Shown in pieces: positions 1 through 64,000 of a DNA stretch of 64,000 bases. The translations under genes were made by a program, and so were the position numbers. The notes beneath the pieces are model-generated. The model was not told the origin of the DNA, searched no databases, and saw only the letters and a list, made by a program, of their open reading frames with translations. Each line of letters opens with the position of its first letter. Positions within the stretch are counted from its first letter, which is position 1. Source of the stretch: Armatimonadota bacterium. GTDB taxonomy: Bacteria; Armatimonadota; UBA5829; DTJY01. The DNA lies in the NCBI GenBank assembly GCA_035528905.1, contig DATKXU010000109.1, positions 7,279 through 71,278 on the forward strand, written 5' to 3'.

Positions 1-2
1 GC

Positions 3-932
3 GACAGGGACAGAATCGTCCACTGCAAGGCATTCCGCCGCCTGAAGCATAAGACGCAGGTCTTCATTGACCCCGAAGAGGATCACTACCGCACGCGCCT
101 GACCCATACCCTGGAGGTTGCCCAGATCGCCAGGACGATCGCGCGAGCCCTGAGGCTGAACGAGGACTTGACAGAGGCAATCTCACTGGGTCACGATCTT
201 GGCCATACGCCGTTCGGCCATGCGGGCGAGCAGGCGCTGGACGAGGTCTACCAAGAGTACGTGCCGGAAGCGTCCTTCCGGCATGACGAGCAGAGCCTGC
301 GTGTGGTGGACGTCCTCGAGCGCGATGGGCGAGGATTGAACCTCACCCGCGAGGTACGCGAGGGAATCCTGCACCACGCGAAAGGCAGCGAGGACATCGT
401 GTTCGACGGCTCGAAGCCGAATGGAACCCTAGAGGGCCGGGTTGTTCGGGTCGCTGACCGAATCGCGTACATCAACCACGACATAGATGATGCCGTCAGA
501 GCCGGTGTTCTCTCCGAGTCCGACTTGCCTGCGGACTGCGTCTTCGCGCTAGGGCAAGGGCATTCAGAGCGCATCGCCACCATGGTCATTGACCTTGTGA
601 AGCACAGCCGGGACAAGCCGGAGCTTAGTATGAGCGCAGAAGTGACGGACGCGACAAACCGATTGAAGGACTTCCTGTTTGAGCGCGTGTATGGTCCGAG
701 CGCCGTCGGCCCGCGGGTGGAAGAGCTGCGGAAAGCCGCGCGACTCGTGAAGGAGCTGTTCAGGCTCTACGTGGAGCAGCCAAACCTCCTGCCGGGGTGT
801 CCCTACTCCGGGGGCGAAACTGTGGAAGAGAATGCGCGGGCGGCGTGCGACTTCATCGCGGGCATGACCGACCGCTATGCCATGCGGCGATATGCCGAGC
901 ACTTCATGCCGCAAGCGTGGGAGACTCTCTGA
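3..932 (+). CDS. dgt: dGTP triphosphohydrolase-like HD-domain phosphohydrolase (5' end cut by window edge)
   Basis: Frame is open from nt 3 (DRDRIVHCKAFRRLKHKTQVF..RTRLTHTLEVAQIAR) and continues into the listed 168..932 ORF. HD motifs LGHDLGHTPFGH and VADRIAYINHDIDD are typical of the dGTPase family. Confidence 0.85.
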   Translation, partial: DRDRIVHCKAFRRLKHKTQVFIDPEEDHYRTRLTHTLEVAQIARTIARALRLNEDLTEAISLGHDLGHTPFGHAGEQALDEVYQEYVPEASFRHDEQSLRVVDVLERDGRGLNLTREVREGILHHAKGSEDIVFDGSKPNGTLEGRVVRVADRIAYINHDIDDAVRAGVLSESDLPADCVFALGQGHSERIATMVIDLVKHSRDKPELSMSAEVTDATNRLKDFLFERVYGPSAVGPRVEELRKAARLVKELFRLYVEQPNLLPGCPYSGGETVEENARAACDFIAGMTDRYAMRRYAEHFMPQAWETL

Positions 933-962
933 AATTTGGAGTACACAATCGAATTTGCAGCG

Positions 963-991
963 TTGGAATTTCACGCACCCTGTGATATAAT
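963..991 (+). promoter_or_regulatory. sigma70-type promoter, TTGGAA-17-TATAAT with TGn extension
   Basis: TTGGAA at 963-968, 17-nt spacer ending in TGA, TATAAT at 986-991, about 95 nt upstream of the 1090 start codon. Confidence 0.55.
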
Positions 992-1089
992 AGCCGCGTA
1001 GCGACTCGGCAGCGGCCGATCTCACCGAATGCCCAGCGCCGCTCAGACCGGGGCACGGTGTTCCCAAGCCAAATTGGAGGTGGAATGTC

Positions 1090-1461
1090 ATGAGCGTGAA
1101 GGCGACGATAAAATGCAACTGCGGTCAGCGGATAATTTCAAAAGACGTGATGCAGACCGGGTACTACTTGCGATTGTTCGGGCCAAGCTTTGTGTACGTA
1201 AAGTTCCGATGCTCGCGCTGCAAGAAGCTTGGCGAGCAGTTCATCAAGCAAGAAGACTGGGAAGACGGCATACTCAAGGACATCCCTTCCGAGGTTGACC
1301 AGGGCGAGAGGGAGAAGCTCGAGGCGTTGGGGCCGATCAATGTACGCGAACAGATCGCTTTCCACTTCGGCCTGGAGAACGCCGATCCTCTGGCAAAGCT
1401 AAATAAGCAGGCGGAGCTCCAAGCCTCCGGCGCCGAAGAACCAGGGAAGACCGAGGGATAG
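1090..1461 (+). CDS. small zinc-ribbon protein, function unknown
   Basis: 123-aa ORF preceded by GGAGGTG. Cys pairs CNCG...CSRCKK. Intrinsic terminator follows. Confidence 0.6.
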   Translation: MSVKATIKCNCGQRIISKDVMQTGYYLRLFGPSFVYVKFRCSRCKKLGEQFIKQEDWEDGILKDIPSEVDQGEREKLEALGPINVREQIAFHFGLENADPLAKLNKQAELQASGAEEPGKTEG

Positions 1462-1487
1462 CAGCGAGGAGATAAATTGTGATTCAC

Positions 1488-1521
1488 GAAGGCCCGGTTC
1501 ATTGCAATGAGCCGGGCCTTC
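1488..1521 (+). terminator. stem-loop terminator (10-bp perfect stem GAAGGCCCGG / CCGGGCCTTC)
   Basis: Inverted repeat 1488-1497 / 1512-1521, 27 nt after the stop codon. No strong T-run. Confidence 0.55.
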
Positions 1522-1536
1522 GCTGTCCTTCATGCG

Positions 1537-1565
1537 TTTACACCTCCTGGGGCTTGTGATAAAAT
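1537..1565 (+). promoter_or_regulatory. sigma70-type promoter, TTTACA-17-TAAAAT with TGn extension
   Basis: TTTACA at 1537-1542 and TAAAAT at 1560-1565, preceded by GTGA. Lies upstream of the rhomboid GTG start. Confidence 0.5.
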
Positions 1566-1595
1566 GCGTAGAAAGTCCGGCCGTGGAGGCGCGCG

Positions 1596-2303
1596 GTGAT
1601 CCCGCTCCGAGACGAGAACCCTACGAGGACCACACCCTACGTAGTTTACGGCTTGATAGCCCTGAACGTTGTCGCATTTCTATACAACGGCACGCTGGGT
1701 CCGCATACTCAGAACCCCTTGGCGGGCTTCGAGTTGGTGCCGGCCGAGCTGACGACCGGGCGGGATTTCGGGCCGCCGACGCCTGTTGCGCCCTGGGTGA
1801 CAATCTTCACTTCTATGTTCCTGCATGCAAACTGGCTGCATATCTTCGGCAACATGCTCTACCTGTGGATATTCGGAAACAACATAGAGGACGTGCTGGG
1901 GCATTTCAAGTTTCTGATGTTCTACTTCGCCGCCGGCGCGGGAGCCGCTTTCGCACAAGTTCTCACAGGCCCGACGGCCAGGGTGCCGATGGTGGGAGCA
2001 AGCGGAGCCATCGCCGGGGTGCTGGGAGCTTATCTGGTGCTGTTTCCCAGGGCCAGAATCATCACCCTGTTCTTTGTGGAGGTGATAGCGCTGCCCGCCT
2101 CGATAGTATTGACGTTGTGGATAGCCGTTCAGGTATTCAACTCGCTGCTGCTCGGCGGCGGCATGGTTCCCGGCGGAGGAATCGCATACGCGGCGCACAT
2201 CGGCGGGTTCGGGATCGGCATGGCGATGATACTGATGTTCGGTGGGCGCCGGCTGCTCCGAGGCCGGCGGCCCGTTGAATACCGCAGGCGGTACTACTGG
2301 TAG
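1596..2303 (+). CDS. rhomboid-family intramembrane serine protease
   Basis: HANWLHIFGNMLYLWIFG, catalytic-type GASGAIAGVLGAY and AHIGGFGIG motifs. Multi-TM protein. GTG start after GGAGG. Confidence 0.9.
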   Translation: MIPLRDENPTRTTPYVVYGLIALNVVAFLYNGTLGPHTQNPLAGFELVPAELTTGRDFGPPTPVAPWVTIFTSMFLHANWLHIFGNMLYLWIFGNNIEDVLGHFKFLMFYFAAGAGAAFAQVLTGPTARVPMVGASGAIAGVLGAYLVLFPRARIITLFFVEVIALPASIVLTLWIAVQVFNSLLLGGGMVPGGGIAYAAHIGGFGIGMAMILMFGGRRLLRGRRPVEYRRRYYW

Positions 2304-2356
2304 GCAAGCGCGGATTAGGGGCTAGGCATTCCGGACTGCGTATTTGGGGGTAACTT

Positions 2357-4339
2357 GTGTCAACAGGGAATGGCAAGCGTAGCATGCGAGCAGATTGGCT
2401 GCTCATACTTCTCCTGCTTCCCGGCCTGCTGAGCGGATTGGCGCTTGGAGTTCGCAGGCACGGCATCGAGGCCGGGAATCGCGCCGTCGAGCTAGTGCTC
2501 GACTATGCCGAACTGCAGAGCCTCTCGGCGGCTTCCGGGCTTCAGATGCCCGCAATCCTCGAACGCTTCAAGAAGGTCGGTGTCACGGGCGTGGCCATCA
2601 GCGAGGACCTGCTCGGCGATCTGGCGGCAACCGGCCAGGTTGCCTATATCCAGCGAGACTCAGACACGGGACCGCTCACCGTCATCCGCATACCGGAAAA
2701 GCAGCTCGCGGGAAGGGTATTCCGCGCTCTGGACACGCGCCTCATGCCGGGAACGGTTCTCCCAAGCCGCGTTGATGCGTTGGGTGTCGCTGCAACGCGC
2801 ACGGTCCGAATGGCCCCGGCGACTTTGAACTTGATGGGCGTAGGGCTGCCGCCGGACACAGTGCGGCTGGTACAGAAGTCCGGACTCGACGTGGTGGCGC
2901 GGCTGCAGAACCATCCAGCCCTCACAGAGATCGGCGTGCAGGCCGCCCTGTCCGACTTGAAGCACGATGGCATCACAAGGCTGATATGTGCAGGAGACGA
3001 GGTGTACGGGTTCAGAGGACTGATACAGTATGCCGCTCGCTGCATCAAGTCCTCGGGCCTCGTATTCGGATCCATCGAGTTCGCAAAGCAGAAAGGCGAC
3101 GCGCGAATGTGCGAGGAGCTGGATTCGGAGTTCGTCCGGGTTCACAGCATCTCGCCCGCAGAGATGGCAGGGATGACACCCCAGATGGCGGTGGAACGCT
3201 TCGCGCGCGCCGTGAAGGAGCGGAGCATACGACTCTGCTACGTCCGGCTCCCGGAAACGTCGGGAGAGTCGCCCGTCGGGAGCAGCCTGGCCTTCGTTTC
3301 CGCGACCAGCAGGGACATCCGGAAAGCCGGGTATGAGATGGGAACCGCGCGGCCGTTCGGAAACATGTCCAGGCCACCGCTCTTCCTGGGGCTGATAGCA
3401 TTGTCCGTCGCGGCGGGCGCAGTACTCCTCGTCGGCTCGCTGATAAGCTTGTCGCCAATATGGAAGTATGGCTTGCTGCTGATCGGATTGGCCGCGGTTG
3501 CGGGGCTGGCGCTCGACGGCGAGATGGGACGCCGGCTTCTCGCTCTGGCATCCGCCTTCATATTCCCAACGCTTGGGATAGCCATGCTGATCGGGCCGCA
3601 CTTCAACCGTGGGACGTTCGAGAAGTCAGCGGGATTGAAGGCCGTCGCTCTGTTCATCGGCGCGTCAGCGATCACGCTGTGCGGCGCTCTACTGGTCGCG
3701 GGTTTGCTCAGCGACAGGTCATATATGGTGAAAGTGAACCAGTTCGTGGGTATCAAGGCGGCGCATCTGCTCCCGATACTCGCGGTCATATTCATCATGG
3801 CCGCCGGCCTGCCCATTTTCGGGAAGCCTTTCTCGAAGGTGTGGGAGGAGAGCGCAGCGAACATCCGCAGGGCCGTGAATCACCCCCTCTTCGTGTGGCA
3901 CGCTCTGGCGGTGGCGGTCGCCCTGGGAATCATCGTCCTGGCACTGCTCCGCACGGGCAACGAGCCCGGCGTTGGAGTAACCGGCATCGAACTCAAGTTC
4001 CGATCGGTCCTCGATCGCCTTATGGCGGTGCGTCCGAGGACGAAGGAGTTCCTGGTCGGCCATCCGGCTCTGCTTGTTGGCACGGCGCTGCTTCTGACCC
4101 GCAGGAGAGGCTGGGGACTGCCTCTCGTGGCGTTGGGCGTGCTTGGGCAAGTGTCGCTGCTGAACACATTCTGTCATATCCACACGCCGCTGAACGTCTC
4201 GGCGCTCCGTGCGGCGAACGGGCTGGCGCTCGGCCTCCTGCTGGGCATAGCGGCATGGTACATCGTGGGCATATTCAGTCGGCCAAGGGGAGCCAGCGCC
4301 GAACCCAGAGGCAAATCAACAACGAGTGACACAACTTAG
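2357..4339 (+). CDS. polytopic membrane protein, DUF5693-like (csaB-associated)
   Basis: 660-aa ORF with an N-terminal TM, a soluble domain, then many hydrophobic helices. Overlaps the csaB start by 14 nt. Family call is from remembered DUF5693-csaB linkage and is unverified. Confidence 0.6.
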   Translation: MSTGNGKRSMRADWLLILLLLPGLLSGLALGVRRHGIEAGNRAVELVLDYAELQSLSAASGLQMPAILERFKKVGVTGVAISEDLLGDLAATGQVAYIQRDSDTGPLTVIRIPEKQLAGRVFRALDTRLMPGTVLPSRVDALGVAATRTVRMAPATLNLMGVGLPPDTVRLVQKSGLDVVARLQNHPALTEIGVQAALSDLKHDGITRLICAGDEVYGFRGLIQYAARCIKSSGLVFGSIEFAKQKGDARMCEELDSEFVRVHSISPAEMAGMTPQMAVERFARAVKERSIRLCYVRLPETSGESPVGSSLAFVSATSRDIRKAGYEMGTARPFGNMSRPPLFLGLIALSVAAGAVLLVGSLISLSPIWKYGLLLIGLAAVAGLALDGEMGRRLLALASAFIFPTLGIAMLIGPHFNRGTFEKSAGLKAVALFIGASAITLCGALLVAGLLSDRSYMVKVNQFVGIKAAHLLPILAVIFIMAAGLPIFGKPFSKVWEESAANIRRAVNHPLFVWHALAVAVALGIIVLALLRTGNEPGVGVTGIELKFRSVLDRLMAVRPRTKEFLVGHPALLVGTALLLTRRRGWGLPLVALGVLGQVSLLNTFCHIHTPLNVSALRAANGLALGLLLGIAAWYIVGIFSRPRGASAEPRGKSTTSDTT

Positions 4340-5429
4340 ACGGATACTGATATCGGGATACTACGGATTCTCAAACGCCGGGGATGAGGCCGTCCTGTCC
4401 GCCATAATCGGCGGTTTGAGGTCGCAGGCCGGGGACGACGTCGAGATCACGGTACTGTCTGCGTCGCCGGAAGAGACTGCAAACGCGCACGAGGTCACAG
4501 CCGTGCCGCGCGGCTCGGCATCTCATGTAACAAAGGCTCTGAAGGGGTGCGATCTGCTTATCAGCGGCGGCGGGAGCCTGATCCAGGACGCCACCAGCTT
4601 CCGCTCGCTGGCCTATTACCTGGCAATCATCGCGCTGGCCAAGTTCTACCGGCGCAAGGTGATGATCCTCGGCCAGGGAATCGGCCCTCTGCGAAGAAGC
4701 ATCTCGCGCCGGCTCACACAAGCGGTTTTGAACAAAGTTGATCTCATCACGGTCAGAGACGCCCGGTCTGCGGCGCTGCTCGAAGAACTGGGCGTGCGCA
4801 AGCCTCCCATCCGGACTACTGCTGACCCGACTCTCCTGCTGGAACCTTGTCAATCGGAAGAAGCGATCCGGCTGCTGTCGGACATGGGCCTGAGCGCGCA
4901 CGACGACCTGATTGCAGTATCTCTGCGGAAGTGGCCCATTCTGCGGATCGAGGAATCAGCGACGGAAGCCTTGGCGGCGCTGGCGAAGACGCTGCCCGCG
5001 AAGCTCCTGCTGCTGACCATGCACACGCCGGAGGACGTTCTGATTGCCAGGCAGGTTCAGGAAGCGCTCGATTTGCCGGGGCGAGTCATTGTGCAGCCGG
5101 AGCCCTGGACGGGCGGCCAGTTACTCGGCGTGCTCGCAAAGTGCCGCCTGGCGGTCGCGATGAGGCTTCACGCGCTGATATTCGCTGCAGCCGCCGGAGT
5201 GCCGTCCATAGGCATCGTGTACGATCCCAAGGTGGAACATTTCCTCGCCGCGACTGGTCAGCAAAGTATCTCCTTGGCGGAGGCGGCATCCGGTCTGCTC
5301 GCAGAGCGGGTAACGCGCGCCTGGGAGGCCCGCGATGCGCTGGCATCCCGGCTTTCGGAAACCGTTCCAGCCATGAGAGAGGCAGCGGCGGAGAACATCC
5401 GGCTGGCATTGCAGGTGCTCGGTTCTTAG
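4326..5429 (+). CDS. csaB: polysaccharide pyruvyl transferase CsaB
   Basis: N-terminus ILISGYYGFSNAGDEAVLSAII and overall length match the CsaB family. Confidence 0.85.
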   Translation: MTQLRRILISGYYGFSNAGDEAVLSAIIGGLRSQAGDDVEITVLSASPEETANAHEVTAVPRGSASHVTKALKGCDLLISGGGSLIQDATSFRSLAYYLAIIALAKFYRRKVMILGQGIGPLRRSISRRLTQAVLNKVDLITVRDARSAALLEELGVRKPPIRTTADPTLLLEPCQSEEAIRLLSDMGLSAHDDLIAVSLRKWPILRIEESATEALAALAKTLPAKLLLLTMHTPEDVLIARQVQEALDLPGRVIVQPEPWTGGQLLGVLAKCRLAVAMRLHALIFAAAAGVPSIGIVYDPKVEHFLAATGQQSISLAEAASGLLAERVTRAWEARDALASRLSETVPAMREAAAENIRLALQVLGS

Positions 5430-5443
5430 CAAGGAGGACTTCG

Positions 5444-6037
5444 GTGGAACAGGCGGGCAAACGAGCGGCATGGAGAGCAGCTCAACCGCTGCCAGGGGCC
5501 GCTGCGATATTGGCCGGGGTTCTCCTCGGAATTGCCATCGGAATATACAGCAACGAAGAGGGGCGCACGGCGAGAGCAGAGAGCTGCCTGGCGAATGCCA
5601 GATGCATCGCGTACGCCTTGCACATGTATGCCCAGGACCATGGTGGAAGGCTTCCGAAGGCTTCCGGCCAGGAGTGGGTCCTGCAGGCATATCCGTACCT
5701 GCGGGATCCCTTAGCGCATCCGTCTTTTCGGAATTTCAACGCACTGTACTGCCCTGAGGACAGGGAGGCGTCGGGAGGCTATCGCCACGCCGTGCATGAG
5801 ATCGAGCGAGAAACGGGCAAGCTTGACTACGCGTCTGAGGCAGTGTTCGCTCGCATGAGGAAGAACGGTTCGCGTCTCACCAGCTATGAGATGCCGAAGG
5901 CCGTGGCCGGCGTCCGGCTTGAGGATATTCGTTCTCCTGCTAAGACCGTTATACTTCAGGAGACCGAACCCCGGCACGATGGTTATGCCGCTGTCGCATA
6001 CGCAGACCGCCATGTCGAAAAGGTCAGGGGACGCTGA
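5444..6037 (+). CDS. membrane-anchored DUF1559-like protein lacking a prepilin leader
   Basis: GTG at 5444, 7 nt after AAGGAGG. The listed 4847 start would overlap csaB. SCLANARCIAYALHMYAQDHGGRLP parallels [25 protein letters not shown] of the 33591 gene. C-terminal YADRHVEKV is H-X9-DG-like. Confidence 0.6.
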   Translation: MEQAGKRAAWRAAQPLPGAAAILAGVLLGIAIGIYSNEEGRTARAESCLANARCIAYALHMYAQDHGGRLPKASGQEWVLQAYPYLRDPLAHPSFRNFNALYCPEDREASGGYRHAVHEIERETGKLDYASEAVFARMRKNGSRLTSYEMPKAVAGVRLEDIRSPAKTVILQETEPRHDGYAAVAYADRHVEKVRGR

Positions 6038-6081
6038 TCTCGCGAGCCAATCGAATCGTCCAAGGCCGGAAAGGGGAAGGG

Positions 6082-6151
6082 AACATCCAACACCCGACGT
6101 CCAATCCAGGGGCGCAAACCTGAGACCTGGAACCTGGAACTTGAAACCTTG
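6082..6151. repeat. heptanucleotide tandem array, 10 units in phase (AACCTGR type at the 3' half)
   Basis: AACATCC AACACCC GACGTCC AATCCAG GGGCGCA AACCTGA GACCTGG AACCTGG AACTTGA AACCTTG. Confidence 0.85.
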
Positions 6152-6223
6152 CCAGCCACGTTACGTAAAACAGATTGGATGCCGCAGTCTCTATTTATCA
6201 GTGGAAACGGATGGTGACTTCCC

Positions 6224-7711
6224 ATGAAAAAGCGAACAAGCATCGGCATGCTCGTACCTGCAGTGGCTGTGTCGCTGGCCCTCACGGCGCTTCTCCAAGG
6301 ATGCGGCGGAGAGAGGACGCACCTCAGCGTCGTCAGCGGGACTATTGCCGACATCAATCGCAACCCGATCGTCGGAGCCAAAGTGTGGGTCGACGACTAC
6401 CACCAAACACAGTCTCTGAGCACCGGCACATACAGGCTGGAAGGCGTGGAGAGCGGCTGGCGAACCGTCTGGGCAAGCGCAGACATTAGTGGACAGACGT
6501 GGATCGGCAGCGCCGCGGCGGAAATACTGCGGGACCAGCCTACGATGAACATCCACATCACACTGGCGCCTGTGAGCGAAACCACCGAGATTCGCGGCTA
6601 CGTGGAGGACGACACCGGCCACCCGGTCGAGGGGGCACGGGTGCTGCTCACTACGCGCCTGCTGTCGCCTCCGGAGGACACCGACGCCTACGACGGCCCT
6701 TATGGGTCCATGGTAGCCGTCACGAACGGGAGCGGAGAGTATCGGCTGGAAAACGTGCCGGTCGGCTTGAAGGCGACAATAGCGGCATCGAAGGTCGGCT
6801 TCTACAACCAGGAAAAGGCGATTACCACCGCCAGCCCGAGCCAACTTGTGGACTTCACGCTGCAGGAATCGCACGTGGCATATCGCTTGGAGCCACCAGA
6901 CCTTGACGCAGTCGAATCGTACACCATGCCGGACACCATGACCAGGAGCGACGCCGATGCCTTCAAGGCGATCAGGGCGATTACGTCGCCGCGCTACTTC
7001 CAGGCCATCGCTAAGCAGAAGCAGGTGATGACTCGCGCAACGCCGCCCGGCTCGCTGATCGAGATAGACCTTTACTGGAACGCGCTGAATGCGAATGATT
7101 CCCAGGAGATCGCCGGCTACGGGATCTACCGCGGGACCGCTCCGCGCACGGGCGCGAAAGCCATTGATTTCGTGCGCGACCCCTATGCCAATTTCTACAG
7201 CGACACAGACATAGCGATTACGCCCTATGTGGATTATTACTATGCCGTGACTGCGGTAGATGTGGAGTTCCTCGACCAGTTCAACAACCCTGATCCCGGC
7301 GCAGAAAGCGAGAAGAGCAACTGGCTTGCAATACGCCCGCTCGGGCAGTTGAAGGCCGATTCTCCGGAGCAGGGAGCAGTGGTGTCGGAGAACCCCTTGT
7401 TCAACTGGTCAGCACTGGTAGGGGCGGCTTTCTACAAAGTGTTCGTGTACGATGAGTTTCCGACGCTGGCGGCTGATCCCTCCAGGACTTACACTAGCCC
7501 ACAGCCGCCTCCCGGTGTAGTAACTCTGCCCATCTGGCCGAGGACACTCGACTCGAACGAAAGCAGAGTCGAGGCGGGGACAACGTCAATTCACTACACG
7601 GGACCGGCGCTGACGCCGGGGAAGACTTACTACTGGCTGGTCATGGCGAAGGATGAAGAGGAATGGGCGGTCTCGTACAGCCAGCTCAGGTATTTCACGG
7701 TAGCGAGGTAA
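6224..7711 (+). CDS. secreted lipoprotein with carboxypeptidase-regulatory-like repeats
   Basis: Lipobox LLQGC at the N-terminus. Two segments (GTIADINRNPIVGAKVWVD..TGTYRLEGV and GYVEDDTGHPVEGARVLL..GEYRLENVPVG) resemble CarboxypepD_reg domains. Confidence 0.65.
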   Translation: MKKRTSIGMLVPAVAVSLALTALLQGCGGERTHLSVVSGTIADINRNPIVGAKVWVDDYHQTQSLSTGTYRLEGVESGWRTVWASADISGQTWIGSAAAEILRDQPTMNIHITLAPVSETTEIRGYVEDDTGHPVEGARVLLTTRLLSPPEDTDAYDGPYGSMVAVTNGSGEYRLENVPVGLKATIAASKVGFYNQEKAITTASPSQLVDFTLQESHVAYRLEPPDLDAVESYTMPDTMTRSDADAFKAIRAITSPRYFQAIAKQKQVMTRATPPGSLIEIDLYWNALNANDSQEIAGYGIYRGTAPRTGAKAIDFVRDPYANFYSDTDIAITPYVDYYYAVTAVDVEFLDQFNNPDPGAESEKSNWLAIRPLGQLKADSPEQGAVVSENPLFNWSALVGAAFYKVFVYDEFPTLAADPSRTYTSPQPPPGVVTLPIWPRTLDSNESRVEAGTTSIHYTGPALTPGKTYYWLVMAKDEEEWAVSYSQLRYFTVAR

Positions 7712-7720
7712 CATGCCGTT

Positions 7721-8260
7721 GTGAAACGATGGTTTCCCTGGATAACGGCTGCGGCAATAGCAGTCGGGTTGGTCTGGGCCTTTATCTACCTTGGCACGCG
7801 CGGCCCGAGGCTGGATGAGGATCATCTGGCCGGAGTGGCGATAAGGCTGAAAAACGCAAAGCTGGTCGGCCGGTCGGGTGGAAAGAAGGTGTGGGCATTC
7901 GAGGCCCGGACTATTGACGTGAGCAGAGACCGGCGAACGGCCACTTTCAAGGGCGTCACTCGCGGCTGCCTGCTGCAAGACGGCAAACAGATAGCGTCAC
8001 TCTCCGCCGGGAAGGTCATCTACAACACATTCACGCAGAATGTCGCAGTTCCGGGAAGCGCCGAAGTCGTCCTGACAGACGGCCCATCATTCAAAGTGAG
8101 GGACGCGTACTGGGATGCGCGCAAATCCAGGCTGTTCTGCCGGGGCGGAGTGGATGCCGCCTTGGCAGGCAGCACGCTCCACGGCGAGCGCATGACTGTG
8201 GACGTCGGGAAGAAGGAGCTGACGATCTACAAGGTGAATGGACAAATCAGACTCGAATAG
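7721..8260 (+). CDS. LptC-like membrane-anchored protein
   Basis: N-terminal TM followed by a beta-rich domain. Sits directly upstream of an OstA/LptA-like gene. Assignment rests on context and fold-type pattern only. Confidence 0.5.
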   Translation: MKRWFPWITAAAIAVGLVWAFIYLGTRGPRLDEDHLAGVAIRLKNAKLVGRSGGKKVWAFEARTIDVSRDRRTATFKGVTRGCLLQDGKQIASLSAGKVIYNTFTQNVAVPGSAEVVLTDGPSFKVRDAYWDARKSRLFCRGGVDAALAGSTLHGERMTVDVGKKELTIYKVNGQIRLE

Positions 8261-8279
8261 CCGGAGAGCAGCAACGGAC

Positions 8280-9089
8280 ATGAAAATGAATCAACGGGCT
8301 AAATGGAGAATCGGGTCAGCAATTGCGGCCACGATAGGCCTGGCGGTCGTGAGCGCGGTTCCGGCGGCGCAGCAAGGGACGCCTCCGAAGCCTGCCGAGC
8401 CCAAGTACACGGAGATCAAGTACTCCGCCGATATGACCTCGTATCGCTGGGACGGAGAGGACCGCATACTGGTGCTCAAGGGTAACGTCAAGTTCGTGCA
8501 GGGAGACACCGCTCTTCTCGCAGATAAGGTTGACTACCGCGAGAGCACAGACACGGCCATTGCGACCGGCAACCTGAAGATCTACGATGACCGGGACACG
8601 ATCACCGGCGACACATGCACCATGAACTTCGAGGAGAAGAAGGGAACGCTGGCAGGGAACGTTCGAATAGTGGCCAAGCCTAAGCCGAAGCCCCAGGGTT
8701 CATCGGACTCCAAGCCGAAATCGCTGAAATCCGAGTGGAAGGACGGCTTGGTCATCACCTGCGACAAGGTGGACTACTACTATAAGGAAAAGAAGGCGGT
8801 GATTCCCTCGCCGGTCACGATGGTGCAGAAGAGCAGGACGGTCACCGCTGATTCGGCGATATACCTCAGCAAAGAGGAGATCATTCAGCTAGTCGGCAGC
8901 GTCAAGGGACGCGACGAAAAGGACAGACATTCGTTCTCCGCGCCCAAGGTCACGATCTCCATCAAGGAGAACGATGAATGGATCACGGCCGAGAAGGCCA
9001 CCGGCTCTTTCTACGTGAAAGAGAAGGAAGAGGAGTCGAAGCCGGCAGAGAAGACGACTGAGCAGCCGGCAGAAAAGTCCGGCACGTAG
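8280..9089 (+). CDS. OstA/LptA-like periplasmic protein
   Basis: Signal peptide after the ATG at 8280. LKGNVKFVQGDTALLADKVDY...ATGNLKIYDDRDTITGD is typical of the OstA N-terminal domain. The 8238 start would overlap the previous gene. Confidence 0.65.
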   Translation: MKMNQRAKWRIGSAIAATIGLAVVSAVPAAQQGTPPKPAEPKYTEIKYSADMTSYRWDGEDRILVLKGNVKFVQGDTALLADKVDYRESTDTAIATGNLKIYDDRDTITGDTCTMNFEEKKGTLAGNVRIVAKPKPKPQGSSDSKPKSLKSEWKDGLVITCDKVDYYYKEKKAVIPSPVTMVQKSRTVTADSAIYLSKEEIIQLVGSVKGRDEKDRHSFSAPKVTISIKENDEWITAEKATGSFYVKEKEEESKPAEKTTEQPAEKSGT

Positions 9090-9225
9090 CGCACGAACGT
9101 ACAATATGCCCCACTCCGGAAACTCACCGCCGAAGGCCCTTGCTTCCGAGAGCCAAGATATTCGCAGGCTGTTAGGCGGCTGCTTGCACCAGTCCTCACC
9201 GGTTACTCAGCGATAGTTACCAGCT

Positions 9226-9361
9226 GTAAGAGTTCACGATTGTTGATAATAAAATCCGACCGTTGTCATTCTGAGTCCCGAGAATCGGGACGAAGAATCT
9301 GTCGAGCGTAGGCGAGATGCTTCGCTTTGCTCAGCATGACATTACTATCAAGGAACCTGAA
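9226..9361. repeat. about 135-nt interspersed repeat, copy A (partner at 42336-42471)
   Basis: Near-identical to copy B except for about 5 substitutions and a variable central loop (here the hairpin TCCCGAGAATCGGGA). Contains GTCATTCTGAG...GAAGAATC...GAGATGCTTCGCTTTGCTCAGCATGAC. Confidence 0.9.
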
Positions 9362-9374
9362 CTGTTTCTACTAG

Positions 9375-9402
9375 TTGCTTAAATGGTAGCAAGTGATATA
9401 AT
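9375..9402 (+). promoter_or_regulatory. sigma70-type promoter, TTGCTT-16-TATAAT with TGn extension
   Basis: TTGCTT at 9375-9380 and TATAAT at 9397-9402, preceded by GTGA. Lies 33 nt upstream of the 9435 ATG. Confidence 0.55.
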
Positions 9403-9434
9403 TAAGCTGGTGGTAGGTACGGAGGCGGATTGCC

Positions 9435-10547
9435 ATGCCGGAAATCAGCGAAGTCAACGCATATTCGCTGGAGCTGCCGCTCAGAGAGCCTTTCGGAACA
9501 GCAAAGGGCACCAAAACGACGTCGCCCGCGGTGATCGTCCACCTTGGGTTATCGAATGGCGTCTATGGCCTCGGCTCTGCGACTCCCGCCAAGTACGTCA
9601 CCGCCGAGGACACGGCTTCGGTCCTGTCAGCGATTGAGCTATGTGCGCCCGACCTCGTTGGTCTGGACGCAGCGGCCTACCTCCCCATTTTCGGAATGCT
9701 CGGTGAGGTGCTGCCACACGCACATTCCGCGCGCGCCGCGCTCGAGATAGCGGTCCTCGATGCCTTCTGCAAGCTCTACGACCTCCCGATGTGCAAGTTC
9801 CTCGGAGGCGCATTGCCCCAAGTGGAAACGGACATAACCATCCCGTTCGTGGGCTCAGAGGCCGCGCGTGAGCTTGCGCAACAGGCTGCCTCTCGCGGAT
9901 TCAAGCACCTCAAGATAAAGATCGGGAGCCACGACCCGGAGGACGATCTGGCACGAGTGCTCGGGGCGAGCGAAGGCGCGCCGCACTGCAGCATCAGGCT
10001 CGATGCAAACCAGGGGTTCACACCTACCGTCGCGGTAAGATTCGCAGGCAAGATTCAGGAGGCAGGCGTGAAGATCGACCTGTTTGAACAGCCGGTTGAC
10101 CGTAGGGACCTCGACGGGCTCCGCTATGTCACGCAGAACACATCCGTGCCGATCTTTGCCGACGAGAGCGCCGTGACGCCGTCCGATGTGCTGAAGCTGA
10201 TTGAGCTTGAGGCCGTGGACGGCATAAACGTGAAGCTGATGAAGTGCGGCTTGTCCGGCGCGCTGGATATCATTGCGATGTGCAAAGCCGCGCGCCAGGA
10301 ACTCATGCTGGGCTGCATGGTCGAGACTGGTATCGGGCTGGCTGCTGCTGTTCACCTCGCCTGCGGCACCGGCGCATTCAGCAGGATAGACCTGGACGCA
10401 CACATGCTGGTCTCCCCCGACAGCGGACTGTCCTCTGGAGGATTCACGCACAACGGCCCTGTCCTCATCGCCGATAGCACCGCGCCCGGCCACGGCAGCG
10501 CTCTTGCAACGACGCCTGAACTCGTACCATCCCAGCCTAGAACCTGA
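9435..10547 (+). CDS. dipeptide epimerase (L-Ala-D/L-Glu epimerase type), enolase superfamily
   Basis: KIKIG, RLDANQGF, LFEQP, FADES and KLMKCG motifs of the MR/MLE-family dipeptide epimerases. Confidence 0.8.
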   Translation: MPEISEVNAYSLELPLREPFGTAKGTKTTSPAVIVHLGLSNGVYGLGSATPAKYVTAEDTASVLSAIELCAPDLVGLDAAAYLPIFGMLGEVLPHAHSARAALEIAVLDAFCKLYDLPMCKFLGGALPQVETDITIPFVGSEAARELAQQAASRGFKHLKIKIGSHDPEDDLARVLGASEGAPHCSIRLDANQGFTPTVAVRFAGKIQEAGVKIDLFEQPVDRRDLDGLRYVTQNTSVPIFADESAVTPSDVLKLIELEAVDGINVKLMKCGLSGALDIIAMCKAARQELMLGCMVETGIGLAAAVHLACGTGAFSRIDLDAHMLVSPDSGLSSGGFTHNGPVLIADSTAPGHGSALATTPELVPSQPRT

Positions 10548-10575
10548 AACTTGAAACTTGACACCTGAAACCCTT
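10541..10575. repeat. heptanucleotide tandem array, 5 units (AACYTGA)
   Basis: AACCTGA AACTTGA AACTTGA CACCTGA AACCCTT. The first unit contains the epimerase stop codon. Confidence 0.85.
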
Positions 10576-10670
10576 TCCGCTGCTCGAAGGGTACTCGTTC
10601 GCGGACGCCTTGCATGTGCCGCAGCCAAGCGCCCGCCGTGAGGGCACCTCAGCAATTCGAGGGCGATTGC

Positions 10671-10700
10671 TTGACAGAGGGATTTCGCATCCTGTATACT
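10671..10700 (+). promoter_or_regulatory. sigma70-type promoter, TTGACA-18-TATACT
   Basis: TTGACA at 10671-10676 and TATACT at 10695-10700. Implies a leader of about 150 nt before murA. Confidence 0.5.
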
Positions 10701-10851
10701 TTGCCAGACGATCGGAACGCAAGAGTGGGCTAGAATCCGCGGCCGGCCCGACGCGTCGCAAAGCGCCCCCGAGTGGGTAAAATAGATATTGGGCTGGCAA
10801 GCGGTTCTGCCCAGTGCCGCATCTGCCGGACGTCACGAGGAGGTTCGATTC

Positions 10852-12135
10852 TTGCAAGAAATCTACGTGGTAGGCGGTAACAGACTAAAAGGCGACGTTA
10901 GGATCAGCGGCAGCAAGAACGGCACACTAGCGATCATGGCGGGGGCGCTGCTCGCCAAGGGCACCACAATTCTCGAAAATGTCCCTCGGATCGGCGACAT
11001 AAACACCATGGTGGAGATGCTGCGGCAGGTCGGCGTGAGAACCAGGGTGAGCCGCGAAAACCGCGTGGAAATAGACGCCTCCGAAATCGAATCGAACGAA
11101 GCCCCATATGAACTAGTAAAGAAGATGCGGGCTTCGTTTTGTATCACCGGGCCGATACTCGCCAGACTGGGCTATGCGAAGGTCCCCATGCCCGGCGGCT
11201 GCGACATAGGCGCACGCCCCATAGACTTCCACGTGAAGGGGCTTCAGGCCCTGGGAGCCAGAGTTTCCATCGAACACGGCTACGTGGAAACCGAAGCCAG
11301 CAAGTTGAGGGGCGCTCACATTTATCTCGACTTCCCAAGCGCAGGCGCGACCCAGCACATCATGACAGTGGCCTGTCTCGCGGAGGGCACGACGCGCATT
11401 GAGAACGCGGCGCTCGAGCCGGAGGTAGTTGAACTCGCGGACTTCCTGAGCGCAATGGGCGCGAGGATATGCGGGGCCGGCACGAGCACGATTGAAGTCG
11501 AAGGCGTGAAGGAGCTCCACGGCGTTACCCACACGATGATACCCGACCGAATGGAGGCCGGCACCTTCGCCATCGCGGCAGCCGCCACCAGGGGCGATGT
11601 AATTCTGGTGTGCGCAATCTCCGAGCACTGCACCGCTGTGTTCCAGAAGCTGGAGGAGGCAGGAATACGCGTGGCGGCGGGTACGGACTGCGTGCGGATC
11701 ACGTCCGACCGCCGGCCTATAGCCACAGACATAAAGACCATGCCACACCCCGGTTTCCCCACGGACATGCAGCAGCTGTTCACGGCGATGCTTACCATTG
11801 CGGACGGCACGTCTGTGGTCAGCGAGAGCGTCTACGAGCGCAGGTTTAAGTACGTGGCGGAACTCCAGAGGATGGGGGCAGACATCGTACAGGAAGGACG
11901 AACTGCGATCATCAAGGGCGTGCCGAAATTGACTGGTGCCCAGGTGACGGCCACCGATCTCCGCGCAGGCGCCGCTCTGATAATCGCCGGCCTTGCGGCG
12001 GACGGACGTACCGAAATCTCCGGCGTGGAGCACATTGACCGCGGTTACGAAGACATCGAGGGCAAGCTGGCGTCGCTGGGAGCCGAAGTAGTCCGCAGCG
12101 AGGTCGCGCCTGAGTCCGCAGTTCGACTGGCCTAG
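10852..12135 (+). CDS. murA: UDP-N-acetylglucosamine 1-carboxyvinyltransferase
   Basis: LKGDVRISGSKNGTLAIMAGALLA and PGGCDIGARPIDFH (active-site Cys loop). TTG at 10852 lies 8 nt after GAGGAGG. The 10789 start is less likely. Confidence 0.93.
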   Translation: MQEIYVVGGNRLKGDVRISGSKNGTLAIMAGALLAKGTTILENVPRIGDINTMVEMLRQVGVRTRVSRENRVEIDASEIESNEAPYELVKKMRASFCITGPILARLGYAKVPMPGGCDIGARPIDFHVKGLQALGARVSIEHGYVETEASKLRGAHIYLDFPSAGATQHIMTVACLAEGTTRIENAALEPEVVELADFLSAMGARICGAGTSTIEVEGVKELHGVTHTMIPDRMEAGTFAIAAAATRGDVILVCAISEHCTAVFQKLEEAGIRVAAGTDCVRITSDRRPIATDIKTMPHPGFPTDMQQLFTAMLTIADGTSVVSESVYERRFKYVAELQRMGADIVQEGRTAIIKGVPKLTGAQVTATDLRAGAALIIAGLAADGRTEISGVEHIDRGYEDIEGKLASLGAEVVRSEVAPESAVRLA

Positions 12136-12183
12136 GCACCGATCCCTGTTTCAAGGCCGCGAAAGGCCGTGGACGCCGTGGAT

Positions 12184-12208
12184 GTCCCAGCAGTTGGGCT
12201 GCTGGGAC
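12184..12208 (+). terminator. stem-loop terminator (GTCCCAGCAG / CTGCTGGGAC)
   Basis: Perfect 10-bp stem with a 5-nt loop, followed by TTGCTATT, 49 nt after the murA stop. Confidence 0.6.
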
Positions 12209-12329
12209 TTGCTATTAGTGGACATGCCACAAGCCGGTCCGCCGAAACGGAAGCTTGCTCAGAAAGACGCAGATTCGTCCTGCGTCCGCAAGCGATGTTC
12301 GGGTAAACTAGTTCCAGAGAGGGCTTGAG

Positions 12330-13616
12330 ATGGATACCGCGAAATCCTCAGAGTTGTTCGAAGAGGCTCAACGCTACATTCCGGGCGGCGTGAACAGCCC
12401 TGTGCGGGCATTCAAGGCCGTCGGAGGCGGTCCGCTTTTCATAGATCGAGGCAGGGGATCCCACATCTGGGATGCGGACGGCAACAAGTTCATTGATTAC
12501 GTGGGATCCTGGGGACCGCTGATCCTGGGACACGCGCATCCGCTCGTCGTGCGGGCGATCGAGAAGGCGGCCGCACGTGGGACGAGCTTCGGTGCGACCA
12601 CCGAGGCGGAGATCGAGCTTGCGAAGATGATAGTTGACGCGGTGGCGTCGGTGGAGATGGTGCGCCTCGTCAGCTCCGGCACGGAAGCGGTGATGAGCGC
12701 CATTCGCCTGGCGCGCGGGTACACCGGCCGCGACAAGATCGTTAAGTTCGAGGGCGGCTACCACGGCCACAGCGACGCCCTGCTTGCAAAGGCAGGATCC
12801 GGCGTGGCGACGTTCGGAATCCCGGACAGCGCGGGCGTCCCGGCAACGATGACTGCAGATACCCTGGTGCTCCCTTACAACGACATAGATGCCGTCCGCA
12901 CGCTTTTCAAGGCCATGGGGCCGGAGATCGCCTGCGTGGTCATCGAGCCGGTCGCGGGCAACATGGGCGTTGTGATCCCAAAGCCCGGCTACCTCGCCGA
13001 TCTGCGGGAGCTGACCCACAAATATGGGATCGTACTGATCTTCGACGAGGTAATCACCGGCTTCCGCCTCTCTTATGGAGGAGCGCAGAAGCTCTACGGC
13101 GTCATCCCGGACATGACGACGCTGGGGAAGATCATCGGCGGGGGTCTTCCCTTGGGCGCTTACGGCGGCAGGTGCGAGATCATGGAGCAGGTGGCTCCCG
13201 TCGGCCCCGTCTACCAGGCCGGGACACTCTCCGGAAATCCGGTTGCCGTAGCAGCCGGAATCGAGACCCTGCGCATCCTCCGCGATCGAAATCCGTATGC
13301 CGGGCTCGAGGCAAAGACAGCGAGGCTCGGAGATGCGCTGGCGTCAGCAGCCGAGACCAGCGGGATTGATCTGGAGGTCAACCAGATCGGCTCGATGATG
13401 ACGGCCTTCTTCACGCGGGAGGCGGTTGACGATTACGCTACCGCGAAGACCTCGGACACGCGGAAATACGCAGCGTTCTTCCGGGCGATGCTGGAACAGG
13501 GAATCTATCTGGCGCCCAGCCAGTTTGAAGCGGCATTCGTATCAACGGCGCATACTGACGAGGACATTTACCACACGGTTGAGGCGGCAGAAAAAGCGCT
13601 GGCGCTAATAGTATGA
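12330..13616 (+). CDS. hemL: glutamate-1-semialdehyde 2,1-aminomutase
   Basis: [37 protein letters not shown] and FDEVITGFR are diagnostic HemL motifs. Confidence 0.95.
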
Positions 13617-16588
13617 GATTTAGCTTACCCGGAGGAACAACAGTGAAGACTCGCGCAGTCAAGGCATGTATTCTGGCACTTGTGGCATTTGTAGGCGCTA
13701 CCTGCGCCGAAGAATTCGCCATTGCCCGAGACCCCGATCCGCGCTCGCAGGTATTCACGAAAGACGCGGTCCGCCCGGAGCCCACGATCGAGAGCATATC
13801 TCTCGCCCCAACGATTCGGCTCGTGCGGCAAGGCTCGAAGCTGATGCAGGTTGTCGAGCTGACGGTGAAACACAGCCCGAGTCCACAGCCTCTTACAGCC
13901 ACGGTAACCGTGGGCGGGAAGTCCAGGCAAGTCGCGCTGCATCCTGACCCGCCAGGCGACGGAAAATCCGAGCTAACGGTCGCTGAGGTAACAAAGCCCA
14001 CGGTGGTAGAGGTCAGCGTAGGCTCAGGCGGGAACAAGCAGACCGCCGCTTGTGAAATCCGGCCCCAGAGACACTGGAGGGTGTACGTGCAGCCGAGCTC
14101 CCACGTTGATATCGGCTATACAGATCTTCAAGAGCGGGTGATCGCAAGGCACAACGAAAACATGTCACTGGCTCTGGATCTGTGCAAGAAACACCCCGGC
14201 TTCAAGTGGAACACGGAGGTCGCCTGGGTGGAGGACAATTACTTATCGCTCGCGCCGGCAGAGCGCAAGTCCGAGTTTATAAAACACGCTGAGAAGGGCC
14301 TGATCGGCTGCCAGGCTGTCTATGGAAACATGCTCACTGGAATCCTCTCGCACGAAGAGATCATACGGAGCCTCTATTTCGCCCATTCGATGTCGAAGAT
14401 GTACGGCATTCCATTCGACATCGCGATGAGCAGCGATGTTCCGACCCAGGTATGGACTCTGCCCACGGTGCTGGCTGGCAGCGGGATCAAGTATTTCAGC
14501 GCCGGCCTGAACATGTCACGTGGAGGCTCCTTCGATCGCCTGTTCGACAAATCGCCTTTCTACTGGGAGGGGCCTGATGGAAGCCGCGTGCTGGCCTGGC
14601 TCTTACGCGGATATGCATACGCCTACAGGCTTCATCTGTTGTCCAGCGCGGACAAGGCAGAATCCCATATTGAGAAGTTCCTGCAGGGCTACGAGCGCGA
14701 CGATTACCCCTACGATGCCGTACTGGCCTTTGGTGGATTCAGCGACAATCAGCCTCTCGACCCCAGGCTGGCATCCGTGGCCGACGAGTGGAACAGGCGG
14801 TATGCTTATCCGAAAATAATCCTCTGCCGCGGGCCTGAATTCTTCAACTACATAGAGTCCAAGTTCAGAGACAAAACACCAACGATCCGTGGCGACGGTG
14901 GCGCTTACTGGGAGGACGGCGCAGGCTCCTCCGCCCTGGAGACGGCGCTCGTCCGCCGTGCAAAGGAGGACCTGGCGGCTGCCGAGAAACTTCATTCCTT
15001 AACATCATGCCTCGGCGGCGCTGTATATCCCAAAGCAGACATCAACCAGGCATGGAAGGACGCCATCCTGTACGACGAGCATACATGGGGTGCGTGGTGC
15101 AGCATAGACCAGCCGAATTCCGCGCAGACAATCCGCCAGTGGAGGTATAAGAAAGCGTTTGCCGACAACGCAAGCTGTCGGACGGCCCACATAATGGAGC
15201 AGGGCCTCGATAGCCTCGCGAAGATCGTAAAGCTCAAAGAGCCCTCGGTCGTCGTATTCAATCCACTCAGTTGGCCTGTCAGCGGCACGGTCAGGGCTGA
15301 AACGGCGGACGGCAGGCAGATCGAATTCTGGGCGGACGATGTCCCGCCGGTCGGGTACAAAGCATACGCACTGCACAAGCTGCCGGCCGGGCGCACTCCT
15401 CTCCTAACCTTAGGAGAAAGCAGCGACGTGCGCCAGCTCAACCCGAAATCCGAAATCCGTCCCGCCCAAGCGGGATCCCGCCAAAGGCGGGAAAATCCGC
15501 AATCCGAAATCCGCAATCCGAAATTGGAAAACCGCTTCTACCGCCTGGAGTTCGACCGAACCACCGGCGCGATCAAGAGCCTCTACGACAAGGAACTCAA
15601 GCGCGAGCTGGTAGATTCCACGGCGCCCTATGGGATCAACCAGTACATCTATATCAAAGGTCAGGGCGATGGCGCCAGGGACGTTACCTGGAGCGAGAGC
15701 GCTCCGGCTGTAACCTTCGCTGAAGAAAGCCGGCCATGCGCCTCGGTTATGCGCATCCGGGGTTCGGCATACAACACGCCGGAATGGACGACGGAAGTGG
15801 TTCTGTATGGCAATTGCAAGCGCATAGACTTCGAGAACGTTATCAACAAGCAACAAACTACCGAAAAGGAAGCCGGGTACTTTGCATTCCCCTTCTCCCT
15901 GAATAAACCGCAGTTTTACGTGGGGCTGCCCAATGGCGTGATGCGACCGGACAAGGACATGCTCGATGGAGCGTGCATGCAGTGGTACTGCGCTCAGGAC
16001 TTCGTCGCCATCGCGGACGACAAGGGCGCCTTAGTCTGGACAGCCGTGGACAGTCCGCTTATCACGCTCGGCGACATCAACCGCGAGACGTTCAAATCGC
16101 CGCTCCCAATCGAGAACGGCCACCTTTACGCCTACGTCTTCAACAACTACTGGTACACGAACTACAAAGCCGTCCAGGGCGGCGAGTTGAAGTTCCGATT
16201 CTCGCTTACCAGTATACCGAAGTACGATCCAGTCGCCGCCGCCCGTTTCGGCCAGTCGGTGCGCAATCCGCTCCTGTCCAGAGTTTGCGAGCCTTCAGGT
16301 AGACCGTCAACTACCAGCCATGAAGCATCGGCTTCCCTGTGTTCGGTCACACCCTCGAACATCGTCATTCAAGCAGTGAAGAAGGCCGAGTCAGGAGATG
16401 GGCTGATCATCCGGCTGAGAGAGATCTCCGGCAAGAGAACTAAGGCCACCCTTCGCTTCCCCACGAGCCTCAGAGAGGGATGGTCGTGCAGCCTCGTCGA
16501 GGATCCACACACGAAGCTAAGTGCATCCGCCGGGCGCGTGGGCTTGACCGTGCCTGCCAACGGACTTGCCACCATTCTGGTGAGGTAG
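13613..16588 (+). CDS. secreted GH38-like alpha-mannosidase family protein
   Basis: Signal peptide. [10 protein letters not shown] metal-site-like motif near the N-terminal domain. C-terminal [30 protein letters not shown] and NNYWYTNY are typical of GH38 C-terminal domains. The ATG overlaps the hemL stop (ATGA). Confidence 0.75.
15440..15535. repeat. composite repeat inside the GH38-like CDS: heptamer array, two GC hairpins, heptamer array (96 nt, in frame)
   Basis: AACCCGA AATCCGA AATCCGT, then CCCGC-CCAA-GCGGG and TCCCGCC-AAA-GGCGGGA, then AATCCGC AATCCGA AATCCGC AATCCGA AATTGGA AAACCGC. Confidence 0.85.
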
Positions 16589-16631
16589 CACATACTCAGA
16601 TAGAGCACACACATCGCTGCCAGCTCGGCGG

Positions 16632-19484
16632 TCAGTCGCGTAGCGGCTCCCCGCGGGTTATCACGGTCACATATGCGCGTGCGCTGGCGCCCGGCAATGT
16701 GCCGCATTCGAATTCCACCTGGTTGCTGCCAGGCTCCAGGATCGGCGCCTCACCTTGAGGCTTCACCTCGCCGATCAGCTCTCCGTTCGGCGCGTAGAGC
16801 TTGCAGTCGGACATCGAGTTGAACTCGAGCCAGCAGCCGCTCTCGATCTCCACGGGGAAGACGATCTCCCTGCCTGCGATCCCGACCTTAGGATTGCGAA
16901 GCTTGTTCTTCACAAGGGGCAGCGCCTTGACGGGGCTTACATAGCACGTGACCTCGCTCCCCTCCGGCAGATTGTTGTACCAGAGGGAGAGAGAAGCAAC
17001 CCGGCCGTAATTCACCCATTCACGGTAAGTGGCATACTTGTTCTTATGGGGCCACGGGTTATAGGGCCAGAGATAGTCGTCGGTGTGTTCGCCCTCGGGC
17101 TCGATCAGCTCGAAGTAGCGCCAGCCGGTGAAGTCAACCTTCACGAAGTGATCGCTGATCCCCAGCGCGACATGGATCGGGCTTCTGAGCTGGAAACTAA
17201 GAATCTCGCCTTGGCCGTCGCCATAGACCCAGACTCCCAGCGCCTGCTGCTGCGATATGTCCAGATCGGGGGAGAAGAACTTTTCGACCATCGCCCATGC
17301 GCCGTTCGGACGCGCACGCGTGCTCAGCGCCGTGTAGCAGCCACTGACCGCTCCGGCCTTCACCTGGGCCGATGAAGGCTTGAGGTGTGCGGTAACGCAG
17401 TTTCGGGCGGCGCGCCCGACAAACTCGTCCAGCTTGGTGAAATCTGCGATCGTGACACCCTCCGGCGAGTCATAAGCCCCCGCTGCCATCAACGCTTCAA
17501 TGCGCAGCCGCACGGGCTGGCGGCCGAACTTGTTCCTGGTCTCCCAAGTGCTCTTCCCGTCAATGCCCTCCACTTTGTGCTTTGCATAACCCGCTTTGCG
17601 GAACTGCCATTTCTTACTTGAGGTCCGCTCGAGCGTGAATTCCTCGCCCGGGACTCTCAGCCTCGATTTGATAGATTCCCGGAAATAGTCCGCACGGCGC
17701 AGGTTCTCATATTGCTTGAAGATGTCGGCGAGACGCCGGTACGCCGGGGCATCCGGGCCGAAGCCAACCAGGGAGACACCCGCGTCATCACCAAGGCACT
17801 TGCACATAAGGTACTCGATGTCGTCGGGATACGTGCGCTCGTCCTGCGTCACATGCGGTCCTTCGTCAGTGACGACGGCCCACCATCCGAGATGCGCAGG
17901 CAGGAACATCCGACGCACATCCTCATTGGCCGCGCAGTGGATATCCACGAACCGCTTGTGGCCCCTTCTGGGATGATCCCATGCCTCCATGCGCGACCGC
18001 ACGTACCAGAGATGGTGGCGGAAGGTGCTCATCTCCATAAGCGCCGGCTTCTCCAATCGCTTGCATATCTCAAACACAAACTTGGAGCCGTAATGCCAGC
18101 CGTTTTCCGGGCCGCCCAGGATGTCCTCCGCATCCAGCGCATCCAGATAAATCATGTCGAAGCCGCACTCGTTGAAGGTCTCGGCGGTCTTGGCGGCCAC
18201 CTCGGTCAGGAGCGTGGAATCGCCGTCCGGCGCGAACAGGCCGAAGCATTCCTTGAGGTGATGTACCTTCGCGCCCCGGGCATGAGGAGCTATCTTGGTG
18301 CCATGCGCTCCTCTTTGACAGCCCGTAAAGGCATAGGGCGGCTCTTTCGAGACCCCGCTGTATATAATCAGCTCGTCGTCAACCTGCAGGGTTACGCTGT
18401 TGCGCACGCCATAGCCGACTATTGCGGACATGTCCTTGGTGGATTCGACAACCGGCGCCGTGGTCGCATCGGGCGTCAAAGCCTCCGCCAGCGTGAACGT
18501 CGCATCCTTTCCGAGCCTGGGGTCAGGGACCGGAGTCACCCACGGGCAGCTCTTGTCAATCAGGAATGCGTAGGTGTGCAATCCCGCAGTGATCCCCGCC
18601 GCGTGGAGCTTGTCAATCACGGCCTTCAGGCTGGCACGGCCGTTCGGATACGTTACCGGATTCGGCCTGTAGTCCCCGAATCTGAAGGAAACCCCGCCGT
18701 GAAAGTCAATCTGGTTCATGCCGTAGCGCCTGGCGAGCTGGATCCATTCGTCCACCTTGTCCTCGGAGAGGTTGCCGAAATTGAAAATGTAGGAGCCTCG
18801 GTTGATCTCTGCATCCAGCGCCCAGGGGCCGCCCAGAGGCGACTGAGGCAGGTCCTTCGCGGCGCTCACCACATCCTTCATCACCTGGCGAAGCTGGCTG
18901 TGCGGGCATCCGATGATCGCAACTTTCGCGCCTTTGAAGCCGAAGCGCGGGTAACACATGGCACGCAGATCGGTATTCGGGCCGGGGATTTCGAGCACGT
19001 TCGTCTTCAGATTCAGGGCCAGGGCACAGCCCACGAAGGGATCCTTATCCCTCGACAGAACGAGCCGAATGTTCGGGAAGGCCAGCTCTTCCACCTGCTC
19101 ACCCGTCAGGGACAAAACCTCCAGGGTGAAATAGTCCTTTCCCGCCTTAGCCTGTATCACCGCACGGACGCCCGACCGGCCGAACTCCACCGTCAAGCAC
19201 CCATCTGCAGAGGACACCGCCGAGGCGTCGTAGCTCGATCCCGCCTTCTTCACCTGGGCGAAGTGGGAACCTGGCTTCCGGACGCAGTAGTCCTTCCCCG
19301 CGCGCTTGTCAATGAGATGCAGATTCGCGCCGTCGGGCCCGATGACGTACTTGACGTGCCTATTCTCAAGGGTGATTTCCCTGCTTCCGGGCATCTTCTC
19401 TCCTATCCCCACGGCGCCGGCCGTATGGGCTGACAAAGCTGGGATTGCGGATACAAGCAGAATAAGCATGCAAAACCGTTTCAT
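16632..19484 (-). CDS. large secreted protein of unknown function (possibly glycosidase-like)
   Basis: 950-aa ORF with signal peptide MKRFCMLILLVSAIPALSAHTAG. Central NQIDFHGG...GFDMIYLDALD hints at a TIM-barrel glycosidase-like fold, but no family was recognised. Confidence 0.7.
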   Translation of the reverse strand: MKRFCMLILLVSAIPALSAHTAGAVGIGEKMPGSREITLENRHVKYVIGPDGANLHLIDKRAGKDYCVRKPGSHFAQVKKAGSSYDASAVSSADGCLTVEFGRSGVRAVIQAKAGKDYFTLEVLSLTGEQVEELAFPNIRLVLSRDKDPFVGCALALNLKTNVLEIPGPNTDLRAMCYPRFGFKGAKVAIIGCPHSQLRQVMKDVVSAAKDLPQSPLGGPWALDAEINRGSYIFNFGNLSEDKVDEWIQLARRYGMNQIDFHGGVSFRFGDYRPNPVTYPNGRASLKAVIDKLHAAGITAGLHTYAFLIDKSCPWVTPVPDPRLGKDATFTLAEALTPDATTAPVVESTKDMSAIVGYGVRNSVTLQVDDELIIYSGVSKEPPYAFTGCQRGAHGTKIAPHARGAKVHHLKECFGLFAPDGDSTLLTEVAAKTAETFNECGFDMIYLDALDAEDILGGPENGWHYGSKFVFEICKRLEKPALMEMSTFRHHLWYVRSRMEAWDHPRRGHKRFVDIHCAANEDVRRMFLPAHLGWWAVVTDEGPHVTQDERTYPDDIEYLMCKCLGDDAGVSLVGFGPDAPAYRRLADIFKQYENLRRADYFRESIKSRLRVPGEEFTLERTSSKKWQFRKAGYAKHKVEGIDGKSTWETRNKFGRQPVRLRIEALMAAGAYDSPEGVTIADFTKLDEFVGRAARNCVTAHLKPSSAQVKAGAVSGCYTALSTRARPNGAWAMVEKFFSPDLDISQQQALGVWVYGDGQGEILSFQLRSPIHVALGISDHFVKVDFTGWRYFELIEPEGEHTDDYLWPYNPWPHKNKYATYREWVNYGRVASLSLWYNNLPEGSEVTCYVSPVKALPLVKNKLRNPKVGIAGREIVFPVEIESGCWLEFNSMSDCKLYAPNGELIGEVKPQGEAPILEPGSNQVEFECGTLPGASARAYVTVITRGEPLRD

Positions 19485-19528
19485 GTGCTTTCCTCACTCG
19501 CGTGGTCACTAGGAGGCTCGCTGCTGAA

Positions 19529-20629
19529 TCACTCGTCCAGCGTGCCGTGAGCCAATCCCAGAGGCAGGGAGGCAGGCTGGCTGCACGTGCTCTCGAGCTC
19601 GATATGCTTGCCCTCGCGGGAAGCATCATGGAAGGCGTGCATGACATCCAGGATATGGTAGGCCAGCTCGCCGCTCGCGCGATGCGGCCTGCCCGACCGG
19701 AGCGCGTAGGCCATATCCGCGACGCCGATGCCCCTGCTGTTCTCGGCGTATCCGTGGGTGAGCGGCACTTCCTCCCATTGGGATGCACCCGCGCGCCGAA
19801 CTCTCACGGGCCCGCCGAAGCAGTTCGGATCCGGGACGCTGAGCGAGCCCTCGGTGCCGTAGATTTCGATGCGCGGCAACTCAGCCGCCCATACATCGAA
19901 GGTCATGATGATCGTCCCGATTGCGCCGTTCGCGAAATCCATGACGCCGGCGACGTGAGTGGGAACTTCGACAATGACACGCTTGCCGCAGTAGGGCTGG
20001 CTCGTGATTAGCCGCTCGGGGAAGGTGATTTTCGTACAGCTCGTCACCCGGCGCACGGGACCTATTGAATTGACGAGTGCAGTGAGATAGTAAGGGCCCA
20101 TATCGAACATCGGTCCGCCGCCTGGTTTGTAGTAGAACTCGGGATTCGGATGCCAGGTCTCGTGGCCGTGGCACATCATGAAGGCGGTGGCGGCGACGGG
20201 TTCGCCGATCACGCCGTCGTCAATCAGCTTCCGGCAGGTCTGCAATCCCGCGCCCATGAAGGTATCCGGCGCGCATCCGACCAGCACCCCCTTGGCCTTT
20301 GCCGTCTCCAGCAGCTTCCGGCCTTCCGCCCGGGTGATCGTCAGAGGCTTCTCGTTGTGCACGCACTTCCCAGCCTCGACTGCCGCCTGCGCGATGGGAG
20401 CATGGGCGTCCGGGACGGTCAGGTTCACCACAATCCTAACCTCCGGGTCGGCGAGAAGCTCCTCGACCGTCACAGCCTTGCAGCCGTGCTCCGCCGCCTT
20501 CGCCTCAGCCCTTTCCCTGATGATGTCCGCGCATGCGACGACGTCCAGGGCTTCGAAAGTCTTGCCGGCCTGGAAATAGATGCCGCTGATGGCTCCACAG
20601 CCGACGATGCCGATTTTGGTTTTCTCCAT
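19529..20629 (-). CDS. Gfo/Idh/MocA-family NAD(P)-dependent oxidoreductase
   Basis: N-terminal Rossmann motif [14 protein letters not shown] and typical family length and layout. Confidence 0.9.
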
Positions 20630-20755
20630 GCCCGAATCTCCTTAGGAAAGTTTTCGCGGTCGGGAATGTCCGCCGCATAGGTCAACATGAGAGCCAATAT
20701 ATGCCAAGGAAGCGCCGATGTCAACAGGCACTCGAAGCTCCCTGGGGTGTGAATC

Positions 20756-21613
20756 CTATCCGCCGGCTGCGTCCATGACCACGCGATAGTTCCCCCGGAT
20801 TGTGGAAATCGCCTCGCTGAGACTTGCTGCTTCGAAACGCGCCTCGTACATGAACGGGCCGGGATATCCCACCTGCCGCAGGGCGTAGACTAGGCCAGGC
20901 CAGTCAATCGTCCCTCGCATTGGGAGCCAGTGCCTCTCAGTCCCGTCATAATCGGAGATGTGAAGAGTGAATATGCGAGGCCCCAGCAAATGAACAGCCG
21001 GCAACAGATGCTCCGGCGGAAAGACATGGTTGACATCAATGCACACGCCCACGTTCGGGCGTTCAATCAACTTCAGAAGCTCGAGAAGCTCTGAAGCGCT
21101 ATTTCCGAGATTAGGCGGAGGAAGGAGCTCCAGCGCCAAGCTGACACCCAGGTCCGCGCAGTAGTCGGCGATTTCCGCGATGCTCGCTGCGCTCGCCCGA
21201 ATGCGCTCGGGCGGATTGGCCTGCGGGCCGGCGTGGACTACAAGCGTCCGCCCGCCGAACCTCGACAGCAAGCTCGCCGCCGAGGAACACGCGCGTACCG
21301 CCTCTCGGCGGACGGCCTCGCCCGGCGATGAAGGATCACAGGGCGGAGCGTGCTGCGAAAAGATCAGACCGGCCGCGGCAAGCCGATCCAGAGGCTCACT
21401 TACCCGCGCGTCCCACAGTACCTGACTGTGCCATAATTCAACCGATCTTATCTCTGAGCCGAGAATCAGGTCGGCTACCTCGTCGAAGTGCGCGCGCACA
21501 GCTTCCGCATGCTCAGGCGGGCAATCAGCACCTTCCAGGATCCCGAACAGCTCAGGCGGCGCTATAGCGTTAAGCGACCATGAGGAGATTCCGAGTGGCA
21601 GTTTCGATATCAT
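20756..21613 (-). CDS. sugar phosphate isomerase/epimerase (xylose-isomerase-like TIM barrel)
   Basis: VCIDVNHVF...TLHISDYDG..HWLPMRGTIDW are metal-ligand motifs of the AP_endonuc_2 / TIM-barrel family. Confidence 0.85.
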   Translation of the reverse strand: MISKLPLGISSWSLNAIAPPELFGILEGADCPPEHAEAVRAHFDEVADLILGSEIRSVELWHSQVLWDARVSEPLDRLAAAGLIFSQHAPPCDPSSPGEAVRREAVRACSSAASLLSRFGGRTLVVHAGPQANPPERIRASAASIAEIADYCADLGVSLALELLPPPNLGNSASELLELLKLIERPNVGVCIDVNHVFPPEHLLPAVHLLGPRIFTLHISDYDGTERHWLPMRGTIDWPGLVYALRQVGYPGPFMYEARFEAASLSEAISTIRGNYRVVMDAAGG

Positions 21614-22620
21614 TCCAGCCTCCTAGAAAACGCCGCTTGCCGGGCGGTCTCAATGAGCTTCTCGATCTCCGCGAGAGTGAATCCGAACTTCTCTATTATC
21701 AGGGCATACTCGTCGGTCAACGTCACTCCGCACACGGTAGGGTCGTCGGTATTGACGGTGATCGGCACGCCGCTCTCATACAACCGCCGGACCGGATGGC
21801 TTTCGAGCGATTCCACAGCGCGAGTGAGTACATTGCTGGTCGGGCAGATTTCGAGAGTCACTCCGCGATCCACCGCAAGGCGAAGCACATCCGCATCCTG
21901 AACGATGCGCACGCCATGGCCGATCCGCGCCGCCCCCAAATGCTCGATCGCGCCCCGAATGCTCTCCGGGCCGTCTTCCTCCCCGGCGTGGACGGTGATC
22001 CCAAGCCCGGCACGGCGCGCCATTGCGAACGGCTCCGCAAACATCTCCGGCGGAAAGCCGGATTCCCTGCCGGACAAATCCAGGCCCACTACGCCGCGAT
22101 CGGCGTAGTCGAGCGCCAGGCGTGCGATCTCCTCGGGCGAGGGCCACGGCACGCCCATCGTCTTGGACGACAGATGCCGGCTGATGCTCACGATCAGGTT
22201 CACCGCGACCGGATACCTGCGCGCCGCCAGCCCGACCCCCTCAACGATGCCGTCCATCACATCGGTAAGCGCCAGGCGGCGGTGGAAAGCCATGAACTCC
22301 GGGCTGAAGCGAAGCTCCAGGTAACGCACATTATCGCGCCAGGCATCCTCGACGGCTTCGTAGGCTATTCTGGCAACGGCTTTCTTATCCACAAAGCAAA
22401 GCTTGATGATCCTGAATGGGAGAAAGAAGCCATCGAGGTCATCCGCGGGCCTGCTTAGTCGAATCAGGGCGGAGAGGTCGTCGGTGTCATAGGTCGGGAG
22501 CTCGATGCGATGGGCGCGGCATATCTCGGCCACCGTACCGGGGCGAACCGCACCTTCGAGGTGGCGATGTAGATCGGCCTTGTGCAGCGCCGCCAAAGCA
22601 GTTCTAAGGTCGGTGGACAT
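21610..22620 (-). CDS. add: adenosine deaminase
   Basis: DLHRHLEGAVRP, TVHAGE, RIGHG, CPTSN and VNTDDP motifs. Confidence 0.92.
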   Translation of the reverse strand: MSTDLRTALAALHKADLHRHLEGAVRPGTVAEICRAHRIELPTYDTDDLSALIRLSRPADDLDGFFLPFRIIKLCFVDKKAVARIAYEAVEDAWRDNVRYLELRFSPEFMAFHRRLALTDVMDGIVEGVGLAARRYPVAVNLIVSISRHLSSKTMGVPWPSPEEIARLALDYADRGVVGLDLSGRESGFPPEMFAEPFAMARRAGLGITVHAGEEDGPESIRGAIEHLGAARIGHGVRIVQDADVLRLAVDRGVTLEICPTSNVLTRAVESLESHPVRRLYESGVPITVNTDDPTVCGVTLTDEYALIIEKFGFTLAEIEKLIETARQAAFSRRLE

Positions 22621-22664
22621 AGCGGCGCCATTATAGCACCCAGAAGATGCGTATTGCGAGTAGT

Positions 22665-22681
22665 GGCGGGGTCACCCCGCC
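22665..22681 (-). terminator. GC-rich hairpin (GGCGGGG-TCA-CCCCGCC) downstream of the 22703 gene
   Basis: 7-bp perfect stem, 22 nt after the minus-strand stop codon. No clear U-run. Confidence 0.4.
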
Positions 22682-22702
22682 CATTGGAGCGTCGCCTGCG
22701 TG

Positions 22703-24826
22703 TCACAGCACGTGGAGCAGCTTGAGCGACAGGCGGCTCTTTGTGGAAGGAGCGTTCGGATCGCCCCAGATGAAGAAGATATCCGTGCCCCGGCGAAGCT
22801 CCTGGCGGTAGGCAAGAAACACGTTCGCATCGCCCTCAAGAGCCCGCAGACTCAGGTATAGGCTCTTCTCCGGGGTAATGTCGTAGCTGGCGGTTAACCG
22901 GGTCAGGGAGCGATCTACATCATCCTTGCCAAGCGCGTCCGGGTAGTCCATTCTCAGCAACTCGGTGGCTAGCCTGGCGGACCACCGCTCTCCAAGCTTG
23001 AATCCCTGGTCTAGGGATATGAAGCTATAGTCGGCGCCGTCCCGCTTTCCCCAATCGGCACTGACTCCCCCGCTCCTGTATAGATCCTGGCCTCTCCAAC
23101 CGCAGCCGAGACTCCATACCTTGTCCTTGTTCGGCGGGCGACTGTCAAGGAGGTAGGAGACATTTCCGCTGGTGCGGTTTCTGAGCAGAATGCTGCCGCT
23201 GAGCTGGATGCTTCGATTGTAGAGACTCCCGCCGTACCACCTCGTGAATCCTGTGACAAGTGCAGAGCTCCAGCTGCGTATCGGCCCGGTGTCGTAGCGG
23301 TCGTAGTACGAGACCTGACCCCACATGGACCTTGATCCGATCAGGTTGATGTACCCCAAAGGCGATGAGAATGTCGGAGCCCTGTCCTCGTAGCCGACGA
23401 ATCCCTCAAGATGTCCCGGGGCGCGCCACAAATCGCAATAGAGGTTGTACACGTAGCCATCGCGAAGCGTGGCGCGGTCGAAGCTACGGTAGTAATTCGC
23501 GCTCAGGCTTGTCCCACCGCTGCTATATAGTCTGCTTATGCCAGTGACAGCTTTGGCAACTGTGGCGTCCACACCCGGCGCATGGCAGTTGAAGATATGG
23601 GCGCCTGCATCGAACTCGCGGCTGGGCTGCCAGTCGTAGCTCAGGTAGGCACCGCCAAGCTCGTTGACGTCGAAGAACGAAAGGAGACCGAACTGGTGCG
23701 CGCCGACCTTGCCGAATACCTTGCCTCCAACGTCTATCGTTTCCACGTTGCGCGAGGTCAGCAGTTTTTCGTCGCTGAAATACGAATGCCCCTCAGTGAA
23801 GAACGGGCGGTTGTCCGGCAGAGACCTGGGAAGATAGGAGAAATCGACGCTGTCAACGACCTGCTCGATGGTCTCGAAATCAGGCCGGATGGTGAGCGCG
23901 GTGACGACGTTGTTGTCGAATGTGCGCTTGATGTCCATTCCACTTGTAAACCTGCTGCCATCGCCTGTTCCTGCGAGCGCGTACGGCATGTAGATGAATC
24001 CACGCTTTATCACCGGCGTAACCAGTCCCGTCCAGTCGATAGCCTTCCTGGCATCCCACACTTCGCCCATCCTAGGGTACGTGTACCATTCCTGCGCGCG
24101 TGCAAAGCGCCGGTAGAGTACCAGCCCAAAGGTGCTCTGTTCCCGTGGGTAGCGCAAGACGCTGAAGGGAATCTCGATCTCGGCGCACCAGCCGTCGGTA
24201 TTCACCTTGGTACCGACCTTCCAATCGCCCCTCCATTCAATCTTCGAAGCAGTACCCCCTGGAACACTGTTCCATTGTGTGCCCAGGGCGTTGACCGCGA
24301 ACTCGTAGAACGACCGGTGATCGTGCATGCAATCCAGATCAACCTCAACAAGGTCGTCATTCCAGATGCTCCCGCCGCGCTTCTTCTGCTGGGCGCGGAT
24401 TTCCTCCGGCCGGTCGTCCTTGCAGTCGAAGGCAATGTATAACTTTTCCTCGCCGCAGCAGAAATAGGCTACTGTCTCCACAAGGGGAACCTTGCCGAGG
24501 TACTCGAACCCGTTTACCTTCGATGCGACCTTCCAGCAGTCGTCATCCAGCATGCCGTCGATCACGGGTCCGGTATTCACCTTGACGGCCTGGATGATCT
24601 CAGGCCCGGTGGCGAGTTCCACGCGAGGACGAGCTTCCTCACCCCAGGCAGCCCACGCCAAGAGAAGCGCAAGGCCAGCCGCTATGAAATCAGCCGTCAG
24701 AAAGCAAATCGGCCTGGCTCTCAACAAATACACCCCTATATCAATAACACTCCGCCCCGGAAGAAGGTTCGCAGCGATCGCATACCCGCGAAGCCGCTGA
24801 TTCTTTACTATATCGTCTGACGACAT
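22703..24826 (-). CDS. CBM9-like / DUF5916-type putative outer-membrane protein
   Basis: N-terminal KVNTGPVIDGMLDDDCWKVA matches the carbohydrate-binding family 9-like module. The long, Y/G/S-rich, beta-strand-like C-terminal region ends in an aromatic-rich tail. Confidence 0.65.
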   Translation of the reverse strand: MSSDDIVKNQRLRGYAIAANLLPGRSVIDIGVYLLRARPICFLTADFIAAGLALLLAWAAWGEEARPRVELATGPEIIQAVKVNTGPVIDGMLDDDCWKVASKVNGFEYLGKVPLVETVAYFCCGEEKLYIAFDCKDDRPEEIRAQQKKRGGSIWNDDLVEVDLDCMHDHRSFYEFAVNALGTQWNSVPGGTASKIEWRGDWKVGTKVNTDGWCAEIEIPFSVLRYPREQSTFGLVLYRRFARAQEWYTYPRMGEVWDARKAIDWTGLVTPVIKRGFIYMPYALAGTGDGSRFTSGMDIKRTFDNNVVTALTIRPDFETIEQVVDSVDFSYLPRSLPDNRPFFTEGHSYFSDEKLLTSRNVETIDVGGKVFGKVGAHQFGLLSFFDVNELGGAYLSYDWQPSREFDAGAHIFNCHAPGVDATVAKAVTGISRLYSSGGTSLSANYYRSFDRATLRDGYVYNLYCDLWRAPGHLEGFVGYEDRAPTFSSPLGYINLIGSRSMWGQVSYYDRYDTGPIRSWSSALVTGFTRWYGGSLYNRSIQLSGSILLRNRTSGNVSYLLDSRPPNKDKVWSLGCGWRGQDLYRSGGVSADWGKRDGADYSFISLDQGFKLGERWSARLATELLRMDYPDALGKDDVDRSLTRLTASYDITPEKSLYLSLRALEGDANVFLAYRQELRRGTDIFFIWGDPNAPSTKSRLSLKLLHVL

Positions 24827-24916
24827 CTCAACAATAAATGATGCATGGAATCAACAAAAAGTTACACGACGGAGCAGTGGCCGCCGCAGCGGATGCTCTC
24901 GGCAGCCCCACGCCGG

Positions 24917-27709
24917 CTAAGGCATGGAGTACAGTATCACATACTCCTTCACCGGCGAGCCCTGATGCGACAGTGAGTATTCGAATGTGACTGAGTCGGG
25001 GCCGGCCTGGAAATCCACGGGTACTTGGCCGTCTTTCGTCACCGCGAGCACTGAGATTCGCGCCGCGTCGGTCCACTGCTTCGGCCTCAAGGCCGCCATC
25101 GGGCCGGCCGTGGACGATACGGTCCTCAGAATCACGCGGTTCGGCTCGATCGTCTGCACAATATGGCATTCCCGGCCCAGATCGAGGCCGTATAGGCGCG
25201 TCAACACCCCGGCGATGAGTCGGCCTTTCTCGTCAAGGGCCAGGCAGCCTTCCTTCGCAAGGGTATGCGAGCCGTGCTCGAACGCGGAATCTGGGCTGTG
25301 GTTCGCAAAGATGGTAACCATGGGAAACACGGTTTTCGTGACGCTGTCGTTGAGATACTCGAACGATTTCAGCTTCCGCCCAAAATAGAGCAAGCAGACG
25401 GCCTTCTGAAAGGCATCACAGACTTCGCTCTGTTCCCCCGCGCGGCCATACGGGGAGTTCATGTTGTACCCCTTCGCCAGACACCAAGACAGATCACCCT
25501 TCGTCAGCACGTACTGCCCCAGGTCGTGATGGTAAAGAGCCGCGTGCGGCCCGAGGAAATACGTCTCGAGCGGAAAGACCCTCCAGTTTCCTGCGCCGTA
25601 AAAAGCATCCCACTCCCAGCCTTTCATGAACGTGGTGCATGAGAGGCCCAGCTCGATCCCGCAGAAGCCGGATTCGTAGGGCGCCAATCTGTCGAAGCCG
25701 CGCTCGGTCATCAAGGGTATCTTGGCGGACGCCCTCTTCGCATGCTGGATGAGGCCGTGCGTGTACGCCGCCGGGTGAAGAGCGTGCGGGCTGAAGTCGT
25801 ACGTGTGGCTCCTAGCGCCGACCTGATCCTCGAACAGGAGATCTACCTTGCAAGGCCCCGTGAACCCGTTCGCAAGTGCGCGGTTCTTCGCCCGAACCTG
25901 CGGGTGATGCGGCGTCACGGTCACCATGCCCCAGCCCATCCAAAGCCGGCCGTCGGGAGTCTTCGCGCCGACCGCATCGCCGAACTTGCGGTACGACGCC
26001 GACCTCTTGTCCCAGCATGTGGGGTTGATATACGGCATCACCAGGAGGCCGAGCCGGTTCGCGTTGTCCAGATATTCCGCGAAGCCCTGATCTCCGCCGA
26101 ATTCCTCCCTCGGCGGCAGGAAGTCCGGGTAATCGGTATCAAACACGCCGCCGTCCGGACGCCGCCCCGTCTCCGGAGGGTTCCAATAGCAGAGAGGGTG
26201 CAGCAGAACCGGCGAAGGGAGGCTGGAAAGCCCGCGGGCCGACTCCGAGAAAACCTTCGGCTTGTCTCCGCCCCTCTGAGCTATGGCGTCGAAGTTGTAC
26301 ACGAGCAGAACCGACGACCGCAGTTGGTCGAACAGCTTCCCGCCCAGCTTGGCTTCCACTGTCGGTGACCTATCCAGCCCGTTCTCGCTCCAGTATTTCT
26401 CGAATGAATCGAGGGGACTGTGCCCAAAGATAAAGACGATTGACGGGCTGACCCATGATCCTCCCGCGCCCACGAAGGTATTCGTCTCGCGCGTATATTC
26501 CACACGCCGCTTGTCCGGCAGATTTCGGAGCTTCAGCTTCGAACTCCAGAAGATCGGCTCGTCCTGAACCGCATAGATTGAGATCGTCCCTCTCGCGACT
26601 TCCGCCCATGCAAAGTCTGAGAAGGCATCGGACGGGTAGTCCATCCCTAGACTTCGGGCCGTCTTGAAGTAGCCCGGAAGGAGTTCAACGCCGCCCAGCC
26701 TGGGGAGCACCATTCGCCGGAGATTCCGGGCGCCGAGCGCAAGCCCGTCCGGCAGGCGGAAGCATCTAATAGGAGCCGCGCCTACGTTCTTGATAAGCCC
26801 CTTGCAGCGGAAGGAATCCGCGCCGCCGGAGACGACCAGGATCACTTCCAGCTCCTTGCTGAACGTATAGGCGGCCCGAAGCTGCTTGGCCCAGTCGTCC
26901 CACGCATACTCGAACGACGCGGCCTGCGTATTTGGTATGATTTCGCCATCGAACGTAAGCAGAGACCACCATTGTCCGTGCGTCGGCTTCCAGCGAGCCG
27001 CGCGACCGCAGAAATCGAGCGAGATGATCCTTCCCGTCCGCTTGTCAAGCCGCAGCTCGTAGGCAGCACCCTTCAGGCTTATGCTCGATCCACTCTCGGT
27101 GAACCGGACCCCTGCCGACGCGCCGGGATTCAGGGGTTTGGGAATCGCAGGCTGCGCGCTGCATGCCAGGCGCTCGATCCAATCCTTGACCAGCGCGTAC
27201 TCGGCAGTCGGGCGCCGCGGATCCTTGCCCCGGACTCTCATGTTCCGAAGCTGCAGAGAGGCACCCGCGCCCGGCGTGAACAAGCAGAGAACCTTGCCCA
27301 TAGGGAAATCCAGGTAGTAGTTGTCATCGTCGGACCAGGGAGCTAAGAACAGGTCTTCCAGCTTGAATTCGAGCTGCGTCCACTCGCCGGTGCCTTTCAA
27401 GTTGAGCGTCGGCGTGATGTACTCGGCGCCGCTGCCCTCGACGAGGTTGAGGTAAAGCCTGCCGGTCTTGCCTGACGGGACGCGGATGTCCACGGATAAG
27501 GACTCGAACGCGGGAATCGCCATCTCCTGGCAAATCGCGCATTCGGCGGAAAGCTCCAGATAGGATGGCTCGCCCTTCACGACTCGCACCGCAGCCGGGT
27601 TCGATGCCCACGAGGGCATCTTGTCGAACGGCGCCAGGAGAATGTCGTCGGCGTTGGAAACGGATAGTTGGGCCATAACAACGATCGCAAGAAGGAATAT
27701 GAAGCGCAT
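24917..27709 (-). CDS. large secreted protein of unknown function
   Basis: ATG at 27709 follows AGGAGAGTGGAGAAG and gives signal peptide MRFIFLLAIVVMAQLSVSNA. The ORF is open to a GTG at 27736. No family recognised. Confidence 0.7.
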   Translation of the reverse strand: MRFIFLLAIVVMAQLSVSNADDILLAPFDKMPSWASNPAAVRVVKGEPSYLELSAECAICQEMAIPAFESLSVDIRVPSGKTGRLYLNLVEGSGAEYITPTLNLKGTGEWTQLEFKLEDLFLAPWSDDDNYYLDFPMGKVLCLFTPGAGASLQLRNMRVRGKDPRRPTAEYALVKDWIERLACSAQPAIPKPLNPGASAGVRFTESGSSISLKGAAYELRLDKRTGRIISLDFCGRAARWKPTHGQWWSLLTFDGEIIPNTQAASFEYAWDDWAKQLRAAYTFSKELEVILVVSGGADSFRCKGLIKNVGAAPIRCFRLPDGLALGARNLRRMVLPRLGGVELLPGYFKTARSLGMDYPSDAFSDFAWAEVARGTISIYAVQDEPIFWSSKLKLRNLPDKRRVEYTRETNTFVGAGGSWVSPSIVFIFGHSPLDSFEKYWSENGLDRSPTVEAKLGGKLFDQLRSSVLLVYNFDAIAQRGGDKPKVFSESARGLSSLPSPVLLHPLCYWNPPETGRRPDGGVFDTDYPDFLPPREEFGGDQGFAEYLDNANRLGLLVMPYINPTCWDKRSASYRKFGDAVGAKTPDGRLWMGWGMVTVTPHHPQVRAKNRALANGFTGPCKVDLLFEDQVGARSHTYDFSPHALHPAAYTHGLIQHAKRASAKIPLMTERGFDRLAPYESGFCGIELGLSCTTFMKGWEWDAFYGAGNWRVFPLETYFLGPHAALYHHDLGQYVLTKGDLSWCLAKGYNMNSPYGRAGEQSEVCDAFQKAVCLLYFGRKLKSFEYLNDSVTKTVFPMVTIFANHSPDSAFEHGSHTLAKEGCLALDEKGRLIAGVLTRLYGLDLGRECHIVQTIEPNRVILRTVSSTAGPMAALRPKQWTDAARISVLAVTKDGQVPVDFQAGPDSVTFEYSLSHQGSPVKEYVILYSMP

Positions 27710-27732
27710 CTTCTCCACTCTCCTAAGGAATA

Positions 27733-29412
27733 TCACTCATCAGTCGGGTCGTGGCGCTTGTATACCTCGGCCCCGAGCGCGATACCTGCGGCGGAGATCG
27801 CGATAGCGATGCAGCTCGCCGCTATGGCCGGGAGAACGAAACCGAGGCCAAGGGCATGAAGTATTATGGCGACAGCCAGCGGCAGCCCAATCGCCAGCAA
27901 CGCCGCAGACATGCCGAGCGCGCCCGCAATTAACTGCTGAGCCTTGTCGCCGACATCCCGATAGATTATGCCCACGGCAAGCTGCAGGCTGATGCAAGCG
28001 TGCGCAAGAAGGGGCAGCACAAAAGCCGCCGGGACGAGCGGGCTCCCGGACAGGCCGAACGTCGCGCCGACCAGCGCTACCGCCAGCCATACAAATAATG
28101 AGTAAGGTGTCGTACCGGACAGCGTCTCAGCCAGCATGAGCTTCCACGCTCGGATTGGCATGGGCTTCAGGATGTTGGCCTGCTTCACATCAAGCCGCAG
28201 GCTGCGCAGAGAAAACAGCAAGAACAGCCACATCACGTACAGAAGTGCAAGCGCGGCGATTATCCCGGCCTCCCGCGGCGGTATCGCAGTGTGCGTAAAC
28301 GCTACGCGGAGTCCGATAAGCAGCAGCACCGCAAGCAGCAAGATCAACACAATCACGGTACCGGACGTTCTTACGGAGATGTTGGAGTTCTTCCAGAAAA
28401 CGGCGACTGCGCCTCGGCCGAAGGGCGAGATCCAGGTTCGGACACCCCCCGCTTTACGTCTGTTTTTCCATGCCTCAGCCCTGAGTTTGCTGAAGTCCCA
28501 GGTGCAGAAGGCCAGCCTGTACATCGCGTGCCTGACGCTGATGTTCAGCGACGGCTCGTAGGGGTTTTCTTTCCTCGACAGCGTAAGCGCCAATGAAGCG
28601 CCGGCGAGTGCAAACAGCGCGGCGAACTCATAGCCAAAGCCAGGCTTCCAGCCTGCAAACGGGGAGGTCACTAGATCGGTCGTCCACTTCACCGGCAGCA
28701 CGAGAGTTGTGAGAACAGGATGGCGGAGCGTGTGCGTCAGACTGGCCGCAATATCGCCGCTCCGCTGGTAGCCGACAAGAACCCCAACTACTGAGAATAT
28801 GACAATGGCAACCGCGGCCAATCTCACCGCCCACGCGAGCCACCAACGACCGCCGGCCCGGAAGGTAGCAACGAGGTTGACAGTCGTGCAAACGTTTATC
28901 ACCAGAACTGCATACAGCGTAACAGCAGCCCACGCCGCCAGCAGCGATGGACCTCCCCCGGATGACCCAGCGAAGGCGCCGAACATCAACCAGTAGAAAA
29001 TAAGGAAAAAGGTCGCAAACGCAGCCACGGTCACATAGAGCTTGAGCAGCTTGAAGAGCATGATAAGGCGGCAACTGATCGGCACGGGGAAAAGGAAGTC
29101 TATCTCGGCCAAGCCGAACACGATCAGGCTCTGCGAGAACGCCCTCAGAAGCCTGTAGACCAAAACGAGTGTCAGCAACCCGAACACCCCAGCCCATACG
29201 AGCGGCCATACGAAGTCCGGCACCGCCAGGCCGGCCGCAGGCACACCCCTCGGCAATTCCCTGAACTCCCGAGACCCGAGCATCCCCATCTGAAAGAACC
29301 AGAGGATGTACGCCAGCATCAGGAGCGCCGGAATCAGCCTCTTCGGCGACCTGAGGGTGAGCTTCATGTAGTTGACGAACTGTCTGAGCTCAAGATCCAG
29401 CAGCATTTTCAT
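27733..29412 (-). CDS. polytopic membrane protein, putative ABC exporter permease
   Basis: 559 aa with at least 10 hydrophobic helices. Overlaps the upstream ABC ATPase gene by 23 nt. Confidence 0.65.
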   Translation of the reverse strand: MKMLLDLELRQFVNYMKLTLRSPKRLIPALLMLAYILWFFQMGMLGSREFRELPRGVPAAGLAVPDFVWPLVWAGVFGLLTLVLVYRLLRAFSQSLIVFGLAEIDFLFPVPISCRLIMLFKLLKLYVTVAAFATFFLIFYWLMFGAFAGSSGGGPSLLAAWAAVTLYAVLVINVCTTVNLVATFRAGGRWWLAWAVRLAAVAIVIFSVVGVLVGYQRSGDIAASLTHTLRHPVLTTLVLPVKWTTDLVTSPFAGWKPGFGYEFAALFALAGASLALTLSRKENPYEPSLNISVRHAMYRLAFCTWDFSKLRAEAWKNRRKAGGVRTWISPFGRGAVAVFWKNSNISVRTSGTVIVLILLLAVLLLIGLRVAFTHTAIPPREAGIIAALALLYVMWLFLLFSLRSLRLDVKQANILKPMPIRAWKLMLAETLSGTTPYSLFVWLAVALVGATFGLSGSPLVPAAFVLPLLAHACISLQLAVGIIYRDVGDKAQQLIAGALGMSAALLAIGLPLAVAIILHALGLGFVLPAIAASCIAIAISAAGIALGAEVYKRHDPTDE

Positions 29413-30142
29413 CGGCAGCGCTATCCTCGGTCAGCTTGAGGAATACATCCTCGAGAGTGGCATCTTCTCCCATGTGGGCACGACCGTGCAGCTCCTCCAG
29501 TGTGCCTTCCGCGACTTTCCTGCCGCGATCAATGATGAGAATGCGGTCGCACAGCCGCTCCGCTGTGTCGAGCATGTGGGTACTGACGAGAATCGAGCAC
29601 CCGGCCTCTTTGGAAGCGACCATCATGTCCTTCAGCTCGTGGGCGCCCTTCGGGTCTATGCCGATCAGGGGCTCGTCGAGAAGCAGCACCCGGGCATCGT
29701 GTATGAAGGCACACGCGGCCGCCAGCTTCTGCTTCATCCCCTTCGAGAGCGTAAGTACGAGATGGTTTCGCTTCTCCGCAAGATCGAAACGGTCCAGGAG
29801 CGCAGATGCCCGGTCGTCGAACTTGTCCAGCGTGTCGTAGGCCATCGCGATGAAGCGCAGATGCTCGTACACAGTGAGCATCTCATACGGGTTGGGAGTC
29901 TCGGGAACGAAGGCCAGGCTGCGCTTCGCCCGCTGCTCGTTGGCTGCGAGATCGTACCCGTTGACCAATATGCGCCCGGCGTTCGGGCGCACGATTCCGG
30001 CAACGCTGCGGAGTATCGTCGTCTTCCCGGCGCCGTTCGGCCCGAGCAGGCCGAGAATTTCGCCGTCATTCACCTCAAAGCTCATGCCATCTACCGCGAG
30101 CGTCTGCCCATAGTACTTCGTCAATCCCTCGATAACCAGCAT
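29390..30142 (-). CDS. ABC transporter ATP-binding protein
   Basis: Walker A GPNGAGKTT, signature LSKGMKQKL, Walker B LLLDEP. Confidence 0.93.
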   Translation of the reverse strand: MLVIEGLTKYYGQTLAVDGMSFEVNDGEILGLLGPNGAGKTTILRSVAGIVRPNAGRILVNGYDLAANEQRAKRSLAFVPETPNPYEMLTVYEHLRFIAMAYDTLDKFDDRASALLDRFDLAEKRNHLVLTLSKGMKQKLAAACAFIHDARVLLLDEPLIGIDPKGAHELKDMMVASKEAGCSILVSTHMLDTAERLCDRILIIDRGRKVAEGTLEELHGRAHMGEDATLEDVFLKLTEDSAADENAAGS

Positions 30143-31047
30143 CAGAGCACCCTTCTGCTCGGCTTATGCCGAAGGAGGTCCTCATAGAACAGGTATTCCT
30201 GCGCCCACCCGGCATAAGGCCCGAATTTCTGCTGAAAATAACTCGCAATCTGCCGATAGACAGCCGGGGTGAGAGTCTTCTGCTTGAATTCGGGCAGATA
30301 GTACTTGACCGCCGCCCGGCGGATGTGTGTGTCCACCGGGAACGCCTGATCTTTGTCCAGCGAGAAAAGCAGCACGCAGTCCGCGATCTTGAGTCCCACA
30401 CCCTCGATGCCGAGAAGCTCCGCTCTCGCCTCGTCATAGCTCGCCTGGCGGAGCGATTCCAGCCATCCCGCAGGCCGATCCACCAGTTGGCGGGCGACCG
30501 AACCCAGGTTCACGCCCCTGAATCCGAGGCCGCACAGGTTCGCCAGGTCGTCCACGCTCGCGCTCGCGAGGGCCTCGGCAGTCGGAAACGAGTAGTAATC
30601 GTGCCCGTCAACAGCCGCTATCGGCTCTCCGTAATGGCGCGACAAAGCCTCTACCGCCATGGAAATTCTGGGCACGGAGTTCGCTGCGGAGCAGACGTAG
30701 GAGAGCAGAGTCTCCTCCGGCTCCTGCCTCAGCACCCGGAGGCCCTTGAAGCGTTCGACGGCTTCGACTACGTGCCCGTCGGCGCGCGCGAAATCATCAT
30801 ACAGACTTTCAAGCCTTATGTCGAGACGGAAGTAGTCGCTGATAAAGGCGTCGTCCAAGCCGCCGGGGAACAACTCGTAGCGGATGACAGGCCCTTCGCG
30901 CCCGACCCTGACTACTCTCCGCCTGACGACGGCCGTCCATCCGCCCTGATGGTCCTCATGCCAGCGGAACGACTGGCCCGGAGTGAGCGTGTGCGTGAGA
31001 TCCAGCTCATCCGGGCCGATGGATATGCTTCCAGGGGGTTGCCACAT
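30142..31047 (-). CDS. ogg: 8-oxoguanine DNA glycosylase / HhH-GPD family (Ogg type)
   Basis: LTHTLTPGQSFRW (OGG N-terminal domain) and GIEGVGLKIADCVLLF...AFPVDTHI (HhH-GPD). Start set at the ATG at 31047, because the listed 31197 start runs through repeat elements. Confidence 0.8.
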   Translation of the reverse strand: MWQPPGSISIGPDELDLTHTLTPGQSFRWHEDHQGGWTAVVRRRVVRVGREGPVIRYELFPGGLDDAFISDYFRLDIRLESLYDDFARADGHVVEAVERFKGLRVLRQEPEETLLSYVCSAANSVPRISMAVEALSRHYGEPIAAVDGHDYYSFPTAEALASASVDDLANLCGLGFRGVNLGSVARQLVDRPAGWLESLRQASYDEARAELLGIEGVGLKIADCVLLFSLDKDQAFPVDTHIRRAAVKYYLPEFKQKTLTPAVYRQIASYFQQKFGPYAGWAQEYLFYEDLLRHKPSRRVL

Positions 31048-31085
31048 TACTGTTTCCAAAACCACTACTCCTCTTTCTGTTATAT

Positions 31086-31166
31086 GGGAGGGCGATCCGC
31101 CGAAGCCTTGGCGAAGGCGGACTCCCGAGCCGCATTCACCCGGCTCAGCAGGAGCTTCGCCCTCCC
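31086..31166. repeat. 81-nt palindromic element with terminal inverted repeats GGGAGGGCGA / TCGCCCTCCC, copy A
   Basis: TIRs at 31086-31095 and 31157-31166. Related copy at 38980-39066. Confidence 0.8.
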
Positions 31167-31183
31167 GGATGCCCTTTTCGAAC

Positions 31184-31246
31184 AATCCAACATCCAATAT
31201 CCAATATCACTCGTCACTCGTCACGATCCACGAGTACGGGTACGAG
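31184..31246. repeat. heptanucleotide tandem array, 9 units
   Basis: AATCCAA CATCCAA TATCCAA TATCACT CGTCACT CGTCACG ATCCACG AGTACGG GTACGAG. Confidence 0.8.
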
Positions 31247-31281
31247 TAGGAGTGGTTCCCCGGATCGCCCGACCGTTTCCA

Positions 31282-31923
31282 TCACAGCTTATGGTACTCG
31301 ACCTCGATGGCCTCCTGGTTGATCTCAAAGCTCCAGTAGTCGCCCTCGCAGGTATAGCCCACATTTACGATGATGCGCCCGTCCTTGAGGACGCGCTTCT
31401 GCGGAACGTGGAGGTGCCCGCAGAGGTGGAGGCGGGGCGAGATGACGTGGAAGGCGTCCAGGAAGCACCTCTGGCCGCCGCGCGTTCCGCTGGGAGTCGC
31501 ATCCGCAAGGCCGATGGGACACCCGTGGCTCAGGAGTACGTCCACGCCTCTCCCGGCGAGTCCGGAGGCGAAGGTCGCAACGTCCTCATCGGTCACGTAG
31601 TGCGGCTGACGGTGTGACTTCGCCCAGATCCCGCTTATCCCCGCGAATCGGAGGCCGTCTCGCTCCCTGATCTCACCGGCTGAGAGAAGAACCGGATCCC
31701 CATCGAGATTCCTGACTTGGGAGAGCAACCCCAAATCATCGTGGTTCCCATAGACGGTGAATACGGGCGCCGCCGCGAGAATAGCATCCAGGGCGCCGGG
31801 ATCCATCTCCGCCGGATCGCCCCAGTCGCCGCAGCAGAGAAGCAGATCGGGCCGGGCGTCTTCGACAGCCCTGAAGACATATTTCAACTCGCCGTGCATA
31901 TCACCGACAGCAATAACTCTCAT
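31282..31923 (-). CDS. metallophosphoesterase
   Basis: VIAVGDMHGE, CCGDWGD, YGNHDD, LLSHGCP and LCGHLH motifs. Start moved to the ATG at 31923 (MRVIAVGD). Confidence 0.88.
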   Translation of the reverse strand: MRVIAVGDMHGELKYVFRAVEDARPDLLLCCGDWGDPAEMDPGALDAILAAAPVFTVYGNHDDLGLLSQVRNLDGDPVLLSAGEIRERDGLRFAGISGIWAKSHRQPHYVTDEDVATFASGLAGRGVDVLLSHGCPIGLADATPSGTRGGQRCFLDAFHVISPRLHLCGHLHVPQKRVLKDGRIIVNVGYTCEGDYWSFEINQEAIEVEYHKL

Positions 31924-32050
31924 GAGCATACTCGCAAGCCAGGCCGGTATTGGGTACAAACATACCGGCGCTTCCGCACGATCCCCGGAGAGCCCGGAAC
32001 AGGAAACCCGGTCGGTTGGCCTGGCTGCCGAAAATAAGACATCTGTTTGA

Positions 32051-32079
32051 TTGACCCGAAAGCGCCACTTCAGTATAAT
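32051..32079 (+). promoter_or_regulatory. sigma70-type promoter, TTGACC-17-TATAAT
   Basis: TTGACC at 32051-32056 and TATAAT at 32074-32079. It covers the listed 32079 start, which favours the ATG at 32136. Confidence 0.6.
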
Positions 32080-32135
32080 TGAGCGGTTGGCCGCTGGGAG
32101 CGCGCTTTGTTCCAGGCCAACCGAGATACCGTCCC

Positions 32136-33140
32136 ATGAGCAATATAGGCCGCATCGCAAAACGGGAAAACGTAGAACGCAGAGCCGGAAAGACGGGCCG
32201 ACTATTCAGACGAGTCTTGAAGCTGCTGCTGCTCATGATTGTCATTGTCGCGGGCATCGGCGCCAGCCTCTTCTCATATTACTATTGTTCGTCCCGCACG
32301 TTCAAGGACACTGTTAGCGTCCTGCTTTCGGGAGCCGAGGTGCCGGAGAAGGCATTCCCCGGTCGGACTGAGGTAAACATCCTGCTGATGGGCCGTGACC
32401 TCGACAGAGACCGCTGCGGGCGAGTGGTTAATACCCACGGGCGGACCGATGCAATGATGCTCGCTCACATAGACTTTCGGAAACGGTCAGCCGATATCCT
32501 CTCGATTCCAAGGGACACACTGGTGCGCATTCCCGGCTACCGGGGCAAGCGCAGAATCAGCTATGCGAATGCGCTTGGCGGCCCTGAGTTGGCCCGGCGG
32601 ACTATTTCGGAGTTCCTGGGAGTATATCCCGACCACTACCTGCTGGTGAACTTCGACGGCTTTGAGAAAGCAATTGACGATCTCGGAGGCTTGGCTGTGA
32701 CCGTGGGCAAAAGGCTGGACTACGACGATAGTTGGGGGAATCTGCACATACATCTGAAGGCAGGAAAACGGGTACTGAACGGCGAACAATGCATGGGGTT
32801 TGTGCGATATCGGCAATCCAACAACGGCGAGGGCGAGAGCGACTTCGTAAGGATAGGTAGGCAGCAAGAGTTCCTTCGAGCAGCCAGGGCCAAGCTTTCA
32901 AGCCCTGGTGTCATGTTTAGGCTTCCCGAGGTTTTGGATACCATAAGAGAGGACATTGAAGGCAACCTCACACTGCCCCAGGTGATATGCCTGGCGCGTT
33001 TCATCAAGGCTCTTCCCCCCGGGTCGGAAATCAGGATGGAAACACTGCCGGCACTCGACGGGGGCGGCGTATTCGTGCGAGCCGACCTCCATGCGACCAG
33101 AGAGTTGCTCAGGCAAATGTTCTTTGACAACCAGCGCTAG
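32136..33140 (+). CDS. LCP-family (LytR/CpsA/Psr) cell-envelope polymer transferase
   Basis: N-terminal TM, then LLMGRDLDR...GRTDAMMLAHID...LSIPRDT...NFDGFEKAIDDLGG. Confidence 0.9.
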   Translation: MSNIGRIAKRENVERRAGKTGRLFRRVLKLLLLMIVIVAGIGASLFSYYYCSSRTFKDTVSVLLSGAEVPEKAFPGRTEVNILLMGRDLDRDRCGRVVNTHGRTDAMMLAHIDFRKRSADILSIPRDTLVRIPGYRGKRRISYANALGGPELARRTISEFLGVYPDHYLLVNFDGFEKAIDDLGGLAVTVGKRLDYDDSWGNLHIHLKAGKRVLNGEQCMGFVRYRQSNNGEGESDFVRIGRQQEFLRAARAKLSSPGVMFRLPEVLDTIREDIEGNLTLPQVICLARFIKALPPGSEIRMETLPALDGGGVFVRADLHATRELLRQMFFDNQR

Positions 33141-33247
33141 TACGAATCGGCTCTCAAACCGATAATCAGGGTGGTAGAGTAACGGCGTACCAGCCAAGAG
33201 GAGTGGTGAATTCGTCTGCCCTATTGTACATTATTTCGTCTTGCCTC

Positions 33248-33276
33248 TTGACTTGCCCTGCAAAACGTGTTAGCAT
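33248..33276 (+). promoter_or_regulatory. sigma70-type promoter, TTGACT-17-TAGCAT with TGn extension
   Basis: TTGACT at 33248-33253 and TAGCAT at 33271-33276, preceded by TGT. About 315 nt upstream of the 33591 ATG. Confidence 0.4.
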
Positions 33277-33590
33277 AAGTGGTAGGTAGGTAAATGGCAC
33301 AGCTATCTCCAGTTTCGGGAGGCTGGATAGCCAAGTACTCTCGAGTGAGCTGTGCGGGCTGGATTTCCCGATAGTTTCCCACTCGGATGCCGAACGGCGG
33401 GGCCGCGAGAGGCGGCCGCCAACATGCAAGACCTTATACAAAACCGCATATTACAAGTTTTGGCAGGGCGCGTTCGGAGCCCTGAAACCAATACAGCTTT
33501 GAAAAGGAGGCGGTCTGGACATGCGTTAAAAATGCGAGAAGGACCATGTATTGGTCGGATTTGCTTTGAATCTAGCCAGGAGGTGTAATT

Positions 33591-34355
33591 ATGTTCAGGG
33601 CAAAGCATGGTCGGAAGGGCTTCACGCTGATCGAGTTGCTCGTAGTAATAGCCATCATCGCGATACTCGCAGCGATTCTTTTTCCGGTTTTTGCACGAGC
33701 TCGAAGGGCGGCCCAGAAGACCTCTTGCTTAAGCAATCTGAAGCAGATTGGAAATGCGATCCACATGTACATCCAGGACTGGGACAGCAGGTTCCCAATG
33801 ACCCAAGGCATCCAGACAAACCTGGATGCCAATCAGACCCTATGGGATGGCCTGCGCGGCTGGTATAGGCCGGGGTTCGCAACAGGCGTCTATCGGCGAG
33901 GCCCCGGCGACTGGAAGAACTTGCCGGAGCTGTTGGACCCCTATGTCAAGAACGTGGACGTGTGGTTCTGCCCATCATCACGCGATAATCAGTGGTTCGT
34001 GGCAGGCTCAGTGACCGGCACAACTCTCAGCGTCACAAACTACATATACAATGCCTGGTGCGCCTACACTAGGCTCTCAACAGGGGCGCGGGAGTACTTG
34101 GAGATCGCCGGCAAGCAAGAAGAGGTCTGTGAGAAAGTGTCTGAGGCACCCATAGCGTGGTGCGCTATCTCTGGGTTCACGAAGACCGGCGCTGTAGAAG
34201 CGCAGATAGCTCATGACGATTCGATCAATGTACTGTACGCTGACGGTCACGCCAGGAACGAATCGGCAGATCCGACGGGCGGCGCGTACAAGGGCATCAC
34301 GGCTGATAAACACTTCTGGTATCAGCATGGCTACGAAGGCTGGATATTGCCTTAG
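33591..34355 (+). CDS. prepilin-type N-terminal cleavage/methylation protein, DUF1559 / H-X9-DG type
   Basis: [30 protein letters not shown] leader and C-terminal [13 protein letters not shown]. Confidence 0.88.
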
Positions 34356-34412
34356 CCATAGGTGACTGGTGCACCCTGTGGAATTCTGCAGGGGTGTAGT
34401 AAGCGATGACGA

Positions 34413-34440
34413 GGCAGATCGGCCCAGGGGCCGATCTGCC
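34413..34440 (+). terminator. stem-loop terminator (12-bp perfect stem GGCAGATCGGCC / GGCCGATCTGCC)
   Basis: Stem arms at 34413-34424 and 34429-34440 with a 4-nt loop, 58 nt after the stop codon. Confidence 0.6.
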
Positions 34441-34745
34441 AAATCTATGCGTGAAACCGGCAGCGATATACATTCAGGCGTGTCCAGCAGCGGCCAGCAT
34501 CCCCAAGCAAGCATGTGCAAGCAGGCTTCGGCCTCAGGCGGTTCAAGCGCAGTTGATATCTGATGGAACACGACACACGAATGCTGCGTCTATCCAAGTG
34601 AGAAACCCGAGGTGGAGCCTGACACGAGAACGAGATTTGCTTGCTGCCAGCCACACTTGCTGTCTGGGATCTGCGTCGCTTGGTGTCGCATTTGGTTACG
34701 TGTGCCGTGCAGCCCACTCAGTGCAACCTGGAGGTGTAGTTAGTC

Positions 34746-35603
34746 ATGTTTAGACTCAATCGCGGTCGGAAAGGATTCACCCTGATCGAACTGCTAGTCG
34801 TCATAACGATCATCGTGATACTTGCGGCTATTCTCTTCCCAGTGTATCTCCGAGTTCGAAGGAGCGCCCAGAGAACCACCTGCCTGAGCAACCTCAGGCA
34901 GATAGGAAACGCAATCCATATGTATGCTCACGACTGGGACGAGTGCTATCCCTTGGTGTCCGGCTTTGGCCCGCAAATCGATAAAACGGCTACGACCCTC
35001 TGGGGTGCAGACGCCCCGTTCGGCGGCTGGATACCTACGAGAGGTGTCCAGCCGAATACCAGATACCTCCCGAACCTGCTGTATCGCTACGTCAGGAATC
35101 GCAAGCTGTGGTGGTGCCCGTCCATCGATCAGGATGGAACCTGGCAAGTTGGCGGCACCGGCGGCAACGTAATCTTCGCAAACAACCGCACGCTCACCGT
35201 CGTTGCTCCAAGTCCCCTAAGGCCCGACCTGACGTACGAAACCGACCCGCCAACGACCTATATGTTCAACGCATGGTTCTATCGGTTACCGGCCGTTACA
35301 GGCAAGGACCCCCAGATCTACATCGCCGGGCAATGCGAGGCGATGCTCCTGAAACCCGGCAACGCGCCGGTGCTTTGGGACATAAAGAGCGGGCGCGTGA
35401 ACCCAACGCAGCCAAACAAGATACAGCTCGCCCACAGCAGTTGCATCAACGTGGTCTATGCAGACGGACATGCAAAGAGTGTTTTCATAGACGACGATAG
35501 GTGGATGAATGCAACCTACGCCTCGACGACAAACGGACACGGGCATTTCTGGTACGTGGAAGGCTGGAAAGGTTGGAGGAGCGCGGCGCCGCCATTACCG
35601 TAG
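34746..35603 (+). CDS. prepilin-type N-terminal cleavage/methylation protein, DUF1559 / H-X9-DG type (paralogue)
   Basis: [31 protein letters not shown] leader and C-terminal [15 protein letters not shown]. The SD context CTGGAGGTGTAG parallels that of the 33591 gene. Confidence 0.88.
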
Positions 35604-35637
35604 GCACGAAGAACACAGAGGTTGGCTGGACGAATCA

Positions 35638-35675
35638 GAAAAAGCGGACCGACCGCGAGAGTCGGTCCGCTTTTT
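35638..35675. terminator. bidirectional intrinsic terminator (AAAAA-GCGGACCGAC...GTCGGTCCGC-TTTTT)
   Basis: 10-bp perfect stem at 35644-35653 / 35661-35670, flanked by an A-run and a T-run. Confidence 0.8.
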
Positions 35676-35733
35676 CATACCTGCCTGACGAGCCGGTGAG
35701 CCGCGACTCCAAGCCGCTGCCGACATTCCTGCA

Positions 35734-35762
35734 TTGCGCCTTGGGCGCACGAGTAGTAAAAT
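35734..35762 (+). promoter_or_regulatory. sigma70-type promoter, TTGCGC-17-TAAAAT
   Basis: TTGCGC at 35734-35739 and TAAAAT at 35757-35762. The spacer holds the small palindrome GCGCC-TTG-GGCGC. Confidence 0.4.
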
Positions 35763-35819
35763 GATGGACGGCTGGTGAATCGGCCATCGGAACGACTGCA
35801 CTCGGAGAGGAGCAGCTAA

Positions 35820-38800
35820 ATGGACGCACGCATGCTCATTTTTCATGAGAAGGATTTCCCTTTTGTAGACACTGTGGAACTCAGTCCGCAAGAGCTGATC
35901 GAGGCCCTGCCGCCCGTGGAATCGGTGCGAACCGTCGGCCTCGACGAGCTGAAGAAGCAGTTAAGGCGGGATTCGGTTGACCTGCTCATAAATCCTTACG
36001 GCTCGGCTTTCCCGAAGGCGGCCTGGCCGGAGATTTACGAGTTCCTTGCCGCCGGCGGAAACCTGCTGAATCTCGGCGGCGCTCCCTTCAGCATCCCCGT
36101 AGTGCGCGAGGGAAGCGCCTGGCGCCAGGAAATCCGCCAGACGGCGTATCAGCGCGAGCTGATGATCAATCAGGCGTTCCCGGTGGAGACAGCGGGTGTC
36201 AAGTCCTACGACACGATCCCCACTGAGCCGCTTCTATCAGGATTGACGGATGATTTCTCCTGCGACCGGGTGTTCGAGCTGGAGGTGCGCTTCACGACCA
36301 AGAACGACATGCTCGGCGAGGTCGGTTCCTCGGGTTCGCGCGAGGCGGTCCTTCGCCCACTGCTCTACGGCTTGGATGCGCAGGGCCGCAGGGTCGCCGC
36401 GCCGGTGATCGCCGTAGACCGGGTATTCGGCCCGTTTGCAGGAGGCCGCTGGGTGCTGGCGAACTTCACGTCATCGAGCATTCCCCGAAAGGAGATTATC
36501 CAGCGATTGGCAACATTTGCCGCGCTTGGACCATCCGAATTCCAGGTGCGGCCATCGTTCGCCTGCTACCACACGGATGAGCGCGCCTCTTTCGTCGTCC
36601 ACGTCAACCGGTTCGAGAAAGCCGCAAAGGAGCCGCTGAAACCGATCCTCCTGCTGAAGATTCGAAAGGACAACATCACGATCACGAGCCAGAGCGTAGA
36701 GATCACCGACTTCCGATCGCCGTACTACCGCGTGATCCCGCTTGAAATTCCGCTCAGCCCCGGCGTGTACGGCGTGGAAGCCGTGCTTTCGACGGGCGAC
36801 CCGGCGCTTAGTGAGAAATTCGCCTCTTACTGTGTCACGGGCTTCTGGTACTACGATACGGCGCTGGTTTCCAAGACCCAGCGGCTCTCGGCGGGCAGGG
36901 ATTTCTTCATGCGCGACAGCAATGTAAGCCCGCTTGTCGGAACTACCTACATGGCCTCCGATGTGCATCGGAAGTTCCTTTTCGAGCCGAATCCGGCCGT
37001 GTGGGAGCAAGATTTCGCGGAGATGAAGTCCGCCGGCGTGAACGTCGTCCGCACTGGCATCTGGACGGCCTTCCGCCACGTCATGCTGAATCCCGGCGCG
37101 CCGAATGAAGGCGTCATGCGGGCGCTGACGGCCTTCCTCCTCTCGGCGGCCAAGCACGACATGACCGTGATATTCACATTTTTCGCCTTCACGCCGGAAG
37201 CCTGGGAAGGCGTGAACCCATTCCTCGATCCGAGGAGCCTCCAGGCGCAGAAGGATTACGTCGCCGCGTTCGCCTGGAGGTTCAGCAAGTTCAACAACCT
37301 GATGTGGGATCTGATCAACGAGCCCTCGTTCCCGGGCCGCGGCAAGTACTGGACTTCGCGCCCGAACTACGATCCCTTCGAGGAGCAGGCATGGCGCGAA
37401 TGGATCGAGGCGAGGCATCCATCGGGCGATTTGGAGGAAGCCTGGCGCGCGACTCCACGCACAGGCGCGGGCCTCCCTGATCTGCATGATTTTGAGGATC
37501 ACCAGACATATCAGGACCGGACACCGATGCGGGCGTTGGACTACAGGCTCTTCGTCGAAGATATCTTCAACCGCTGGGTCCGGGAGATGACTTCCGTAAT
37601 CCGGCAAAACGGCAATCCCAAGCAGCTCATCACCGTCGGGCCGGACGAATTCGGCGCGGGCGAGTGCCCAGGTCCGCAGTTCCACTGGAGAGAGGTGGCC
37701 TTCACCTGCACGCATACCTGGTGGCGCAACGACGACCTCCTCTGGTCAGGGCTGGTGACCAAGGTGTCCGGCAAGCCGAGCCTGATCGAGGAAACGGGCA
37801 TTATGCCGCTCGTGAATCCGGATAAGATGAACCGTCGGACCGAGGAAGACTGCCGAAACCTGCTGGAGCGGAAGTTCGTGATGGCGTTCGCTTCCGGCGG
37901 CGCAGGTGTGATCGAGTGGGTATGGAACACGAACGTGTACATGACCAGCGACTGCGAGACAGGGATAGGCTTCCACCGGGCCGATTTCACCCGTAAGCCG
38001 GAGCTTGAGATCATGCCGGCGATGGCGGCGTTCATCAGGGAAGCGCGGCCGCACCTTGAAGATCGCCAGCCCGAGGACGTGTGTATGGTCATTCCCCATT
38101 CCAACATGTTCTCCGTGCGCGACCACGCGACCGCCGCCACACGGGCGTGCGTGCGCGTCATGCATTACCACTGCGGCGTTCCGATGCGGGCCGTCGGCGA
38201 GTACTCACTCGAAAACCTGGGCAAACCCCGCCTGATCGTCCTGCCATCCCCCAGGGCGCTGAACCAGGATGCGTGGGAGACGCTGGTCAAGGCGATGGAG
38301 GAAGGCGCCGTGCTCCTCGTCACAGGCCCGATTGACTGGGATGAGTACTGGCGGCCCGTGGACAGACTGTCGAAGTTCGGTATGCAGTCGGAGACGCGGC
38401 CCGTCACGCGCGAGGAAGAGGCGATCATCTTCGGAACGGAGCACCGGCTGAGCTTCGGCGGGGAGAAAGTCCATCGCGTTGACAAGGCCGTGATCGGAGG
38501 CCAGAGCGGCTTCGTCAAGGTCGAGGCCTGCGGCGCGGGAAAGCTGGTCTACGCGCCCCTGCCCTTCGAGCTGGCGGACAATTCCGAGCCGACCGCGGCG
38601 CTCTACCAGTTTGCGCTCAAGCAGGCCGTGGTGGAGCCTCCGTTCAGCGTAGAGAAGATGGATCCCGGCGTCCTGATCCGGCCGCAGCTCTTCGAGGAAT
38701 CGGTGCTCTACTCCGTCGTGTCGGAGACGGATGTGGACAAGGAGTTCGACCTGACCGACAAGCTGACCGGCCGGACGCTCAGCGTGAAGGTCCCCGCCCA

Positions 38801-38879
38801 GCGCGCGGTCATGTTCCTCCTCAACCCGAAGGGCCAGGTGCTCGCCGAATACGGCGGCGCGGTGGCGAAAGAGGCTTAG
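35820..38879 (+). CDS. clan GH-A glycoside hydrolase (GH5/GH42-like) with flanking GATase-like domains
   Basis: DFAEMKSAGVNVVRTGIW, WDLINEPSF (acid/base NEP) and PSLIEETG (candidate nucleophile). The C-terminal RLIVLPSP..EEGAVLLVTGP resembles a GH42 trimerisation-type domain. No signal peptide seen. Confidence 0.6.
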   Translation: MDARMLIFHEKDFPFVDTVELSPQELIEALPPVESVRTVGLDELKKQLRRDSVDLLINPYGSAFPKAAWPEIYEFLAAGGNLLNLGGAPFSIPVVREGSAWRQEIRQTAYQRELMINQAFPVETAGVKSYDTIPTEPLLSGLTDDFSCDRVFELEVRFTTKNDMLGEVGSSGSREAVLRPLLYGLDAQGRRVAAPVIAVDRVFGPFAGGRWVLANFTSSSIPRKEIIQRLATFAALGPSEFQVRPSFACYHTDERASFVVHVNRFEKAAKEPLKPILLLKIRKDNITITSQSVEITDFRSPYYRVIPLEIPLSPGVYGVEAVLSTGDPALSEKFASYCVTGFWYYDTALVSKTQRLSAGRDFFMRDSNVSPLVGTTYMASDVHRKFLFEPNPAVWEQDFAEMKSAGVNVVRTGIWTAFRHVMLNPGAPNEGVMRALTAFLLSAAKHDMTVIFTFFAFTPEAWEGVNPFLDPRSLQAQKDYVAAFAWRFSKFNNLMWDLINEPSFPGRGKYWTSRPNYDPFEEQAWREWIEARHPSGDLEEAWRATPRTGAGLPDLHDFEDHQTYQDRTPMRALDYRLFVEDIFNRWVREMTSVIRQNGNPKQLITVGPDEFGAGECPGPQFHWREVAFTCTHTWWRNDDLLWSGLVTKVSGKPSLIEETGIMPLVNPDKMNRRTEEDCRNLLERKFVMAFASGGAGVIEWVWNTNVYMTSDCETGIGFHRADFTRKPELEIMPAMAAFIREARPHLEDRQPEDVCMVIPHSNMFSVRDHATAATRACVRVMHYHCGVPMRAVGEYSLENLGKPRLIVLPSPRALNQDAWETLVKAMEEGAVLLVTGPIDWDEYWRPVDRLSKFGMQSETRPVTREEEAIIFGTEHRLSFGGEKVHRVDKAVIGGQSGFVKVEACGAGKLVYAPLPFELADNSEPTAALYQFALKQAVVEPPFSVEKMDPGVLIRPQLFEESVLYSVVSETDVDKEFDLTDKLTGRTLSVKVPAQRAVMFLLNPKGQVLAEYGGAVAKEA

Positions 38880-38880
38880 T

Positions 38881-38915
38881 GTTTCAAGTTTCAAGTTCCA
38901 GGTTTCAGGTTCCAG
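38881..38915. repeat. heptanucleotide tandem array, 5 units (reverse complement of the AACYTGR type)
   Basis: GTTTCAA GTTTCAA GTTCCAG GTTTCAG GTTCCAG, starting 2 nt after the stop codon. Confidence 0.85.
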
Positions 38916-38979
38916 CTTGGAGATTGAACATGGGATTGTTCAAAGACGTTGATTTCGCTCTGGATCCCCTGGGTTGTAT

Positions 38980-39066
38980 GGGAGGGCGAAGCTCCCTGGC
39001 CTGAGCACGGTCGAAGGCCTACTGAGCCGGGTGAATGCGCGGATTCAATGGGGGACTCACCCTCCC
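38980..39066. repeat. 87-nt palindromic element with terminal inverted repeats GGGAGGGCGA / TCACCCTCCC, copy B
   Basis: TIRs at 38980-38989 and 39057-39066. The internal 18-mer CTGAGCCGGGTGAATGCG is the reverse complement of the one in copy A. Confidence 0.8.
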
Positions 39067-39122
39067 GCATGTCCCTTTTAGAGAAACCCATGTTCGATGT
39101 TGTACCTGTCGCGCGGGCGCAC

Positions 39123-40169
39123 CTACCTCGGCCAGCGCAGGTGAGCGGGCAGCATCTCCGGGAACCGCGCGTGCGGCTCGGTCTGATACCAGTACCCGAC
39201 GGACGCGATGTCGTCCTGCAGCGGCTGGAATTTCCCGAACGGCCACCAGCCCAGCGCCTGAATCGTGACTTTTAACGCCGACTCGAACCGGATCGGATCG
39301 AGGATATGCCATCGGTACAGGCCGTGCTTGGGAACTTCGCCTTCCACCTTCCGCCAGAGCGGGTAGCCCAGGAACGCCGTGGAGAATGTGTCGCCGAACC
39401 CCCATGCGCCGCCGAAGTAGTCCTCCGTACCGGTTCCGCAGATCGTCGGGTATTCCTTATCGCCGTCTATGAAGAACTTGATCTCGCCTTCGCCCCACCA
39501 GCCGTTTGCGAGCTGGGTCCACGCGAGGTAGGTGCCGACGTAGTGCCCCTTGCCCTTCACACCCTCCAGGATCGTGTGCTGTGGCTCGCCGATCGGGGTG
39601 ACCGACCGCCGCCACTGCGCGTGGAAGTACGCCGCGTCATTCGGGACCTCGTCGAGCTCGTAGGTGATCTGGTAGAAAAAGCCGCCTACGTCCTCGCGGC
39701 TCTGGCTCTCCACTTCGATTCGGGCGCCCTTGCGAAACGGCATCGGCCAGTACGAGTTGAACCCGCCGGTGGGGTTCACCGCAATAGGGATGGAATTCAC
39801 ATTCACCCGTAAGGCGTGGCCGTTAGCGAAGAAGTCTCCCAGCGGCGCCTCGACTGAAGGCGTCGCCTCTCCGTCCCAGAACAGCCGAAGTATGCAGTCG
39901 CGGTAGGCCTTCGGGTCCACCGTGATCCAGATGTGGCGGATCGTGCCGGGGCCTTTGATATCGGCAAGAACTGTGTTCGAGTTCTTCGGCAGCGTGATGC
40001 ACGGGCGGGCCTTCCATCCCTTGCCGAGCATTGACGCCGGGTTGTTCTCATCCGGGACCGCCTGAGCGCCGGCGCCGACCTTGCCCTCCGGGTTCTCCGC
40101 CGAGATGCTCCTTGTCTTGCCGCTCGATAGTCGCGCGATGTCGAACAGGCCATATGGAAGCACAGTCAT
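39123..40169 (-). CDS. DUF2961 / GH172-family protein
   Basis: ISAENPEGK, GPGTIRHIWITV, LRLFWDGE..PSVEAPLGDFF, CGTGTEDYFGGAW are characteristic DUF2961 motifs. Confidence 0.85.
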   Translation of the reverse strand: MTVLPYGLFDIARLSSGKTRSISAENPEGKVGAGAQAVPDENNPASMLGKGWKARPCITLPKNSNTVLADIKGPGTIRHIWITVDPKAYRDCILRLFWDGEATPSVEAPLGDFFANGHALRVNVNSIPIAVNPTGGFNSYWPMPFRKGARIEVESQSREDVGGFFYQITYELDEVPNDAAYFHAQWRRSVTPIGEPQHTILEGVKGKGHYVGTYLAWTQLANGWWGEGEIKFFIDGDKEYPTICGTGTEDYFGGAWGFGDTFSTAFLGYPLWRKVEGEVPKHGLYRWHILDPIRFESALKVTIQALGWWPFGKFQPLQDDIASVGYWYQTEPHARFPEMLPAHLRWPR

Positions 40170-40243
40170 GATTGCAGCTCGACCTCCTTGTTGGCATTAA
40201 ATCAGGAGAAGGTTACCACTTCCGGCGGGCAGACGTCAACCGC

Positions 40244-40312
40244 ACTGCAAATTGCAGATTCAGGGTGCCGGATGCCGGCTTGTCTATCGAGCATCCAGTA
40301 TCCAGAATCGCG
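40244..40312. repeat. composite repeat: heptamers, GC hairpin, heptamers
   Basis: ACTGCAA ATTGCAG ATTCAGG, then GCCGG-ATG-CCGGC, then CATCCAG TATCCAG AATCGCG. Confidence 0.7.
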
Positions 40313-40319
40313 CTGCGCA

Positions 40320-40805
40320 TCATGCCCAGCGAAGGACTTCGGAGAGCCGCTTCTTGGTGGGGCTCCGCTCCTCGGCCGGATAGCCGATGGATACGAGCGA
40401 GACAAGCTTGTAATTCGGCGGCATGCCGAGCATCTCGACGATCTGCTGAGCGTAGCCCTTCTTGTCGCCGGCGACCCAGCACGAGCCAAGGCCGTGCGCC
40501 CTGGCCGCGTTCAGGATGTTCTGAGTCGCCGCACAGCCATCCTCGAGGTAGTATTTCGTGTCCTCGCATAAGACGGCTATGCAGACCGGCGCCTGTGCGA
40601 TGAACTTGCCGTGATCCGTGGTGTCCGCAATCTTCTTTCGCATCATGGCGTCCTGCGCGACCACGAACCCCCATGGCTGGATGTTGATGGCCGTCGCTCC
40701 GAGCCTGCCGCAGTCAACGATGTCCTCAATGACCTCCTTAGGCACCGGCTTGTCCTGATACGCCCTGATGCTCCGCCGAGTCTTCATGCACTCAATAGCG
40801 TCCAT
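40320..40805 (-). CDS. nitroreductase-family protein
   Basis: MDAIECMKTRRSIRAYQDKPVPKEVIEDI and INIQPWGFVV motifs. The ATG at 40805 is preferred over 40829. Confidence 0.9.
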   Translation of the reverse strand: MDAIECMKTRRSIRAYQDKPVPKEVIEDIVDCGRLGATAINIQPWGFVVAQDAMMRKKIADTTDHGKFIAQAPVCIAVLCEDTKYYLEDGCAATQNILNAARAHGLGSCWVAGDKKGYAQQIVEMLGMPPNYKLVSLVSIGYPAEERSPTKKRLSEVLRWA

Positions 40806-40923
40806 GTTTGCATCCCTCCGTGACTGCATTTGATGCTGCCGGAATGGGGTTCTTTCCGGCAGCGGTATCCATGCGCGACAGCCCTGCTGCGGGAAAGCAA
40901 TTCATTCCCGCAGCATCAGACAT

Positions 40924-42198
40924 TTACAGCTTCACTTCTACCTGATTCTTCCCCTCCTCCGCTAAGTGGAATTCCACCGTCTTCGAGGCCCCTGAGGGAG
41001 TGGTGATCGTCAGGCGGTAGTTGCCGTGGAAACCGCGGAAGGTGAATGAGCCGTCGGAGCTCGTGCGCCCCTGCGCGCTCGTGTGCCACTCCTTGTTGAT
41101 GAGCCGGTCGAGCACGAGGTAGACCGGCTTCGGGCTGAGGTCCTTCCTCACGAAGCCGGCGGCGACTCCCTGCCATGCGAAGGCGTCCGAGAAATCCCAC
41201 CAGGTGATCGCCCTCACGGATGGATGGCTAAAGCACGCGCGATAGAACTGCTCCACGTACTCGGCCTGCTTGCGCTCGTCCGCCGGGTTGGTCTCCTTTC
41301 CGGATAGCACCGTCGTCTCCGTGAGGTGAACCGGCTTCCCCAGTTCGGCAAGTTTGTCGAGCGCTTTGAGCGTATCCGGGATGGCAAACAGCCCATTATG
41401 CATGTGCGACTGGACTCCGATCGCGTCAAATGGCACGCCTGCGGCCTTCATCTCCTTCAGCAGCTTGAAGTACCGCTCGGCGCTCTTCGGATCCTCAATC
41501 GCTCCGTACTCGTTTACTAACAGCAGCGCCTGCGGGTTGGCTCCCCTCGCCCATCTGACCGGCTCGCTCGTGTAGTCGAACACCGACATGTTCGCGAAAG
41601 TCCTCATGTGCGTGGACTCGTTCACCACGTCCCAGATGTCAATCAAGCCCTTATAGCGGGAGACGATCTCCTTGACCCGCGCTTCCATCAAGCGCTTCAC
41701 CTCGTCCGGCTTGTCCTCAGGAAGCCAGGTTGGGACGCCGGCCTCATATGTCCAGACGAGAGGATGGCCCTTCGTGGTGATGCCGTTCTCCTTGCACCAT
41801 TCGGCCATCGCGTCAACCCGCTCGTATCCGGGTTTTCCCTGCTCGCGCTCGAAACCCCGCCAGTAGAAGGGCAGGGTTGCATAGTTCAGCAGACGCTTGA
41901 ACAGCTCCTTGTACTTCGCGTTCTCCTCGGCGGTCGGGAATCGGTCGAACACGAAGATGTTGCAGCCAAAGAGAAAATCGTGAGCGACCTGCTCGGCGTT
42001 GATCAGCGCGCCCTCGACAGGCCGACCCTTTTCGTCAAGAACCGTGATGGCCGCGCCGCTCTTTCGATACTTTTCGATGTCCCGCTGTATCCGTACCGCA
42101 GTTGCCTTATCGAGCTTGGTACCAGCAGTTTGCTTCTCGGACATGGCGGCGCCTCCTGCGAGTAGTAAGACGATCAGAGCCGGAATCGCGTATCGCAT
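40924..42198 (-). CDS. secreted GH10 endo-1,4-beta-xylanase
   Basis: TKGHPLVW, WDVVNES (acid/base), IGVQSHM and VHLTETTV (nucleophile). The ATG at 42198 after GGGGAGG gives signal peptide MRYAIPALIVLLLAGGAAMS. The listed 42369 start runs into a repeat. Confidence 0.9.
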   Translation of the reverse strand: MRYAIPALIVLLLAGGAAMSEKQTAGTKLDKATAVRIQRDIEKYRKSGAAITVLDEKGRPVEGALINAEQVAHDFLFGCNIFVFDRFPTAEENAKYKELFKRLLNYATLPFYWRGFEREQGKPGYERVDAMAEWCKENGITTKGHPLVWTYEAGVPTWLPEDKPDEVKRLMEARVKEIVSRYKGLIDIWDVVNESTHMRTFANMSVFDYTSEPVRWARGANPQALLLVNEYGAIEDPKSAERYFKLLKEMKAAGVPFDAIGVQSHMHNGLFAIPDTLKALDKLAELGKPVHLTETTVLSGKETNPADERKQAEYVEQFYRACFSHPSVRAITWWDFSDAFAWQGVAAGFVRKDLSPKPVYLVLDRLINKEWHTSAQGRTSSDGSFTFRGFHGNYRLTITTPSGASKTVEFHLAEEGKNQVEVKL

Positions 42199-42335
42199 GC
42201 TTGCCTCCCCAGAGACCCCGTGGCAGGGGCCAAGAATGCCATGATTACCATTCCGCCCTGGCTTTGCTGAATCCTGCGGGATATGCGCCTGGAACCGCCC
42301 GGCGAGCAGATTCGCTCTGCATTCACACTCGAAGT

Positions 42336-42471
42336 GTAAGAGTTCACGATTGTTGATAATAAAAGCCAACCGTTGTCATTCTGAGCGGCAGCGAAGAATC
42401 TGTCGAGCGTAGGTGAGATGCTTCGCTTTGCTCAGCATGACGTTACTATCAAGGAACGTGAAATCTTTCAT
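42336..42471. repeat. about 135-nt interspersed repeat, copy B (partner at 9226-9361)
   Basis: Same orientation and ends as copy A. The central loop is CGGCAGC instead of a 16-nt hairpin. Confidence 0.9.
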
Positions 42472-42484
42472 CGAAGTTGCACTA

Positions 42485-42513
42485 TTGACTTTGCGTGGAA
42501 AAACACTTACCAT
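42485..42513 (+). promoter_or_regulatory. sigma70-type promoter, TTGACT-17-TACCAT
   Basis: TTGACT at 42485-42490 and TACCAT at 42508-42513. Starts 14 nt after repeat copy B and ends 38 nt before the nfeD ATG. Confidence 0.4.
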
Positions 42514-42550
42514 GCGAGTAATACCACTGTTCGTGTCCGGGAGACTTCAA

Positions 42551-43867
42551 ATGAAGAGGTTCTGCGCTGTCCTGGCTTTCGTTGTGGCTGCCGGTATCGC
42601 TCTTGCGACGCCTGGTTCACCGCAGCAAGCCGAAACCAGACCGCTCATCAACAGCATTCGCATCGAGGGGCCGATCGAGCCGGCGGTGGCGCTGTACGTC
42701 CATCGCGGCATCGGCACCGCCGAACGCAACGGCGCCCAAGCGCTCATTGTTCTCCTGGATACTCCCGGCGGTCTCGGCGATTCCATGGACTCCATTGTGA
42801 AGGACTTCTTCGCGAGTGACGTACCGATCGTGGTCTATGTTTGGCCGAAGGGCGCAAAAGCCGCCTCAGCAGGCGCGATCATCACGCTCGCAAGTCACAT
42901 CGCCGCCATGAGCCCCGCCACCAATATCGGAGCGGCGCACCCAGTAGTTATGGGAGGAGAGCAGCCGGACGAGGTAATGTCGAAGAAGCTGGAGCAAGAC
43001 GCAGCCGCTACCGCAAGAAAAATCGCGCACGATCGAGGGCGGAATATGGATGTAGCCGAGCAGTTCGTGCGGAAGAGCATCTCGCTGACGGAGGACGAGG
43101 CGAAGGAAAAGAAAGTTATAGACATCATCGCCCGCGACCAGAACGACCTGCTCAAGCAGATTGATGGTCGGAAGGTCAAGATGGCCGGGGGAGAGACGGT
43201 AATCCGTTCTCGAAACGCCCGGGTGGAGAAGATCGAGCCCAGCCTCAGGGAGCAGTTCCTCCACATAGTCGGCAACCCCAACATAGCCTATATACTCATG
43301 CTGGTCGCCGTGTACGGGATTATATTCGAGCTGCAGAATCCCGGCGCGGTTTTCCCCGGAGTGGTCGGCGCCATCTCACTGATCCTGGCGCTCTTTTCGT
43401 TCGCGGTCCTGCCGGTCAACCTGGCGGGGGTTCTGCTCATAGTTCTCGGGATAGCTCTGCTTGTGGCAGACGTCTTCATCCCCGGCCACGGGGTGCTCAC
43501 GATCGGGGGACTCATTGCATTCGTGGTGGGATCCTTGATTCTGTTCGAGACCGGATCGCCCGTGCTGAGGATATCCCTGACGCTGATAATCACCATGACG
43601 GCGCTGACCGGCGGTTTCTTCCTCTTCGCGGTTGGGGCAGGAATCCGCGGGCAGAGGGCCAGGATTGTCACGGGCGCAGAGGGGATGATCGGCCAGGTCG
43701 CGGAGGCCAGAACGGACATAGACCCAAAGGGCAAAGTCTTCGCAGAAGGCAGCTATTGGAACGCGCTGGCGGAGGGCGGGCCGATCAAGAAAGGCGAGCC
43801 GGTGCGCGTCATCGGCGTGGAGAAGCTCCTTCTCAAAGTCAAGAAGGAGAGCAGCGACAAACCCTAG
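42551..43867 (+). CDS. NfeD-family membrane-bound ClpP-class serine protease
   Basis: Signal/TM MKRFCAVLAFVVAAGIALA. ClpP-like LLDTPGG...GAKAASAGAII. Central TM bundle and a C-terminal OB-like NfeD domain (GKVFAEGSYWNA..GEPVRVIGVE). Confidence 0.85.
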   Translation: MKRFCAVLAFVVAAGIALATPGSPQQAETRPLINSIRIEGPIEPAVALYVHRGIGTAERNGAQALIVLLDTPGGLGDSMDSIVKDFFASDVPIVVYVWPKGAKAASAGAIITLASHIAAMSPATNIGAAHPVVMGGEQPDEVMSKKLEQDAAATARKIAHDRGRNMDVAEQFVRKSISLTEDEAKEKKVIDIIARDQNDLLKQIDGRKVKMAGGETVIRSRNARVEKIEPSLREQFLHIVGNPNIAYILMLVAVYGIIFELQNPGAVFPGVVGAISLILALFSFAVLPVNLAGVLLIVLGIALLVADVFIPGHGVLTIGGLIAFVVGSLILFETGSPVLRISLTLIITMTALTGGFFLFAVGAGIRGQRARIVTGAEGMIGQVAEARTDIDPKGKVFAEGSYWNALAEGGPIKKGEPVRVIGVEKLLLKVKKESSDKP

Positions 43868-43977
43868 AAGGTATTCCAGACCTCGGGATTCCAACACCAG
43901 AGACAGTGCGGTATCGGGACGAGCGCAGGCATAGCGGCTGGGGCGTTGTTAGCAGCAACCTCACCGCACGCATAAGG

Positions 43978-44033
43978 TAGCCGCAGGTCTTCAGCCTGCG
44001 GTATGTGGGAACGCAGCCGTAAAGGCTGCGACT
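43978..44033. repeat. twin REP-like hairpins
   Basis: CCGCAGG-TCTTCAG-CCTGCGG (43981-44001) and CGCAGCC-GTAAA-GGCTGCG (44012-44030), in the nfeD to SPFH spacer. Confidence 0.7.
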
Positions 44034-44085
44034 ACCCGGAGTCTGAAATGACTTCTAATCCGAGATGTCAGAAAGGAGACACAGA

Positions 44086-44865
44086 ATGCCGCGAGATGTA
44101 GCGATAACGGTGGCGGTAGTCGCCCTGTTCTTCGTGTTTGCGATCCTGGTGCCAGCAGCGGTCAGGATCATCAAGGAGTACGAGCGAGGCGTTGTGCTTC
44201 GGTGGGGACGCTTCAACAATGTGAAACGGCCCGGCATCAGGTTTCTCATTCCCTTTGTTGACCAGATGTTTCGCACTGACTTGAGAATCGTCACCATGGA
44301 CGTCCCCAAGCAGGAGATGATGACAAGAGACAACGTGCCGGTCACAGTAGATGCGGTCGTCTACTTCCGAATCGTGAACCCCGAGGATGCGATTCTGAAG
44401 ATCGAGAACTTCGTGAAGGCGACGGCGCTCATCGCGCAGACGACTTTGCGGAGCACGGTCGGTCAGGCTTTGCTCGACGAGCTGCTGTCCGAGAGGGACA
44501 AGATCAACGAGCAGCTCCAGACGGTCATTGACGAGCAGACTGAGCCGTGGGGCGTCAAGGCCACAAACGTGGAGATTCGGGACGTCTTCCTGCCCGAAGG
44601 GATGAAGCGGGCGATGGCGAAGCAGGCGGAGACCGAAAGGGAGCGGCGCGCGAAGATCATCAATGCGGAAGGCGAGTTCCAGGCAGCCGAGAAACTTGCC
44701 ATGGCGGCGGCGATAATCAGCAAGGATCCGGCTGCGATACAGCTCCGGTTCCTGCAGACGCTCTCCGACGTTGCGACCGAGCATAACAGCACGACGATCT
44801 TCCCTGTCCCGATTGACCTCTTCAGCCCGTTCATCAAGATCCTTCAGGAGAAGGCGAAGGAGTAA
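44086..44865 (+). CDS. SPFH / band-7 (stomatin-like) protein
   Basis: IIKEYERGVVLRWGRF...DLRIVTMDVP.QEMMTRDNVPV.VDAVVYFRI and a C-terminal coiled coil AETERERRAKIINAEGE. The ATG at 44086 lies 7 nt after AAAGGAG. Confidence 0.93.
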   Translation: MPRDVAITVAVVALFFVFAILVPAAVRIIKEYERGVVLRWGRFNNVKRPGIRFLIPFVDQMFRTDLRIVTMDVPKQEMMTRDNVPVTVDAVVYFRIVNPEDAILKIENFVKATALIAQTTLRSTVGQALLDELLSERDKINEQLQTVIDEQTEPWGVKATNVEIRDVFLPEGMKRAMAKQAETERERRAKIINAEGEFQAAEKLAMAAAIISKDPAAIQLRFLQTLSDVATEHNSTTIFPVPIDLFSPFIKILQEKAKE

Positions 44866-44875
44866 AGAGATCGCG

Positions 44876-44931
44876 AATTGCAGATTGCAAATTCCAGAAG
44901 CGGGAGGCGGGTTCGATCTGCAATCTGCGAT
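44876..44931. repeat. heptanucleotide array, 8 units in phase, with a GCGGGA-type core
   Basis: AATTGCA GATTGCA AATTCCA GAAGCGG GAGGCGG GTTCGAT CTGCAAT CTGCGAT. The outer units are mutually inverted. Confidence 0.8.
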
Positions 44932-45201
44932 GTACCGGCACAAGTACCGGTTTTTTGTTGGAAGCTCTAGCAGACCCTAAGAGGCGCTTGGCCGCGTGCC
45001 ATAATAAGTAGTAGCTCCAGGAAACGCGGCAAGCAGACCTCAGCGAAGGCCGTTGCAGAGGCGGTCCTGGTTTCAAAAAGGGGCGTCGGCATCCCTTAAC
45101 AGTTTTTCAGCCGGCGCTCCTTTTTTCGTGCCAGCCCAGGACAGCCCCGGCGCAGCAGACCTGAAGCGCCATCGCCAATAACGTCGCAGAGATGAATGAG
45201 A

Positions 45202-45951
45202 TCACTCGCAGGCGGCTTCGAGGCGCATTTCGGGGGCGGAGCGCCTGATGTAGAAAGGCACCAGCGACAGCGGGTCGTCCGCCTTCCCCTGCGCGATGTT
45301 CTTCAAGGCCAACTGCGCCAGAATCGAAGCCTTCGGATAGGAGAGCCACGGGGGAGCGGGGATCACAAGTTCGCCGAGTGCTTGCCGAAGCGCCTCCAGG
45401 TTCTCGTCGAGGGCATCGCCGCAGAATATGATCTCGCTCAGACCGGCCCTCACCTCCATCCCTTCTCCCAATCTTGGGAGAGGGGGGCTGTCCTTCGCGA
45501 ACTGGATCACCTTCTCGATTGGGCCGGCGTCATAGTCTGAGATTCGCTCGACGGATCCGCGGTCGGCCCGGAAGAAGGCATAATACACCTCGCCTCTGCG
45601 TACCTTGACCAGCGGGCACACGACGGCCTGCGCGAGGTAATCGAACTGGCGCGCGAGCAGGTCGAGCGAGACAATGCCGGAGATAGGCACGCCGAGCACC
45701 TGAGCGAGGGTCTTGGCGGTCACTACGCCGATTCTCAGGCCGGTGAACGAACCGGGGCCGAGGGAGACGCCGATAGCTTCCACGTCCTTCATCCCAAGCC
45801 CGCAATCCTTCAGCAGCGAGATGATCTTCGGCATCAGCCGCCGGGACAGGTCCATCCTGTGCGCGAAGTCGGACTCGCCGAGGGTCACGGCCTCATCAGC
45901 GACCGCAAGGCTCGCCGTGTCAGTAGTCGTATCAAGTGCTAAGATAAGCAT
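45202..45951 (-). CDS. tsaB: tRNA threonylcarbamoyladenosine (t6A) biosynthesis protein TsaB
   Basis: MLILALDTTTDTASLAV... and GVSLGPGSFTGLRIGVVTAKTLA motifs. Confidence 0.9.
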   Translation of the reverse strand: MLILALDTTTDTASLAVADEAVTLGESDFAHRMDLSRRLMPKIISLLKDCGLGMKDVEAIGVSLGPGSFTGLRIGVVTAKTLAQVLGVPISGIVSLDLLARQFDYLAQAVVCPLVKVRRGEVYYAFFRADRGSVERISDYDAGPIEKVIQFAKDSPPLPRLGEGMEVRAGLSEIIFCGDALDENLEALRQALGELVIPAPPWLSYPKASILAQLALKNIAQGKADDPLSLVPFYIRRSAPEMRLEAACE

Positions 45952-45956
45952 GAGGA

Positions 45957-47459
45957 TCAGAGCCAGTCTATGCCCCAGCGGTTGCGCGGGTGGCAGGATA
46001 TCTTTATCGGCTCGGCTAAGAGCGGGGTTTCCAGGACCATCCAGAGGGGGCGGACGCCGGTTGTGTTAATGGTGATCTCGGCGCCGATCTGCACCAGGAG
46101 ACCCCGTTTTTCTTCTATTGGCGAGGCCTGCCAGTTCTCTTCTACGCGGTCGGCTATGGCGAGCACCTGCTTCATAGAAATCCGCGGAGACGGCGGCGGC
46201 ACCGGATCCGCTTTGGCGTCAAGCTCGGCGATGAGGTTCAGGAACTCAGCCTCGGTGATGTGGCCCTGGACATAGAGGTGAACCGCGCGATCGCGCATGG
46301 CGGACAGATCTCTCGCACGCGGAGGACGCATCGGTGCGGGCGGTAGGATGCCCTGTGCGACCTGGGCTTTCGTTTGACTAAAGAAGTTTTGGGCTGCGCG
46401 GGCGGCCATAGCGTCCACATAGCGGTCGCTCACATGGTGGCTATCGCAGGCGCCATAGAGTCGCTTCATTTTGCACACCCATTGGAGAAATCTCACCCCG
46501 TCGCTGTTTCCCCTGACTGGAACAAGCAAGGACCCGCAGAGCGAGCAAGAAAGCAAGCCTCCGTAGGCGAGAAGGGTTTGTGGCCGGCGCGGAGAATACT
46601 GGCGGTGCTCCAGGAGGGCGGCAGCCTGGTTTACGAGTTCCAGAGGGACGACTTCGGGCACGAGGTCGGGGGCATCAATGGTGCGGCCGGCCCAGAAGAG
46701 CTGGCGGCGGTAGAAGGGGCTCTTGAGGAGACGGAGGACGGTGCAGGGGATCCACAGGCTGCCCTTGGGACTCGGAACGCCCTGGCGGTTAAGCTCATAG
46801 GCGACTCCGGTAGCATTTCCGCCCGAACGGACATAGGCATCGAACAGCATCCGGACGTCGTCGGCTCGGTCGGTGATATTGAAGGCCTTCGTGGCAGGGT
46901 CGTATTGCATTCCGAGCGGGAGATTACCTCCGGGCCACCTGCCGGCGAGGAACTGGGCGAGGTGGTGCTCGTAGATTCGCTGGCCGGTGAGCCTGCGTTC
47001 AAACTTGCGGACGTGCATCATAAGGCCATGGAGCAACTCGCCGCTGGGCGTGGAGAGATCAATCGGGTCCTTGATGGAGATAAGCTGGCAATTATGCTTT
47101 GCGAGGAAGGCGATACCGGAGTACTCATCCTGGGGATCACGGAAGAGGCGGTCCATGCGCAGGACGATAAGGCCATCGAATGGGCGATCTTTGGCACTGA
47201 CGGCGCGGAGGAGCTCCGACCCAGCGGGCCGCTTCTCGACGGGGATGGCGGCGGAGACGCCGAAATCGCGGTAATCGCCGACGAGCTGGTAGTTCTGAGC
47301 GGTGCATTCCTGCTTAATGAGCGAGAGTTGGGTATCCAGGGAATCGTCCTGCTGGTCGGTGCTGCATCGGAGATAAGCGGTGACTTTCATTGGGGCGGCC
47401 TGCGCCGATGGCAGGGGCGGCGTGGGCTGCCGGGTCGTGTGATTGGACGTATTGACCAA
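45957..47459 (-). CDS. large serine recombinase (phage integrase)
   Basis: Resolvase-type N-terminus VTAYLRCSTDQQ, a recombinase domain and a Cys-rich zinc-ribbon region (CSLCGS...CKMKRLYGAC). About 480-500 aa. Confidence 0.92.
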   Translation of the reverse strand: MVNTSNHTTRQPTPPLPSAQAAPMKVTAYLRCSTDQQDDSLDTQLSLIKQECTAQNYQLVGDYRDFGVSAAIPVEKRPAGSELLRAVSAKDRPFDGLIVLRMDRLFRDPQDEYSGIAFLAKHNCQLISIKDPIDLSTPSGELLHGLMMHVRKFERRLTGQRIYEHHLAQFLAGRWPGGNLPLGMQYDPATKAFNITDRADDVRMLFDAYVRSGGNATGVAYELNRQGVPSPKGSLWIPCTVLRLLKSPFYRRQLFWAGRTIDAPDLVPEVVPLELVNQAAALLEHRQYSPRRPQTLLAYGGLLSCSLCGSLLVPVRGNSDGVRFLQWVCKMKRLYGACDSHHVSDRYVDAMAARAAQNFFSQTKAQVAQGILPPAPMRPPRARDLSAMRDRAVHLYVQGHITEAEFLNLIAELDAKADPVPPPSPRISMKQVLAIADRVEENWQASPIEEKRGLLVQIGAEITINTTGVRPLWMVLETPLLAEPIKISCHPRNRWGIDWL

Positions 47460-47488
47460 TTTGTCAATTTCCCGGGCATTTCAGGGCC

Positions 47489-47746
47489 TCATTCCGGTGG
47501 ACGGCAGCGGGAGCACGGGCGGTACTGCTCTCGGGCGTCTTTGAGAGATATGGGATGCTTGCTGTACTGGAGCGAGCTGCACGAGGCGCGGTGGTAGCAC
47601 TCGCCGGTATCGGTGATGTAGACGGTGACAGCCTGGGGAGCGTTGAGTGTTGAGTGTTGAGTGTGGCGAGCAAGGATGAGCCAGGCGGAGCCGGCCAGGA
47701 GGACGACGGCCAGGATGGGGATGAGAAACTTGGTGCGGTGTCGCAT
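47489..47746 (-). CDS. small membrane-anchored protein with an Ada-like Cys4 zinc-binding motif
   Basis: TM FLIPILAVVLLAGSAWLIL followed by GECYHRASCSSL...YRPCSRCRP (CxxxxC...CxxC, the pattern of the Ada N-terminal Zn site). Confidence 0.6.
   Translation of the reverse strand: MRHRTKFLIPILAVVLLAGSAWLILARHTQHSTLNAPQAVTVYITDTGECYHRASCSSLQYSKHPISLKDAREQYRPCSRCRPPE
47642..47662. repeat. (GTTGAGT)x3 heptamer array inside the 47489-47746 CDS
   Basis: Three perfect units. On the coding strand they encode HTQHSTLN. Confidence 0.9.
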
Positions 47747-47767
47747 GGTGTGAGCTCCTAAGTAAGC

Positions 47768-48304
47768 CTATTTCTTTGGATTAACTGCCAAGTAATCGTT
47801 GGCAAAGTTGTCAACCAATTCAAGAATAAGGTCTTTTACATGTTCACGTGAACCGAGTGCTGAGCCACCACCCAATGCACCATCAGCCCATGTTGTACCA
47901 GTGACTGTTTTGTAAGGCGGGCGGGTTAATCTAACTTGTTCGTTCAATTCTAGGTTGATATTACAAGTAAACCGATTACCATCATGTTTCCTAGCGTTCA
48001 TAGATACATATAAGGTAGGCCAACCGATCACATTCCAATGTTCCTCTAGGGTTAAGACGGGAATTCCTGTGGTGCGCAACCGAAGTTCTACCCATGTCGC
48101 AATTTCCTCTCTGGTAGTAAACTCCTTCGCATCATCTGGCAGATTTTCTACTAATACGTAGACACCTTTGAGGCCACAAAGTGGTTCACGGAAGATGGCT
48201 CTCGAATCAGAACTTAGATCAGACGTGTATCCCGGCCAAATGAATAGGCCAACGAGCAGACAGAAGCACAAAAACGAAGCGGTGGTGTAAAGTGCTTTTT
48301 TCAA
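47768..48304 (-). CDS. low-GC exported or membrane protein of unknown function (prophage cargo)
   Basis: 178 aa. N-terminal hydrophobic segment FLCFCLLVGLFIW. Hand counts of three 60-nt lines gave 37-48% G+C, against 65% for a line in the adjacent integrase gene. Confidence 0.65.
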   Translation of the reverse strand: MKKALYTTASFLCFCLLVGLFIWPGYTSDLSSDSRAIFREPLCGLKGVYVLVENLPDDAKEFTTREEIATWVELRLRTTGIPVLTLEEHWNVIGWPTLYVSMNARKHDGNRFTCNINLELNEQVRLTRPPYKTVTGTTWADGALGGGSALGSREHVKDLILELVDNFANDYLAVNPKK

Positions 48305-48347
48305 CCTTGTCCTCCTGTTTCAATCCTGAATCGGGTCAGCCCGTAGG

Positions 48348-48767
48348 CTAGGCGGATTTTCTCTCGCGGAGGTCTTCCGCATTGGCAGTCGGTGCCTCTT
48401 GAAGTTCGGAAAGGACCTTCTCGGCTTCCTCCGGCGTGAGGCGCTGGGTCTGCACGAGATACTCAGCCATTTGCTCCCGGACGAGCATGGGATCGGGATG
48501 ATCGCCTTCTTGTCTCGGCCATTCTGCTGGGAGAGGAATCCCTGCTGCTTGCAAACATTCGGCCGCTTCCTGTCTGGAAGAAATCAGCTCCAAAAACTTC
48601 GGCAACTGGTCCACATATACGGGCACGATGTCGTCTTTGGCCCAGTCCATCAGCGAAGTGTGGGAAAACAGCCTTGTCCCTTTTCTGACGGCATCCCTGT
48701 AGGAGAGGTTATGCCTCTGGAGCAGGTTGCGGATACACTCACCCCATCTTGGATTAACTTTCGGCAT
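48348..48767 (-). CDS. CI-like repressor candidate (HTH)
   Basis: Divergent from the cro-like gene. IRNLLQRHNLSYRDAVRKGTRLFSHTSLMDW is HTH-like. The ATG at 48767 is chosen because the listed 48857 start lies inside the rightward promoter. Confidence 0.5.
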   Translation of the reverse strand: MPKVNPRWGECIRNLLQRHNLSYRDAVRKGTRLFSHTSLMDWAKDDIVPVYVDQLPKFLELISSRQEAAECLQAAGIPLPAEWPRQEGDHPDPMLVREQMAEYLVQTQRLTPEEAEKVLSELQEAPTANAEDLRERKSA

Positions 48768-48850
48768 TGTAAATCTCACGTACTGCTTACAGTATACGCC
48801 ATTAGAATGCTCTTCCCTTAACAAGCTGGAAAAAAACTTGTAAAAAGGTG

Positions 48851-48879
48851 TTGACACCGGGAAAAGGGTGTGCTATACT
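48851..48879 (+). promoter_or_regulatory. consensus sigma70 promoter, TTGACA-17-TATACT (early rightward)
   Basis: TTGACA at 48851-48856 and TATACT at 48874-48879. Confidence 0.7.
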
Positions 48880-48911
48880 CTCCTGGTGTCAGACGGTGCT
48901 GACACCAGGAG
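48880..48911. promoter_or_regulatory. 13-bp perfect inverted repeat (candidate operator or 5' hairpin)
   Basis: CTCCTGGTGTCAG-ACGGTG-CTGACACCAGGAG immediately after the -10 box. A related GGTGT-TG-ACACC palindrome at 48847-48858 overlaps the -35 box. Confidence 0.6.
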
Positions 48912-48924
48912 AGGTGATCCTGCT

Positions 48925-49113
48925 GTGAATGAATACGGATCTGACATTCGTGCCGAACGGTCGAGGCGACGGCTGACCCAGGAACAAGTCGTCAGGCGGC
49001 GTGGTATCTTCCGCCCGACCCTTGTCGACATCGAACAGGGCCGCATCGAGATCAGCGAAGCGGAATACAAGCGGTTCCTTGACGCTATAGATCAGGACGA
49101 AACCGCCACCTAG
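48925..49113 (+). CDS. Cro-like XRE-family HTH protein
   Basis: GTG at 48925, 7 nt after AGGAGAGGTGA. LTQEQVVRRRGIFRPTLVDIEQGR is an HTH_XRE pattern. 62 aa. Confidence 0.7.
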   Translation: MNEYGSDIRAERSRRRLTQEQVVRRRGIFRPTLVDIEQGRIEISEAEYKRFLDAIDQDETAT

Positions 49114-49136
49114 TTAGGTGAAGCGAGGTAGCATCC

Positions 49137-49889
49137 GTGCAGACAACACCAGTAAACCACAACTCCCTGGAAAGCGCCATCCGTAAAAGTGCCAGTTTTG
49201 ATGCTGACTTCTGGCTACGGGTGGAGAAGAGGGGTGCGGACGAATGTTGGCCCTGGCTCGGTAGGTGCTCTCCCAGCGGTTATGGTCGTGCGCGGTGGCT
49301 TGCCAAGAGCGAATATGCCCACAGGGTAGCATACCGCCTTGCCGTGGGTCCGATTGCTGACGATCTCTTTGTTATACATTCCTGCGACAATCCGCCCTGC
49401 TGTAATCCACTTCATTTGAGGTTAGCGACGGCTGGCGAGAACATGCGGGACCGTGACCGCAAGGGCCGGAGCAGGTACGGACCGAACGCACCACGGCTCA
49501 AGCTATCCCTAACCGAAGTTGTACGCCTCCGGGCAGAGGAGGCCAAACGCCGAGAGGCGACCCGCCGTAGAGCCTTGCGTAGACTGATGAACCGACGACT
49601 CGCCGAGTTCACGAGGATCGCTGAACCGCTGGTGGCGGATGGCGCATCGCTGGTAGCCATTGCCCACGCTGCAGATGTGAGCGTCAAGACAGCGACCAAG
49701 TTCTGTCGCTTGGGTGGGCTGGCTTATGACAAAAAGCGCCGCATGCCCCTATCCACAGGTGAATTTATAAGTTTTGTCAAAAACCGGCGGATGATAGGTT
49801 TGAGGATTCTGGATATGGCACGTGAGTTGGGTGTCTCCAAGTACATGGTGAGGAAATACATGAAGTTGGCCGGTATCCCTAGTGGCTAG
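49137..49889 (+). CDS. HNH endonuclease with a C-terminal HTH region
   Basis: CWPWLG...GYGR...AHRVAY...VIHSCDNPPCCNPLHL..ATAGENMRD (HNH_3 type). The C-terminus ILDMARELGVSKYMVRKYMK is HTH-like. Confidence 0.8.
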   Translation: MQTTPVNHNSLESAIRKSASFDADFWLRVEKRGADECWPWLGRCSPSGYGRARWLAKSEYAHRVAYRLAVGPIADDLFVIHSCDNPPCCNPLHLRLATAGENMRDRDRKGRSRYGPNAPRLKLSLTEVVRLRAEEAKRREATRRRALRRLMNRRLAEFTRIAEPLVADGASLVAIAHAADVSVKTATKFCRLGGLAYDKKRRMPLSTGEFISFVKNRRMIGLRILDMARELGVSKYMVRKYMKLAGIPSG

Positions 49890-50003
49890 TAAGAGATACT
49901 GATCTGCCGGCTGGCGGAGCGGGTGCGGGAGATCGAGGAGGAGGGGTAGGACGGATAAGACCCTACTTCGCTCGGAAGCTACGTAGGGCATGGAGGCGGC
50001 GAA

Positions 50004-50393
50004 ATGGCGTTGAGGATGTACCAGGGAGAGTGCGAGCAGCGGCGTTATACTCGGAAGCCGGTTGCCAGCATCACGAAGGCCGGCAAGATACGCTTGAACG
50101 CGGCGATTGTGAGGGCGCTACCGAGCCTGCGGCGAGTGACCATGTACGCAGACACGGACGCCAATCCGCCGAAGCTCGTGCTGAAATTAGTTCGGGACGA
50201 CGAAAAGCCCAAGCTCAGCCGGCGGCTCCACGAAGTAGGAAAGACGGGTTTGGAGTTGGGCGCGCTGGGGTTTCTGAGATGGTGCGGCGTGGATCACGGC
50301 CACGGCACGAGGAAGTACCCGGCGCACTATGACGAGGCGACGCGGCAGATCGTGATCACCTTGGAGCCGGGGAAAGGAGCACGGGAGCCGTGA
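50004..50393 (+). CDS. phage hypothetical protein
   Basis: 129-aa ORF, 5 nt after GGAGGCGG. Stop overlaps the next start. Confidence 0.55.
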   Translation: MALRMYQGECEQRRYTRKPVASITKAGKIRLNAAIVRALPSLRRVTMYADTDANPPKLVLKLVRDDEKPKLSRRLHEVGKTGLELGALGFLRWCGVDHGHGTRKYPAHYDEATRQIVITLEPGKGAREP

Positions 50394-50836
50394 TTAATTT
50401 CACGCATCTGAAGCAGATAATGGAAGCCGGTGACTGTTTGTGGTACGCAGCGGAGAGACTAGTTTGCGTGGACAAGGCTCTACTGCTCCAGTTGCCTGAG
50501 GCGGATTACAAGCGACTGGTTGAGTGGCACGTTGAGATCGTCGGCGAGCACCAGGACGCACACGATATGGTTCGCCGGGTCTGGGAGCGGAACAAGAACC
50601 GGAAAGGTGTTCAGGCGGAAACGCGCAGCAGGGTCCATAAGCAATACCTACGGCTGTCTGCGCCTGGCATTCTCGCGTACGTAGGCCAATACTACGCGCA
50701 GGTATTCGAGCGATTTGACGAACTGCCACTATGGATCACGGGCGAGAGAGAGCCGGTGCAGATAACGGACAAGGCGGACAAGTTGGTCGGCCTGTTGATG
50801 GTATGTGATCTTCGCAAGATAGAAAAACTAGCCTGA
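50390..50836 (+). CDS. phage hypothetical protein
   Basis: 148-aa ORF. GTGA overlap with the upstream gene. Confidence 0.55.
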   Translation: MINFTHLKQIMEAGDCLWYAAERLVCVDKALLLQLPEADYKRLVEWHVEIVGEHQDAHDMVRRVWERNKNRKGVQAETRSRVHKQYLRLSAPGILAYVGQYYAQVFERFDELPLWITGEREPVQITDKADKLVGLLMVCDLRKIEKLA

Positions 50837-50853
50837 CAAGACGAGGAAAGGGA

Positions 50854-51315
50854 ATGGAAGTGGAGATACAAATCGAGTGCAAGATGCTGTATTTTCTGGC
50901 GGGGGCGCAGGAATGCGTTCTCGACTTCGAGATCGAGGACGAGGAGAAGCGGCCCCAGCTTCTCAGGATACTGGCTCCGCTGCAAGGAAAGTACGTCCCG
51001 ATATGCGTGAGGGCGAGCGGTTCCGATGGGGATCGGATATTCCTCGGGACGAAGTTATCCGCAGCGGCTCCGGTGGGAGACAGCATCCTGCAGGTGAGCT
51101 TTACACTCCCCGGCAACAAAGCCGGGCCAGGTACGCTGGTCCGGAGGGAAACGATCGGGCGAGCGGCGGCGATCGCGGGGCTCGATGTGAAGCTCTGTAT
51201 GCAGTGTCCGGAGATTGGGACCACGCTAAGACAAGGAAAGGGGATGGAAGCAGATGGGAAGGAAGAAAGCAGGGAAGCAGTCAGCGGACAGCGCTCAGCG
51301 GACAGCAGAGAGTAG
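50854..51315 (+). CDS. phage hypothetical protein
   Basis: 153-aa ORF after GAGGAAAGGG. The 3' end reads into the heptamer array and overlaps the ParB-like start, so the true end is uncertain. Confidence 0.5.
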   Translation: MEVEIQIECKMLYFLAGAQECVLDFEIEDEEKRPQLLRILAPLQGKYVPICVRASGSDGDRIFLGTKLSAAAPVGDSILQVSFTLPGNKAGPGTLVRRETIGRAAAIAGLDVKLCMQCPEIGTTLRQGKGMEADGKEESREAVSGQRSADSRE

Positions 51316-53227
51316 TCAGCAGCCAGCAGACAGCAGCCAGCAGTCAGCAGCCAGCTACGCGGAGATTCCGATCGGGAAGATCGTAGTTAGCGGGGACAAT
51401 CCCAGGAAGCATTTCGACGAGGAGAAGCTGCTGGAACTGGCGGAGAGCATCCGGGCGCACGGGGTGATCGAGCCGATCGTTGTAAGGCCGGTGAGGTTGT
51501 CGGCTGGCGACCGGTTTCAATCCGACGGTCAGGAATACGTGGTGGACGCTCCTGGGGGCGCTGAGGTCCCGAACATCACCTACAAGAGGGAGAAGGCTCT
51601 ACAGCCCGCCTGGGAGACTCACGAGGTATTCGCAGAGAAGCACAGCTTTGACTTGAAAGGCGGGGGTCTATACCGCTACCACCTTATCGTCGGAGAGCGG
51701 CGGCTACGGGCCGCGGTGATCGCCGGGTTGACCTCGGTGCCGGCAATCGTGAAGGAATGCGACGACAGGAAGTCTAGCGAGCTAAGGCTCATCGAGAACT
51801 TGCAGCGGCAGGACCTGGATGTGGTCGAGGAAGCGACGGGCTACCAGGCGTTGATCGCCCTGGGGTACAGCCAGTCGGAGATCGGGGCGAAGGTTGGGCG
51901 AGCACAGCCGACGATTGCGAACAGCATCCGGCTGCTGAAACTGCCGGAGGACGTCAAGGAACGGGTAAGCACTGGCGAGATCTCCGGCAGCCACGGGCGC
52001 GCGCTGGTGCCGTACGCGGAGATCAACCCGGCGGCGGCGTCGGTGTTGGCGTCCGCCGCAGCGGACCACCGCCAATTGACGTCGAAGCAACTGGAACAGA
52101 TGGACTACTCTGTGGCCTGCATGCTCGGAGAGAACCTCTGCGTCCAGATGCGGACGTATGACGCGCCGTTCGTCGAGAAGACGTGTCAGGGCAAATGTGA
52201 TTGCTACAGAAAGGGCGACTGGTGCCTCAAGCCTGAGTGTTACAAGGCTAAGCTGGCCGTTGCCGAGCAGGCTCACCGGAAGCGCGTCGAGGCACTGATC
52301 GCGAAGGCGACGGGTGAGGGAGTGGAGGTGGTCGACCTGTCCAAGCTCAGAAGCGAGAACTACGAAACGCTGCGCGAGGGCCATGTCCCGGACGGCTGCC
52401 GCGAGGATTGCGAACACCGGCGGTTGGGTTCACATCAAAAGGGCGGCGAGCCTTTCTCGGTTTGCGTCAACATGCACTGCTATCGGAAGCTACGGAAGGC
52501 CACGATCAAGGCCAAGAACGCCGCTCGGAAGCAAGAACTGGACCAGCTCCTGAGCCGGTGCATCGAGGGCCTGGACGCGCACCAGAGGTTCGACCGCCTG
52601 GAGGCGGTGGTATGCTGGGAGGCGATTCGAGCGGCGAACAAGGACGTCGTCAAGGCGGCGATCGCCCGGCTCGACCTGCCGCTCGACGTGGAGCTGCTCA
52701 AGGGATTCGGCAAGTTGACGGAGAAGCTGGACGCCCTGCGCTCGCTGCCGGGCACGACCGCGATGTACCTTGCGGCTGAGATTCTTCTGCGCGGGGAGCA
52801 CAAGCAGGCGCTCCCGTCGGGGGAGTATTGCGCCGGAGCGACTCCGGTAGGGATGCAGTGGTATCTCGAGATCGAGGAGACTTCCGGCTCGGCTGAAGGC
52901 GCGGCGGAGGAAGAGACTGTCGAGCAGGCGGCCGAGCCGGCGTCCGAAGACGGCGCTGTTTTCGTCGTTTGCGTGGCCTGCGGGTCGGAACTCCGCCTAG
53001 CCGAGGATTCTGAGAAGGCGGAGGTTGGGGACCCATTCGGGACCGCGTATTGCGCCAACGAGGAGTGCGAGACCCCGGTCATGGTGCCGATCGGGGCGAC
53101 AGTTCAGATCCCAGGGGAACGGTGGACATGGACGGAGATCGGCTGGCAGGGGGTACTGGGCCTCGAAGCCGAACCGCCGATAGACGCCGATGGGAGTGGA
53201 GAAGAGAGCGATGTCGCCGGCGACTAG
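51254..53227 (+). CDS. ParB/Srx-like nuclease-domain protein with a Cys-rich C-terminal extension
   Basis: IPIGKIVVSGDNPRKHFDEEKLLELAESIRAHGVIEPIVVRP and HLIVGERRLRAAVIAGLTSVPAIV are ParB N-terminal boxes. An HTH-like GRAQPTIANSIRLLKL follows, then several CxxC clusters downstream. Confidence 0.8.
   Translation: MGRKKAGKQSADSAQRTAESSQQPADSSQQSAASYAEIPIGKIVVSGDNPRKHFDEEKLLELAESIRAHGVIEPIVVRPVRLSAGDRFQSDGQEYVVDAPGGAEVPNITYKREKALQPAWETHEVFAEKHSFDLKGGGLYRYHLIVGERRLRAAVIAGLTSVPAIVKECDDRKSSELRLIENLQRQDLDVVEEATGYQALIALGYSQSEIGAKVGRAQPTIANSIRLLKLPEDVKERVSTGEISGSHGRALVPYAEINPAAASVLASAAADHRQLTSKQLEQMDYSVACMLGENLCVQMRTYDAPFVEKTCQGKCDCYRKGDWCLKPECYKAKLAVAEQAHRKRVEALIAKATGEGVEVVDLSKLRSENYETLREGHVPDGCREDCEHRRLGSHQKGGEPFSVCVNMHCYRKLRKATIKAKNAARKQELDQLLSRCIEGLDAHQRFDRLEAVVCWEAIRAANKDVVKAAIARLDLPLDVELLKGFGKLTEKLDALRSLPGTTAMYLAAEILLRGEHKQALPSGEYCAGATPVGMQWYLEIEETSGSAEGAAEEETVEQAAEPASEDGAVFVVCVACGSELRLAEDSEKAEVGDPFGTAYCANEECETPVMVPIGATVQIPGERWTWTEIGWQGVLGLEAEPPIDADGSGEESDVAGD
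51278..51354. repeat. heptanucleotide tandem array, 11 units (NNNNCAG), inside coding sequence
   Basis: CAGTCAG CGGACAG CGCTCAG CGGACAG CAGAGAG TAGTCAG CAGCCAG CAGACAG CAGCCAG CAGTCAG CAGCCAG. Confidence 0.9.
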
Positions 53228-53283
53228 GGACTTCATCATCTGCTGGCTGCAGAGGATGGCAGAGCGGCAAGGAGGTGAGCCTG

Positions 53284-53382
53284 ATGCTGTGGCTAATAGG
53301 GGCGATCCTCGTGCTGGCGATTGTCATAGTGATCGTTCGCTGGCACGAGAAGGACCTGCCCGGCGGCGGCAGGCCGTGGTGA
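53284..53382 (+). CDS. possible 32-aa single-TM peptide
   Basis: ATG 5 nt after GGAGGTGA. MLWLIGAILVLAIVIVIVRW... Below the 60-aa cutoff of the track. Confidence 0.35.
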   Translation: MLWLIGAILVLAIVIVIVRWHEKDLPGGGRPW

Positions 53383-53398
53383 GAGAAGGCATGGCGAA

Positions 53399-53692
53399 AT
53401 GAGACTGAACGTTCCGTATGAGTGGCACCAAGACGTGTACGTTGTGGTCTATATGGACGCTATCTGCCCGGCGTGTGAAAGTGTACTTCCGACTAAGGGC
53501 GCCTTTGTGGCCAAAGCCGCCGAGCTTGTAGCCTATGAGGTCAGAGAAGACGGATTGCACCAGGTCGGCACCAAGTACCTGGACGTTATTGGCGATATTC
53601 TTTGGAGTGACGCGTGCCTGGTATTCGCAACCATGGCAGCAGCCGAAGTGGTAGCGGACCGTTTGAACAAACCGAAGAGGAGATGGCCATGA
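53399..53692 (+). CDS. phage hypothetical protein
   Basis: 97-aa ORF. CPACE motif. Co-directional and tightly packed. Confidence 0.5.
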   Translation: MRLNVPYEWHQDVYVVVYMDAICPACESVLPTKGAFVAKAAELVAYEVREDGLHQVGTKYLDVIGDILWSDACLVFATMAAAEVVADRLNKPKRRWP

Positions 53693-53823
53693 TGGAGATG
53701 CGGTTGTGTATTGACTTTGCGGCGCTCCGGCGCTGGTGGGCGGAGGACGGGCGGGAAATCCTTTGCGGGGCAGGTATCCTCGCCATCCTGTTCGTCGTGG
53801 GAGTGCTTGAGGGGAGGGGCTGA
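53689..53823 (+). CDS. possible 44-aa membrane peptide
   Basis: ATGA overlap with the previous stop. Hydrophobic stretch ILCGAGILAILFVVGVL. Confidence 0.35.
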   Translation: MMEMRLCIDFAALRRWWAEDGREILCGAGILAILFVVGVLEGRG

Positions 53824-53829
53824 GTCAGG

Positions 53830-54069
53830 ATGGCAAAAGGTGAAATCGTACGTATAGAGATTGACGTACCGGGCGAGGGCGTGGAAGCTCACGAGTACGA
53901 GCACTGTCCCTTGAGGAGCGTTCATCAGGATACCTGCCGCGTGAGGACGATAAGGTGCCGGTACGGACTGACCGACCCAAGTCCCCCGGTAGGTTGCCCT
54001 ATCAGGCGCGGCACCGTTGTAATGAAGTTTTGCCTTTGCAAGGAGATCAGCTTCGATGAGGAAGTCTGA
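53830..54069 (+). CDS. phage hypothetical protein
   Basis: 79-aa ORF, Cys-rich, co-directional. Confidence 0.45.
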   Translation: MAKGEIVRIEIDVPGEGVEAHEYEHCPLRSVHQDTCRVRTIRCRYGLTDPSPPVGCPIRRGTVVMKFCLCKEISFDEEV

Positions 54070-54133
54070 GCCGGGCAAGTGACTTTGAGGGCAGGTGAGG
54101 GAACTAAAGCTGAAACAGAAAGGAGGTGATATT

Positions 54134-54481
54134 GTGCAGGAGACAAGGAAACCGGGAATTGCGGAGCGGCCGGCGGAGACATTCACCGAGGAGATGCGGT
54201 CTATCCTTGAGCGGTTGGATAAGGCTATCGAGGGGACGCTTGGGAACCAAGAAAGCGTTTTGCACGCTTCGGTAGCGCTCAGTGGTGTGCTCGGGATGCC
54301 ACCTATGGAGGTTGGGCCAGTGCCAGCCGTTGAGGAGCCAGGGTTCAGTTGCCAGGGTCCAATGGGTGAAATCCTCGCGAGGGCTGACCAGATGGTTCAG
54401 CGGCTGGTGGCGATCAATTGCGTGGCCAATACCTACATCCGGGAAATCGCGAACTCGACAGCGCGGATCCACCGGGAGTAA
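54134..54481 (+). CDS. phage hypothetical protein
   Basis: GTG at 54134, 4 nt after AAAGGAGGTGA. The ORF is listed from 54095. Confidence 0.5.
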   Translation: MQETRKPGIAERPAETFTEEMRSILERLDKAIEGTLGNQESVLHASVALSGVLGMPPMEVGPVPAVEEPGFSCQGPMGEILARADQMVQRLVAINCVANTYIREIANSTARIHRE

Positions 54482-54503
54482 TTTACGAGAGGATGGGCTG
54501 CGA

Positions 54504-54743
54504 ATGACGAAGGAACTGGCAGAGACGCTGGATCGTGTCTTCGTCTCACCCAATTGTCAAGACGCCAACGGCGAAGACGCCAATGTCGTTGATGGATTGT
54601 ATGCGATAGCAAGCGCGATCCGTTCGCTGGCAAGTGCTATCCGCGAACTGGGCCTAGCGGATGCGGGTACGAGTATGGGTGCTATCGAGGTGTTGGCGGG
54701 CGCGGTAAAGGAAGTGGCCGATGCGGTTAGCACGCGAGACTGA
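54504..54743 (+). CDS. phage hypothetical protein
   Basis: The internal ATG of the listed 54282 ORF avoids overlap with the previous gene. Sequence MTKELAETLDRVFVSP... Confidence 0.5.
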   Translation: MTKELAETLDRVFVSPNCQDANGEDANVVDGLYAIASAIRSLASAIRELGLADAGTSMGAIEVLAGAVKEVADAVSTRD

Positions 54744-54784
54744 TGTCCGGCCCGCGGCCCGTTTGGGAGGAAGGAGGTGATCGC

Positions 54785-54877
54785 GTGGAGGAACAGGCAG
54801 GCGCACCGGAGGAGTCCGGGGACGAGAAGCCCGAGGGCGAAGGGACACCTGAGCCGGGTGAAGGCTCGGAGGAGTAG
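54785..54877 (+). CDS. possible 30-aa highly acidic peptide
   Basis: GTG 5 nt after AAGGAGGTGA. VEEQAGAPEESGDEKPEGEGTPEPGEGSEE. Not in the track (below 60 aa). Confidence 0.3.
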   Translation: MEEQAGAPEESGDEKPEGEGTPEPGEGSEE

Positions 54878-55029
54878 GGCTCTCTGAGGAAACGACGCCG
54901 GCGGCTCAGGAGCCTACGTCGCTGAACGGCGTATTAGCCTAGGCGGCGGAACGGGCCGCCGGCACCTACCGGGGAAGCAACCGAGAGCAGCCAGCGCTCA
55001 GTGGGAGATTGCGAGAGGAGGTGCATTAC

Positions 55030-55359
55030 ATGAAGCAAAGCGATCCCGGATGTTTCGACAAAGCGCCCGAGGACAAGCTGACCGTGGACGAACTCGCGCA
55101 GGCTCTATACGAAGGCACTCCACACGTACAGAACCTTGCCGAGAAGCTGGCCAGACAACATGGCCAGGCGGGGGCCCTGACGTTCTATCAGCTCATGGGT
55201 GCGGAGGTACAGGCGTTCTGGCAGCACATCGCTCAAGAGGTGATAGATCATGCTAGGGAGTGGCTACCGAACGACGGATGCTGCTGCATGCTTTCGGAGA
55301 GAGAAGTCGAGCGCCTGAAGCAGTTGCCCACGTACAAGCCAGATAACAACGAGATCTAG
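55030..55359 (+). CDS. phage hypothetical protein
   Basis: ATG at 55030, 8 nt after GAGGAGG. 109 aa. Confidence 0.55.
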   Translation: MKQSDPGCFDKAPEDKLTVDELAQALYEGTPHVQNLAEKLARQHGQAGALTFYQLMGAEVQAFWQHIAQEVIDHAREWLPNDGCCCMLSEREVERLKQLPTYKPDNNEI

Positions 55360-55387
55360 TCACAAAATCTCATTCCATTGGCGCGGT

Positions 55388-58255
55388 ATGGATGTCAAAG
55401 ACTTTGTAGAGACTATACGCGAGCGGGCACAGATCGTTGATTTGGCCGGGAAAGTTACGCAACTTTCGGCGGGGGGTCGGCCTACCGGTCTGTGCCCGTT
55501 TCACAAAGAGGACGGACCCAGCTTCACCCTATATCCCGAAGAGAACAGATGGAAATGCTACGGGTGCGGGCGAGGCGGGTCCGTCTTCGATTTTGTGATG
55601 CAGGCAGAGGGCGTGGAGTTCTGGGAGGCGGCGATCCGGCTGGCCGGGCGGTACGGGATCGCGATACCGGAGTTCACGAAGAAGGATCAGCAGGCGGCGG
55701 CGCGGGAGCAGGCGGTCCGGGCATTCCTCGCGGAATACGTGGCGCGGTCGCACGAGCTGCTATGGAAGAAGCCGGAGGCCCTGGCATACCTCGCGGACCG
55801 CGGGATCACGGAGGATTCGATCAGAGAATATCAGATCGGCTACGGGATCGCGATCAAGGACGCCCAACTCCGCAAGAAGGCGGTGGTGGCGGGGCTGATC
55901 AAGCGGGTGGACGGTCAGGAATACGAGCTGCAGATGGGTCGGCTCATATTCCCGGTTGTTCACCACGGCAAGGTCCTGCAGATGTGCGGACGGACGCTGC
56001 GAGAGGCAAAGCCGAAGTACATCAGCCTGGCCAACGCGGGATACACGCCGATCGTGCCGATGGGAATGCACAGGCTCCGCGGGCGGCAGTGCGTGCTGGT
56101 CGAGGGCGCTATTGACCGCATCCTCCTGGAGCAGGCCGGCATCCCCGCCTGCTCGACAATCTCCGCAAGCTTCTCCCGCGACTGGCTGCGCTGGCTCGGC
56201 AAGGACACGAGGTTCGTGCTGGCATACGACGCCGACGCCAACCAGGCCGGCCAGGCGGCGAGCGACAAGATCGGGCGGCTGCTGTTTGAGGCAGGGCATG
56301 CCGTCGAGGTCCTGGAGCTCCCAGAGCCGCACGACCCTGCTTCCTACGTCCAAGAGAACGGCGCCGAGTCCTTCCGGAGCCTGATGGCGCAGGCACTGCC
56401 GTATATCAGCTACTGGATCCGCCGGCAGCCGGCGAAGGCGGGAATCGAGGAGCAGCAGCGCATTCTCCGGCAGGGGTATGAGCTGATTGCTTGTGTGGAT
56501 CGGGGGGTTCGCGGGCCGTTCGTCAACGAGCTGGCCAAAAGGTACGATCTGATCAGAGGGGATGTGAGAGACGGCCTGAGTCAGTATCTGCGCGACAGCA
56601 GTAAGGAGAAAGACGGACGCGGGCAGGGACTTCCGCTGGCGCTGCCAGAGGATGTGGACAACGGGCTGCCCGTGATAATGGCCGACTGCGGTGACTTGGT
56701 CGTGACCACGGCAGAAAGTTGGGATGCGATTCGCCTGGCGAACCAACCGCCCCAATATTTCAGGCAGGGACGTTCCTGCCTGCGGCTCGAACCGGACGAC
56801 AACGGGGCGCTCGTGCCCGTTCGGCTCAATCTGGACCTGATGAGGCACACGCTCGTGCGAGTGTCAAATTGGCGGATAGAAAAGACATCAAAAGGAGGGT
56901 TTGGTTACATGCTTAAAAGTTCACCAAGCGACAAGCAAGTCCGTGATGCGCTGGCGATCCCGGATATCCCTCTCCCTGTGCTGACGAGGATCACCGAGGT
57001 GCCGGTGTTTGCGCCGGACGGGACGCTGCAGACCGATCCGGGCTATCACGCAGCATCGAGGACATTCTACCAGCCCGCGGTCGGGGTCGAGATCCTGGAG
57101 ATTCCGCAGGAGATCACCGACGGCCACATTCAGGCCGCGGTGGATGTATTCGGAGATATCGTCTGCGAGTTCCCGTTCAAGGATGTGGCGGACCGGGCTC
57201 ATGCGTTCTGCCTCTGGCTGCTGCCGTTCGTCCGCGATATGATCCCCGGGCCGACGCCGCTCCACCTGATCGAGGCGCCTGAGCCAGGATCGGGCAAGAC
57301 CTTGCTGATGGACGTGTTGATGATGCCATCGGTCGGCCGGCACATCGGCACTGTGACCCAGACAACGGATGAGGACGAGTGGCGCAAGAGGCTGACGGCG
57401 GTCTTCCAGAAAGCGCAGCCCGTCGTCATGATTGACAACGTCACTAAGAGTCTGGATTCCGCTGCCCTCAGCTCGGCGCTGGCAGGGATAGTCTGGGAGG
57501 AGCGAATTCTAGGGAAGATCGAGAGTCTGGACGTGCCGATCCGCTGCGTCTGGGTGGCGACGGCGAACAACCCTACCATGTCCACGGAGATCGCCAGGAA
57601 AACGATCCGCATCAGGATTGACCCCCAAGTTGATCGTCCCTGGCTGCGTGAGGGATTTAAACACCGGGACCTGAGGTCGTACACGCTCGACAACCGGGCG
57701 ACTCTGGTATGGGCGGCGCTGCTGATCTGTAAGGCCTGGGTGGACAGGGGGATGGCGGAGTATCAGGGCAGGCCCTTGGGCAGTTATGAGCATTGGAGTC
57801 GGGTTCTCGGGGGGATATGCGAGACGGCAGGAATACCCGGATTCCTGGACAATCTGACGGAGTTTTATGAGATCGCGGATATAGAGGGCGGCCTGTGGCG
57901 GGCGTTCGTCGAGATTTGGTACGAGAGACACCGCGATCGGCCGGTCGGCGTGTCGGAGCTCTTCGACACGGCGGTCGAGAGCGAGCTGTGGAGCTTCGGC
58001 AAGGGCTCGGAGAGGTCGCAGCGGATCATATTCGGGAAGATGGTCGGGAGACAGCGGGATCGTGTGATCGGGGATTTCCGGATCGTCCAGGCGGGCGAGC
58101 GGCAGCGGGCGAAACAATGGGCGCTCCAGTCCACGAAGGATGCGTCGGAGAGGGAGCAGGTTGAGGGTGAGGACGTGTTAGGGGCGCCTTCGGATGAGGA
58201 TCAGGAGGTGCTCGACATTCCGATCGGGGAGGAGTCAGATGCAGGCTCTGATTGA
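55388..58255 (+). CDS. DNA primase (CHC2 zinc finger + Toprim) fused to a P-loop NTPase/helicase region
   Basis: CPFHKEDGPSFTLY...WKCYGCGRGGSVFDFV (CHC2), VLVEGAIDRILLEQ (Toprim) and EAPEPGSGKTLLMD (Walker A) further downstream. Confidence 0.85.
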   Translation: MDVKDFVETIRERAQIVDLAGKVTQLSAGGRPTGLCPFHKEDGPSFTLYPEENRWKCYGCGRGGSVFDFVMQAEGVEFWEAAIRLAGRYGIAIPEFTKKDQQAAAREQAVRAFLAEYVARSHELLWKKPEALAYLADRGITEDSIREYQIGYGIAIKDAQLRKKAVVAGLIKRVDGQEYELQMGRLIFPVVHHGKVLQMCGRTLREAKPKYISLANAGYTPIVPMGMHRLRGRQCVLVEGAIDRILLEQAGIPACSTISASFSRDWLRWLGKDTRFVLAYDADANQAGQAASDKIGRLLFEAGHAVEVLELPEPHDPASYVQENGAESFRSLMAQALPYISYWIRRQPAKAGIEEQQRILRQGYELIACVDRGVRGPFVNELAKRYDLIRGDVRDGLSQYLRDSSKEKDGRGQGLPLALPEDVDNGLPVIMADCGDLVVTTAESWDAIRLANQPPQYFRQGRSCLRLEPDDNGALVPVRLNLDLMRHTLVRVSNWRIEKTSKGGFGYMLKSSPSDKQVRDALAIPDIPLPVLTRITEVPVFAPDGTLQTDPGYHAASRTFYQPAVGVEILEIPQEITDGHIQAAVDVFGDIVCEFPFKDVADRAHAFCLWLLPFVRDMIPGPTPLHLIEAPEPGSGKTLLMDVLMMPSVGRHIGTVTQTTDEDEWRKRLTAVFQKAQPVVMIDNVTKSLDSAALSSALAGIVWEERILGKIESLDVPIRCVWVATANNPTMSTEIARKTIRIRIDPQVDRPWLREGFKHRDLRSYTLDNRATLVWAALLICKAWVDRGMAEYQGRPLGSYEHWSRVLGGICETAGIPGFLDNLTEFYEIADIEGGLWRAFVEIWYERHRDRPVGVSELFDTAVESELWSFGKGSERSQRIIFGKMVGRQRDRVIGDFRIVQAGERQRAKQWALQSTKDASEREQVEGEDVLGAPSDEDQEVLDIPIGEESDAGSD

Positions 58256-58631
58256 GCGGTTGAAGGCTCAGGGAATTAGGTTGGAATTACAGGGGGGATC
58301 GCTGCGGGTGCATGCGGCTGTGGGCGCTCTGACGCCGGAGATCCGGGAGCTGCTGCGGACGCACAGCGCGCAGTTGGCCAGGGAGTTGAACGATTCGGAC
58401 GGGGCGGAGGGCGAGGGGTTGACGGTCGAGGGATTGGTTGATTTGATCCGGGGGCAACTAGAGGGCCGCCCCCTGCCGATTGCGATTAGGCCAGGCGAGA
58501 GCATTGTGGGGGTCGAGGTTTATGTGCGGAGCGAGGCTCGGACGTTCTTGAGGGGCTGTCCATTGGCTGTCGGTGCGGTGAGGGGCAGGTTGCAATGTTT
58601 GGGTATTGCTGGGAGGGCATTGGAGGGCTGA
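58239..58631 (+). CDS. phage hypothetical protein
   Basis: ATG 4 nt after GGGGAGGAG. MQALIERLKAQGIRLELQGGSLRVHA... Overlaps the primase 3' end by 17 nt. Confidence 0.55.
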   Translation: MQALIERLKAQGIRLELQGGSLRVHAAVGALTPEIRELLRTHSAQLARELNDSDGAEGEGLTVEGLVDLIRGQLEGRPLPIAIRPGESIVGVEVYVRSEARTFLRGCPLAVGAVRGRLQCLGIAGRALEG

Positions 58632-58683
58632 GAGCCGGCTGTTTTCGCTGCTTTTAATCTCAAAGGAGTAGACAGGAGTCGGG

Positions 58684-58829
58684 GTGTGAATGTTGTGTAT
58701 ATTTGTGAATGTCCTGCACTGTTACTATACGCAATGCGCGCGCGGCGCGTGCAATACGCACACACGCGAATTTGGTAATACGTATATAGCCGGGGGCGGA
58801 AACATTCACAACATGCACAACATTCACAC
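58684..58829. repeat. 146-bp composite palindrome with four GTGAATGT boxes (2 direct + 2 inverted)
   Basis: Outer IR GTGTGAATGTTGTG (58684-58697) / CACAACATTCACAC (58816-58829). Inner IR TTGTGAATGT (58703-58712) / ACATTCACAA (58802-58811). The centre holds TATACG...CGTATA and GC-rich GCGCGCGCGGCGCG. Confidence 0.9.
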
Positions 58830-58845
58830 GGCCAGAGTGTTAGGA

Positions 58846-59202
58846 ATGTTAAGGCCTGAGGGTGATCTGGTGCTGAAGTTTGTCGTTTGCGGGGTTGAGA
58901 GCGGGGAGCGAGTGATCCGGCTGGAGGATCCGGCGGGATTGTTCGGCGTCGAGGATGTCGAGTTCGGGCCAGGTGAGTATTTTATAGCTGCCAAGAGGGT
59001 GCTTGAGCTTCAGATGGGGCGGAGGGCGCCGGCATGGCTGGCGACGTCGTTCGCCGTGCACGTGCTCCTCCCCGCGGACGATGGATTCTGCATGACGGGG
59101 GAGGAACTGGATCGGTGGATCGAGGGCAGGGTCGCGGCGGCGTGTCCCCCACCCCTCCGAGACAATTCCCGGCGATTAGCGTGGCGGCGGACGAGGAAAT
59201 AA
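58846..59202 (+). CDS. phage hypothetical protein
   Basis: Internal ATG (MLRPEGDLVLKF...) of the listed 58690 ORF. The upstream part of that ORF lies in the palindrome. Confidence 0.45.
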   Translation: MLRPEGDLVLKFVVCGVESGERVIRLEDPAGLFGVEDVEFGPGEYFIAAKRVLELQMGRRAPAWLATSFAVHVLLPADDGFCMTGEELDRWIEGRVAAACPPPLRDNSRRLAWRRTRK

Positions 59203-59225
59203 CAGGATATATAACACGGTGTGTA

Positions 59226-59254
59226 TTGCGTGATTGCGGGGATTGTGGTATGAT
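59226..59254 (+). promoter_or_regulatory. sigma70-type promoter, TTGCGT-17-TATGAT with TGn extension
   Basis: TTGCGT at 59226-59231 and TGG-TATGAT with the -10 at 59249-59254. Lies upstream of the tyrosine recombinase gene. Confidence 0.55.
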
Positions 59255-59300
59255 AGGGATGGCGCTTGATACTAAGGTGTCGGGCGCGATCGGGCGAAAA

Positions 59301-59321
59301 CTCGCAATGTAATATTGCGAG
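59301..59321 (+). promoter_or_regulatory. 8-bp hairpin or palindrome CTCGCAAT-GTAAT-ATTGCGAG in the recombinase leader
   Basis: Perfect inverted repeat ending 3 nt before the AGGAGGAG ribosome-binding site. Confidence 0.5.
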
Positions 59322-59339
59322 CGCAGGAGGAGCAAGGCA

Positions 59340-60197
59340 ATGGAGGATGTTTTGAGTGGATTTCGCGCGGAATTGGAGAGGCAGGATCTGAGTCCGGCGA
59401 CGGTCCGGGGTTATATCAACGATGTGGAGTTGTTCGCTCGGTGGTACACGGATGCCTACGGCGAGCAGTTCGATCCGGCGCGGATCGTTCAGCGGGAGGT
59501 CTCGGAATATCGGGCGTGGATGCAGCAGAAGCCCGCTGCGGCTGAGACGATCAACAGGCGGCTAACCTCGATCAGAAAATTCTTCGATTGGCTGGGCGGA
59601 AACAATCCGGCTGCCGCCGTGAAGGGGGTTGCGATTGTTGATCCGGGCGTGCAGGCGCTGTCCACGCCGGAACTGCGGCGGCTGATGCGGGAGGTCCACG
59701 TCCACGGCGTAGTCCGGGATATCGCGATCCTGGAGGTCCTGTGCGGGACGGCGATCCGGGTCGGCGAGCTGGTGCAGCTCCGGGTCGGGGATGTGGAGAT
59801 TTCGGAGCGGAGGGGCGCGGTCAAGGTTCGGAGCGGCAAGGGCCGGACGAGCCGGGAAATCCCGCTGAACGTGGACGTGCGGAAGGCATTGGCGGCATGG
59901 ATAGCAGCCAGCGGCCAGTCGGAGTGGCTGTTTACGGGGCAGCGAGGGCGGCTGACGGCCGTCGGAGTGTGGCGGGTCGTGCGGAAGTACGGCAAGTTCG
60001 CCGGGATCCCGAATCTGCGAGTGCATCAGCTCCGACACACGGTATTGACGCGGCTTGTGCGGGAGTGCGGCGCCGACCTGGCGACGGTGGCGAGGATTTC
60101 GGGGCATCGGGATATCCGGACACTGACGCGGTACATCGAGCCGACGCAGGACGACCTGGCGCAGGCGGTGGAGAAGCTGGCGCTGGGAGGGGAGTGA
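59340..60197 (+). CDS. tyrosine recombinase, XerC/XerD-like
   Basis: SAM-like N-terminal domain (ATVRGYINDVELFARW). Catalytic-domain motifs GTAIRVGEL, VHQLRHTVLTRL and GHRDIRTLTRY. Confidence 0.9.
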   Translation: MEDVLSGFRAELERQDLSPATVRGYINDVELFARWYTDAYGEQFDPARIVQREVSEYRAWMQQKPAAAETINRRLTSIRKFFDWLGGNNPAAAVKGVAIVDPGVQALSTPELRRLMREVHVHGVVRDIAILEVLCGTAIRVGELVQLRVGDVEISERRGAVKVRSGKGRTSREIPLNVDVRKALAAWIAASGQSEWLFTGQRGRLTAVGVWRVVRKYGKFAGIPNLRVHQLRHTVLTRLVRECGADLATVARISGHRDIRTLTRYIEPTQDDLAQAVEKLALGGE

Positions 60198-60223
60198 CCG
60201 GAGGCAACCGCCGATGAACGCGG

Positions 60224-60517
60224 ATGGACACAGATCGGATAATTGGTAATGGGGTGAGGGAATTGAGCCGACTTGAGTGGCCGTATGTGGTGTCTGAGGC
60301 GGGGATAGTCCATCGGGTTCTGGTGGCCCGGCCGTGGGGCGCATACGGTCAGATGGTGGCGGTTGAGACGGTGTGCAACGGGTGGCTCTTGCACGTGCCG
60401 AAGGGTAGTTTGCGGCGGCATAAACCGCGGGGAGCGCGGCTGTGCAGGAAGTGCTTTGGGCCAGTCGGAGGAACCGCCAAGGCGCGAAGAGGATCGGGGA
60501 AGGAAGCAGCGGGATGA
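60224..60517 (+). CDS. phage hypothetical small protein
   Basis: 97-aa ORF. C...CRKC motif. Stop overlaps the next ATG (ATGA). Confidence 0.4.
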   Translation: MDTDRIIGNGVRELSRLEWPYVVSEAGIVHRVLVARPWGAYGQMVAVETVCNGWLLHVPKGSLRRHKPRGARLCRKCFGPVGGTAKARRGSGKEAAG

Positions 60518-60735
60518 GTGCAACCGGGACAGGCAAACCGGGGTCATGTTGCAGGTGTGGCGAAGATGGGAACAGGCGGCTTATAGGACTTACTTTCGTC
60601 TTCCTCTGTGACGCCTGCTGTGCAAAGGCCAAACACGCCTACTGGCTTTTGCGCAGTGCCGAGAATGTCTCGCGACGGCCATCGGGCTATGCTCTTAGGC
60701 GTTGGGAACAGAAGCATCGGACCAGCCAGGAGTGA
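60514..60735 (+). CDS. phage hypothetical small Cys-rich protein
   Basis: 73 aa, CCRCG...CDACC zinc-ribbon-like. ATGA coupling to the upstream ORF. Confidence 0.4.
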   Translation: MSATGTGKPGSCCRCGEDGNRRLIGLTFVFLCDACCAKAKHAYWLLRSAENVSRRPSGYALRRWEQKHRTSQE

Positions 60736-60748
60736 GGGAGGCGCGGGG

Positions 60749-61027
60749 ATGGCGGAGACGATGGGCGATCGGATCAGGAAGGCGCGGATCAAGTTGAAGA
60801 TGAAGCAGGAGGATGCGGCGGGAGAGGCCGATCTCTCCAGGGTGACCTGGTCGCACCTGGAGAACGACGAGGTCGACGACCCTCGACTCAGTACTCTGCA
60901 AAGAGTGGCGCACGTGCTAAAGATGTCGCTGGAGGCACTGATCGGCGAAAAAAATCTGCTCCCGGGGCGAAAATGTAAAGGCGCCTTTATTGACAAGGTG
61001 GTGGAAAAGCGTAAACTGGTATCGTGA
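60749..61027 (+). CDS. XRE-family HTH transcriptional regulator
   Basis: ATG 7 nt after GAGGGAGG. IRKARIKLKMKQEDAAGEADLSRVTWSHLEN...STLQRVAHVLKMSLEALI. Confidence 0.8.
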   Translation: MAETMGDRIRKARIKLKMKQEDAAGEADLSRVTWSHLENDEVDDPRLSTLQRVAHVLKMSLEALIGEKNLLPGRKCKGAFIDKVVEKRKLVS

Positions 61028-61028
61028 C

Positions 61029-61048
61029 GAAGCACTGTATTGTGCTTC
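61029..61048 (+). terminator. hairpin GAAGCAC-TGTATT-GTGCTTC just after the HTH gene stop
   Basis: 7-bp perfect stem with a weak T-tract (ACTTTC). Confidence 0.45.
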
Positions 61049-61111
61049 ACTTTCACCTCCTATCCGTCAGAGGGGACGGTCGGTGTGGTGGCCGTCCCCG
61101 GAATTACAGAC

Positions 61112-61146
61112 AGTCGGTAGTGGATAGTCGGTAGTCGGTAGTGGGA
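61112..61146. repeat. heptanucleotide tandem array, 5 units
   Basis: AGTCGGT AGTGGAT AGTCGGT AGTCGGT AGTGGGA. Confidence 0.85.
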
Positions 61147-61227
61147 GGAGAAGAGTAAGGGTAAGACAACTGAATAATTTGCCCGAATAGGCATCCGGCC
61201 AGGTGCCGAAAGCGGAGATTTCACAAA

Positions 61228-61264
61228 GCCCTGATCCTTGCGCAAGGGGGATCGGGGCTTTTCT
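61228..61264 (+). terminator. intrinsic terminator (GCCCTGATCC...GGATCGGGGC + TTTTCT)
   Basis: 10-bp stem with one G-U pair, followed by TTTTCTCCGTTT. Confidence 0.6.
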
Positions 61265-61301
61265 CCGTTTCGGGCTAGTTTTAAGGGTGAGGGATGCCGG
61301 C

Positions 61302-61865
61302 GTGATAGATCATATTGTCCTCGACGTGGAAATCCAGAAGACGCTTGAGGAGCTGCCGAACGGGTGGGATGACACCCATCTGATGGGCGTCTCCTGCGGC
61401 GTTGTCTACGAGTACTCCACCGATCGGTTCCGAATCTACGGGCCGGACGACGTGCCGGCGCTCCAGGAGCGGCTACTCCGGGCGGACCAAATTACCGGGT
61501 TCAACATCTGGAGGTTCGACTTCCCGGTGATCTGGGGGCTGCCGTGCCGGCAGAGGGTGGAGAGCCTTCGCACGCTTACGAACGACCTACTCCAGCGGAT
61601 ATGGCAGACTCTGGGCCTGGACGAGGAGCAATTCTCGGATTTGCACAAGGGCTGGGGTCTGGATGCAGTCGCTCGTGGGACTCTGGGGGTCGGCAAGAGC
61701 GGCCATGGCGCCTCTGCGCCCGAATGGTATCAGGCGGGGAACTGGGCTCGCCTGGTTGACTACTGCATGGACGACGTCCGCTTGGAGCGCGACCTGGCGG
61801 CATTCGTGGACCGGTATGGCTATGTGGTGAACGGAAATACCGGGAAGGTATTGAGGCTGGGCTGA
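61302..61865 (+). CDS. DEDD-type 3'-5' exonuclease (RNase H-like fold)
   Basis: IVLDVEIQ (ExoI), GFNIWRFDFPVI (ExoII) and YCMDDVRLERDL (ExoIII). GTG at 61302; an alternative GTG lies at 61287. The listed 61203 start lies in the terminator. Confidence 0.7.
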   Translation: MIDHIVLDVEIQKTLEELPNGWDDTHLMGVSCGVVYEYSTDRFRIYGPDDVPALQERLLRADQITGFNIWRFDFPVIWGLPCRQRVESLRTLTNDLLQRIWQTLGLDEEQFSDLHKGWGLDAVARGTLGVGKSGHGASAPEWYQAGNWARLVDYCMDDVRLERDLAAFVDRYGYVVNGNTGKVLRLG

Positions 61866-62725
61866 TGAGCGGCGAGGATGAGGCAAGAGAACTGAATAGC
61901 GGGGAGCAGGCGACTGCGGATTCGCCCTCACCCTGCCCTCTCCCGCAAGCGGGCGAGGGAGAAACGGCCAGCGACCAGTCCGCGACGGTGGACCCCGCTT
62001 CGTCTGAGGCTTCCGACTCCGCTAAAAGCTACGTCGGACAAGCCGTAGGGCAAGCGGGGTGGACGGAGGAGCAGATCAAGCTGTTCCCGGACCTCGAGCT
62101 CTTGTCCATGACGGACGAGCAGCTCGGGCTGGACCTCGACTTGCCGGAGACAGAACCGCTGAATCCCCGCGAGAAGATATTCGTGCTGGAGTACTGCGCG
62201 AACGGGATGAACGGCACGGCGGCGGCGAGGACGGCGGGGTACGCCCACTCGCACGTTGCGGCGTCGAGGCTGCTGAAGCGCCCGAGGATCCAGGCGGCGG
62301 TTGCGAAAGAGCTGGCGGCGCTGTTGGAGGACGGCCGATTGTCGAGGGAAGCGCTCCTGCTGAAGCTGCGGAGCATAATCCACGCGAATGTGGTTGACCT
62401 GATCGAGCAGGGCGGGCCGGACGGCATCGAGTTGAAGGACCTGACTGAATTATCTCCCGAAGTGTCGGCGGCGATCAAGGAGTTGACTGTCAACTCGACG
62501 GAACGGTCCGGCGTAAAGGGCACAGTGCGGGAAAGCTCCGTAAACATCAAGCTGCACGATCCGCAGCGGGCGATAGAGCTCGCTGCGAAGATACTGAATT
62601 TCCTGGGCGATAAGGTGGATGTGACGACCGGTGGGAAGCCCCTTCCCGCGGGTTCGACCGCTATAATTTACTTGCCGGCGGTAAGCAGGCCGGAGCAGGA
62701 TGCGGAGGGTGAGAACGACGGCTAG
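61865..62725 (+). CDS. terminase small subunit
   Basis: REKIFVLEYCANGMNGTAAARTAGYAHSHVAASRLLKRPRIQAAV is a Terminase_2-type HTH. The ATG overlaps the upstream stop. Confidence 0.8.
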   Translation: MSGEDEARELNSGEQATADSPSPCPLPQAGEGETASDQSATVDPASSEASDSAKSYVGQAVGQAGWTEEQIKLFPDLELLSMTDEQLGLDLDLPETEPLNPREKIFVLEYCANGMNGTAAARTAGYAHSHVAASRLLKRPRIQAAVAKELAALLEDGRLSREALLLKLRSIIHANVVDLIEQGGPDGIELKDLTELSPEVSAAIKELTVNSTERSGVKGTVRESSVNIKLHDPQRAIELAAKILNFLGDKVDVTTGGKPLPAGSTAIIYLPAVSRPEQDAEGENDG

Positions 62726-64000
62726 GTATCAGCCGTGTCCGAAGTGTGGGATTCCGTGCGGAATAGAGCCGGGCGAGAATACCTGCCCCGCATGTGGCTA
62801 TAAATGGATGGCGATCATGCCGCAGGAAGGGCCTCAGACGGTCTTTCTGGGTCTTGCCTCGGTTGACATTATTGTTTACGGCGGAGCGGCAGGCAGTGGG
62901 AAGACGTGGGCGCTGCTCCTGGATCCCGTCCGAGACTTTGAGGACCCGGATTTCAGAGGAACGTTGTTCCGGCGCAAAAGCGTGGAGCTCACCCTCGCCG
63001 GCGGCCTCTGGGACGAGAGCCACAAGATATACCCTCACTTAACGGGAAAAGCGACAGCCTCACCCACGCATAGATGGGTATTTCCGGGTGGGGCGAGCTT
63101 AGCGATGACTCACCTGAACATGGAAGACGACAAATATTCTCACCAGGGCGCTCAGAACGCCTGGCAGGGGTGGGATGAGTTGACCCATTTTTCGGAGGCG
63201 CAGTTTTGGTATCTCCAGAGCCGAGGGCGGAGCGTTTCGGGGGTTCACGTGCGAACCAGAGCGACCACGAACCCGGACGGCGGATCGTGGGTGAAGAAGA
63301 TGCTCGCTCCCTGGGTAGACGACACCTATCCGGACAAGGCGAATCGGAATGGAGAGGTTCGCTGGCTGGTGCGGATCGAGGAGTCCGAGGGGCAGGACGC
63401 CCAATATCACTATTTCCGCCGGCGTGAAGACGCGGTGGCATTCGCTAAAGAGGCGCATCATCTCTCCGATGAGGATGCGGAGTATGCGATCAAGTCAGTC
63501 GCTTTCGTCGAAGCGGAGCTCGCCGATAACGTCATTCTCAAACGAACGAACCCGGGCTACCTGGCGAATCTTCTGACTCTTCCGAAGGTGGAGCGGCAGA
63601 GGCTGCTTTACCGGGACTGGAACGTACTGACGGATACATTCTTCGACGAGTGGAAGCCGAACCTGGAGGATGGGCGACCGTGGCATGTGATCCCAGCCGA
63701 TGCTGTTCCGCGGGGCTGCAATTACTACATCGGGAGCGACTGGGGGTTCAAAGATCCCTGTGCTCACTATCTGATCGCGGTGCTTTCGGGTGGACGCAAA
63801 ATCGTATGCCGAGAGGTCTACGCAAGCAGGGTGAAGACCAGGGAGCAGGGCGATGCGATAATCCGGATGATGCAGCAGACGGGCTGGACGGACGGCCCGG
63901 GCAAGGCCATTGGCTTGAAGTTGGATCAGGCGACGGTATGCGCCGGATTCGACGTTTTCGCGAGGCGGCTTCGGAGTGACGGGAGCTACGACGAGCCGAT
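62700..64000 (+). CDS. terminase large subunit with an N-terminal zinc ribbon (3' end beyond the window; not in the supplied ORF track)
   Basis: I translated frame 3 by hand from the ATG at 62700 to nt 63998 and found no stop. MRRVRTTARYQPCPKCGIPCGIEPGENTCPACGYKW, Walker A VYGGAAGSGKTW, Walker B-like GWDELTHF, then nuclease-half motifs (IGSDWGF). Confidence 0.85.
   Translation, partial: MRRVRTTARYQPCPKCGIPCGIEPGENTCPACGYKWMAIMPQEGPQTVFLGLASVDIIVYGGAAGSGKTWALLLDPVRDFEDPDFRGTLFRRKSVELTLAGGLWDESHKIYPHLTGKATASPTHRWVFPGGASLAMTHLNMEDDKYSHQGAQNAWQGWDELTHFSEAQFWYLQSRGRSVSGVHVRTRATTNPDGGSWVKKMLAPWVDDTYPDKANRNGEVRWLVRIEESEGQDAQYHYFRRREDAVAFAKEAHHLSDEDAEYAIKSVAFVEAELADNVILKRTNPGYLANLLTLPKVERQRLLYRDWNVLTDTFFDEWKPNLEDGRPWHVIPADAVPRGCNYYIGSDWGFKDPCAHYLIAVLSGGRKIVCREVYASRVKTREQGDAIIRMMQQTGWTDGPGKAIGLKLDQATVCAGFDVFARRLRSDGSYDEP

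Follow-up and report, generated by a model that had tools for sequence, protein, structure and literature searches.

Heptanucleotide tandem arrays in the chromosome and a prophage of an uncultured Armatimonadota bacterium

The stretch of Armatimonadota DNA analyzed here (64,000 nt; hereafter, the window) carries short, imperfect head-to-tail arrays of seven-base units, which we interpret, with a probability of roughly 0.6, as heptanucleotide long simple-sequence repeats of the STRR/LSSR type, born by slippage and filtered by selection. The arrays belong to the DNA duplex, and neither to a coding frame nor to one transcript strand. As judged from aligned relatives, they grow, shrink and are reshuffled in steps of one or more whole 7-nt units, and the unit families AACYTGR, AATCCGM (ATCC core) and ATTGCAG persist in the clade and recur at dispersed loci. 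The novelty is limited to the lineage, since an excess of heptamer repeats has already been described for several other phyla; that is, Armatimonadota join, as a new lineage, the cyanobacteria, Xanthomonas, Geobacter and others in which this class of repeats has long been recognized. Our literature search found no paper tying Armatimonadota to heptamer repeats, in agreement with a preliminary description of this DNA that knew of none for the lineage its gene content suggested.

The period-7 signal

Scanning the window for at least three units with at most two mismatches per 14 comparisons returned 10 arrays vs. 0.17 ± 0.45 expected from 30 dinucleotide-preserving shuffles, an approximately 60-fold excess in chromosome and prophage together. 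The enrichment is specific to period 7, with no other period similarly in excess (observed vs. shuffled: 0 vs. 0.03 for period 8, 1 vs. 0 for period 9, and 6 vs. 2.3 for period 6). Tandem Repeats Finder (TRF) gave 11 period-7 rows, starting at positions 6116, 10541, 15443, 15493, 31185, 31207, 38881, 44877, 47638, 51276 and 61112, at nine of the loci that the preliminary description had picked out by eye (Table 1). The arrays are thus real, and every heptamer sequence quoted there is present where it was reported. The period was, however, called strict, which is overstated given that unit-to-unit identity within arrays is only 61-100%; the window arrays are 3-11 units long, imperfect and mostly intergenic. 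Further, of the ten in-phase units proposed at 6082-6151, those at 6116-6151 hold (lag-7 match 0.72) but the first five are weak (6082-6115 has a match of 0.43, only in the top 4% of windows), and the proposed arrays at 40244-40264 and 40292-40312 are marginal runs of two to three units.

The window carries 156 arrays per Mb, compared with 69 per Mb across Armatimonadota loci L001-L009, 282 per Mb across a pair of Atribacterota loci and 6.3 per Mb in other phyla (1.11 Mb, 69 loci). Assembly artefact is ruled out as the source of the arrays: a second assembly, ENA contig k141_668952 (L082), matches window positions 3643-26588 at 99.98% identity (4 mismatches, 0 gaps), none of the mismatches falls inside an array, and three arrays are identical base for base. 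Other samples, too, have related arrays at orthologous positions. The window and L082, which may represent the same population, showed no copy-number polymorphism.

Table 1. Heptamer arrays and associated features in the window
Position	Units	Context	Detection
6116-6151	AAACCTG x4.9 (AACYTGR family)	Gene 6224-7711(+) begins 73 nt downstream	TRF, scan
10541-10575	AACCTGA AACTTGA AACTTGA CACCTGA (AACYTGR family)	TGA stop of MR/MLE-type epimerase ORF 9435-10547 is part of first unit	TRF, scan
15440-15460	AACCCGA AATCCGA AATCCGT	Left part of in-frame mosaic, GH38 ORF 13613-16588; encodes NPKSEIR	TRF, scan
15460-15492	Two tandem 16-nt GC-rich hairpins (TCCCGCCCAAGCGGGA / TCCCGCCAAAGGCGGGA)	Nested in frame between two AATCCGM arrays	TRF period 16, 2.0 copies; fold
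15493-15535	(AAATCCG CAATCCG)x2 then AAATTGG AAAACCG	In frame, GH38 loop; 14-residue coding stretch	TRF period 7 and 14 (period-14 row 100% match)
31184-31253	Mosaic of ATCCAAT x3.4, TCACTCG x2.6, ACGAGT x4 (period 6)	Between genes 31282-32160(-) and 30142-31197(-)	TRF, scan
38881-38915	GTTTCAA GTTTCAA GTTCCAG GTTTCAG GTTCCAG (AACYTGR on other strand)	Begins 2 nt past stop of ORF 35820-38879(+)	TRF, scan
40244-40312	ACTGCAA ATTGCAG ATTCAGG + CATCCAG TATCCAG AATCGCG (weak pair)	8 nt from stop of gene 40320-40829(-)	Lag-7 0.64/0.71, no TRF row
44868-44931	Inverted pair of ATTGCAG arrays	Begins 3 nt past stop of SPFH/Band-7 gene 44065-44865(+)	TRF, fold
47638-47664	GAGTGTT x3.9 (ACTCAAC on - strand)	In frame in prophage ORF 47489-47746(-); encodes HTQHSTLN	TRF, scan
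51276-51355	AGCAGAC x11.4 (NNNNCAG)	Prophage ParB-like CDS 51254-53227; encodes residues 8-34	TRF
61112-61146	AGTCGGT AGTGGAT AGTCGGT AGTCGGT AGTGGGA	Prophage spacer between HTH repressor-like gene 60608-61027 and gene 61203-61865	TRF, scan

Within the window, AACYTGR recurs at three loci, ATTGCAG at two and the ATCC core at three, and five pairs of arrays have a word of at least 10 nt in common vs. 0.17 expected. The 6116 and 38881 arrays share a 17-mer, and the 40244-40312 pair and the 44876 array an 11-mer. The scan confirmed by reverse complement that the 38881 array is the AACYTGR family on the opposite strand, and the epimerase stop codon indeed lies inside the first unit at 10541, both as previously described.

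Several loci have an inverted arrangement. The TCACTCG and ACGAGT parts of the 31184 mosaic are roughly inverted (arms 31209-31221/31223-31235, 77% complementary); the runs at 40244-40312 act as a degenerate inverted pair around hairpin GCCGGATGCCGGC (arms 40257-40275/40291-40309, 79% complementary); and the arms of the 44868 pair (44870-44892 and 44916-44931) allow two pairing registers that differ by 7 nt. Beyond this last pair, at 44934-44957, comes a terminator-like stem plus T6.

Turnover, genomic position and polarity

Slippage, one of the processes suggested in the preliminary description, is backed as the generator by the comparison of relatives, which revealed an exact 7-nt indel and whole-unit turnover. 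Specifically, the orthologous YAACCGA arrays of about 20 units in loci L004 and L005 (92-93% identical), with nearly identical flanks, differ by exactly one 7-nt indel and show reshuffled T/C variants. In the EPSP synthase-aminotransferase spacer, L319 has 10 AACYTGR units, L321 remnants, L081 five units in the opposite orientation and the window one, and neither L319 nor L321 has the 10541 array in its orthologous spacer. These alignments indicate that arrays come, go or change orientation within one spacer even as the AACYTGR family is retained throughout the clade, and that individual arrays are short-lived at the scale of 85-93% nucleotide identity. Similarity is lower at lag 14 than at lag 7 in 422 of 509 arrays, that is, it decays with distance inside arrays, and another 73 of the set have 14-nt higher-order units.

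Under our preferred reading, arrays would arise as DNA is replicated or repaired, through strand slippage or unequal exchange, with seven-base loops probably exceeding what mismatch repair recognizes. Selection would act mainly as a filter, with spacers and disordered loops, linkers and tails tolerating arrays (in tolerant protein segments, three heptamers lengthen the chain by seven residues and introduce no stop), and some arrays may be copied in inverted orientation to become the stems of long hairpins.

The genomic position of the arrays is consistent with such filtering. Based on crude gene calls (longest-ORF greedy), ORFs take up 85% of the sequence, yet 59% of arrays fall outside them, an approximately 8-fold intergenic enrichment. 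Single arrays show no bias relative to the direction of the nearest ORF (114 sense, 121 antisense), which argues against a function in sense RNA. The three arrays of the window previously placed inside ORFs do lie in homology-backed ORFs, all of them in frame: one sits in a hypervariable loop of the GH38 protein, one in the linker of a small membrane protein and one in the N-terminal tail of a ParB-like protein. A period of seven had been taken to argue against a protein-level origin, and rightly so, the 7-aa repeats in the translations being merely a by-product. In the GH38 gene, a 54-nt in-frame block that includes the 15440-15460 array is missing from the 85%-identical ortholog L081, which also lacks the hairpin unit of 15460-15492 (its sole occurrence in the window), while the 15493-15535 stretch is partly kept at the same loop in L081 and L321.

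The other two in-ORF arrays are in the prophage, which spans 45.2-64 kb of the window; the source organism is an uncultured member of the Armatimonadota. The 47638 array encodes the linker that joins a transmembrane helix to a conserved C-terminal domain, in an ORF whose residues 28-82 match PHROG 14556, and the 51276 array has higher-order periods of 14, 21 and 28 nt. Arrays do occur in both chromosome and prophage, but the conclusion once drawn from this, i.e., a host-wide process, is weak because each of the three prophage arrays has a different unit from the host families. Since, in addition, viral contigs are generally rich in heptamer arrays, the phage may bring arrays in its own right. 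AACYTGR and AATCCGM are common in metagenomic and viral contigs, and the same units occur in organisms of 30-70% GC. Three successive AACYTGR units were found in 116 viral-contig stretches and three AATCCGM units in at least 120, vs. 17 and 22 for composition-matched permuted units (a third gave 95, mostly from one sample).

Inverted array pairs fold into hairpins of high stability (-44 to -94 kcal/mol), whose polarity is fixed and specific to the unit family. Of 73 pairs, 55 have the G-rich arm on the 5' side, vs. 270:262 for generic hairpins, and polarity agrees within families in 34 of 38 cases, with counts of 25:3 and 10:1. The arms are 9-121 nt apart, with spacers unrelated in sequence and length, most of them from different organisms. 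Slippage alone does not predict this polarity, nor the preference for 7 over 6 or 8, the same units at dispersed loci and in different organisms, or the frequencies of AACYTGR and AATCCGM in viral contigs.

Comparison with known repeats

The likeness to cyanobacterial STRR drawn in the preliminary description is apt, but not their confinement to heterocystous species, several other phyla having an excess as well. Like the arrays here, the STRR of Calothrix and Anabaena/Nostoc are head-to-tail 7-nt units of several families per genome, dispersed, mostly intergenic, and variable among relatives in copy number and position. The arrays described here differ in belonging to Armatimonadota, at 60% GC, with units AACYTGR, AATCCGM, ATTGCAG and others, and in being short (3-11 units), as seen in one window.

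Heptanucleotide repeats are in excess in Burkholderia, Xanthomonas, Actinobacteria, Beggiatoaceae, Bacteroidetes and Geobacter (PMC4679880, PMC4692102, PMC2700814), and are the most abundant long-repeat class in many bacteria, for which slippage was proposed (Mrazek 2007, as cited in PMC4679880 and PMC4692102). According to the same secondary accounts, the long simple-sequence repeats with 5-11 nt units surveyed by Mrazek, Guo and Shah (2007) resemble ours in heptanucleotide excess, patchy phylogeny and the intergenic preference of units that are not multiples of 3. The survey is older than the Armatimonadota and Atribacterota genomes. To our knowledge, neither phage contigs nor the polarity of inverted pairs were addressed in it.

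Individual families also have close parallels. The Xanthomonas GGGAATC and Nostoc GGGGAYT repeats likewise represent one family at many intergenic loci, with about four units, length and sequence varying in close relatives, and occasional inverted pairs (PMC4692102); their GGAT/ATCC core resembles AATCCGM, NATCCAA and YATCCAG of the window, although they can form G-quadruplexes whereas the units here are without G-runs. TAACTGA of Beggiatoaceae, cyanobacteria and Bacteroidetes is similarly one family across unrelated phyla, but favors sites upstream of start codons (PMC4679880), a preference not seen here. Geobacter arrays, intergenic and intragenic, comprise in Geobacter metallireducens GGACCGG and MTYCTGA, which differ from the window's units (PMC2700814). 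Both the TAACTGA and the Geobacter arrays have 2-6 units near gene starts or ends, sometimes intragenic, and contain TGA within the unit, as AACYTGA does here. REP/BIME and REPIN sequences resemble our inverted pairs as dispersed intergenic hairpins of two inverted copies with fixed polarity, yet REPIN arms are unique, about 20-25 nt long and RAYT-mobilized (PMC3116915), as opposed to heptamer-array arms around unrelated spacers.

Alternative explanations

Alternatively, the arrays might be cooperative duplex sites (operators, centromere-like or nucleoid-organizing) for small dimeric heptad-reading proteins, one reader per family, which we consider unlikely, though the least so of the alternatives. 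The only well-understood reader of heptad arrays is the ribbon-helix-helix protein omega of pSM19035, which binds 7-10 contiguous heptads 5'-WATCACW-3', direct or inverted, and needs at least four for full activity (PMC9499535), and the typical array here has 4-5 units. Orientation neutral to transcription, as duplex recognition would give, and families that recur and are conserved across the clade also fit, and a polar protein-DNA complex would impose a fixed polarity on inverted pairs. TATCACT, one unit of the 31184 mosaic, matches WATCACW, which may well be chance. However, the 219 distinct units among 679 arrays would demand very many readers and exclude the single sequence-specific binding protein previously offered as a cause, single arrays are not positionally conserved even at 85% identity, and some lie inside coding regions. 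Further, pSM19035 has one unit, few sites per replicon, abutting inverted heptads (vs. the separated arms here) and an adjacent cognate gene, none of which was found here, and a Pfam search of ten prophage ORFs turned up no ribbon-helix-helix protein.

Slightly less probable still is that arrays, or at least inverted pairs together with the spacer they enclose, represent very small non-autonomous mobile elements (REPIN/MITE type or Nostoc-like small dispersed repeats), as the preliminary description had also suggested, spread by a transposase or RNA intermediate encoded elsewhere, slippage just modifying the copies. This would account for families that last while single instances are short-lived, for the same families in very different genomes and viral contigs, and for constant polarity, as for terminal inverted repeats. 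Elhai is said to have described, in 2008, small dispersed repeats embedded in heptamer arrays of Nostoc, which the hairpin nested within the GH38 array resembles. Nevertheless, inspection of the window loci revealed neither conserved flanks nor target-site duplications nor full-length copies, the window has no RAYT/IS200-like gene, pair spacers are unrelated (though mostly from different organisms), and the difference between the L004 and L005 arrays is one of single units, with no fixed element present in one and missing from the other.

We also doubt, a little more strongly, that the arrays are RNA-level UTR elements, i.e., sites for binders with a footprint of about 7 nt such as cold-shock proteins, all-frame stops (NNNNTGA), or hairpin stabilizers or terminators. 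The 10541, 38881, 44868 and 40292 arrays begin 0-8 nt after a stop codon (median 33 nt in the larger set), 21 nt of AACYTGA suffice to put a TGA into each reading frame, and CspB takes one heptamer per protein on heptamer repeats, as reviewed in PMC4679880. Hairpin stability likewise fits, and the G-rich-arm-first rule, specific to inverted array pairs, could reflect co-transcriptional folding. Against this stand the lack of net strand bias (AACYTGR runs with the gene at 10541 and against it at 38881), no U-tract after the hairpin pairs examined, no Rfam family match in the window, and array positions that are not conserved among relatives.

Finally, it is most improbable that in-ORF and promoter-proximal arrays represent phase-variation (contingency) switches, with one 7-nt unit toggling a gene: heptanucleotide on/off switches of the documented type exist (phage-encoded NeuO, and HMW1A of Haemophilus) and the 11-unit array at the 5' end of the ParB-like CDS, with no alternative in-frame start downstream, has the classical switch position, but array imperfection (76% matches at 51276) would strongly lower the slippage rate, the three in-ORF arrays are all currently in frame in tolerant segments, the GH38 array has the same length in both assemblies, and most arrays are placed where no gene could be switched.

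Period-7 arrays in the window

Tandem Repeats Finder (TRF), run on the window with a minimum score of 30, returned 39 rows, 11 of them with a period of 7, and an independent scan (at least three units and no more than 2 mismatches per 14 lag-7 comparisons) found 10 period-7 arrays vs. 0.17 ± 0.45 per shuffle in 30 dinucleotide-preserving shuffles. This excess over composition is specific to period 7, as in the heptanucleotide class of long simple sequence repeats (LSSR / STRR-like): the same scan gave 0 vs. 0.03 arrays (window vs. shuffles) for period 8, 1 vs. 0 for period 9, and 6 vs. 2.3 for period 6, with periods 4-5 below the shuffle counts and periods 8-15 at or near zero. The arrays also resemble that class in being head-to-tail 7-nt repeats of three or more copies, and TRF placed higher-order periods of 14, 21, and 28 nt within them. 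Hence, the preliminary description, which reported ten such loci in host and prophage DNA, is borne out as to the existence of the arrays, their unit sequences and positions, and, by the shuffled controls it had proposed, their frequency within the window; its wording of a "strict" period, however, was overstated, and its interpretation as a whole is supported in part. That is, lag-7 identity varies between 0.61 and 1.00 by locus, and three stretches are weaker, i.e., the first half of 6082-6151 (0.43, just in the top 4% of windows) and the runs 40244-40264 and 40292-40312 (0.64 and 0.71, without a TRF row), so that roughly eight of the loci can be called solid and two others marginal. The arrays are not an assembly artefact, based on an independent contig (ENA k141_668952) that matches window positions 3643-26588 with 4 mismatches and 0 gaps, and with 0 mismatches inside arrays; no change in array length was found between the window and this one near-identical contig over the same range.

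Period-7 arrays of the window with their unit families and gene context (window positions)
Array	Period-7 TRF rows	Unit family	Gene context
6116	6116	AACYTGR	73 nt upstream of a start codon
10541	10541	AACYTGR	overlaps the stop codon of the epimerase gene
15440-15460 + 15493-15535	15443, 15493	ATCC core (15440/15494)	in ORF: loop of GH38 protein, Pfam matches on either side
31184-31253	31185, 31207	ATCC core (31184)	co-directional spacer
38881	38881	AACYTGR	begins 2 nt past a stop codon
40244-40264 + 40292-40312		ATTGCAG (40244), ATCC core (40292)	end of run 40292-40312 is 8 nt from a stop, minus strand
44868	44877	ATTGCAG (44876)	begins 3 nt past a stop codon
47638-47664	47638	GTTGAGT	in ORF: linker of a membrane protein of 85 aa with a PHROG 14556 match in its C-terminal domain
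51276-51355	51276		in ORF: residues 8-34 of ParB-like protein, no other in-frame start downstream of the array
61112	61112		co-directional spacer

The gene content of the window includes DUF5693, GH38, GH10, DUF2961, and CarboxypepD_reg domains; its nearest genomes belong to uncultured Armatimonadota (best representative genome OY760504.1, with an EPSP synthase identity of 74%), and the GH38 homologues are nearly all in Armatimonadota MAGs. From ~45.2 kb on, the window is a prophage, with genes for a serine recombinase, an HNH endonuclease, a ParB-like protein, a primase, a tyrosine integrase, an HTH repressor, and the small and large terminase subunits. Arrays are present in both compartments, as claimed previously, with seven loci belonging to the host and three to the prophage, and the GC3-guided gene map used here places 7 of the 10 loci between genes, consistent with the mostly intergenic location of LSSR / STRR-like repeats. 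Several unit families, each at dispersed loci, were found, again as in that class: five array pairs have an exact word of at least 10 nt in common vs. 0.17 for random segments, although the split GH38 array accounts for one of these pairs. We used this significant shared-word test in place of a looser one for recurrence of the consensus unit (1 mismatch, any rotation or strand), which gave 4 pairs vs. 1.65 expected and was not significant (P = 0.08). Each of the three prophage arrays has a unit of its own.

The three arrays said to lie inside ORFs indeed do so, all in homology-supported ORFs. In the GH38 protein of the window, the loop reads NPKSEIR / NPQSEIR / NPKLENR, with three heptamers specifying seven residues, and protein alignment reveals this loop to be hypervariable across all orthologues. 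For instance, a JGI contig with ~85% DNA identity (L081) has just CAATCCG, AGGCCGG, AAATCCG, AAATTGG, and AAAACCG there, relative to which the window has an additional 54 nt in frame, made up of more AATCCGA units and two tandem copies of a 16-nt hairpin. For annotation purposes, heptamer arrays can thus occupy genes in frame and give rise to low-complexity loops and tails. The array in the ParB-like gene is suitably positioned for phase variation (5' end of the coding sequence), yet its tract has just 76% matches.

Heptanucleotide tandem repeats were first described as STRR in Calothrix and Anabaena, with units CCCCAGT, TTGGTCA, and CAACAGT (STRR1-3), and the 7-nt repeat excess has been known since 1990 for cyanobacteria and since 2007 for many phyla. 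The loci reported here fall outside the cyanobacterial STRR sensu stricto (heterocystous host, STRR1-3 units), since the host is a member of Armatimonadota and the units differ. According to two later papers (PMC4679880, PMC4692102), Mrazek and colleagues (2007) reported that no other class of long SSR is as abundant as heptanucleotides in many bacterial genomes, that the class is phylogenetically patchy, and that polymerase slippage is its proposed origin. Other reported units include GGGAATC in Xanthomonas and GGGGAYT in Nostoc (PMC4692102), TAACTGA in Beggiatoaceae, cyanobacteria, and Bacteroidetes (PMC4679880), GGACCGG and MTYCTGA in Geobacter metallireducens, intragenic copies included (PMC2700814), and TTTTGAA in Nostoc promoters. 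Our searches found no literature describing the AACYTGR or AATCCGM families, or linking Armatimonadota or Atribacterota to heptamer repeats. As a class, these are heptanucleotide long SSRs of the STRR-like kind, in a lineage for which no such repeats had been reported. With this window, the bacteria with heptamer repeats come to include an uncultured lineage of Armatimonadota together with its prophage, an incremental step in itself, and the comparison set adds Atribacterota loci and many viral contigs.

Array turnover and distribution

The spacer between the EPSP synthase and aminotransferase genes illustrates how arrays differ between relatives. Among two syntenic relatives with a GH38 protein ~62% identical to that of the window, L319 has ten AACYTGR units ahead of the aminotransferase start and L321 has degenerate remnants; L081 has five units in the opposite orientation, directly after the EPSP synthase stop; and the window has one GTTTCAAGG. 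Conversely, the window array at 10541 was absent from the orthologous spacers of L319 and L321. At closer range, two Armatimonadota genomes that are 92-93% identical have orthologous arrays of ~20 YAACCGA units (L004:4545-4685 and L005:4556-4686), which differ by exactly one 7-nt indel and reshuffled T/C variants between almost identical flanks. The comparison of copy number between related genomes suggested in the preliminary description thus reveals unit-wise differences (this indel and the 54-nt block relative to L081), and whole-unit variation of this kind, seen also in the EPSP synthase-aminotransferase spacer, is a trait of LSSR / STRR-like repeats. Similarity within arrays falls with distance, lag 14 being lower than lag 7 in 422 of 509 arrays, while another 73 have a 14-nt super-period. 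Collectively, these snapshots of whole-unit indels and of instances that come and go show that arrays turn over by whole units, with single arrays short-lived and the unit family lasting across the clade.

To place the window in a wider context, arrays were counted in 80 EPSP synthase loci of representative genomes, with the window kept separate. The Armatimonadota loci (L001-L009) had 12 arrays in 174 kb (69/Mb), mostly in L002, L004, and L005; two Atribacterota loci had 12 in 42.5 kb (282/Mb); and 69 loci of other phyla had 7 in 1.11 Mb (6.3/Mb), compared to which the density in the window (10 arrays in 64 kb, or 156/Mb) is ~25-fold higher. No heptamer arrays were found in the 21 kb of the closest representative, L001, which is syntenic and has 74% EPSP synthase identity; hence, the trait is patchy even inside the phylum. 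The two Atribacterota loci, MNYY01000100.1 and JAUWHZ010000027.1 (32-34% GC, 21 kb each), carry 8 and 4 arrays, respectively; both have an AGTATAT family, and further units are CAGAAGT, ACGAGAT, and ACTCGAT.

An exact scan for three AACYTGR units in metagenome and viral sequences returned at least 120 metagenome and 116 viral stretches, from loci of 30-70% GC that also contained 149 and 250 period-7 arrays of other units vs. 15 and 33 arrays of period 8. Three AATCCGM units were found in at least 120 viral stretches, as opposed to 17, 22, and 95 for composition-matched permuted units, the 95 being mostly from one sample among the matches listed; that is, AACYTGR and AATCCGM both outnumber two of the three permuted units several-fold in viral contigs. 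Unit diversity in the fetched AACYTGR-seeded loci is high (219 distinct units in 679 arrays), and some viral contigs contain 12-20 arrays per ~13 kb. Phage contigs saturated in this way include L317 (IMG/VR, 13.9 kb), L304, L280, L540, and L347, with up to 20 arrays in 13.9 kb, several related units on both strands, and often a terminator-like hairpin alongside; the main unit of L304, AATCCGC, is that of the GH38 array in the window. A search of IMG/VR for relatives of the prophage primase, asking whether related phages share the trait, confirmed none.

Based on crude longest-ORF gene calls, 59% of the arrays in 236 further loci are outside ORFs while ORFs cover 85% of the sequence, corresponding to ~8-fold intergenic enrichment, with the upstream stop at a median 33 nt, the downstream start at a median 42 nt, and about equal use of convergent and divergent spacers (50 vs. 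46). The AACYTGR unit appeared sense-biased in co-directional spacers (sense:antisense 75:43) and antisense-biased within ORFs (39:78), the latter because AACYTGA has a TGA in every frame; we reject the sense bias as an artefact of the ORF caller, which absorbs stop-free arrays, given that the pooled ratio is 114:121. Such strand neutrality speaks against a function bound to the sense transcript and in favor of a property that belongs to the duplex.

Inverted pairs and possible mechanisms

The window region 44868-44931 forms an inverted ATTGCAG pair with two pairing registers 7 nt apart, followed by a weak terminator-like stem and T6, and degenerate inverted pairs are found at 40257-40309 and 31209-31235. 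In the fetched loci, inverted pairs form long hairpins (MFE -44 to -94 kcal/mol; e.g., L089:2688-2769, L217:3944-4057, L125:245-378, and L092:1022-1089), the arms of which are exact reverse complements in register, Y/R variants included, around spacers of 9-121 nt that are unrelated between contigs and often palindromic themselves. Their polarity is nearly constant within a family: AACYTGR pairs take the order 5'-(YCARGTT)n..(AACYTGR)n-3' in 25 cases and the opposite in 3, AATCCGM pairs follow the polarity by 10 vs. 1, and among 82 non-redundant pairs of all families, agreement within the family beyond its first member is 34/38. Of 73 pairs, 55 have more G than C in the 5' arm vs. 18 with the opposite (p = 1.7e-5), or 27 vs. 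9 when counted by family, and arm inspection suggests that the clearer window pairs (44870 and 40257) obey the same rule. A G-rich first arm is not a property of any hairpin, since a control set of 717 perfect generic hairpins from these sequences gave 270:262; nor is there a general rule for a G+T-rich first arm, which holds in the two seeded families and not in others (26:18), whereas G>C in the 5' arm generalizes.

We favor the hypothesis that the arrays arise and turn over by unit-wise slippage or unequal exchange, which is the best-supported mechanism, and that selection may then filter the sites where they persist, i.e., spacers, loops, linkers, and tails. We rate three alternatives well below this hypothesis because arrays do not keep their positions, differ greatly in their units, and, taken singly, show no strand preference; the alternatives are kept alive by what slippage followed by selection leaves unaccounted for, namely the preference for 7, the recurrence of units in distant genomes and phages, the narrow array size, and the pair polarity. 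One alternative is a protein that reads heptads in the duplex. To our knowledge, ribbon-helix-helix (RHH) proteins such as omega are the only well-understood readers of contiguous heptads. Each 7 bp is bound by one dimer of pSM19035 omega, with the heptads arranged directly or inverted, and no fewer than four heptads are required (PMC9499535). Such an operator has one heptad, a nearby RHH protein, and contiguous inverted heptads, unlike the many units and separated arms (9-121 nt) observed here, and no RHH or other obvious heptad reader was found among the prophage ORFs searched. Alternatively, the arrays might be small mobile elements; the inverted pairs elsewhere do show a fixed polarity like that of terminal inverted repeats, but neither conserved flanks nor a transposase of a MITE / REPIN-type element is present in the window. 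As for an RNA-level role of the hairpin form, we rejected intrinsic termination (the U-tract is absent in the examples examined), and the window has no excess of terminator-like sites over shuffles.

It is more daring to propose that the arrays are not passive products of slippage but the trace left by a dedicated process, polar and specific to sequence families, that distant bacteria and their phages have in common, which we consider improbable. The process could involve a protein that reads heptads, or an enzyme extending the 3' end of one strand by heptamer units; in most of the inverted pairs, the G-rich strand points 5' to 3' at the centre of the pair, an arrangement like that of telomere tracts fused head to head. 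If true, such a process would explain the recurrence of AACYTGR and AATCCGM across organisms of 30-70% GC, the typical array size of 4-5 units, and the near-constant, family-specific polarity of the inverted pairs. Neither this polarity nor the excess of the two units in viral contigs is predicted by simple slippage, and, if genome-wide, both could offer a handle on an old question. The parts that deserve follow-up are the polarity rule and the unit families found across phyla.

Other repeats and features of the region

In 5/5 clade members (window 15395-15535, L319 ~6900-7010, and the same loop in L320 and L321), small GC-rich hairpins and heptamer units make up an in-frame mosaic in the GH38 loop that joins the middle domain to the C-terminal one; the window has, for example, TCTCCTAACCTTAGGAGA and TCCCGCCAAAGGCGGGA, L319 has CCCTCTCCCTCGAGGGAGAGGG, and L320 has CCCCCCTCCGTTTCGGGGGGAGG. 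Fold z-scores lie between -2.2 and -4.5 for 4/5 members, and more distant orthologues have a short loop. The mosaic looks like "intergenic-type" repeat DNA within a gene and recalls the Rickettsia palindromic elements. The 16-nt hairpin was considered as a dispersed element and rejected, this being its sole occurrence in the window and its match count being equal to chance; hairpins loosely resembling it were not enriched in the fetched loci.

The prophage region has both a large serine recombinase (45957-47459, minus strand) and a tyrosine integrase (59340-60197, plus strand); GC skew is strongly positive (0.15-0.30) from ~46 kb, and almost every gene is on the plus strand. The small ORF with the GTTGAGT array contains a second repeat (47680-47715, a 15-nt unit x2.5, GCCAGGAGGACGACG), and a 9-nt unit is repeated x3.1 at 58801-58828 (AACATTCAC). 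Across the whole window, there was no match to Rfam covariance models at gathering score and no tRNA or tmRNA. The ~800 nt of 5430-6223, before the gene at 6224-7711, have a sole ORF of 197 aa without a family match, also called in the ENA contig (1802-2395), and end in a weakly periodic stretch (6082-6115) followed by array 6116. Lastly, a near-consensus promoter, TTGACA-18-TATACT, lies upstream of the EPSP synthase gene (10671-10700); the array 100 nt upstream is not kept in the epimerase-EPSP synthase spacers of L319 and L321, whereas the promoter is.

Follow-up and report, generated by a model that had tools for sequence, protein, structure and literature searches.

A run of tandem heptamers and two GC-rich hairpins inside a GH38-like gene, at positions 15440-15535 of the 64,000-nt stretch of DNA analyzed here (the window), is very probably a passenger: a copy of a dispersed micro-repeat that is translated within a variable, disordered linker of an enzyme that does not seem to require it. 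For the GH38-like enzyme this would be an ordinary case of junk DNA serving as a floppy linker, and annotators would be advised to read no function into its NPKSEIR-type peptide.

The host gene was assigned to GH38 both by domain content and by fold. Pfam matched PF01074, PF09261 (below cut-off), PF07748 and PF17677 to ORF 13613-16588, corresponding to the GH38 N-terminal catalytic, middle, C-terminal and C2 domains. Because a PDB sequence search with the protein gave no match, an AlphaFold2 model (pTM 0.81) was compared by Foldseek, which returned the bacterial GH38 structures 2wyh and 5kbp (TM 0.64-0.72, E ~1e-32). Named homologues of the protein come from Armatimonadota MAGs. Gene callers in other assemblies place the start 10 codons downstream, giving a protein of 981 aa.

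The original prediction that 15440-15535 consists of left heptamers, two GC hairpins and right heptamers was borne out by the sequence. On inspection, the left part reads AACCCGA AATCCGA AATCCG, and the right part reads AAATCCG CAATCCG AAATCCG CAATCCG AAATTGG AAAACCG, followed by C; the heptamer arrays and both stems were recovered by repeat finding and by TRF. Arithmetic on the ORF likewise upheld the claim of 32 codons with a codon-boundary start (15440-13613 = 1827 = 3x609), the segment encoding residues 610-641. The features of the gene and its linker, with the means by which each was defined, are:

13613-16588, + strand: GH38-like (alpha-mannosidase family) ORF, 991 aa (Pfam, Foldseek)
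15390-15434, + strand: nested hairpin GGCGCAC...TCTCCTAA-CC-TTAGGAGA...GTGCGCC, making up the linker's left half (found as inverted repeats I1 and I3)
15395-15511, + strand: disordered inter-domain linker, residues 595-633 (AlphaFold2, homologue distances, BLAST)
15439-15459, + strand: left heptamer array, CAACCCG AAATCCG AAATCCG (sequence, repeat finding, TRF)
15443-15496, + strand: 54 nt, three heptamers and both hairpins, missing from the orthologue L001 (MAFFT, window versus L001)
15460-15475, + strand: hairpin cassette A, TCCCGC-CCAA-GCGGGA (repeat finding, folding)
15476-15492, + strand: hairpin cassette D, TCCCGCC-AAA-GGCGGGA (repeat finding, folding)
15493-15520, + strand: right heptamer array, AAATCCG CAATCCG AAATCCG CAATCCG (repeat finding, TRF)
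15521-15535, + strand: native codons K-L-E-N-R, heptamer-like (AAATTGG AAAACCG C) and outside the insert (homologue alignment, model)

Comparison with orthologues and the structural model showed the GH38 segment to be a lineage-specific, disordered insertion. In an alignment of 28 homologues, the stretch flanked by the conserved motifs DVPPxGY and LENRFYR is hypervariable, and the distance from GY to LENR, 55 aa here, is the longest of 77 measurable homologues (median, 21 aa). Residues 595-633 were modeled with pLDDT <50 and without secondary structure, as expected of the disordered loop that had been proposed, and the linker is predicted to be a naturally variable, disordered tether that joins the GH38 C-terminal domain to the beta-sandwich located after the GH38 core. 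Nearly all aligned homologues conserve the motif LENR(F/Y)Y, and in the model LENR begins a beta-strand (E637-639) with which the next domain opens; positions 15521-15535 are therefore native codons, and of the 96 nt originally ascribed to the element, 15440-15520 stands, while the last two "heptamers" and the terminal C do not. The insert is translated as ~25 additional hydrophilic residues.

The closest orthologue, P0003 (locus L001), shares 81% aa identity and is syntenic, with the same aminotransferase gene upstream. By BLAST, the two genes are ~87% identical at the nucleotide level up to 15389, and homology is regained at 15499-15500; L001 shows no homology to the 15390-15434 hairpin, which folds as RNA into a long stem and has no second copy within the window. 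The exact edges of the 54-nt gap in L001 (15443-15496) can slide within the heptamers. L001 keeps CAATCCG AGGCCGG AAATCCG ahead of the native AAATTGG AAAACCG, so that a degenerate heptamer array free of hairpins is already present in the orthologue; at this site the heptamers therefore probably predate the hairpins or can be separated from them. The K-L-E-N-R codons are the same in L001, and L018 has AAGCCGAAACTCGAAAACCGC. The peptide signature of the element was absent from 120 listed homologues outside the window's own cluster, and none of them has a homologous segment of similar length, which speaks against an ancestral linker. Other repeat DNA occupies the linkers of more distant orthologues: (i) that of L017 carries CAGTCCG AAATCCC CAGTCCG CAATCCG and a module also found 3' of the heptamers in L008, (ii) that of L018 holds a perfect 22-nt palindrome, and (iii) those of L019 and L017 have a CCCCCCTCC/GGAGGGGGG inverted repeat in common. 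In this clade, repeat DNA has apparently landed in the GH38 linker more than once.

The length of the segment is stable. Three independent assemblies (ENA, NCBI and JGI) encode the identical protein and segment, L002 matching the window at 99.96% identity over 8.9 kb, and an assembly artefact was rejected, given the same protein in all three and conserved domains in frame on both sides. A strain found in sediment runs, at ~6-7% nucleotide divergence (~93% identical), shows no gaps in the left heptamers or in either hairpin, and its changes near the element are mostly non-synonymous. Among assembled contigs, which rare variants would escape, neither a 7-nt indel nor a deletion joint had support at the locus; one 7-nt-shorter contig, obtained at 80% likeness, was gone at 88% and was set aside as unreliable. 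The original suggestion of a non-coding repeat tolerated as a surface linker is thus supported by the orthologue alignment, the model and the stable length.

That the segment belongs to a repeat family also proved correct, the members being copies of similar sequence that lie in other genes and genomes, and not the elements at 40244 and 44876, as had been proposed. We scanned for the family with the pattern CCCGC-N3-6-GCGGGAAAATCCGNAATCCG, which matched 13 metagenome loci and one genome locus, where a rough calculation gives ~0.01 expected by chance. The single match among genome contigs, in a collection that does not hold the window's own genome, lies in a MAG labelled Patescibacteria. A scan of viral contigs with the same pattern gave no match, and there is thus no sign of a phage vector. 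Within the window, we found no further copy at ≤3 mismatches from the hairpin, and the heptamer pair was not above chance. Copy number inside the window's genome was judged from Logan contigs of similar depth, several others of which match 15444-15517 with 2-6 differences. In four soil runs containing the gene, Logan contigs are interrupted within the element, at 15480 and 15496, and the right heptamer array matches hundreds of metagenome contigs per run.

When copies were set side by side, a common grammar was apparent: (AAATCCG)2-3, then one to six GC-rich hairpin cassettes of 16-20 nt, then (AAATCCG)2-4. Every cassette begins T(C/G)CCGC, and four types were distinguished:

Cassette A, family form: TCCCGCC..GCGGGA or ..GGACGG(GA)
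Cassette B, optional: TGCCGCC-TTCG-GACGGCA
Cassette C, optional: TCCCGCA-GCATGCG-CGGAGA
Cassette D, family form: TCCCGCC-AAAG-GCGGGA

The combinations seen are A-D, which is the form of the window copy, A-B-C-D and A-B'-B-C'-C-D. Cassette A of the window recurs in L008 and L010 with one loop change, and its cassette D is identical in L005, L008, L010, L012 and L016. L008 and L010, both of the A-D form, are identical to window positions 15452-15506 at 54 of 55 nt, yet are found in the leader or N-terminal part of an amidotransferase gene of the PurQ type, a context unrelated to GH38; the hairpins therefore cannot have arisen locally and independently. Organisms with the AAATCCG heptamer and hairpin module range from 42 to 68% GC. 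As judged from these sequence matches, the GH38 segment is shown to be one copy of a dispersed modular micro-repeat. A literature text search for (AAATCCG)2 found no paper with relevant context.

Host genes of the other copies were assigned by open-frame analysis and Pfam:

BirA (L005, L016): in-frame copy
TrpC (L012): in-frame copy, A-B-C-D
UvrC (L013): in-frame copy, A-B-C-D
DnaE-like protein, C-terminal region (L011): in-frame copy
Radical-SAM/TRAM methylthiotransferase, MiaB-like (L014): in-frame copy
SecA of the Patescibacteria MAG (L003/L015): in-frame copy
Intergenic copies: L004, L006, L007 and L009

The AAATCCG strand is the sense strand in all eight coding copies (8/8), all three frames are used, and the sense frames contain no stops and encode peptides with GRAVY values of -0.7 to -2.0. 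Antisense frames would yield a more hydrophobic peptide rich in F, I, L and W, sometimes with stops. We infer that selection on the peptide suffices to explain this orientation bias. As far as the open frames tell, the family is shown to survive repeatedly in frame within protein loops.

Variation among close relatives was clearest in BirA, in the loop between KVCGILxE and VVGIGIN. In a BirA protein search, this loop was 8-14 aa in most Armatimonadota-like homologues, and in many relatives it consists of other 7-aa-periodic, heptamer-encoded peptides. Three alleles occur in one species-level group with flanks 93-99% identical: (i) that of L020 is cassette-free, reading AGC AAATCCG AAAT TTCC, with AAATCCGAAAT only; (ii) that of L016 has two heptamers, A-D and 2.6 heptamers, and is 57 nt longer than L020; and (iii) that of L005 has six cassettes, A-B'-B-C'-C-D, and is 72 nt longer than L016. 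All of these length differences are multiples of three. The comparison shows what appear to be recent gains or losses of whole cassettes at BirA, between direct heptamers.

The proposed course of events is as follows. The element would contribute nothing to the enzyme, which does not appear to need it, and would persist as a passenger for several reasons: (i) the AAATCCG strand is free of stops in all three frames; (ii) it encodes a very hydrophilic, loop-like peptide; (iii) copies in genes would survive only at lengths divisible by three; and (iv) the linker site of the GH38-like protein presumably tolerates changes in length. Cassettes may be copied between heptamer arrays at the DNA level, with the arrays providing short homology; template switching, gene conversion or a site-specific activity are candidate processes. 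The native K-P-K-L-E-N-R codons resemble three heptamers, which may have aided capture at this site; in L018, the native codons AAGCCGA AACTCGA AAACCGC match heptamers at 16 of 21 positions. Slippage probably tunes the length of the array. As the element has been kept across ~7% nucleotide divergence, some benefit to the host could also exist.

The resemblance of the native codons to heptamers, seen in the window, L001 and L018, is also the starting point for a different account, in which the array grew by slippage from the native codons AAT-CCG-AAA-TTG-GAA-AAC-CGC and the hairpins formed locally, with nothing imported. Such an origin would fit the array without hairpins in L001 and the 21-nt period that TRF extends into the native codons; however, it leaves unexplained the near-identity of the 55-nt stretch with both hairpins to L008 and L010, and the presence of the same cassettes in the same order in BirA, TrpC, UvrC and DnaE. 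We regard it as unlikely: near-identical dispersed copies, as aligned, have largely refuted it for the hairpins, and slippage may be the explanation for changes in array length.

By construction, the gain or loss of one 7-nt unit within the ORF would shift the frame, and the element might accordingly be supposed to act as a contingency switch that turns off the C-terminal domains. We give this idea very little credence, as three assemblies and the ~93%-identical strain agree in length, frame-switching polymorphism in unit number was not seen in the assembled contigs (rare variants would escape), the array has only 2-4 near-perfect units interrupted by A/C alternation, and every surviving family copy in genes is in frame. 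Equally improbable, in our judgment, is retention of the hairpins as a functional RNA or DNA structure, whether a translational pause, an RNase or processing site, or a protein-binding site. The paired hairpins A and D are stable, folding better than 200 of 200 shuffles (z = -4.1), they were kept across ~7% divergence, and the sense-strand bias of 8/8 would agree with such a role; but orthologue L001 presumably works without hairpins, BirA carries from zero to six cassettes at one site in near-identical strains, copies occur in all three frames and between genes, an Rfam search with the element returned no family at E ≤1, and hydrophilicity of the peptide accounts for the orientation bias.

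Beyond the passenger reading of the GH38 copy, a further proposal concerns the family: that the hairpin cassettes on AAATCCG constitute an active, SDR-like micro mobile element that crosses phyla and copies itself into heptamer arrays or heptamer-like codons. We hold this only tentatively and think it rather less probable than its negation. If true, the cassettes would be among the smallest mobile elements known and would grow by cassette addition (0, 2 or 6 at one BirA site), the loops of essential proteins would be routinely remodelled in uncultured bacteria of soil and sediment, and the widespread heptamer arrays would be possible landing pads or footprints. The AAATCCG-hairpin family offers a tractable system in which to ask how such tiny repeats can spread when no transposase is evident, and how repeat DNA makes and lengthens protein loops. 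Its members also break short-read assemblies and can mislead homology-based domain boundaries.

The family is a new form of known kinds of repeat. Rickettsia palindromic elements (RPEs) are reportedly selfish and translated in frame inside essential genes; they are single palindromes of 100-150 bp in Rickettsia, lie in surface loops and are dispensable in orthologues. Like RPEs, the AAATCCG family is a dispersed hairpin repeat translated in frame in unrelated, often essential genes (GH38, BirA, TrpC, UvrC, DnaE, MiaB-like and SecA), and its dispensability is seen in the element-free GH38 orthologue L001 and in element-free BirA alleles. Going by the description of RPEs, it differs in consisting of chained 16-20-nt hairpins with heptamer flanks, instead of a single 100-150-bp palindrome, and in having Armatimonadota-like and Patescibacteria hosts and not Rickettsia.

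In Nostoc/Anabaena, SDR modules are said to lie within STRR heptamer repeats. SDR modules are 21-27 nt long, mostly intergenic, and belong to heterocystous cyanobacteria. The present family likewise has very small hairpin modules inside tandem heptamer arrays, in modular or nested combinations (A-D, A-B-C-D, A-B'-B-C'-C-D), and tandem heptamers are over-represented, with 10 period-7 arrays in the 64-kb window versus 0.1 in dinucleotide shuffles; against the same shuffles, periods 8-11 showed no comparable excess in the window. Compared by the description of SDRs, the modules here are shorter (16-20 versus 21-27 nt) and their hosts are of a different phylum, not cyanobacteria; moreover, the family recurs in frame in coding sequence, and one unit, AAATCCG, is common to organisms of widely different GC content. 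The element thus resembles RPEs in behavior and Nostoc SDRs within STRRs in build, and by analogy would be a counterpart of both, not a member of either.

REP and BIME sequences lie outside genes, bear a GTAG-type tetranucleotide on their 5' side, are associated with a RAYT (IS200-like) gene and lack heptamer flanks. With these the AAATCCG family shares small, GC-rich, imperfect palindromes in tandem clusters of different subtypes, but many of its copies are intragenic and have heptamer flanks. Elhai et al. 2008, on the Nostoc repeats, is cited in PMC4390886 (ref. 28), and heptameric SSRs (GGGNATC) are described in Xanthomonas and Nostoc (PMC4692102). As with the latter SSRs, period-7 repeats are over-represented in the window, mostly non-coding and near gene ends; the window's other period-7 arrays are built from different units and are mostly intergenic. 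The elements at 40244 and 44876, once thought to have the same architecture as the GH38 element, turned out to have other heptamer units and to fold as single long hairpins with mutually inverted arms, a topology unlike that of the GH38 copy; they resemble it in general style only.

The disordered linker of the GH38-like gene that holds the reported 96 nt has as its left half another nested hairpin (window 15390-15434), in which outer arms GGCGCAC...GTGCGCC enclose an inner TCTCCTAA-CC-TTAGGAGA. When the hairpin was compared with the 81% orthologue (the syntenic GH38-like gene of L001), no homologous counterpart was found there; the entire linker, and not just the reported 96 nt, looks to be of repeat origin. 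Other repeat DNA is present in the orthologous linkers of three more distant GH38 relatives:

L017, 3200-3283: heptamers and CCTTCGCTAAAGCTTCGGCGGGC
L018, 3270-3330: perfect 22-nt palindrome CCCTCTCCCTCGAGGGAGAGGG
L019, 3250-3310: inverted repeat CCCCCCTCC/GGAGGGGGG

The CCTTCGCTAAAGCTTCGGCGGGC of the L017 linker also adjoins the element in L008, which carries the PurQ-type copy. Residues ~215-245 of the PurQ-like protein of L008 (oriented sense ORF) form a low-complexity stretch, GGSGVGCSVSGVGGPQSPNTQHPTPDT, which interrupts the GATase_5 match and is probably another repeat-derived loop. At the BirA loop, three alleles contain 0, 2 or 6 hairpin cassettes in backgrounds that are 93-99% identical:

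L020, 1150-1200: allele without a cassette
L016, 1229-1292, minus strand: allele with two cassettes
L005, 4077-4212, minus strand: allele with six cassettes

Many other Armatimonadota-like BirA proteins have differing inserts of 7-aa periodicity at this same loop (e.g., QSAVCGLQSAVCSL and SQEPGARSQESGVRS).

The AAATCCG arrays are often trailed by a shared A-rich continuation, AAAT(C/T)CG AAACAAAT(T/C)CAAATGA..., in organisms of 42-60% GC:

L003, 1608-1660: locus of the Patescibacteria SecA copy
L016, 6326-6390, minus strand: elsewhere on the contig of a BirA copy
L004, 7790-7860: locus of an intergenic copy
L007, 178-240 and 230-297, minus strand: locus of an intergenic copy

This continuation, which is translated within the Patescibacteria SecA insert, may be an additional module of the AAATCCG/hairpin family. 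At the intergenic copy L009 (1560-1680), the same D cassette and a (CAATCCG)n array are accompanied by a left arm of mirror-image (TTGCGGA)n heptamers; cassette, arrays and inverted outer flanks together form a single long palindrome. This palindrome connects the direct-flank form found in genes with the intergenic inverted-arm hairpins, such as that at window 44866-44935.

The AAATCCG/CAATCCG heptamer unit is extremely common in soil and sediment metagenomes. Over the (AAATCCG/CAATCCG)n stretch at window 15494-15526, to which 200-740 assembled contigs aligned per run (runs X1-X8), summed contig depth reached up to 8,000-50,000, as against 10-20 in the flanks.

Two more heptamer arrays in the window seemingly lie within coding sequence:

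47638-47664: (GAGTGTT)4, within a minus-strand ORF for a small membrane protein
51276-51355: 11-unit AGCAGNC array, at the 5' end of ORF 51254-53227

Follow-up and report, generated by a model that had tools for sequence, protein, structure and literature searches.

A probable replication origin beside the primase-helicase gene of a bacterial prophage, and the helicase-linked iteron arrays of its relatives

Results and Discussion

We have analyzed a palindrome of 146 bp that lies 3' of a primase-helicase gene in a prophage, at positions 58684-58829 of a 64-kb stretch of bacterial DNA, the whole of which is referred to here as the window. With a probability that we put at roughly 85%, this palindrome is the replication origin of the prophage and follows the pri-rep-ori design known from the SaPI/PICI elements and phage P4. 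The observations behind this reading are the layout of the site and its conservation at constant spacing among relatives, its linkage to the helicase gene, the fold of the encoded protein, and a co-variation between one segment of that protein, a β-hairpin wing, and the repeated boxes of the palindrome. The original prediction had offered two readings of the site, either an iteron-type origin beside the primase-helicase gene or an invertible switch. The former is now strongly supported by the linkage (in five close lineages and in 87 of 103 loci of a wider family), by the wing/box co-variation and by the SaPI-Rep/D5-like fold of the helicase.

The prophage and its genes

Most of the window is host chromosome, with genes for LptA/LptC-like proteins, an enolase-superfamily enzyme, GH38, GH10 and GH5 hydrolases, an NfeD and an SPFH protein, and TsaB/D. 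The left end of the prophage lies near 45.96 kb, and 18 kb of the element fall within the window. A large serine recombinase, the integrase (45957-47459, minus strand), is encoded at this end next to a low-GC stretch, beyond which the prophage genes are all on the plus strand. Their order is HNH endonuclease, ParB-like protein (51254-53227), primase-helicase (55388-58255), a TubC_N-like ORF and the palindrome, followed by a 110-aa ORF, an Xer-like tyrosine recombinase (59340-60197, about 500 bp downstream of the palindrome), an HTH protein (60608-61027), an exonuclease-like protein and the small terminase. The ParB-like and HTH proteins were identified by profile scans of the Pfam and PHROGs type. 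Scans for tRNAs and Rfam families gave no match in the window, and a single weak terminator-like hairpin (58626-58640) lies upstream of the array of boxes.

The ORF between the primase-helicase gene and the palindrome (58239-58631, plus strand, 130 aa) matches the TubC_N-type docking domain (Pfam PF18563, E = 5e-11). It is inserted at this place in the close clade only, and its homologues form 4 clusters among 5.8 billion proteins. The primase-helicase has a conserved acidic tail (..DQEVLDIPIGEE..), and the TubC_N-like protein may act as an accessory partner of this tail. The ORF is not needed for the palindrome, since one relative (L016) has neither the TubC_N gene nor the acidic tail and still has the palindrome. 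On the other side of the palindrome, the 110-aa ORF has two candidate starts. GTG 58870, preceded by a conserved GAGGGTGA, is the more likely one, since a relative has lost the alternative ATG 58846 but retains the GAGGGTGA-GTG arrangement.

Sequence anatomy of the palindrome

Two iteron sets face each other in the palindrome. The left set (58685-58712, plus strand) has three units, TGTGAATGT at 58685-58693, TGTGTATAT at 58694-58702 and TGTGAATGT at 58704-58712. The right set (58802-58828, minus strand) has three opposed units, which read on the plus strand as ACATTCACA at 58802-58810, ACATGCACA at 58811-58819 and ACATTCACA at 58820-58828, its two outer units being minus-strand copies of TGTGAATGT. 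On either side the three units, of 9-10 nt, follow one another in tandem and the middle one is degenerate, giving six units altogether with two exact copies per side, and the unit spacing is unequal between the arms (10 versus 9 nt). The original prediction had described four boxes as two direct pairs in inverted arrangement, with a perfect 14-bp outer and a perfect 10-bp inner inverted repeat around an 89-bp core. The arrangement of the boxes is borne out and the sequence agrees with the repeats, the outer being at 58684-58697 and 58816-58829 and the inner at 58703-58712 and 58802-58811, with its arms 89 nt apart.

The boxes are peculiar to this site. The four exact copies of TGTGAATGT in the palindrome are the only ones in the 64 kb, where 0.30 would be expected, and four or more were reached in none of 100 dinucleotide-preserving shuffles. 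Copies with one mismatch occur 15 times in the window, which is at chance level (8.0±2.9); five of these are within the array and those outside it are scattered singletons. A generic scan for 8-mers with two or more copies on each of the strands inside 260 nt picked out the palindrome and no other site of the window.

The core between the iteron sets (58713-58801, 89 bp) has a variable left half and a conserved right half. The features that had been pointed out in it are both present, namely the TATACG...CGTATA pair and a GC-rich block, GCGCGCGCGGCGCG, which lies at 58738-58751 in the variable left half. The right half carries an A+T-rich sub-block, GCGAATTTGGTAATACGTATATAG (58766-58789), which contains the 8-bp palindrome ATACGTAT and is the proposed melting site; it is kept in four of the five lineages described below and has one substitution in the fifth (AATACCTATAT in L016). 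This sub-block is the lowest-GC 30-nt stretch of the core, with 37% GC in the window and 17-37% in relatives, against a background of about 60%; at 37% it ranks in the bottom 1.1% of the window, and the GC-rich block adjoins it. Over the whole core the GC content is 56% in the window, against 60% in the background, and 41-49% in the relatives, against 59-61%. The GC-skew check that had been proposed was run and gave no inflection at the palindrome, the skew rising monotonically across 42-64 kb; since co-directional genes dominate the skew over this interval, it is uninformative on the origin.

The palindrome in close relatives

Relatives of the region were found by exact look-up of the recombinase, through homologues of the TubC_N-like ORF, and through a primase of 68% identity (L016). 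The exact-protein look-up yielded two contigs that are identical to the window (L001 and L002) and three with an identical recombinase and a diverged intergenic region (L003-L005). In the latter, all four strong boxes have switched together from TGTGAATGT to TGTGTATGT. The left half of their core is unalignable with that of the window, the right half is kept, and the mosaic breakpoint between the two types falls inside the downstream ORF.

In all, the palindrome is present in five lineages whose primases share 68-84% identity, each with 3 + 3 inverted units around a core of 87-89 bp. The box is TGTGAATGT in the window, TGTGTATGT in L009-12 with L003-5 and again in L006-8, and AGTGAATGT in L013-14 and in L016. 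The palindrome is 3' of the primase-helicase gene in all five lineages, while the recombinase downstream differs between them (285, 321 or 288 aa on the plus strand, and 303/328 aa on the minus strand). L006 and L016 are both small elements that lack a ParB gene and encode an integrase on the opposite strand. The array of L016 begins 16 nt past the primase stop codon. L006 sits inside a 152-kb contig with the NCBI name Armatimonadota, and a search of the surroundings of this island found no att-like direct repeats.

Other searches added little. No near-identical match to 57500-60500 was found among GenBank phages, IMG/VR scans with the primase and with the recombinase as single proteins gave no relatives, and the conserved-core DNA pattern had no match in IMG/VR. 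A single scan of JGI metagenomes with the conserved-core motif returned three contigs, all of them already known and in the same orientation.

The primase-helicase

The primase-helicase (955 aa; 55388-58255, plus strand) was examined with Pfam, PHROGs and NCBIfam scans, AlphaFold and Foldseek. Residues 1-360 are a DnaG-type primase with a Zn ribbon and a Toprim domain: matches to Zn_ribbon_DnaG, DNAG_N and Toprim_2 span residues 4-327, TIGR01391 matches with E = 8e-62, and the PDB sequence match is 2au3 (E = 4e-30). The C-terminal 535 residues, which include the helicase, have no sequence match in Pfam, NCBIfam or PDB. In the translation, helicase motifs can be read as Walker A PEPGSGKT (631-638), Walker B VVMIDN (679-684) and motif C VATANN (723-728), within a D5-like SF3 helicase core at residues ~530-780. 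An AlphaFold model built on 29 homologues has a pLDDT of 87.5. Among PDB structures, Foldseek places it nearest to 7OLA, the primase-helicase of SaPI5 (E = 9e-9, probability 1.0), and next to ASFV PrimPol and poxvirus D5/E5, which makes the helicase module a D5-like SF3 helicase. The TM-scores of these matches are low (0.32-0.40) because the model has several domains.

Residues ~821-915 form a winged-helix-like domain in the model (topology α-β-α-α-β-β, pLDDT 90), beyond which lies the acidic tail. When this domain alone was searched with Foldseek the best match had E = 0.5, below significance, although the list was dominated by winged-helix domains. The C-terminal domain of the modelled protein is thus only a probable winged helix, a call that relies on topology. 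In the modelled secondary structure, a β-hairpin wing of this domain (residues 897-915, ..DFRIVQAGERQRAKQWALQ) is encoded at 58076-58132 on the plus strand.

Co-variation between the wing and the boxes

Of 751 aligned primase columns, only 8 divide by box type within the close clade. Three of these 8 are non-conservative and adjacent, residues 905, 906 and 908 (R905, Q906 and A908), and in the model these form the tip and second strand of the β-hairpin wing. GERQRA is paired with GTGAATGT (window, L013 and L016) and G(T/K)LHRV with GTGTATGT (L006 and L009-12). The pairing holds although the neighbouring tail of L006 resembles that of the A-type L013, and L016, which was added later, is in line with it, having A-type boxes together with ERQRA.

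An association is also seen among 68 distinct wing/box lineages. H[QKNH] at W-5 and W-4 goes with GGG.. boxes and other wings go with GTG.. boxes (19/0/0/49, Fisher p = 3e-17), and Val or Ile at W-3 goes with T at box position 4 (5/3/1/59, Fisher p = 3e-5), both probabilities being uncorrected for phylogeny. In a neighbour-joining tree of the helicase core, from which the wing was left out, the wing/box classes are interspersed, and sister lineages contrast repeatedly and independently, as with KSKRASQW and its GTGAACAT boxes beside KSKRISQW and its GTGTATGT boxes. A code of one residue to one base is rejected: ERQRAK is found with GTGAATGT but also with GTGAACCT, and TYQGA and TAQRA each occur with GTGAATGT as well as GTGAACGT.

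From these comparisons of sequence we conclude that the boxes are probably recognised by the primase-helicase itself, since its wing co-varies with the boxes. The TubC_N-like protein was also considered as the box binder and rejected, because it has one co-varying column only and its gene is absent from L016 and from the wider family. The β-hairpin wing (residues 897-915) is the proposed box-reading element.

Arrays across the helicase family

Homologues of the helicase module, at about 50% identity, number more than 1400 and come from many phyla; in them the module is fused to DnaG-type, prim-pol, NrS-1-type or DUF3854 N-termini or stands alone. No Pfam family covers it, and in cultured phages it is labelled 'hypothetical protein'; the nearest GenBank phage relatives share at most 32% identity and are mostly annotated as hypothetical proteins. 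A wider set of 160 loci was drawn from IMG/VR and the GTDB species genomes, and 153 of these have enough downstream sequence. The source genomes are named Armatimonadota, Elusimicrobia, Chloroflexota, Planctomycetota, Acidobacteriota and, in many cases, Alphaproteobacteria, with cultured strains included.

In 125 of the 153 loci, the sequence downstream of the conserved C-terminal motif contains an exact 8-mer with two or more copies on each of the strands. In the 121 loci outside the close clade, the array starts at a median of 26 nt past the motif. After dereplication, an array is present within 400 nt of the motif in 87 of 103 loci (~85%). Of the remaining 400-nt blocks of these loci, 15 of 1814 have one, and shuffled copies have none. 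In the window, the array starts 54 nt past the stop of the TubC_N-like ORF and 555 nt past the C-terminal motif of the initiator; this distance, which departs from 'immediately downstream', is due in this clade to the insertion of another gene. The arrays are purely convergent in 28 of 125 cases and of mixed orientation in the remainder. There are 47 distinct box 8-mers in the family, among them GTGAATGT, GTGAACGT, GTGAACCT, GTGTATGT, GGGGAACG, GGGAGGTT and GGGGGTCT, and the family box pattern is G[TG]G[AG][AG]NNT.

A model for initiation

From the observations above, we infer binding of the boxes, melting, a loading geometry and replication at the palindrome, as follows. The 955-aa protein would be a self-loading initiator, made up of the DnaG-type primase, the D5-like SF3 helicase and the C-terminal winged-helix-like domain. 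Its β-hairpin wing would read 8-9-nt boxes with the core GTGAATGT, of which there are three per side, one helical turn apart, in sets that face each other. Two initiator oligomers are proposed on the opposed sets because the anatomy is like that of SaPI Rep origins, and, the sets being opposed, the two helicase oligomers would assemble in opposite orientation across the core of fixed length (87-89 bp). The constancy of this spacing, in spite of a freely evolving left half, fits a geometric constraint between two complexes. The oligomers would then melt the conserved A+T-rich block (GAATTT..AATACGTATATAG) and move apart, and the fused primase would lay primers for the host polymerase, so that replication would be bidirectional.

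Alternative readings of the palindrome

The best of the alternatives, which we nevertheless consider improbable, is that the palindrome is a regulatory or copy-control site bound by the primase-helicase (autoregulation, handcuffing, or a function like that of P4 crr) and that the true origin is elsewhere. The co-variation speaks for recognition and not for initiation, the core of the window is not strongly A+T-rich, and P4 needs a second iteron cluster, crr, which is separate from its ori. Against this, the 18 kb of prophage within the window contain no second cluster of boxes, and non-coding DNA is otherwise scarce in the small elements L006 and L016. In addition, the opposed sets, fixed spacing and A+T-rich block match SaPI/PICI origins that have been defined by experiment (PMC9371898, PMC6092414).

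It is less probable still that the site is an inverton, in which the Xer-like recombinase (59340-60197) flips the 89-bp core and so turns a promoter towards or away from the downstream genes. The attraction of this reading, the second of the two originally offered, is a short segment between inverted repeats with a tyrosine recombinase gene about 500 bp downstream. The separate serine integrase (45957-47459) leaves the tyrosine recombinase free for another role, and this recombinase weakly matches the NCBIfam tyrosine-type DNA invertases (E = 4e-10, far below the cutoff). An inverted core would be expected to produce the junction GTGAATGT-TTCCGCCCCCGGCTATATACG. Yet the window and 15 independent contigs, drawn from several samples, agree in how the asymmetric core motif and the downstream flank are oriented to each other, and the conserved right half of the core is always beside the right set; the two halves evolve differently and never swap. 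The promoter that had been proposed within the core is a minus-strand TTGCAC-19-TATAGT. Its hexamers are indeed present, but they lie in the non-conserved left half and are absent from the relatives, and a scan of 58100-59400 for sigma-70-type consensus promoters found no site. Linkage to the recombinase is also unstable, the gene being replaced, reversed or different while the palindrome stays, and an identical recombinase is found with both box variants. Finally, about 100 loci whose surroundings include no such recombinase have similar arrays behind the helicase gene. With one orientation of the core, a variable promoter half and a recombinase swapped among relatives, the inverton reading is not upheld.

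Three further readings are less credible again, to about the same degree. The first holds that the boxes are host DnaA boxes and that the site recruits host DnaA. ACATTCACA agrees at 7 of 9 positions with TTATNCACA, which we take to be the relaxed DnaA-box consensus, and at 8 of 9 with TCATTCACA, presumably the E. coli R5M box, and the A/T variable position falls on the N of the consensus so assumed. The terminal A is lost, however, in the boxes of relatives (ACATTCACT, ACATTCACC), and the boxes diverge widely even inside one host clade (GGGGAACG, GGGAGGTT and GGGGGTCT). Over the 68 lineages they track the element's own protein and not the host, and the 47 lineage-specific 8-mers rule out a host-wide site such as a DnaA box.

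Next, the palindrome could be a parS site for the ParB-like protein or an operator for the HTH protein, inverted repeats being typical of both and both genes being in the same prophage. But L006 and L016 keep the palindrome in the absence of a ParB gene and of that HTH gene, and about 100 loci show linkage of the array to the helicase gene; binding of ParB to the boxes, which the original prediction had put forward for testing, is thus unlikely.

Lastly, the arms can pair (DNA fold of -39.3 kcal/mol, z = -4.7) and the box change keeps them complementary, as would be expected of a structural hairpin, a cruciform or an RNA stem (terminator or attenuator) in which the concerted A-to-T and T-to-A changes are stem covariation. 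In each arm, however, the two direct copies have changed in concert, although pairing in a stem would not call for this; the unequal unit spacing (10 versus 9 nt) breaks the pairing register of the arms, the family arrays of mixed orientation, unlike the 28 of 125 that are purely convergent, cannot form one stem, and there is no Rfam match.

Comparison with known systems

An origin at the palindrome would most resemble those of the Staphylococcus aureus pathogenicity islands (SaPIs), of which SaPI5 has a fused PriRep, and of the PICIs. In SaPI Reps, a C-terminal winged helix recognises the iterons, and the protein is self-loading, probably as two hexamers (PMC9371898). SaPI origins have 6-12 iterons directly 3' of rep, with an A+T-rich centre and at least two opposed iterons per side (PMC9371898). 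Gram-negative PICIs have the same layout, and there the function of pri-rep-ori has been tested (PMC6092414). The prophage shares with these elements a self-contained primase and SF3 helicase initiator with a putative C-terminal DNA-binding domain, an array 3' of the initiator gene, and two opposed iteron sets around a centre with an A+T-rich stretch. The six units are inside the SaPI range of 6-12 (PMC9371898, PMC6092414), the SaPI5 structure 7OLA is the best structural match of the helicase module, and close relatives of this module sit in small integrase-bearing islands. There are also clear differences. Sequence homology to Rep is not detectable, with 10-12% identity in the structural alignment; at 8-9 nt the boxes are longer than the 5-6 nt of SaPIs; the primase is of the DnaG type; and in this clade a TubC_N-like gene lies between rep and ori. 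Unlike a satellite, the element of the window is a prophage with structural and packaging genes, and its core is only weakly A+T-rich and carries a GC block. The palindrome and its initiator therefore work like the SaPI/PICI family, on our reading of the site as an origin, and are a structural relative of that family, not a member of it at the level of sequence.

P4 α consists of a DnaG-type primase, an SF3 helicase and a winged helix, the identical domain order, and in P4 the C-terminal winged helix binds the origin iterons (PMC2777425). Unlike P4 α, the protein of the window has no match to the NCBIfam/Pfam models of the P4 family (D5_N / TIGR01613-type), and no second, crr-like cis element is found in the window, that is, up to position 64000. 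The P4 ori is not known to lie directly 3' of the α gene. The sequence TGTTCACC (reverse complement GGTGAACA), which we take to be the P4 type I iteron, fits the family box pattern (compare GTGAACAT in L018 and L098); a literature search for the P4 iteron sequence gave primer lists only.

Inverted short elements, two opposed hexamers and an adjoining A+T-rich element also characterise the core origins of SV40 and the papillomaviruses, whose initiators, large T antigen and E1, have SF3 helicases. These are eukaryotic viruses, however, in which the origin-binding domain has another fold and is N-terminal to the helicase, and there is no fused primase. The ORF904 protein of the archaeal plasmid pRN1 is again a primase joined to an SF3 helicase and a predicted C-terminal winged helix (PMC2777425), and the region 3' of the rep gene is described as essential for replication (PMC2777425; PMC4234260). 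Its primase differs in being of the prim-pol type, and it has no recognisable iterons (PMC2777425). With fim-type invertons the site shares short inverted repeats around a segment of ~100-300 bp and a nearby tyrosine recombinase gene, but it has neither a second orientation nor a conserved internal promoter nor a conserved recombinase linkage.

Implications

The match to the known SaPI/PICI pri-rep-ori design means that the origin is of a known kind; what exceeds expectation is the array rule across the family and the co-variation of wing and box. For the window itself, the analysis points to the origin of the prophage and its initiator and removes a phase switch as a lead. The array rule provides a simple predictor of origins for uncultivated phages, prophages and satellite-like islands, and the approximately 70 natural pairs of initiator wing and box provide material for the study of how initiator specificity evolves.

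The prophage and the small integrase-bearing islands L006 and L016 share one type of replicon, and L016 has the same GTGAATGT boxes together with an ERQRA wing. A further proposal, which we offer tentatively and consider rather unlikely, is that the islands are satellites fired by the initiator of the phage, or the reverse, in a form of replicon cross-talk or piracy, with the TubC_N-like protein and the acidic tail controlling loading and the wing and boxes forming a specificity code. If so, the wing/box pairs would be a natural code of specificity that holds competing elements apart, and the TubC_N-like docking protein, together with the acidic tail, would be an added control over which initiator loads.

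Host chromosome and prophage

The greater part of the window, 1-45950, is host chromosome, where Lpt-like proteins, glycosyl hydrolases, NfeD/SPFH and TsaB/D are encoded. The remainder (45957-64000) belongs to the prophage. Its first gene, on the minus strand at 45957-47459, codes for a large serine recombinase of 500 aa; next comes a stretch of low GC (45-54%) at 47.6-49 kb. Since the prophage begins with a large serine recombinase of its own, the Xer-like tyrosine recombinase (59340-60197) is probably not its integrase; one possible role is multimer resolution together with the ParB-like protein.

The host DNA contains a direct repeat of ~145 nt, the two copies of which (9225-9368 and 42335-42469) are 94-96% identical and lie 33.1 kb apart. 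Both are found upstream of plus-strand genes, one for an enolase-superfamily enzyme and the other for NfeD, and hairpin motifs of the GTCATTCTGAG..GAAGAATC type occur within the repeat, which resembles a MITE or other dispersed repeat of intergenic DNA. Short repeats of the AACCTGAAAC / TTGAAAC type are present in runs and in both orientations at three intergenic sites (6117-6147, 10536-10580 and 38865-38918). A palindrome between two host genes at 1487-1522, with a 24-nt arm that is 96% complementary (CGAAGGCCCGGTTCATTGCAATGA...), is probably a terminator.

The proposed initiator and its boxes

Across the wider helicase family (160 loci, L018-L177), the bases of the boxes are predictable from the residues of the β-hairpin wing. 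Wings with H[QKNH] are paired with GGG.. boxes, and Val or Ile at W-3 accompanies a T at position 4 of the box. In some of these loci, such as L098 and L020, the helicase ORF appears to run on through the iteron array.

Downstream of the primase-helicase gene is an ORF of the TubC_N docking-domain type (58239-58631). It is confined to lineages in which the tail of the primase-helicase (58133-58255) is conserved and acidic (..DQE(V/T)LDIPI(G/E)E..); the small element L016 lacks both ORF and acidic tail. This co-occurrence and joint absence suggest that the ORF product and the tail form a docking pair, which could recruit or regulate the initiator.

DNA to the right of the proposed origin

Just to the right of the proposed origin lies GTTAGGAATGTTAAG (58839-58853). 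It shows DNA-level conservation across all five lineages as GTTAGGAWTGTTAAG, the islands with their truncated downstream ORF included. This element is similar to a degenerate box, yet constant across the lineage-specific box types, and may serve the next gene as a signal for translation or transcription. Comparison with the related contigs L003 and L009 places a mosaic breakpoint at 58870-59010. In L003-5 the origin and upstream genes are of the L009 type, but identity to the window sets in near codon 45 of the downstream ORF and continues from there, the entire recombinase included. This shows that recombination took place recently, immediately right of the origin.

Small island-like elements with the prophage's palindrome

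Two loci, L006 (about 5400-12250 of its contig) and L016 (the whole contig), contain hardly more than 1-3 small ORFs, the primase-helicase, the palindrome and, encoded on the other strand, an integrase. The L006 island has host genes on both flanks, within a 152-kb contig named Armatimonadota; a search for att repeats around it found none. The primase-helicases of the two islands are 68-84% identical to that of the prophage and their palindrome is the same. The islands resemble satellites or PICI-like elements that have the same replicon as the prophage.
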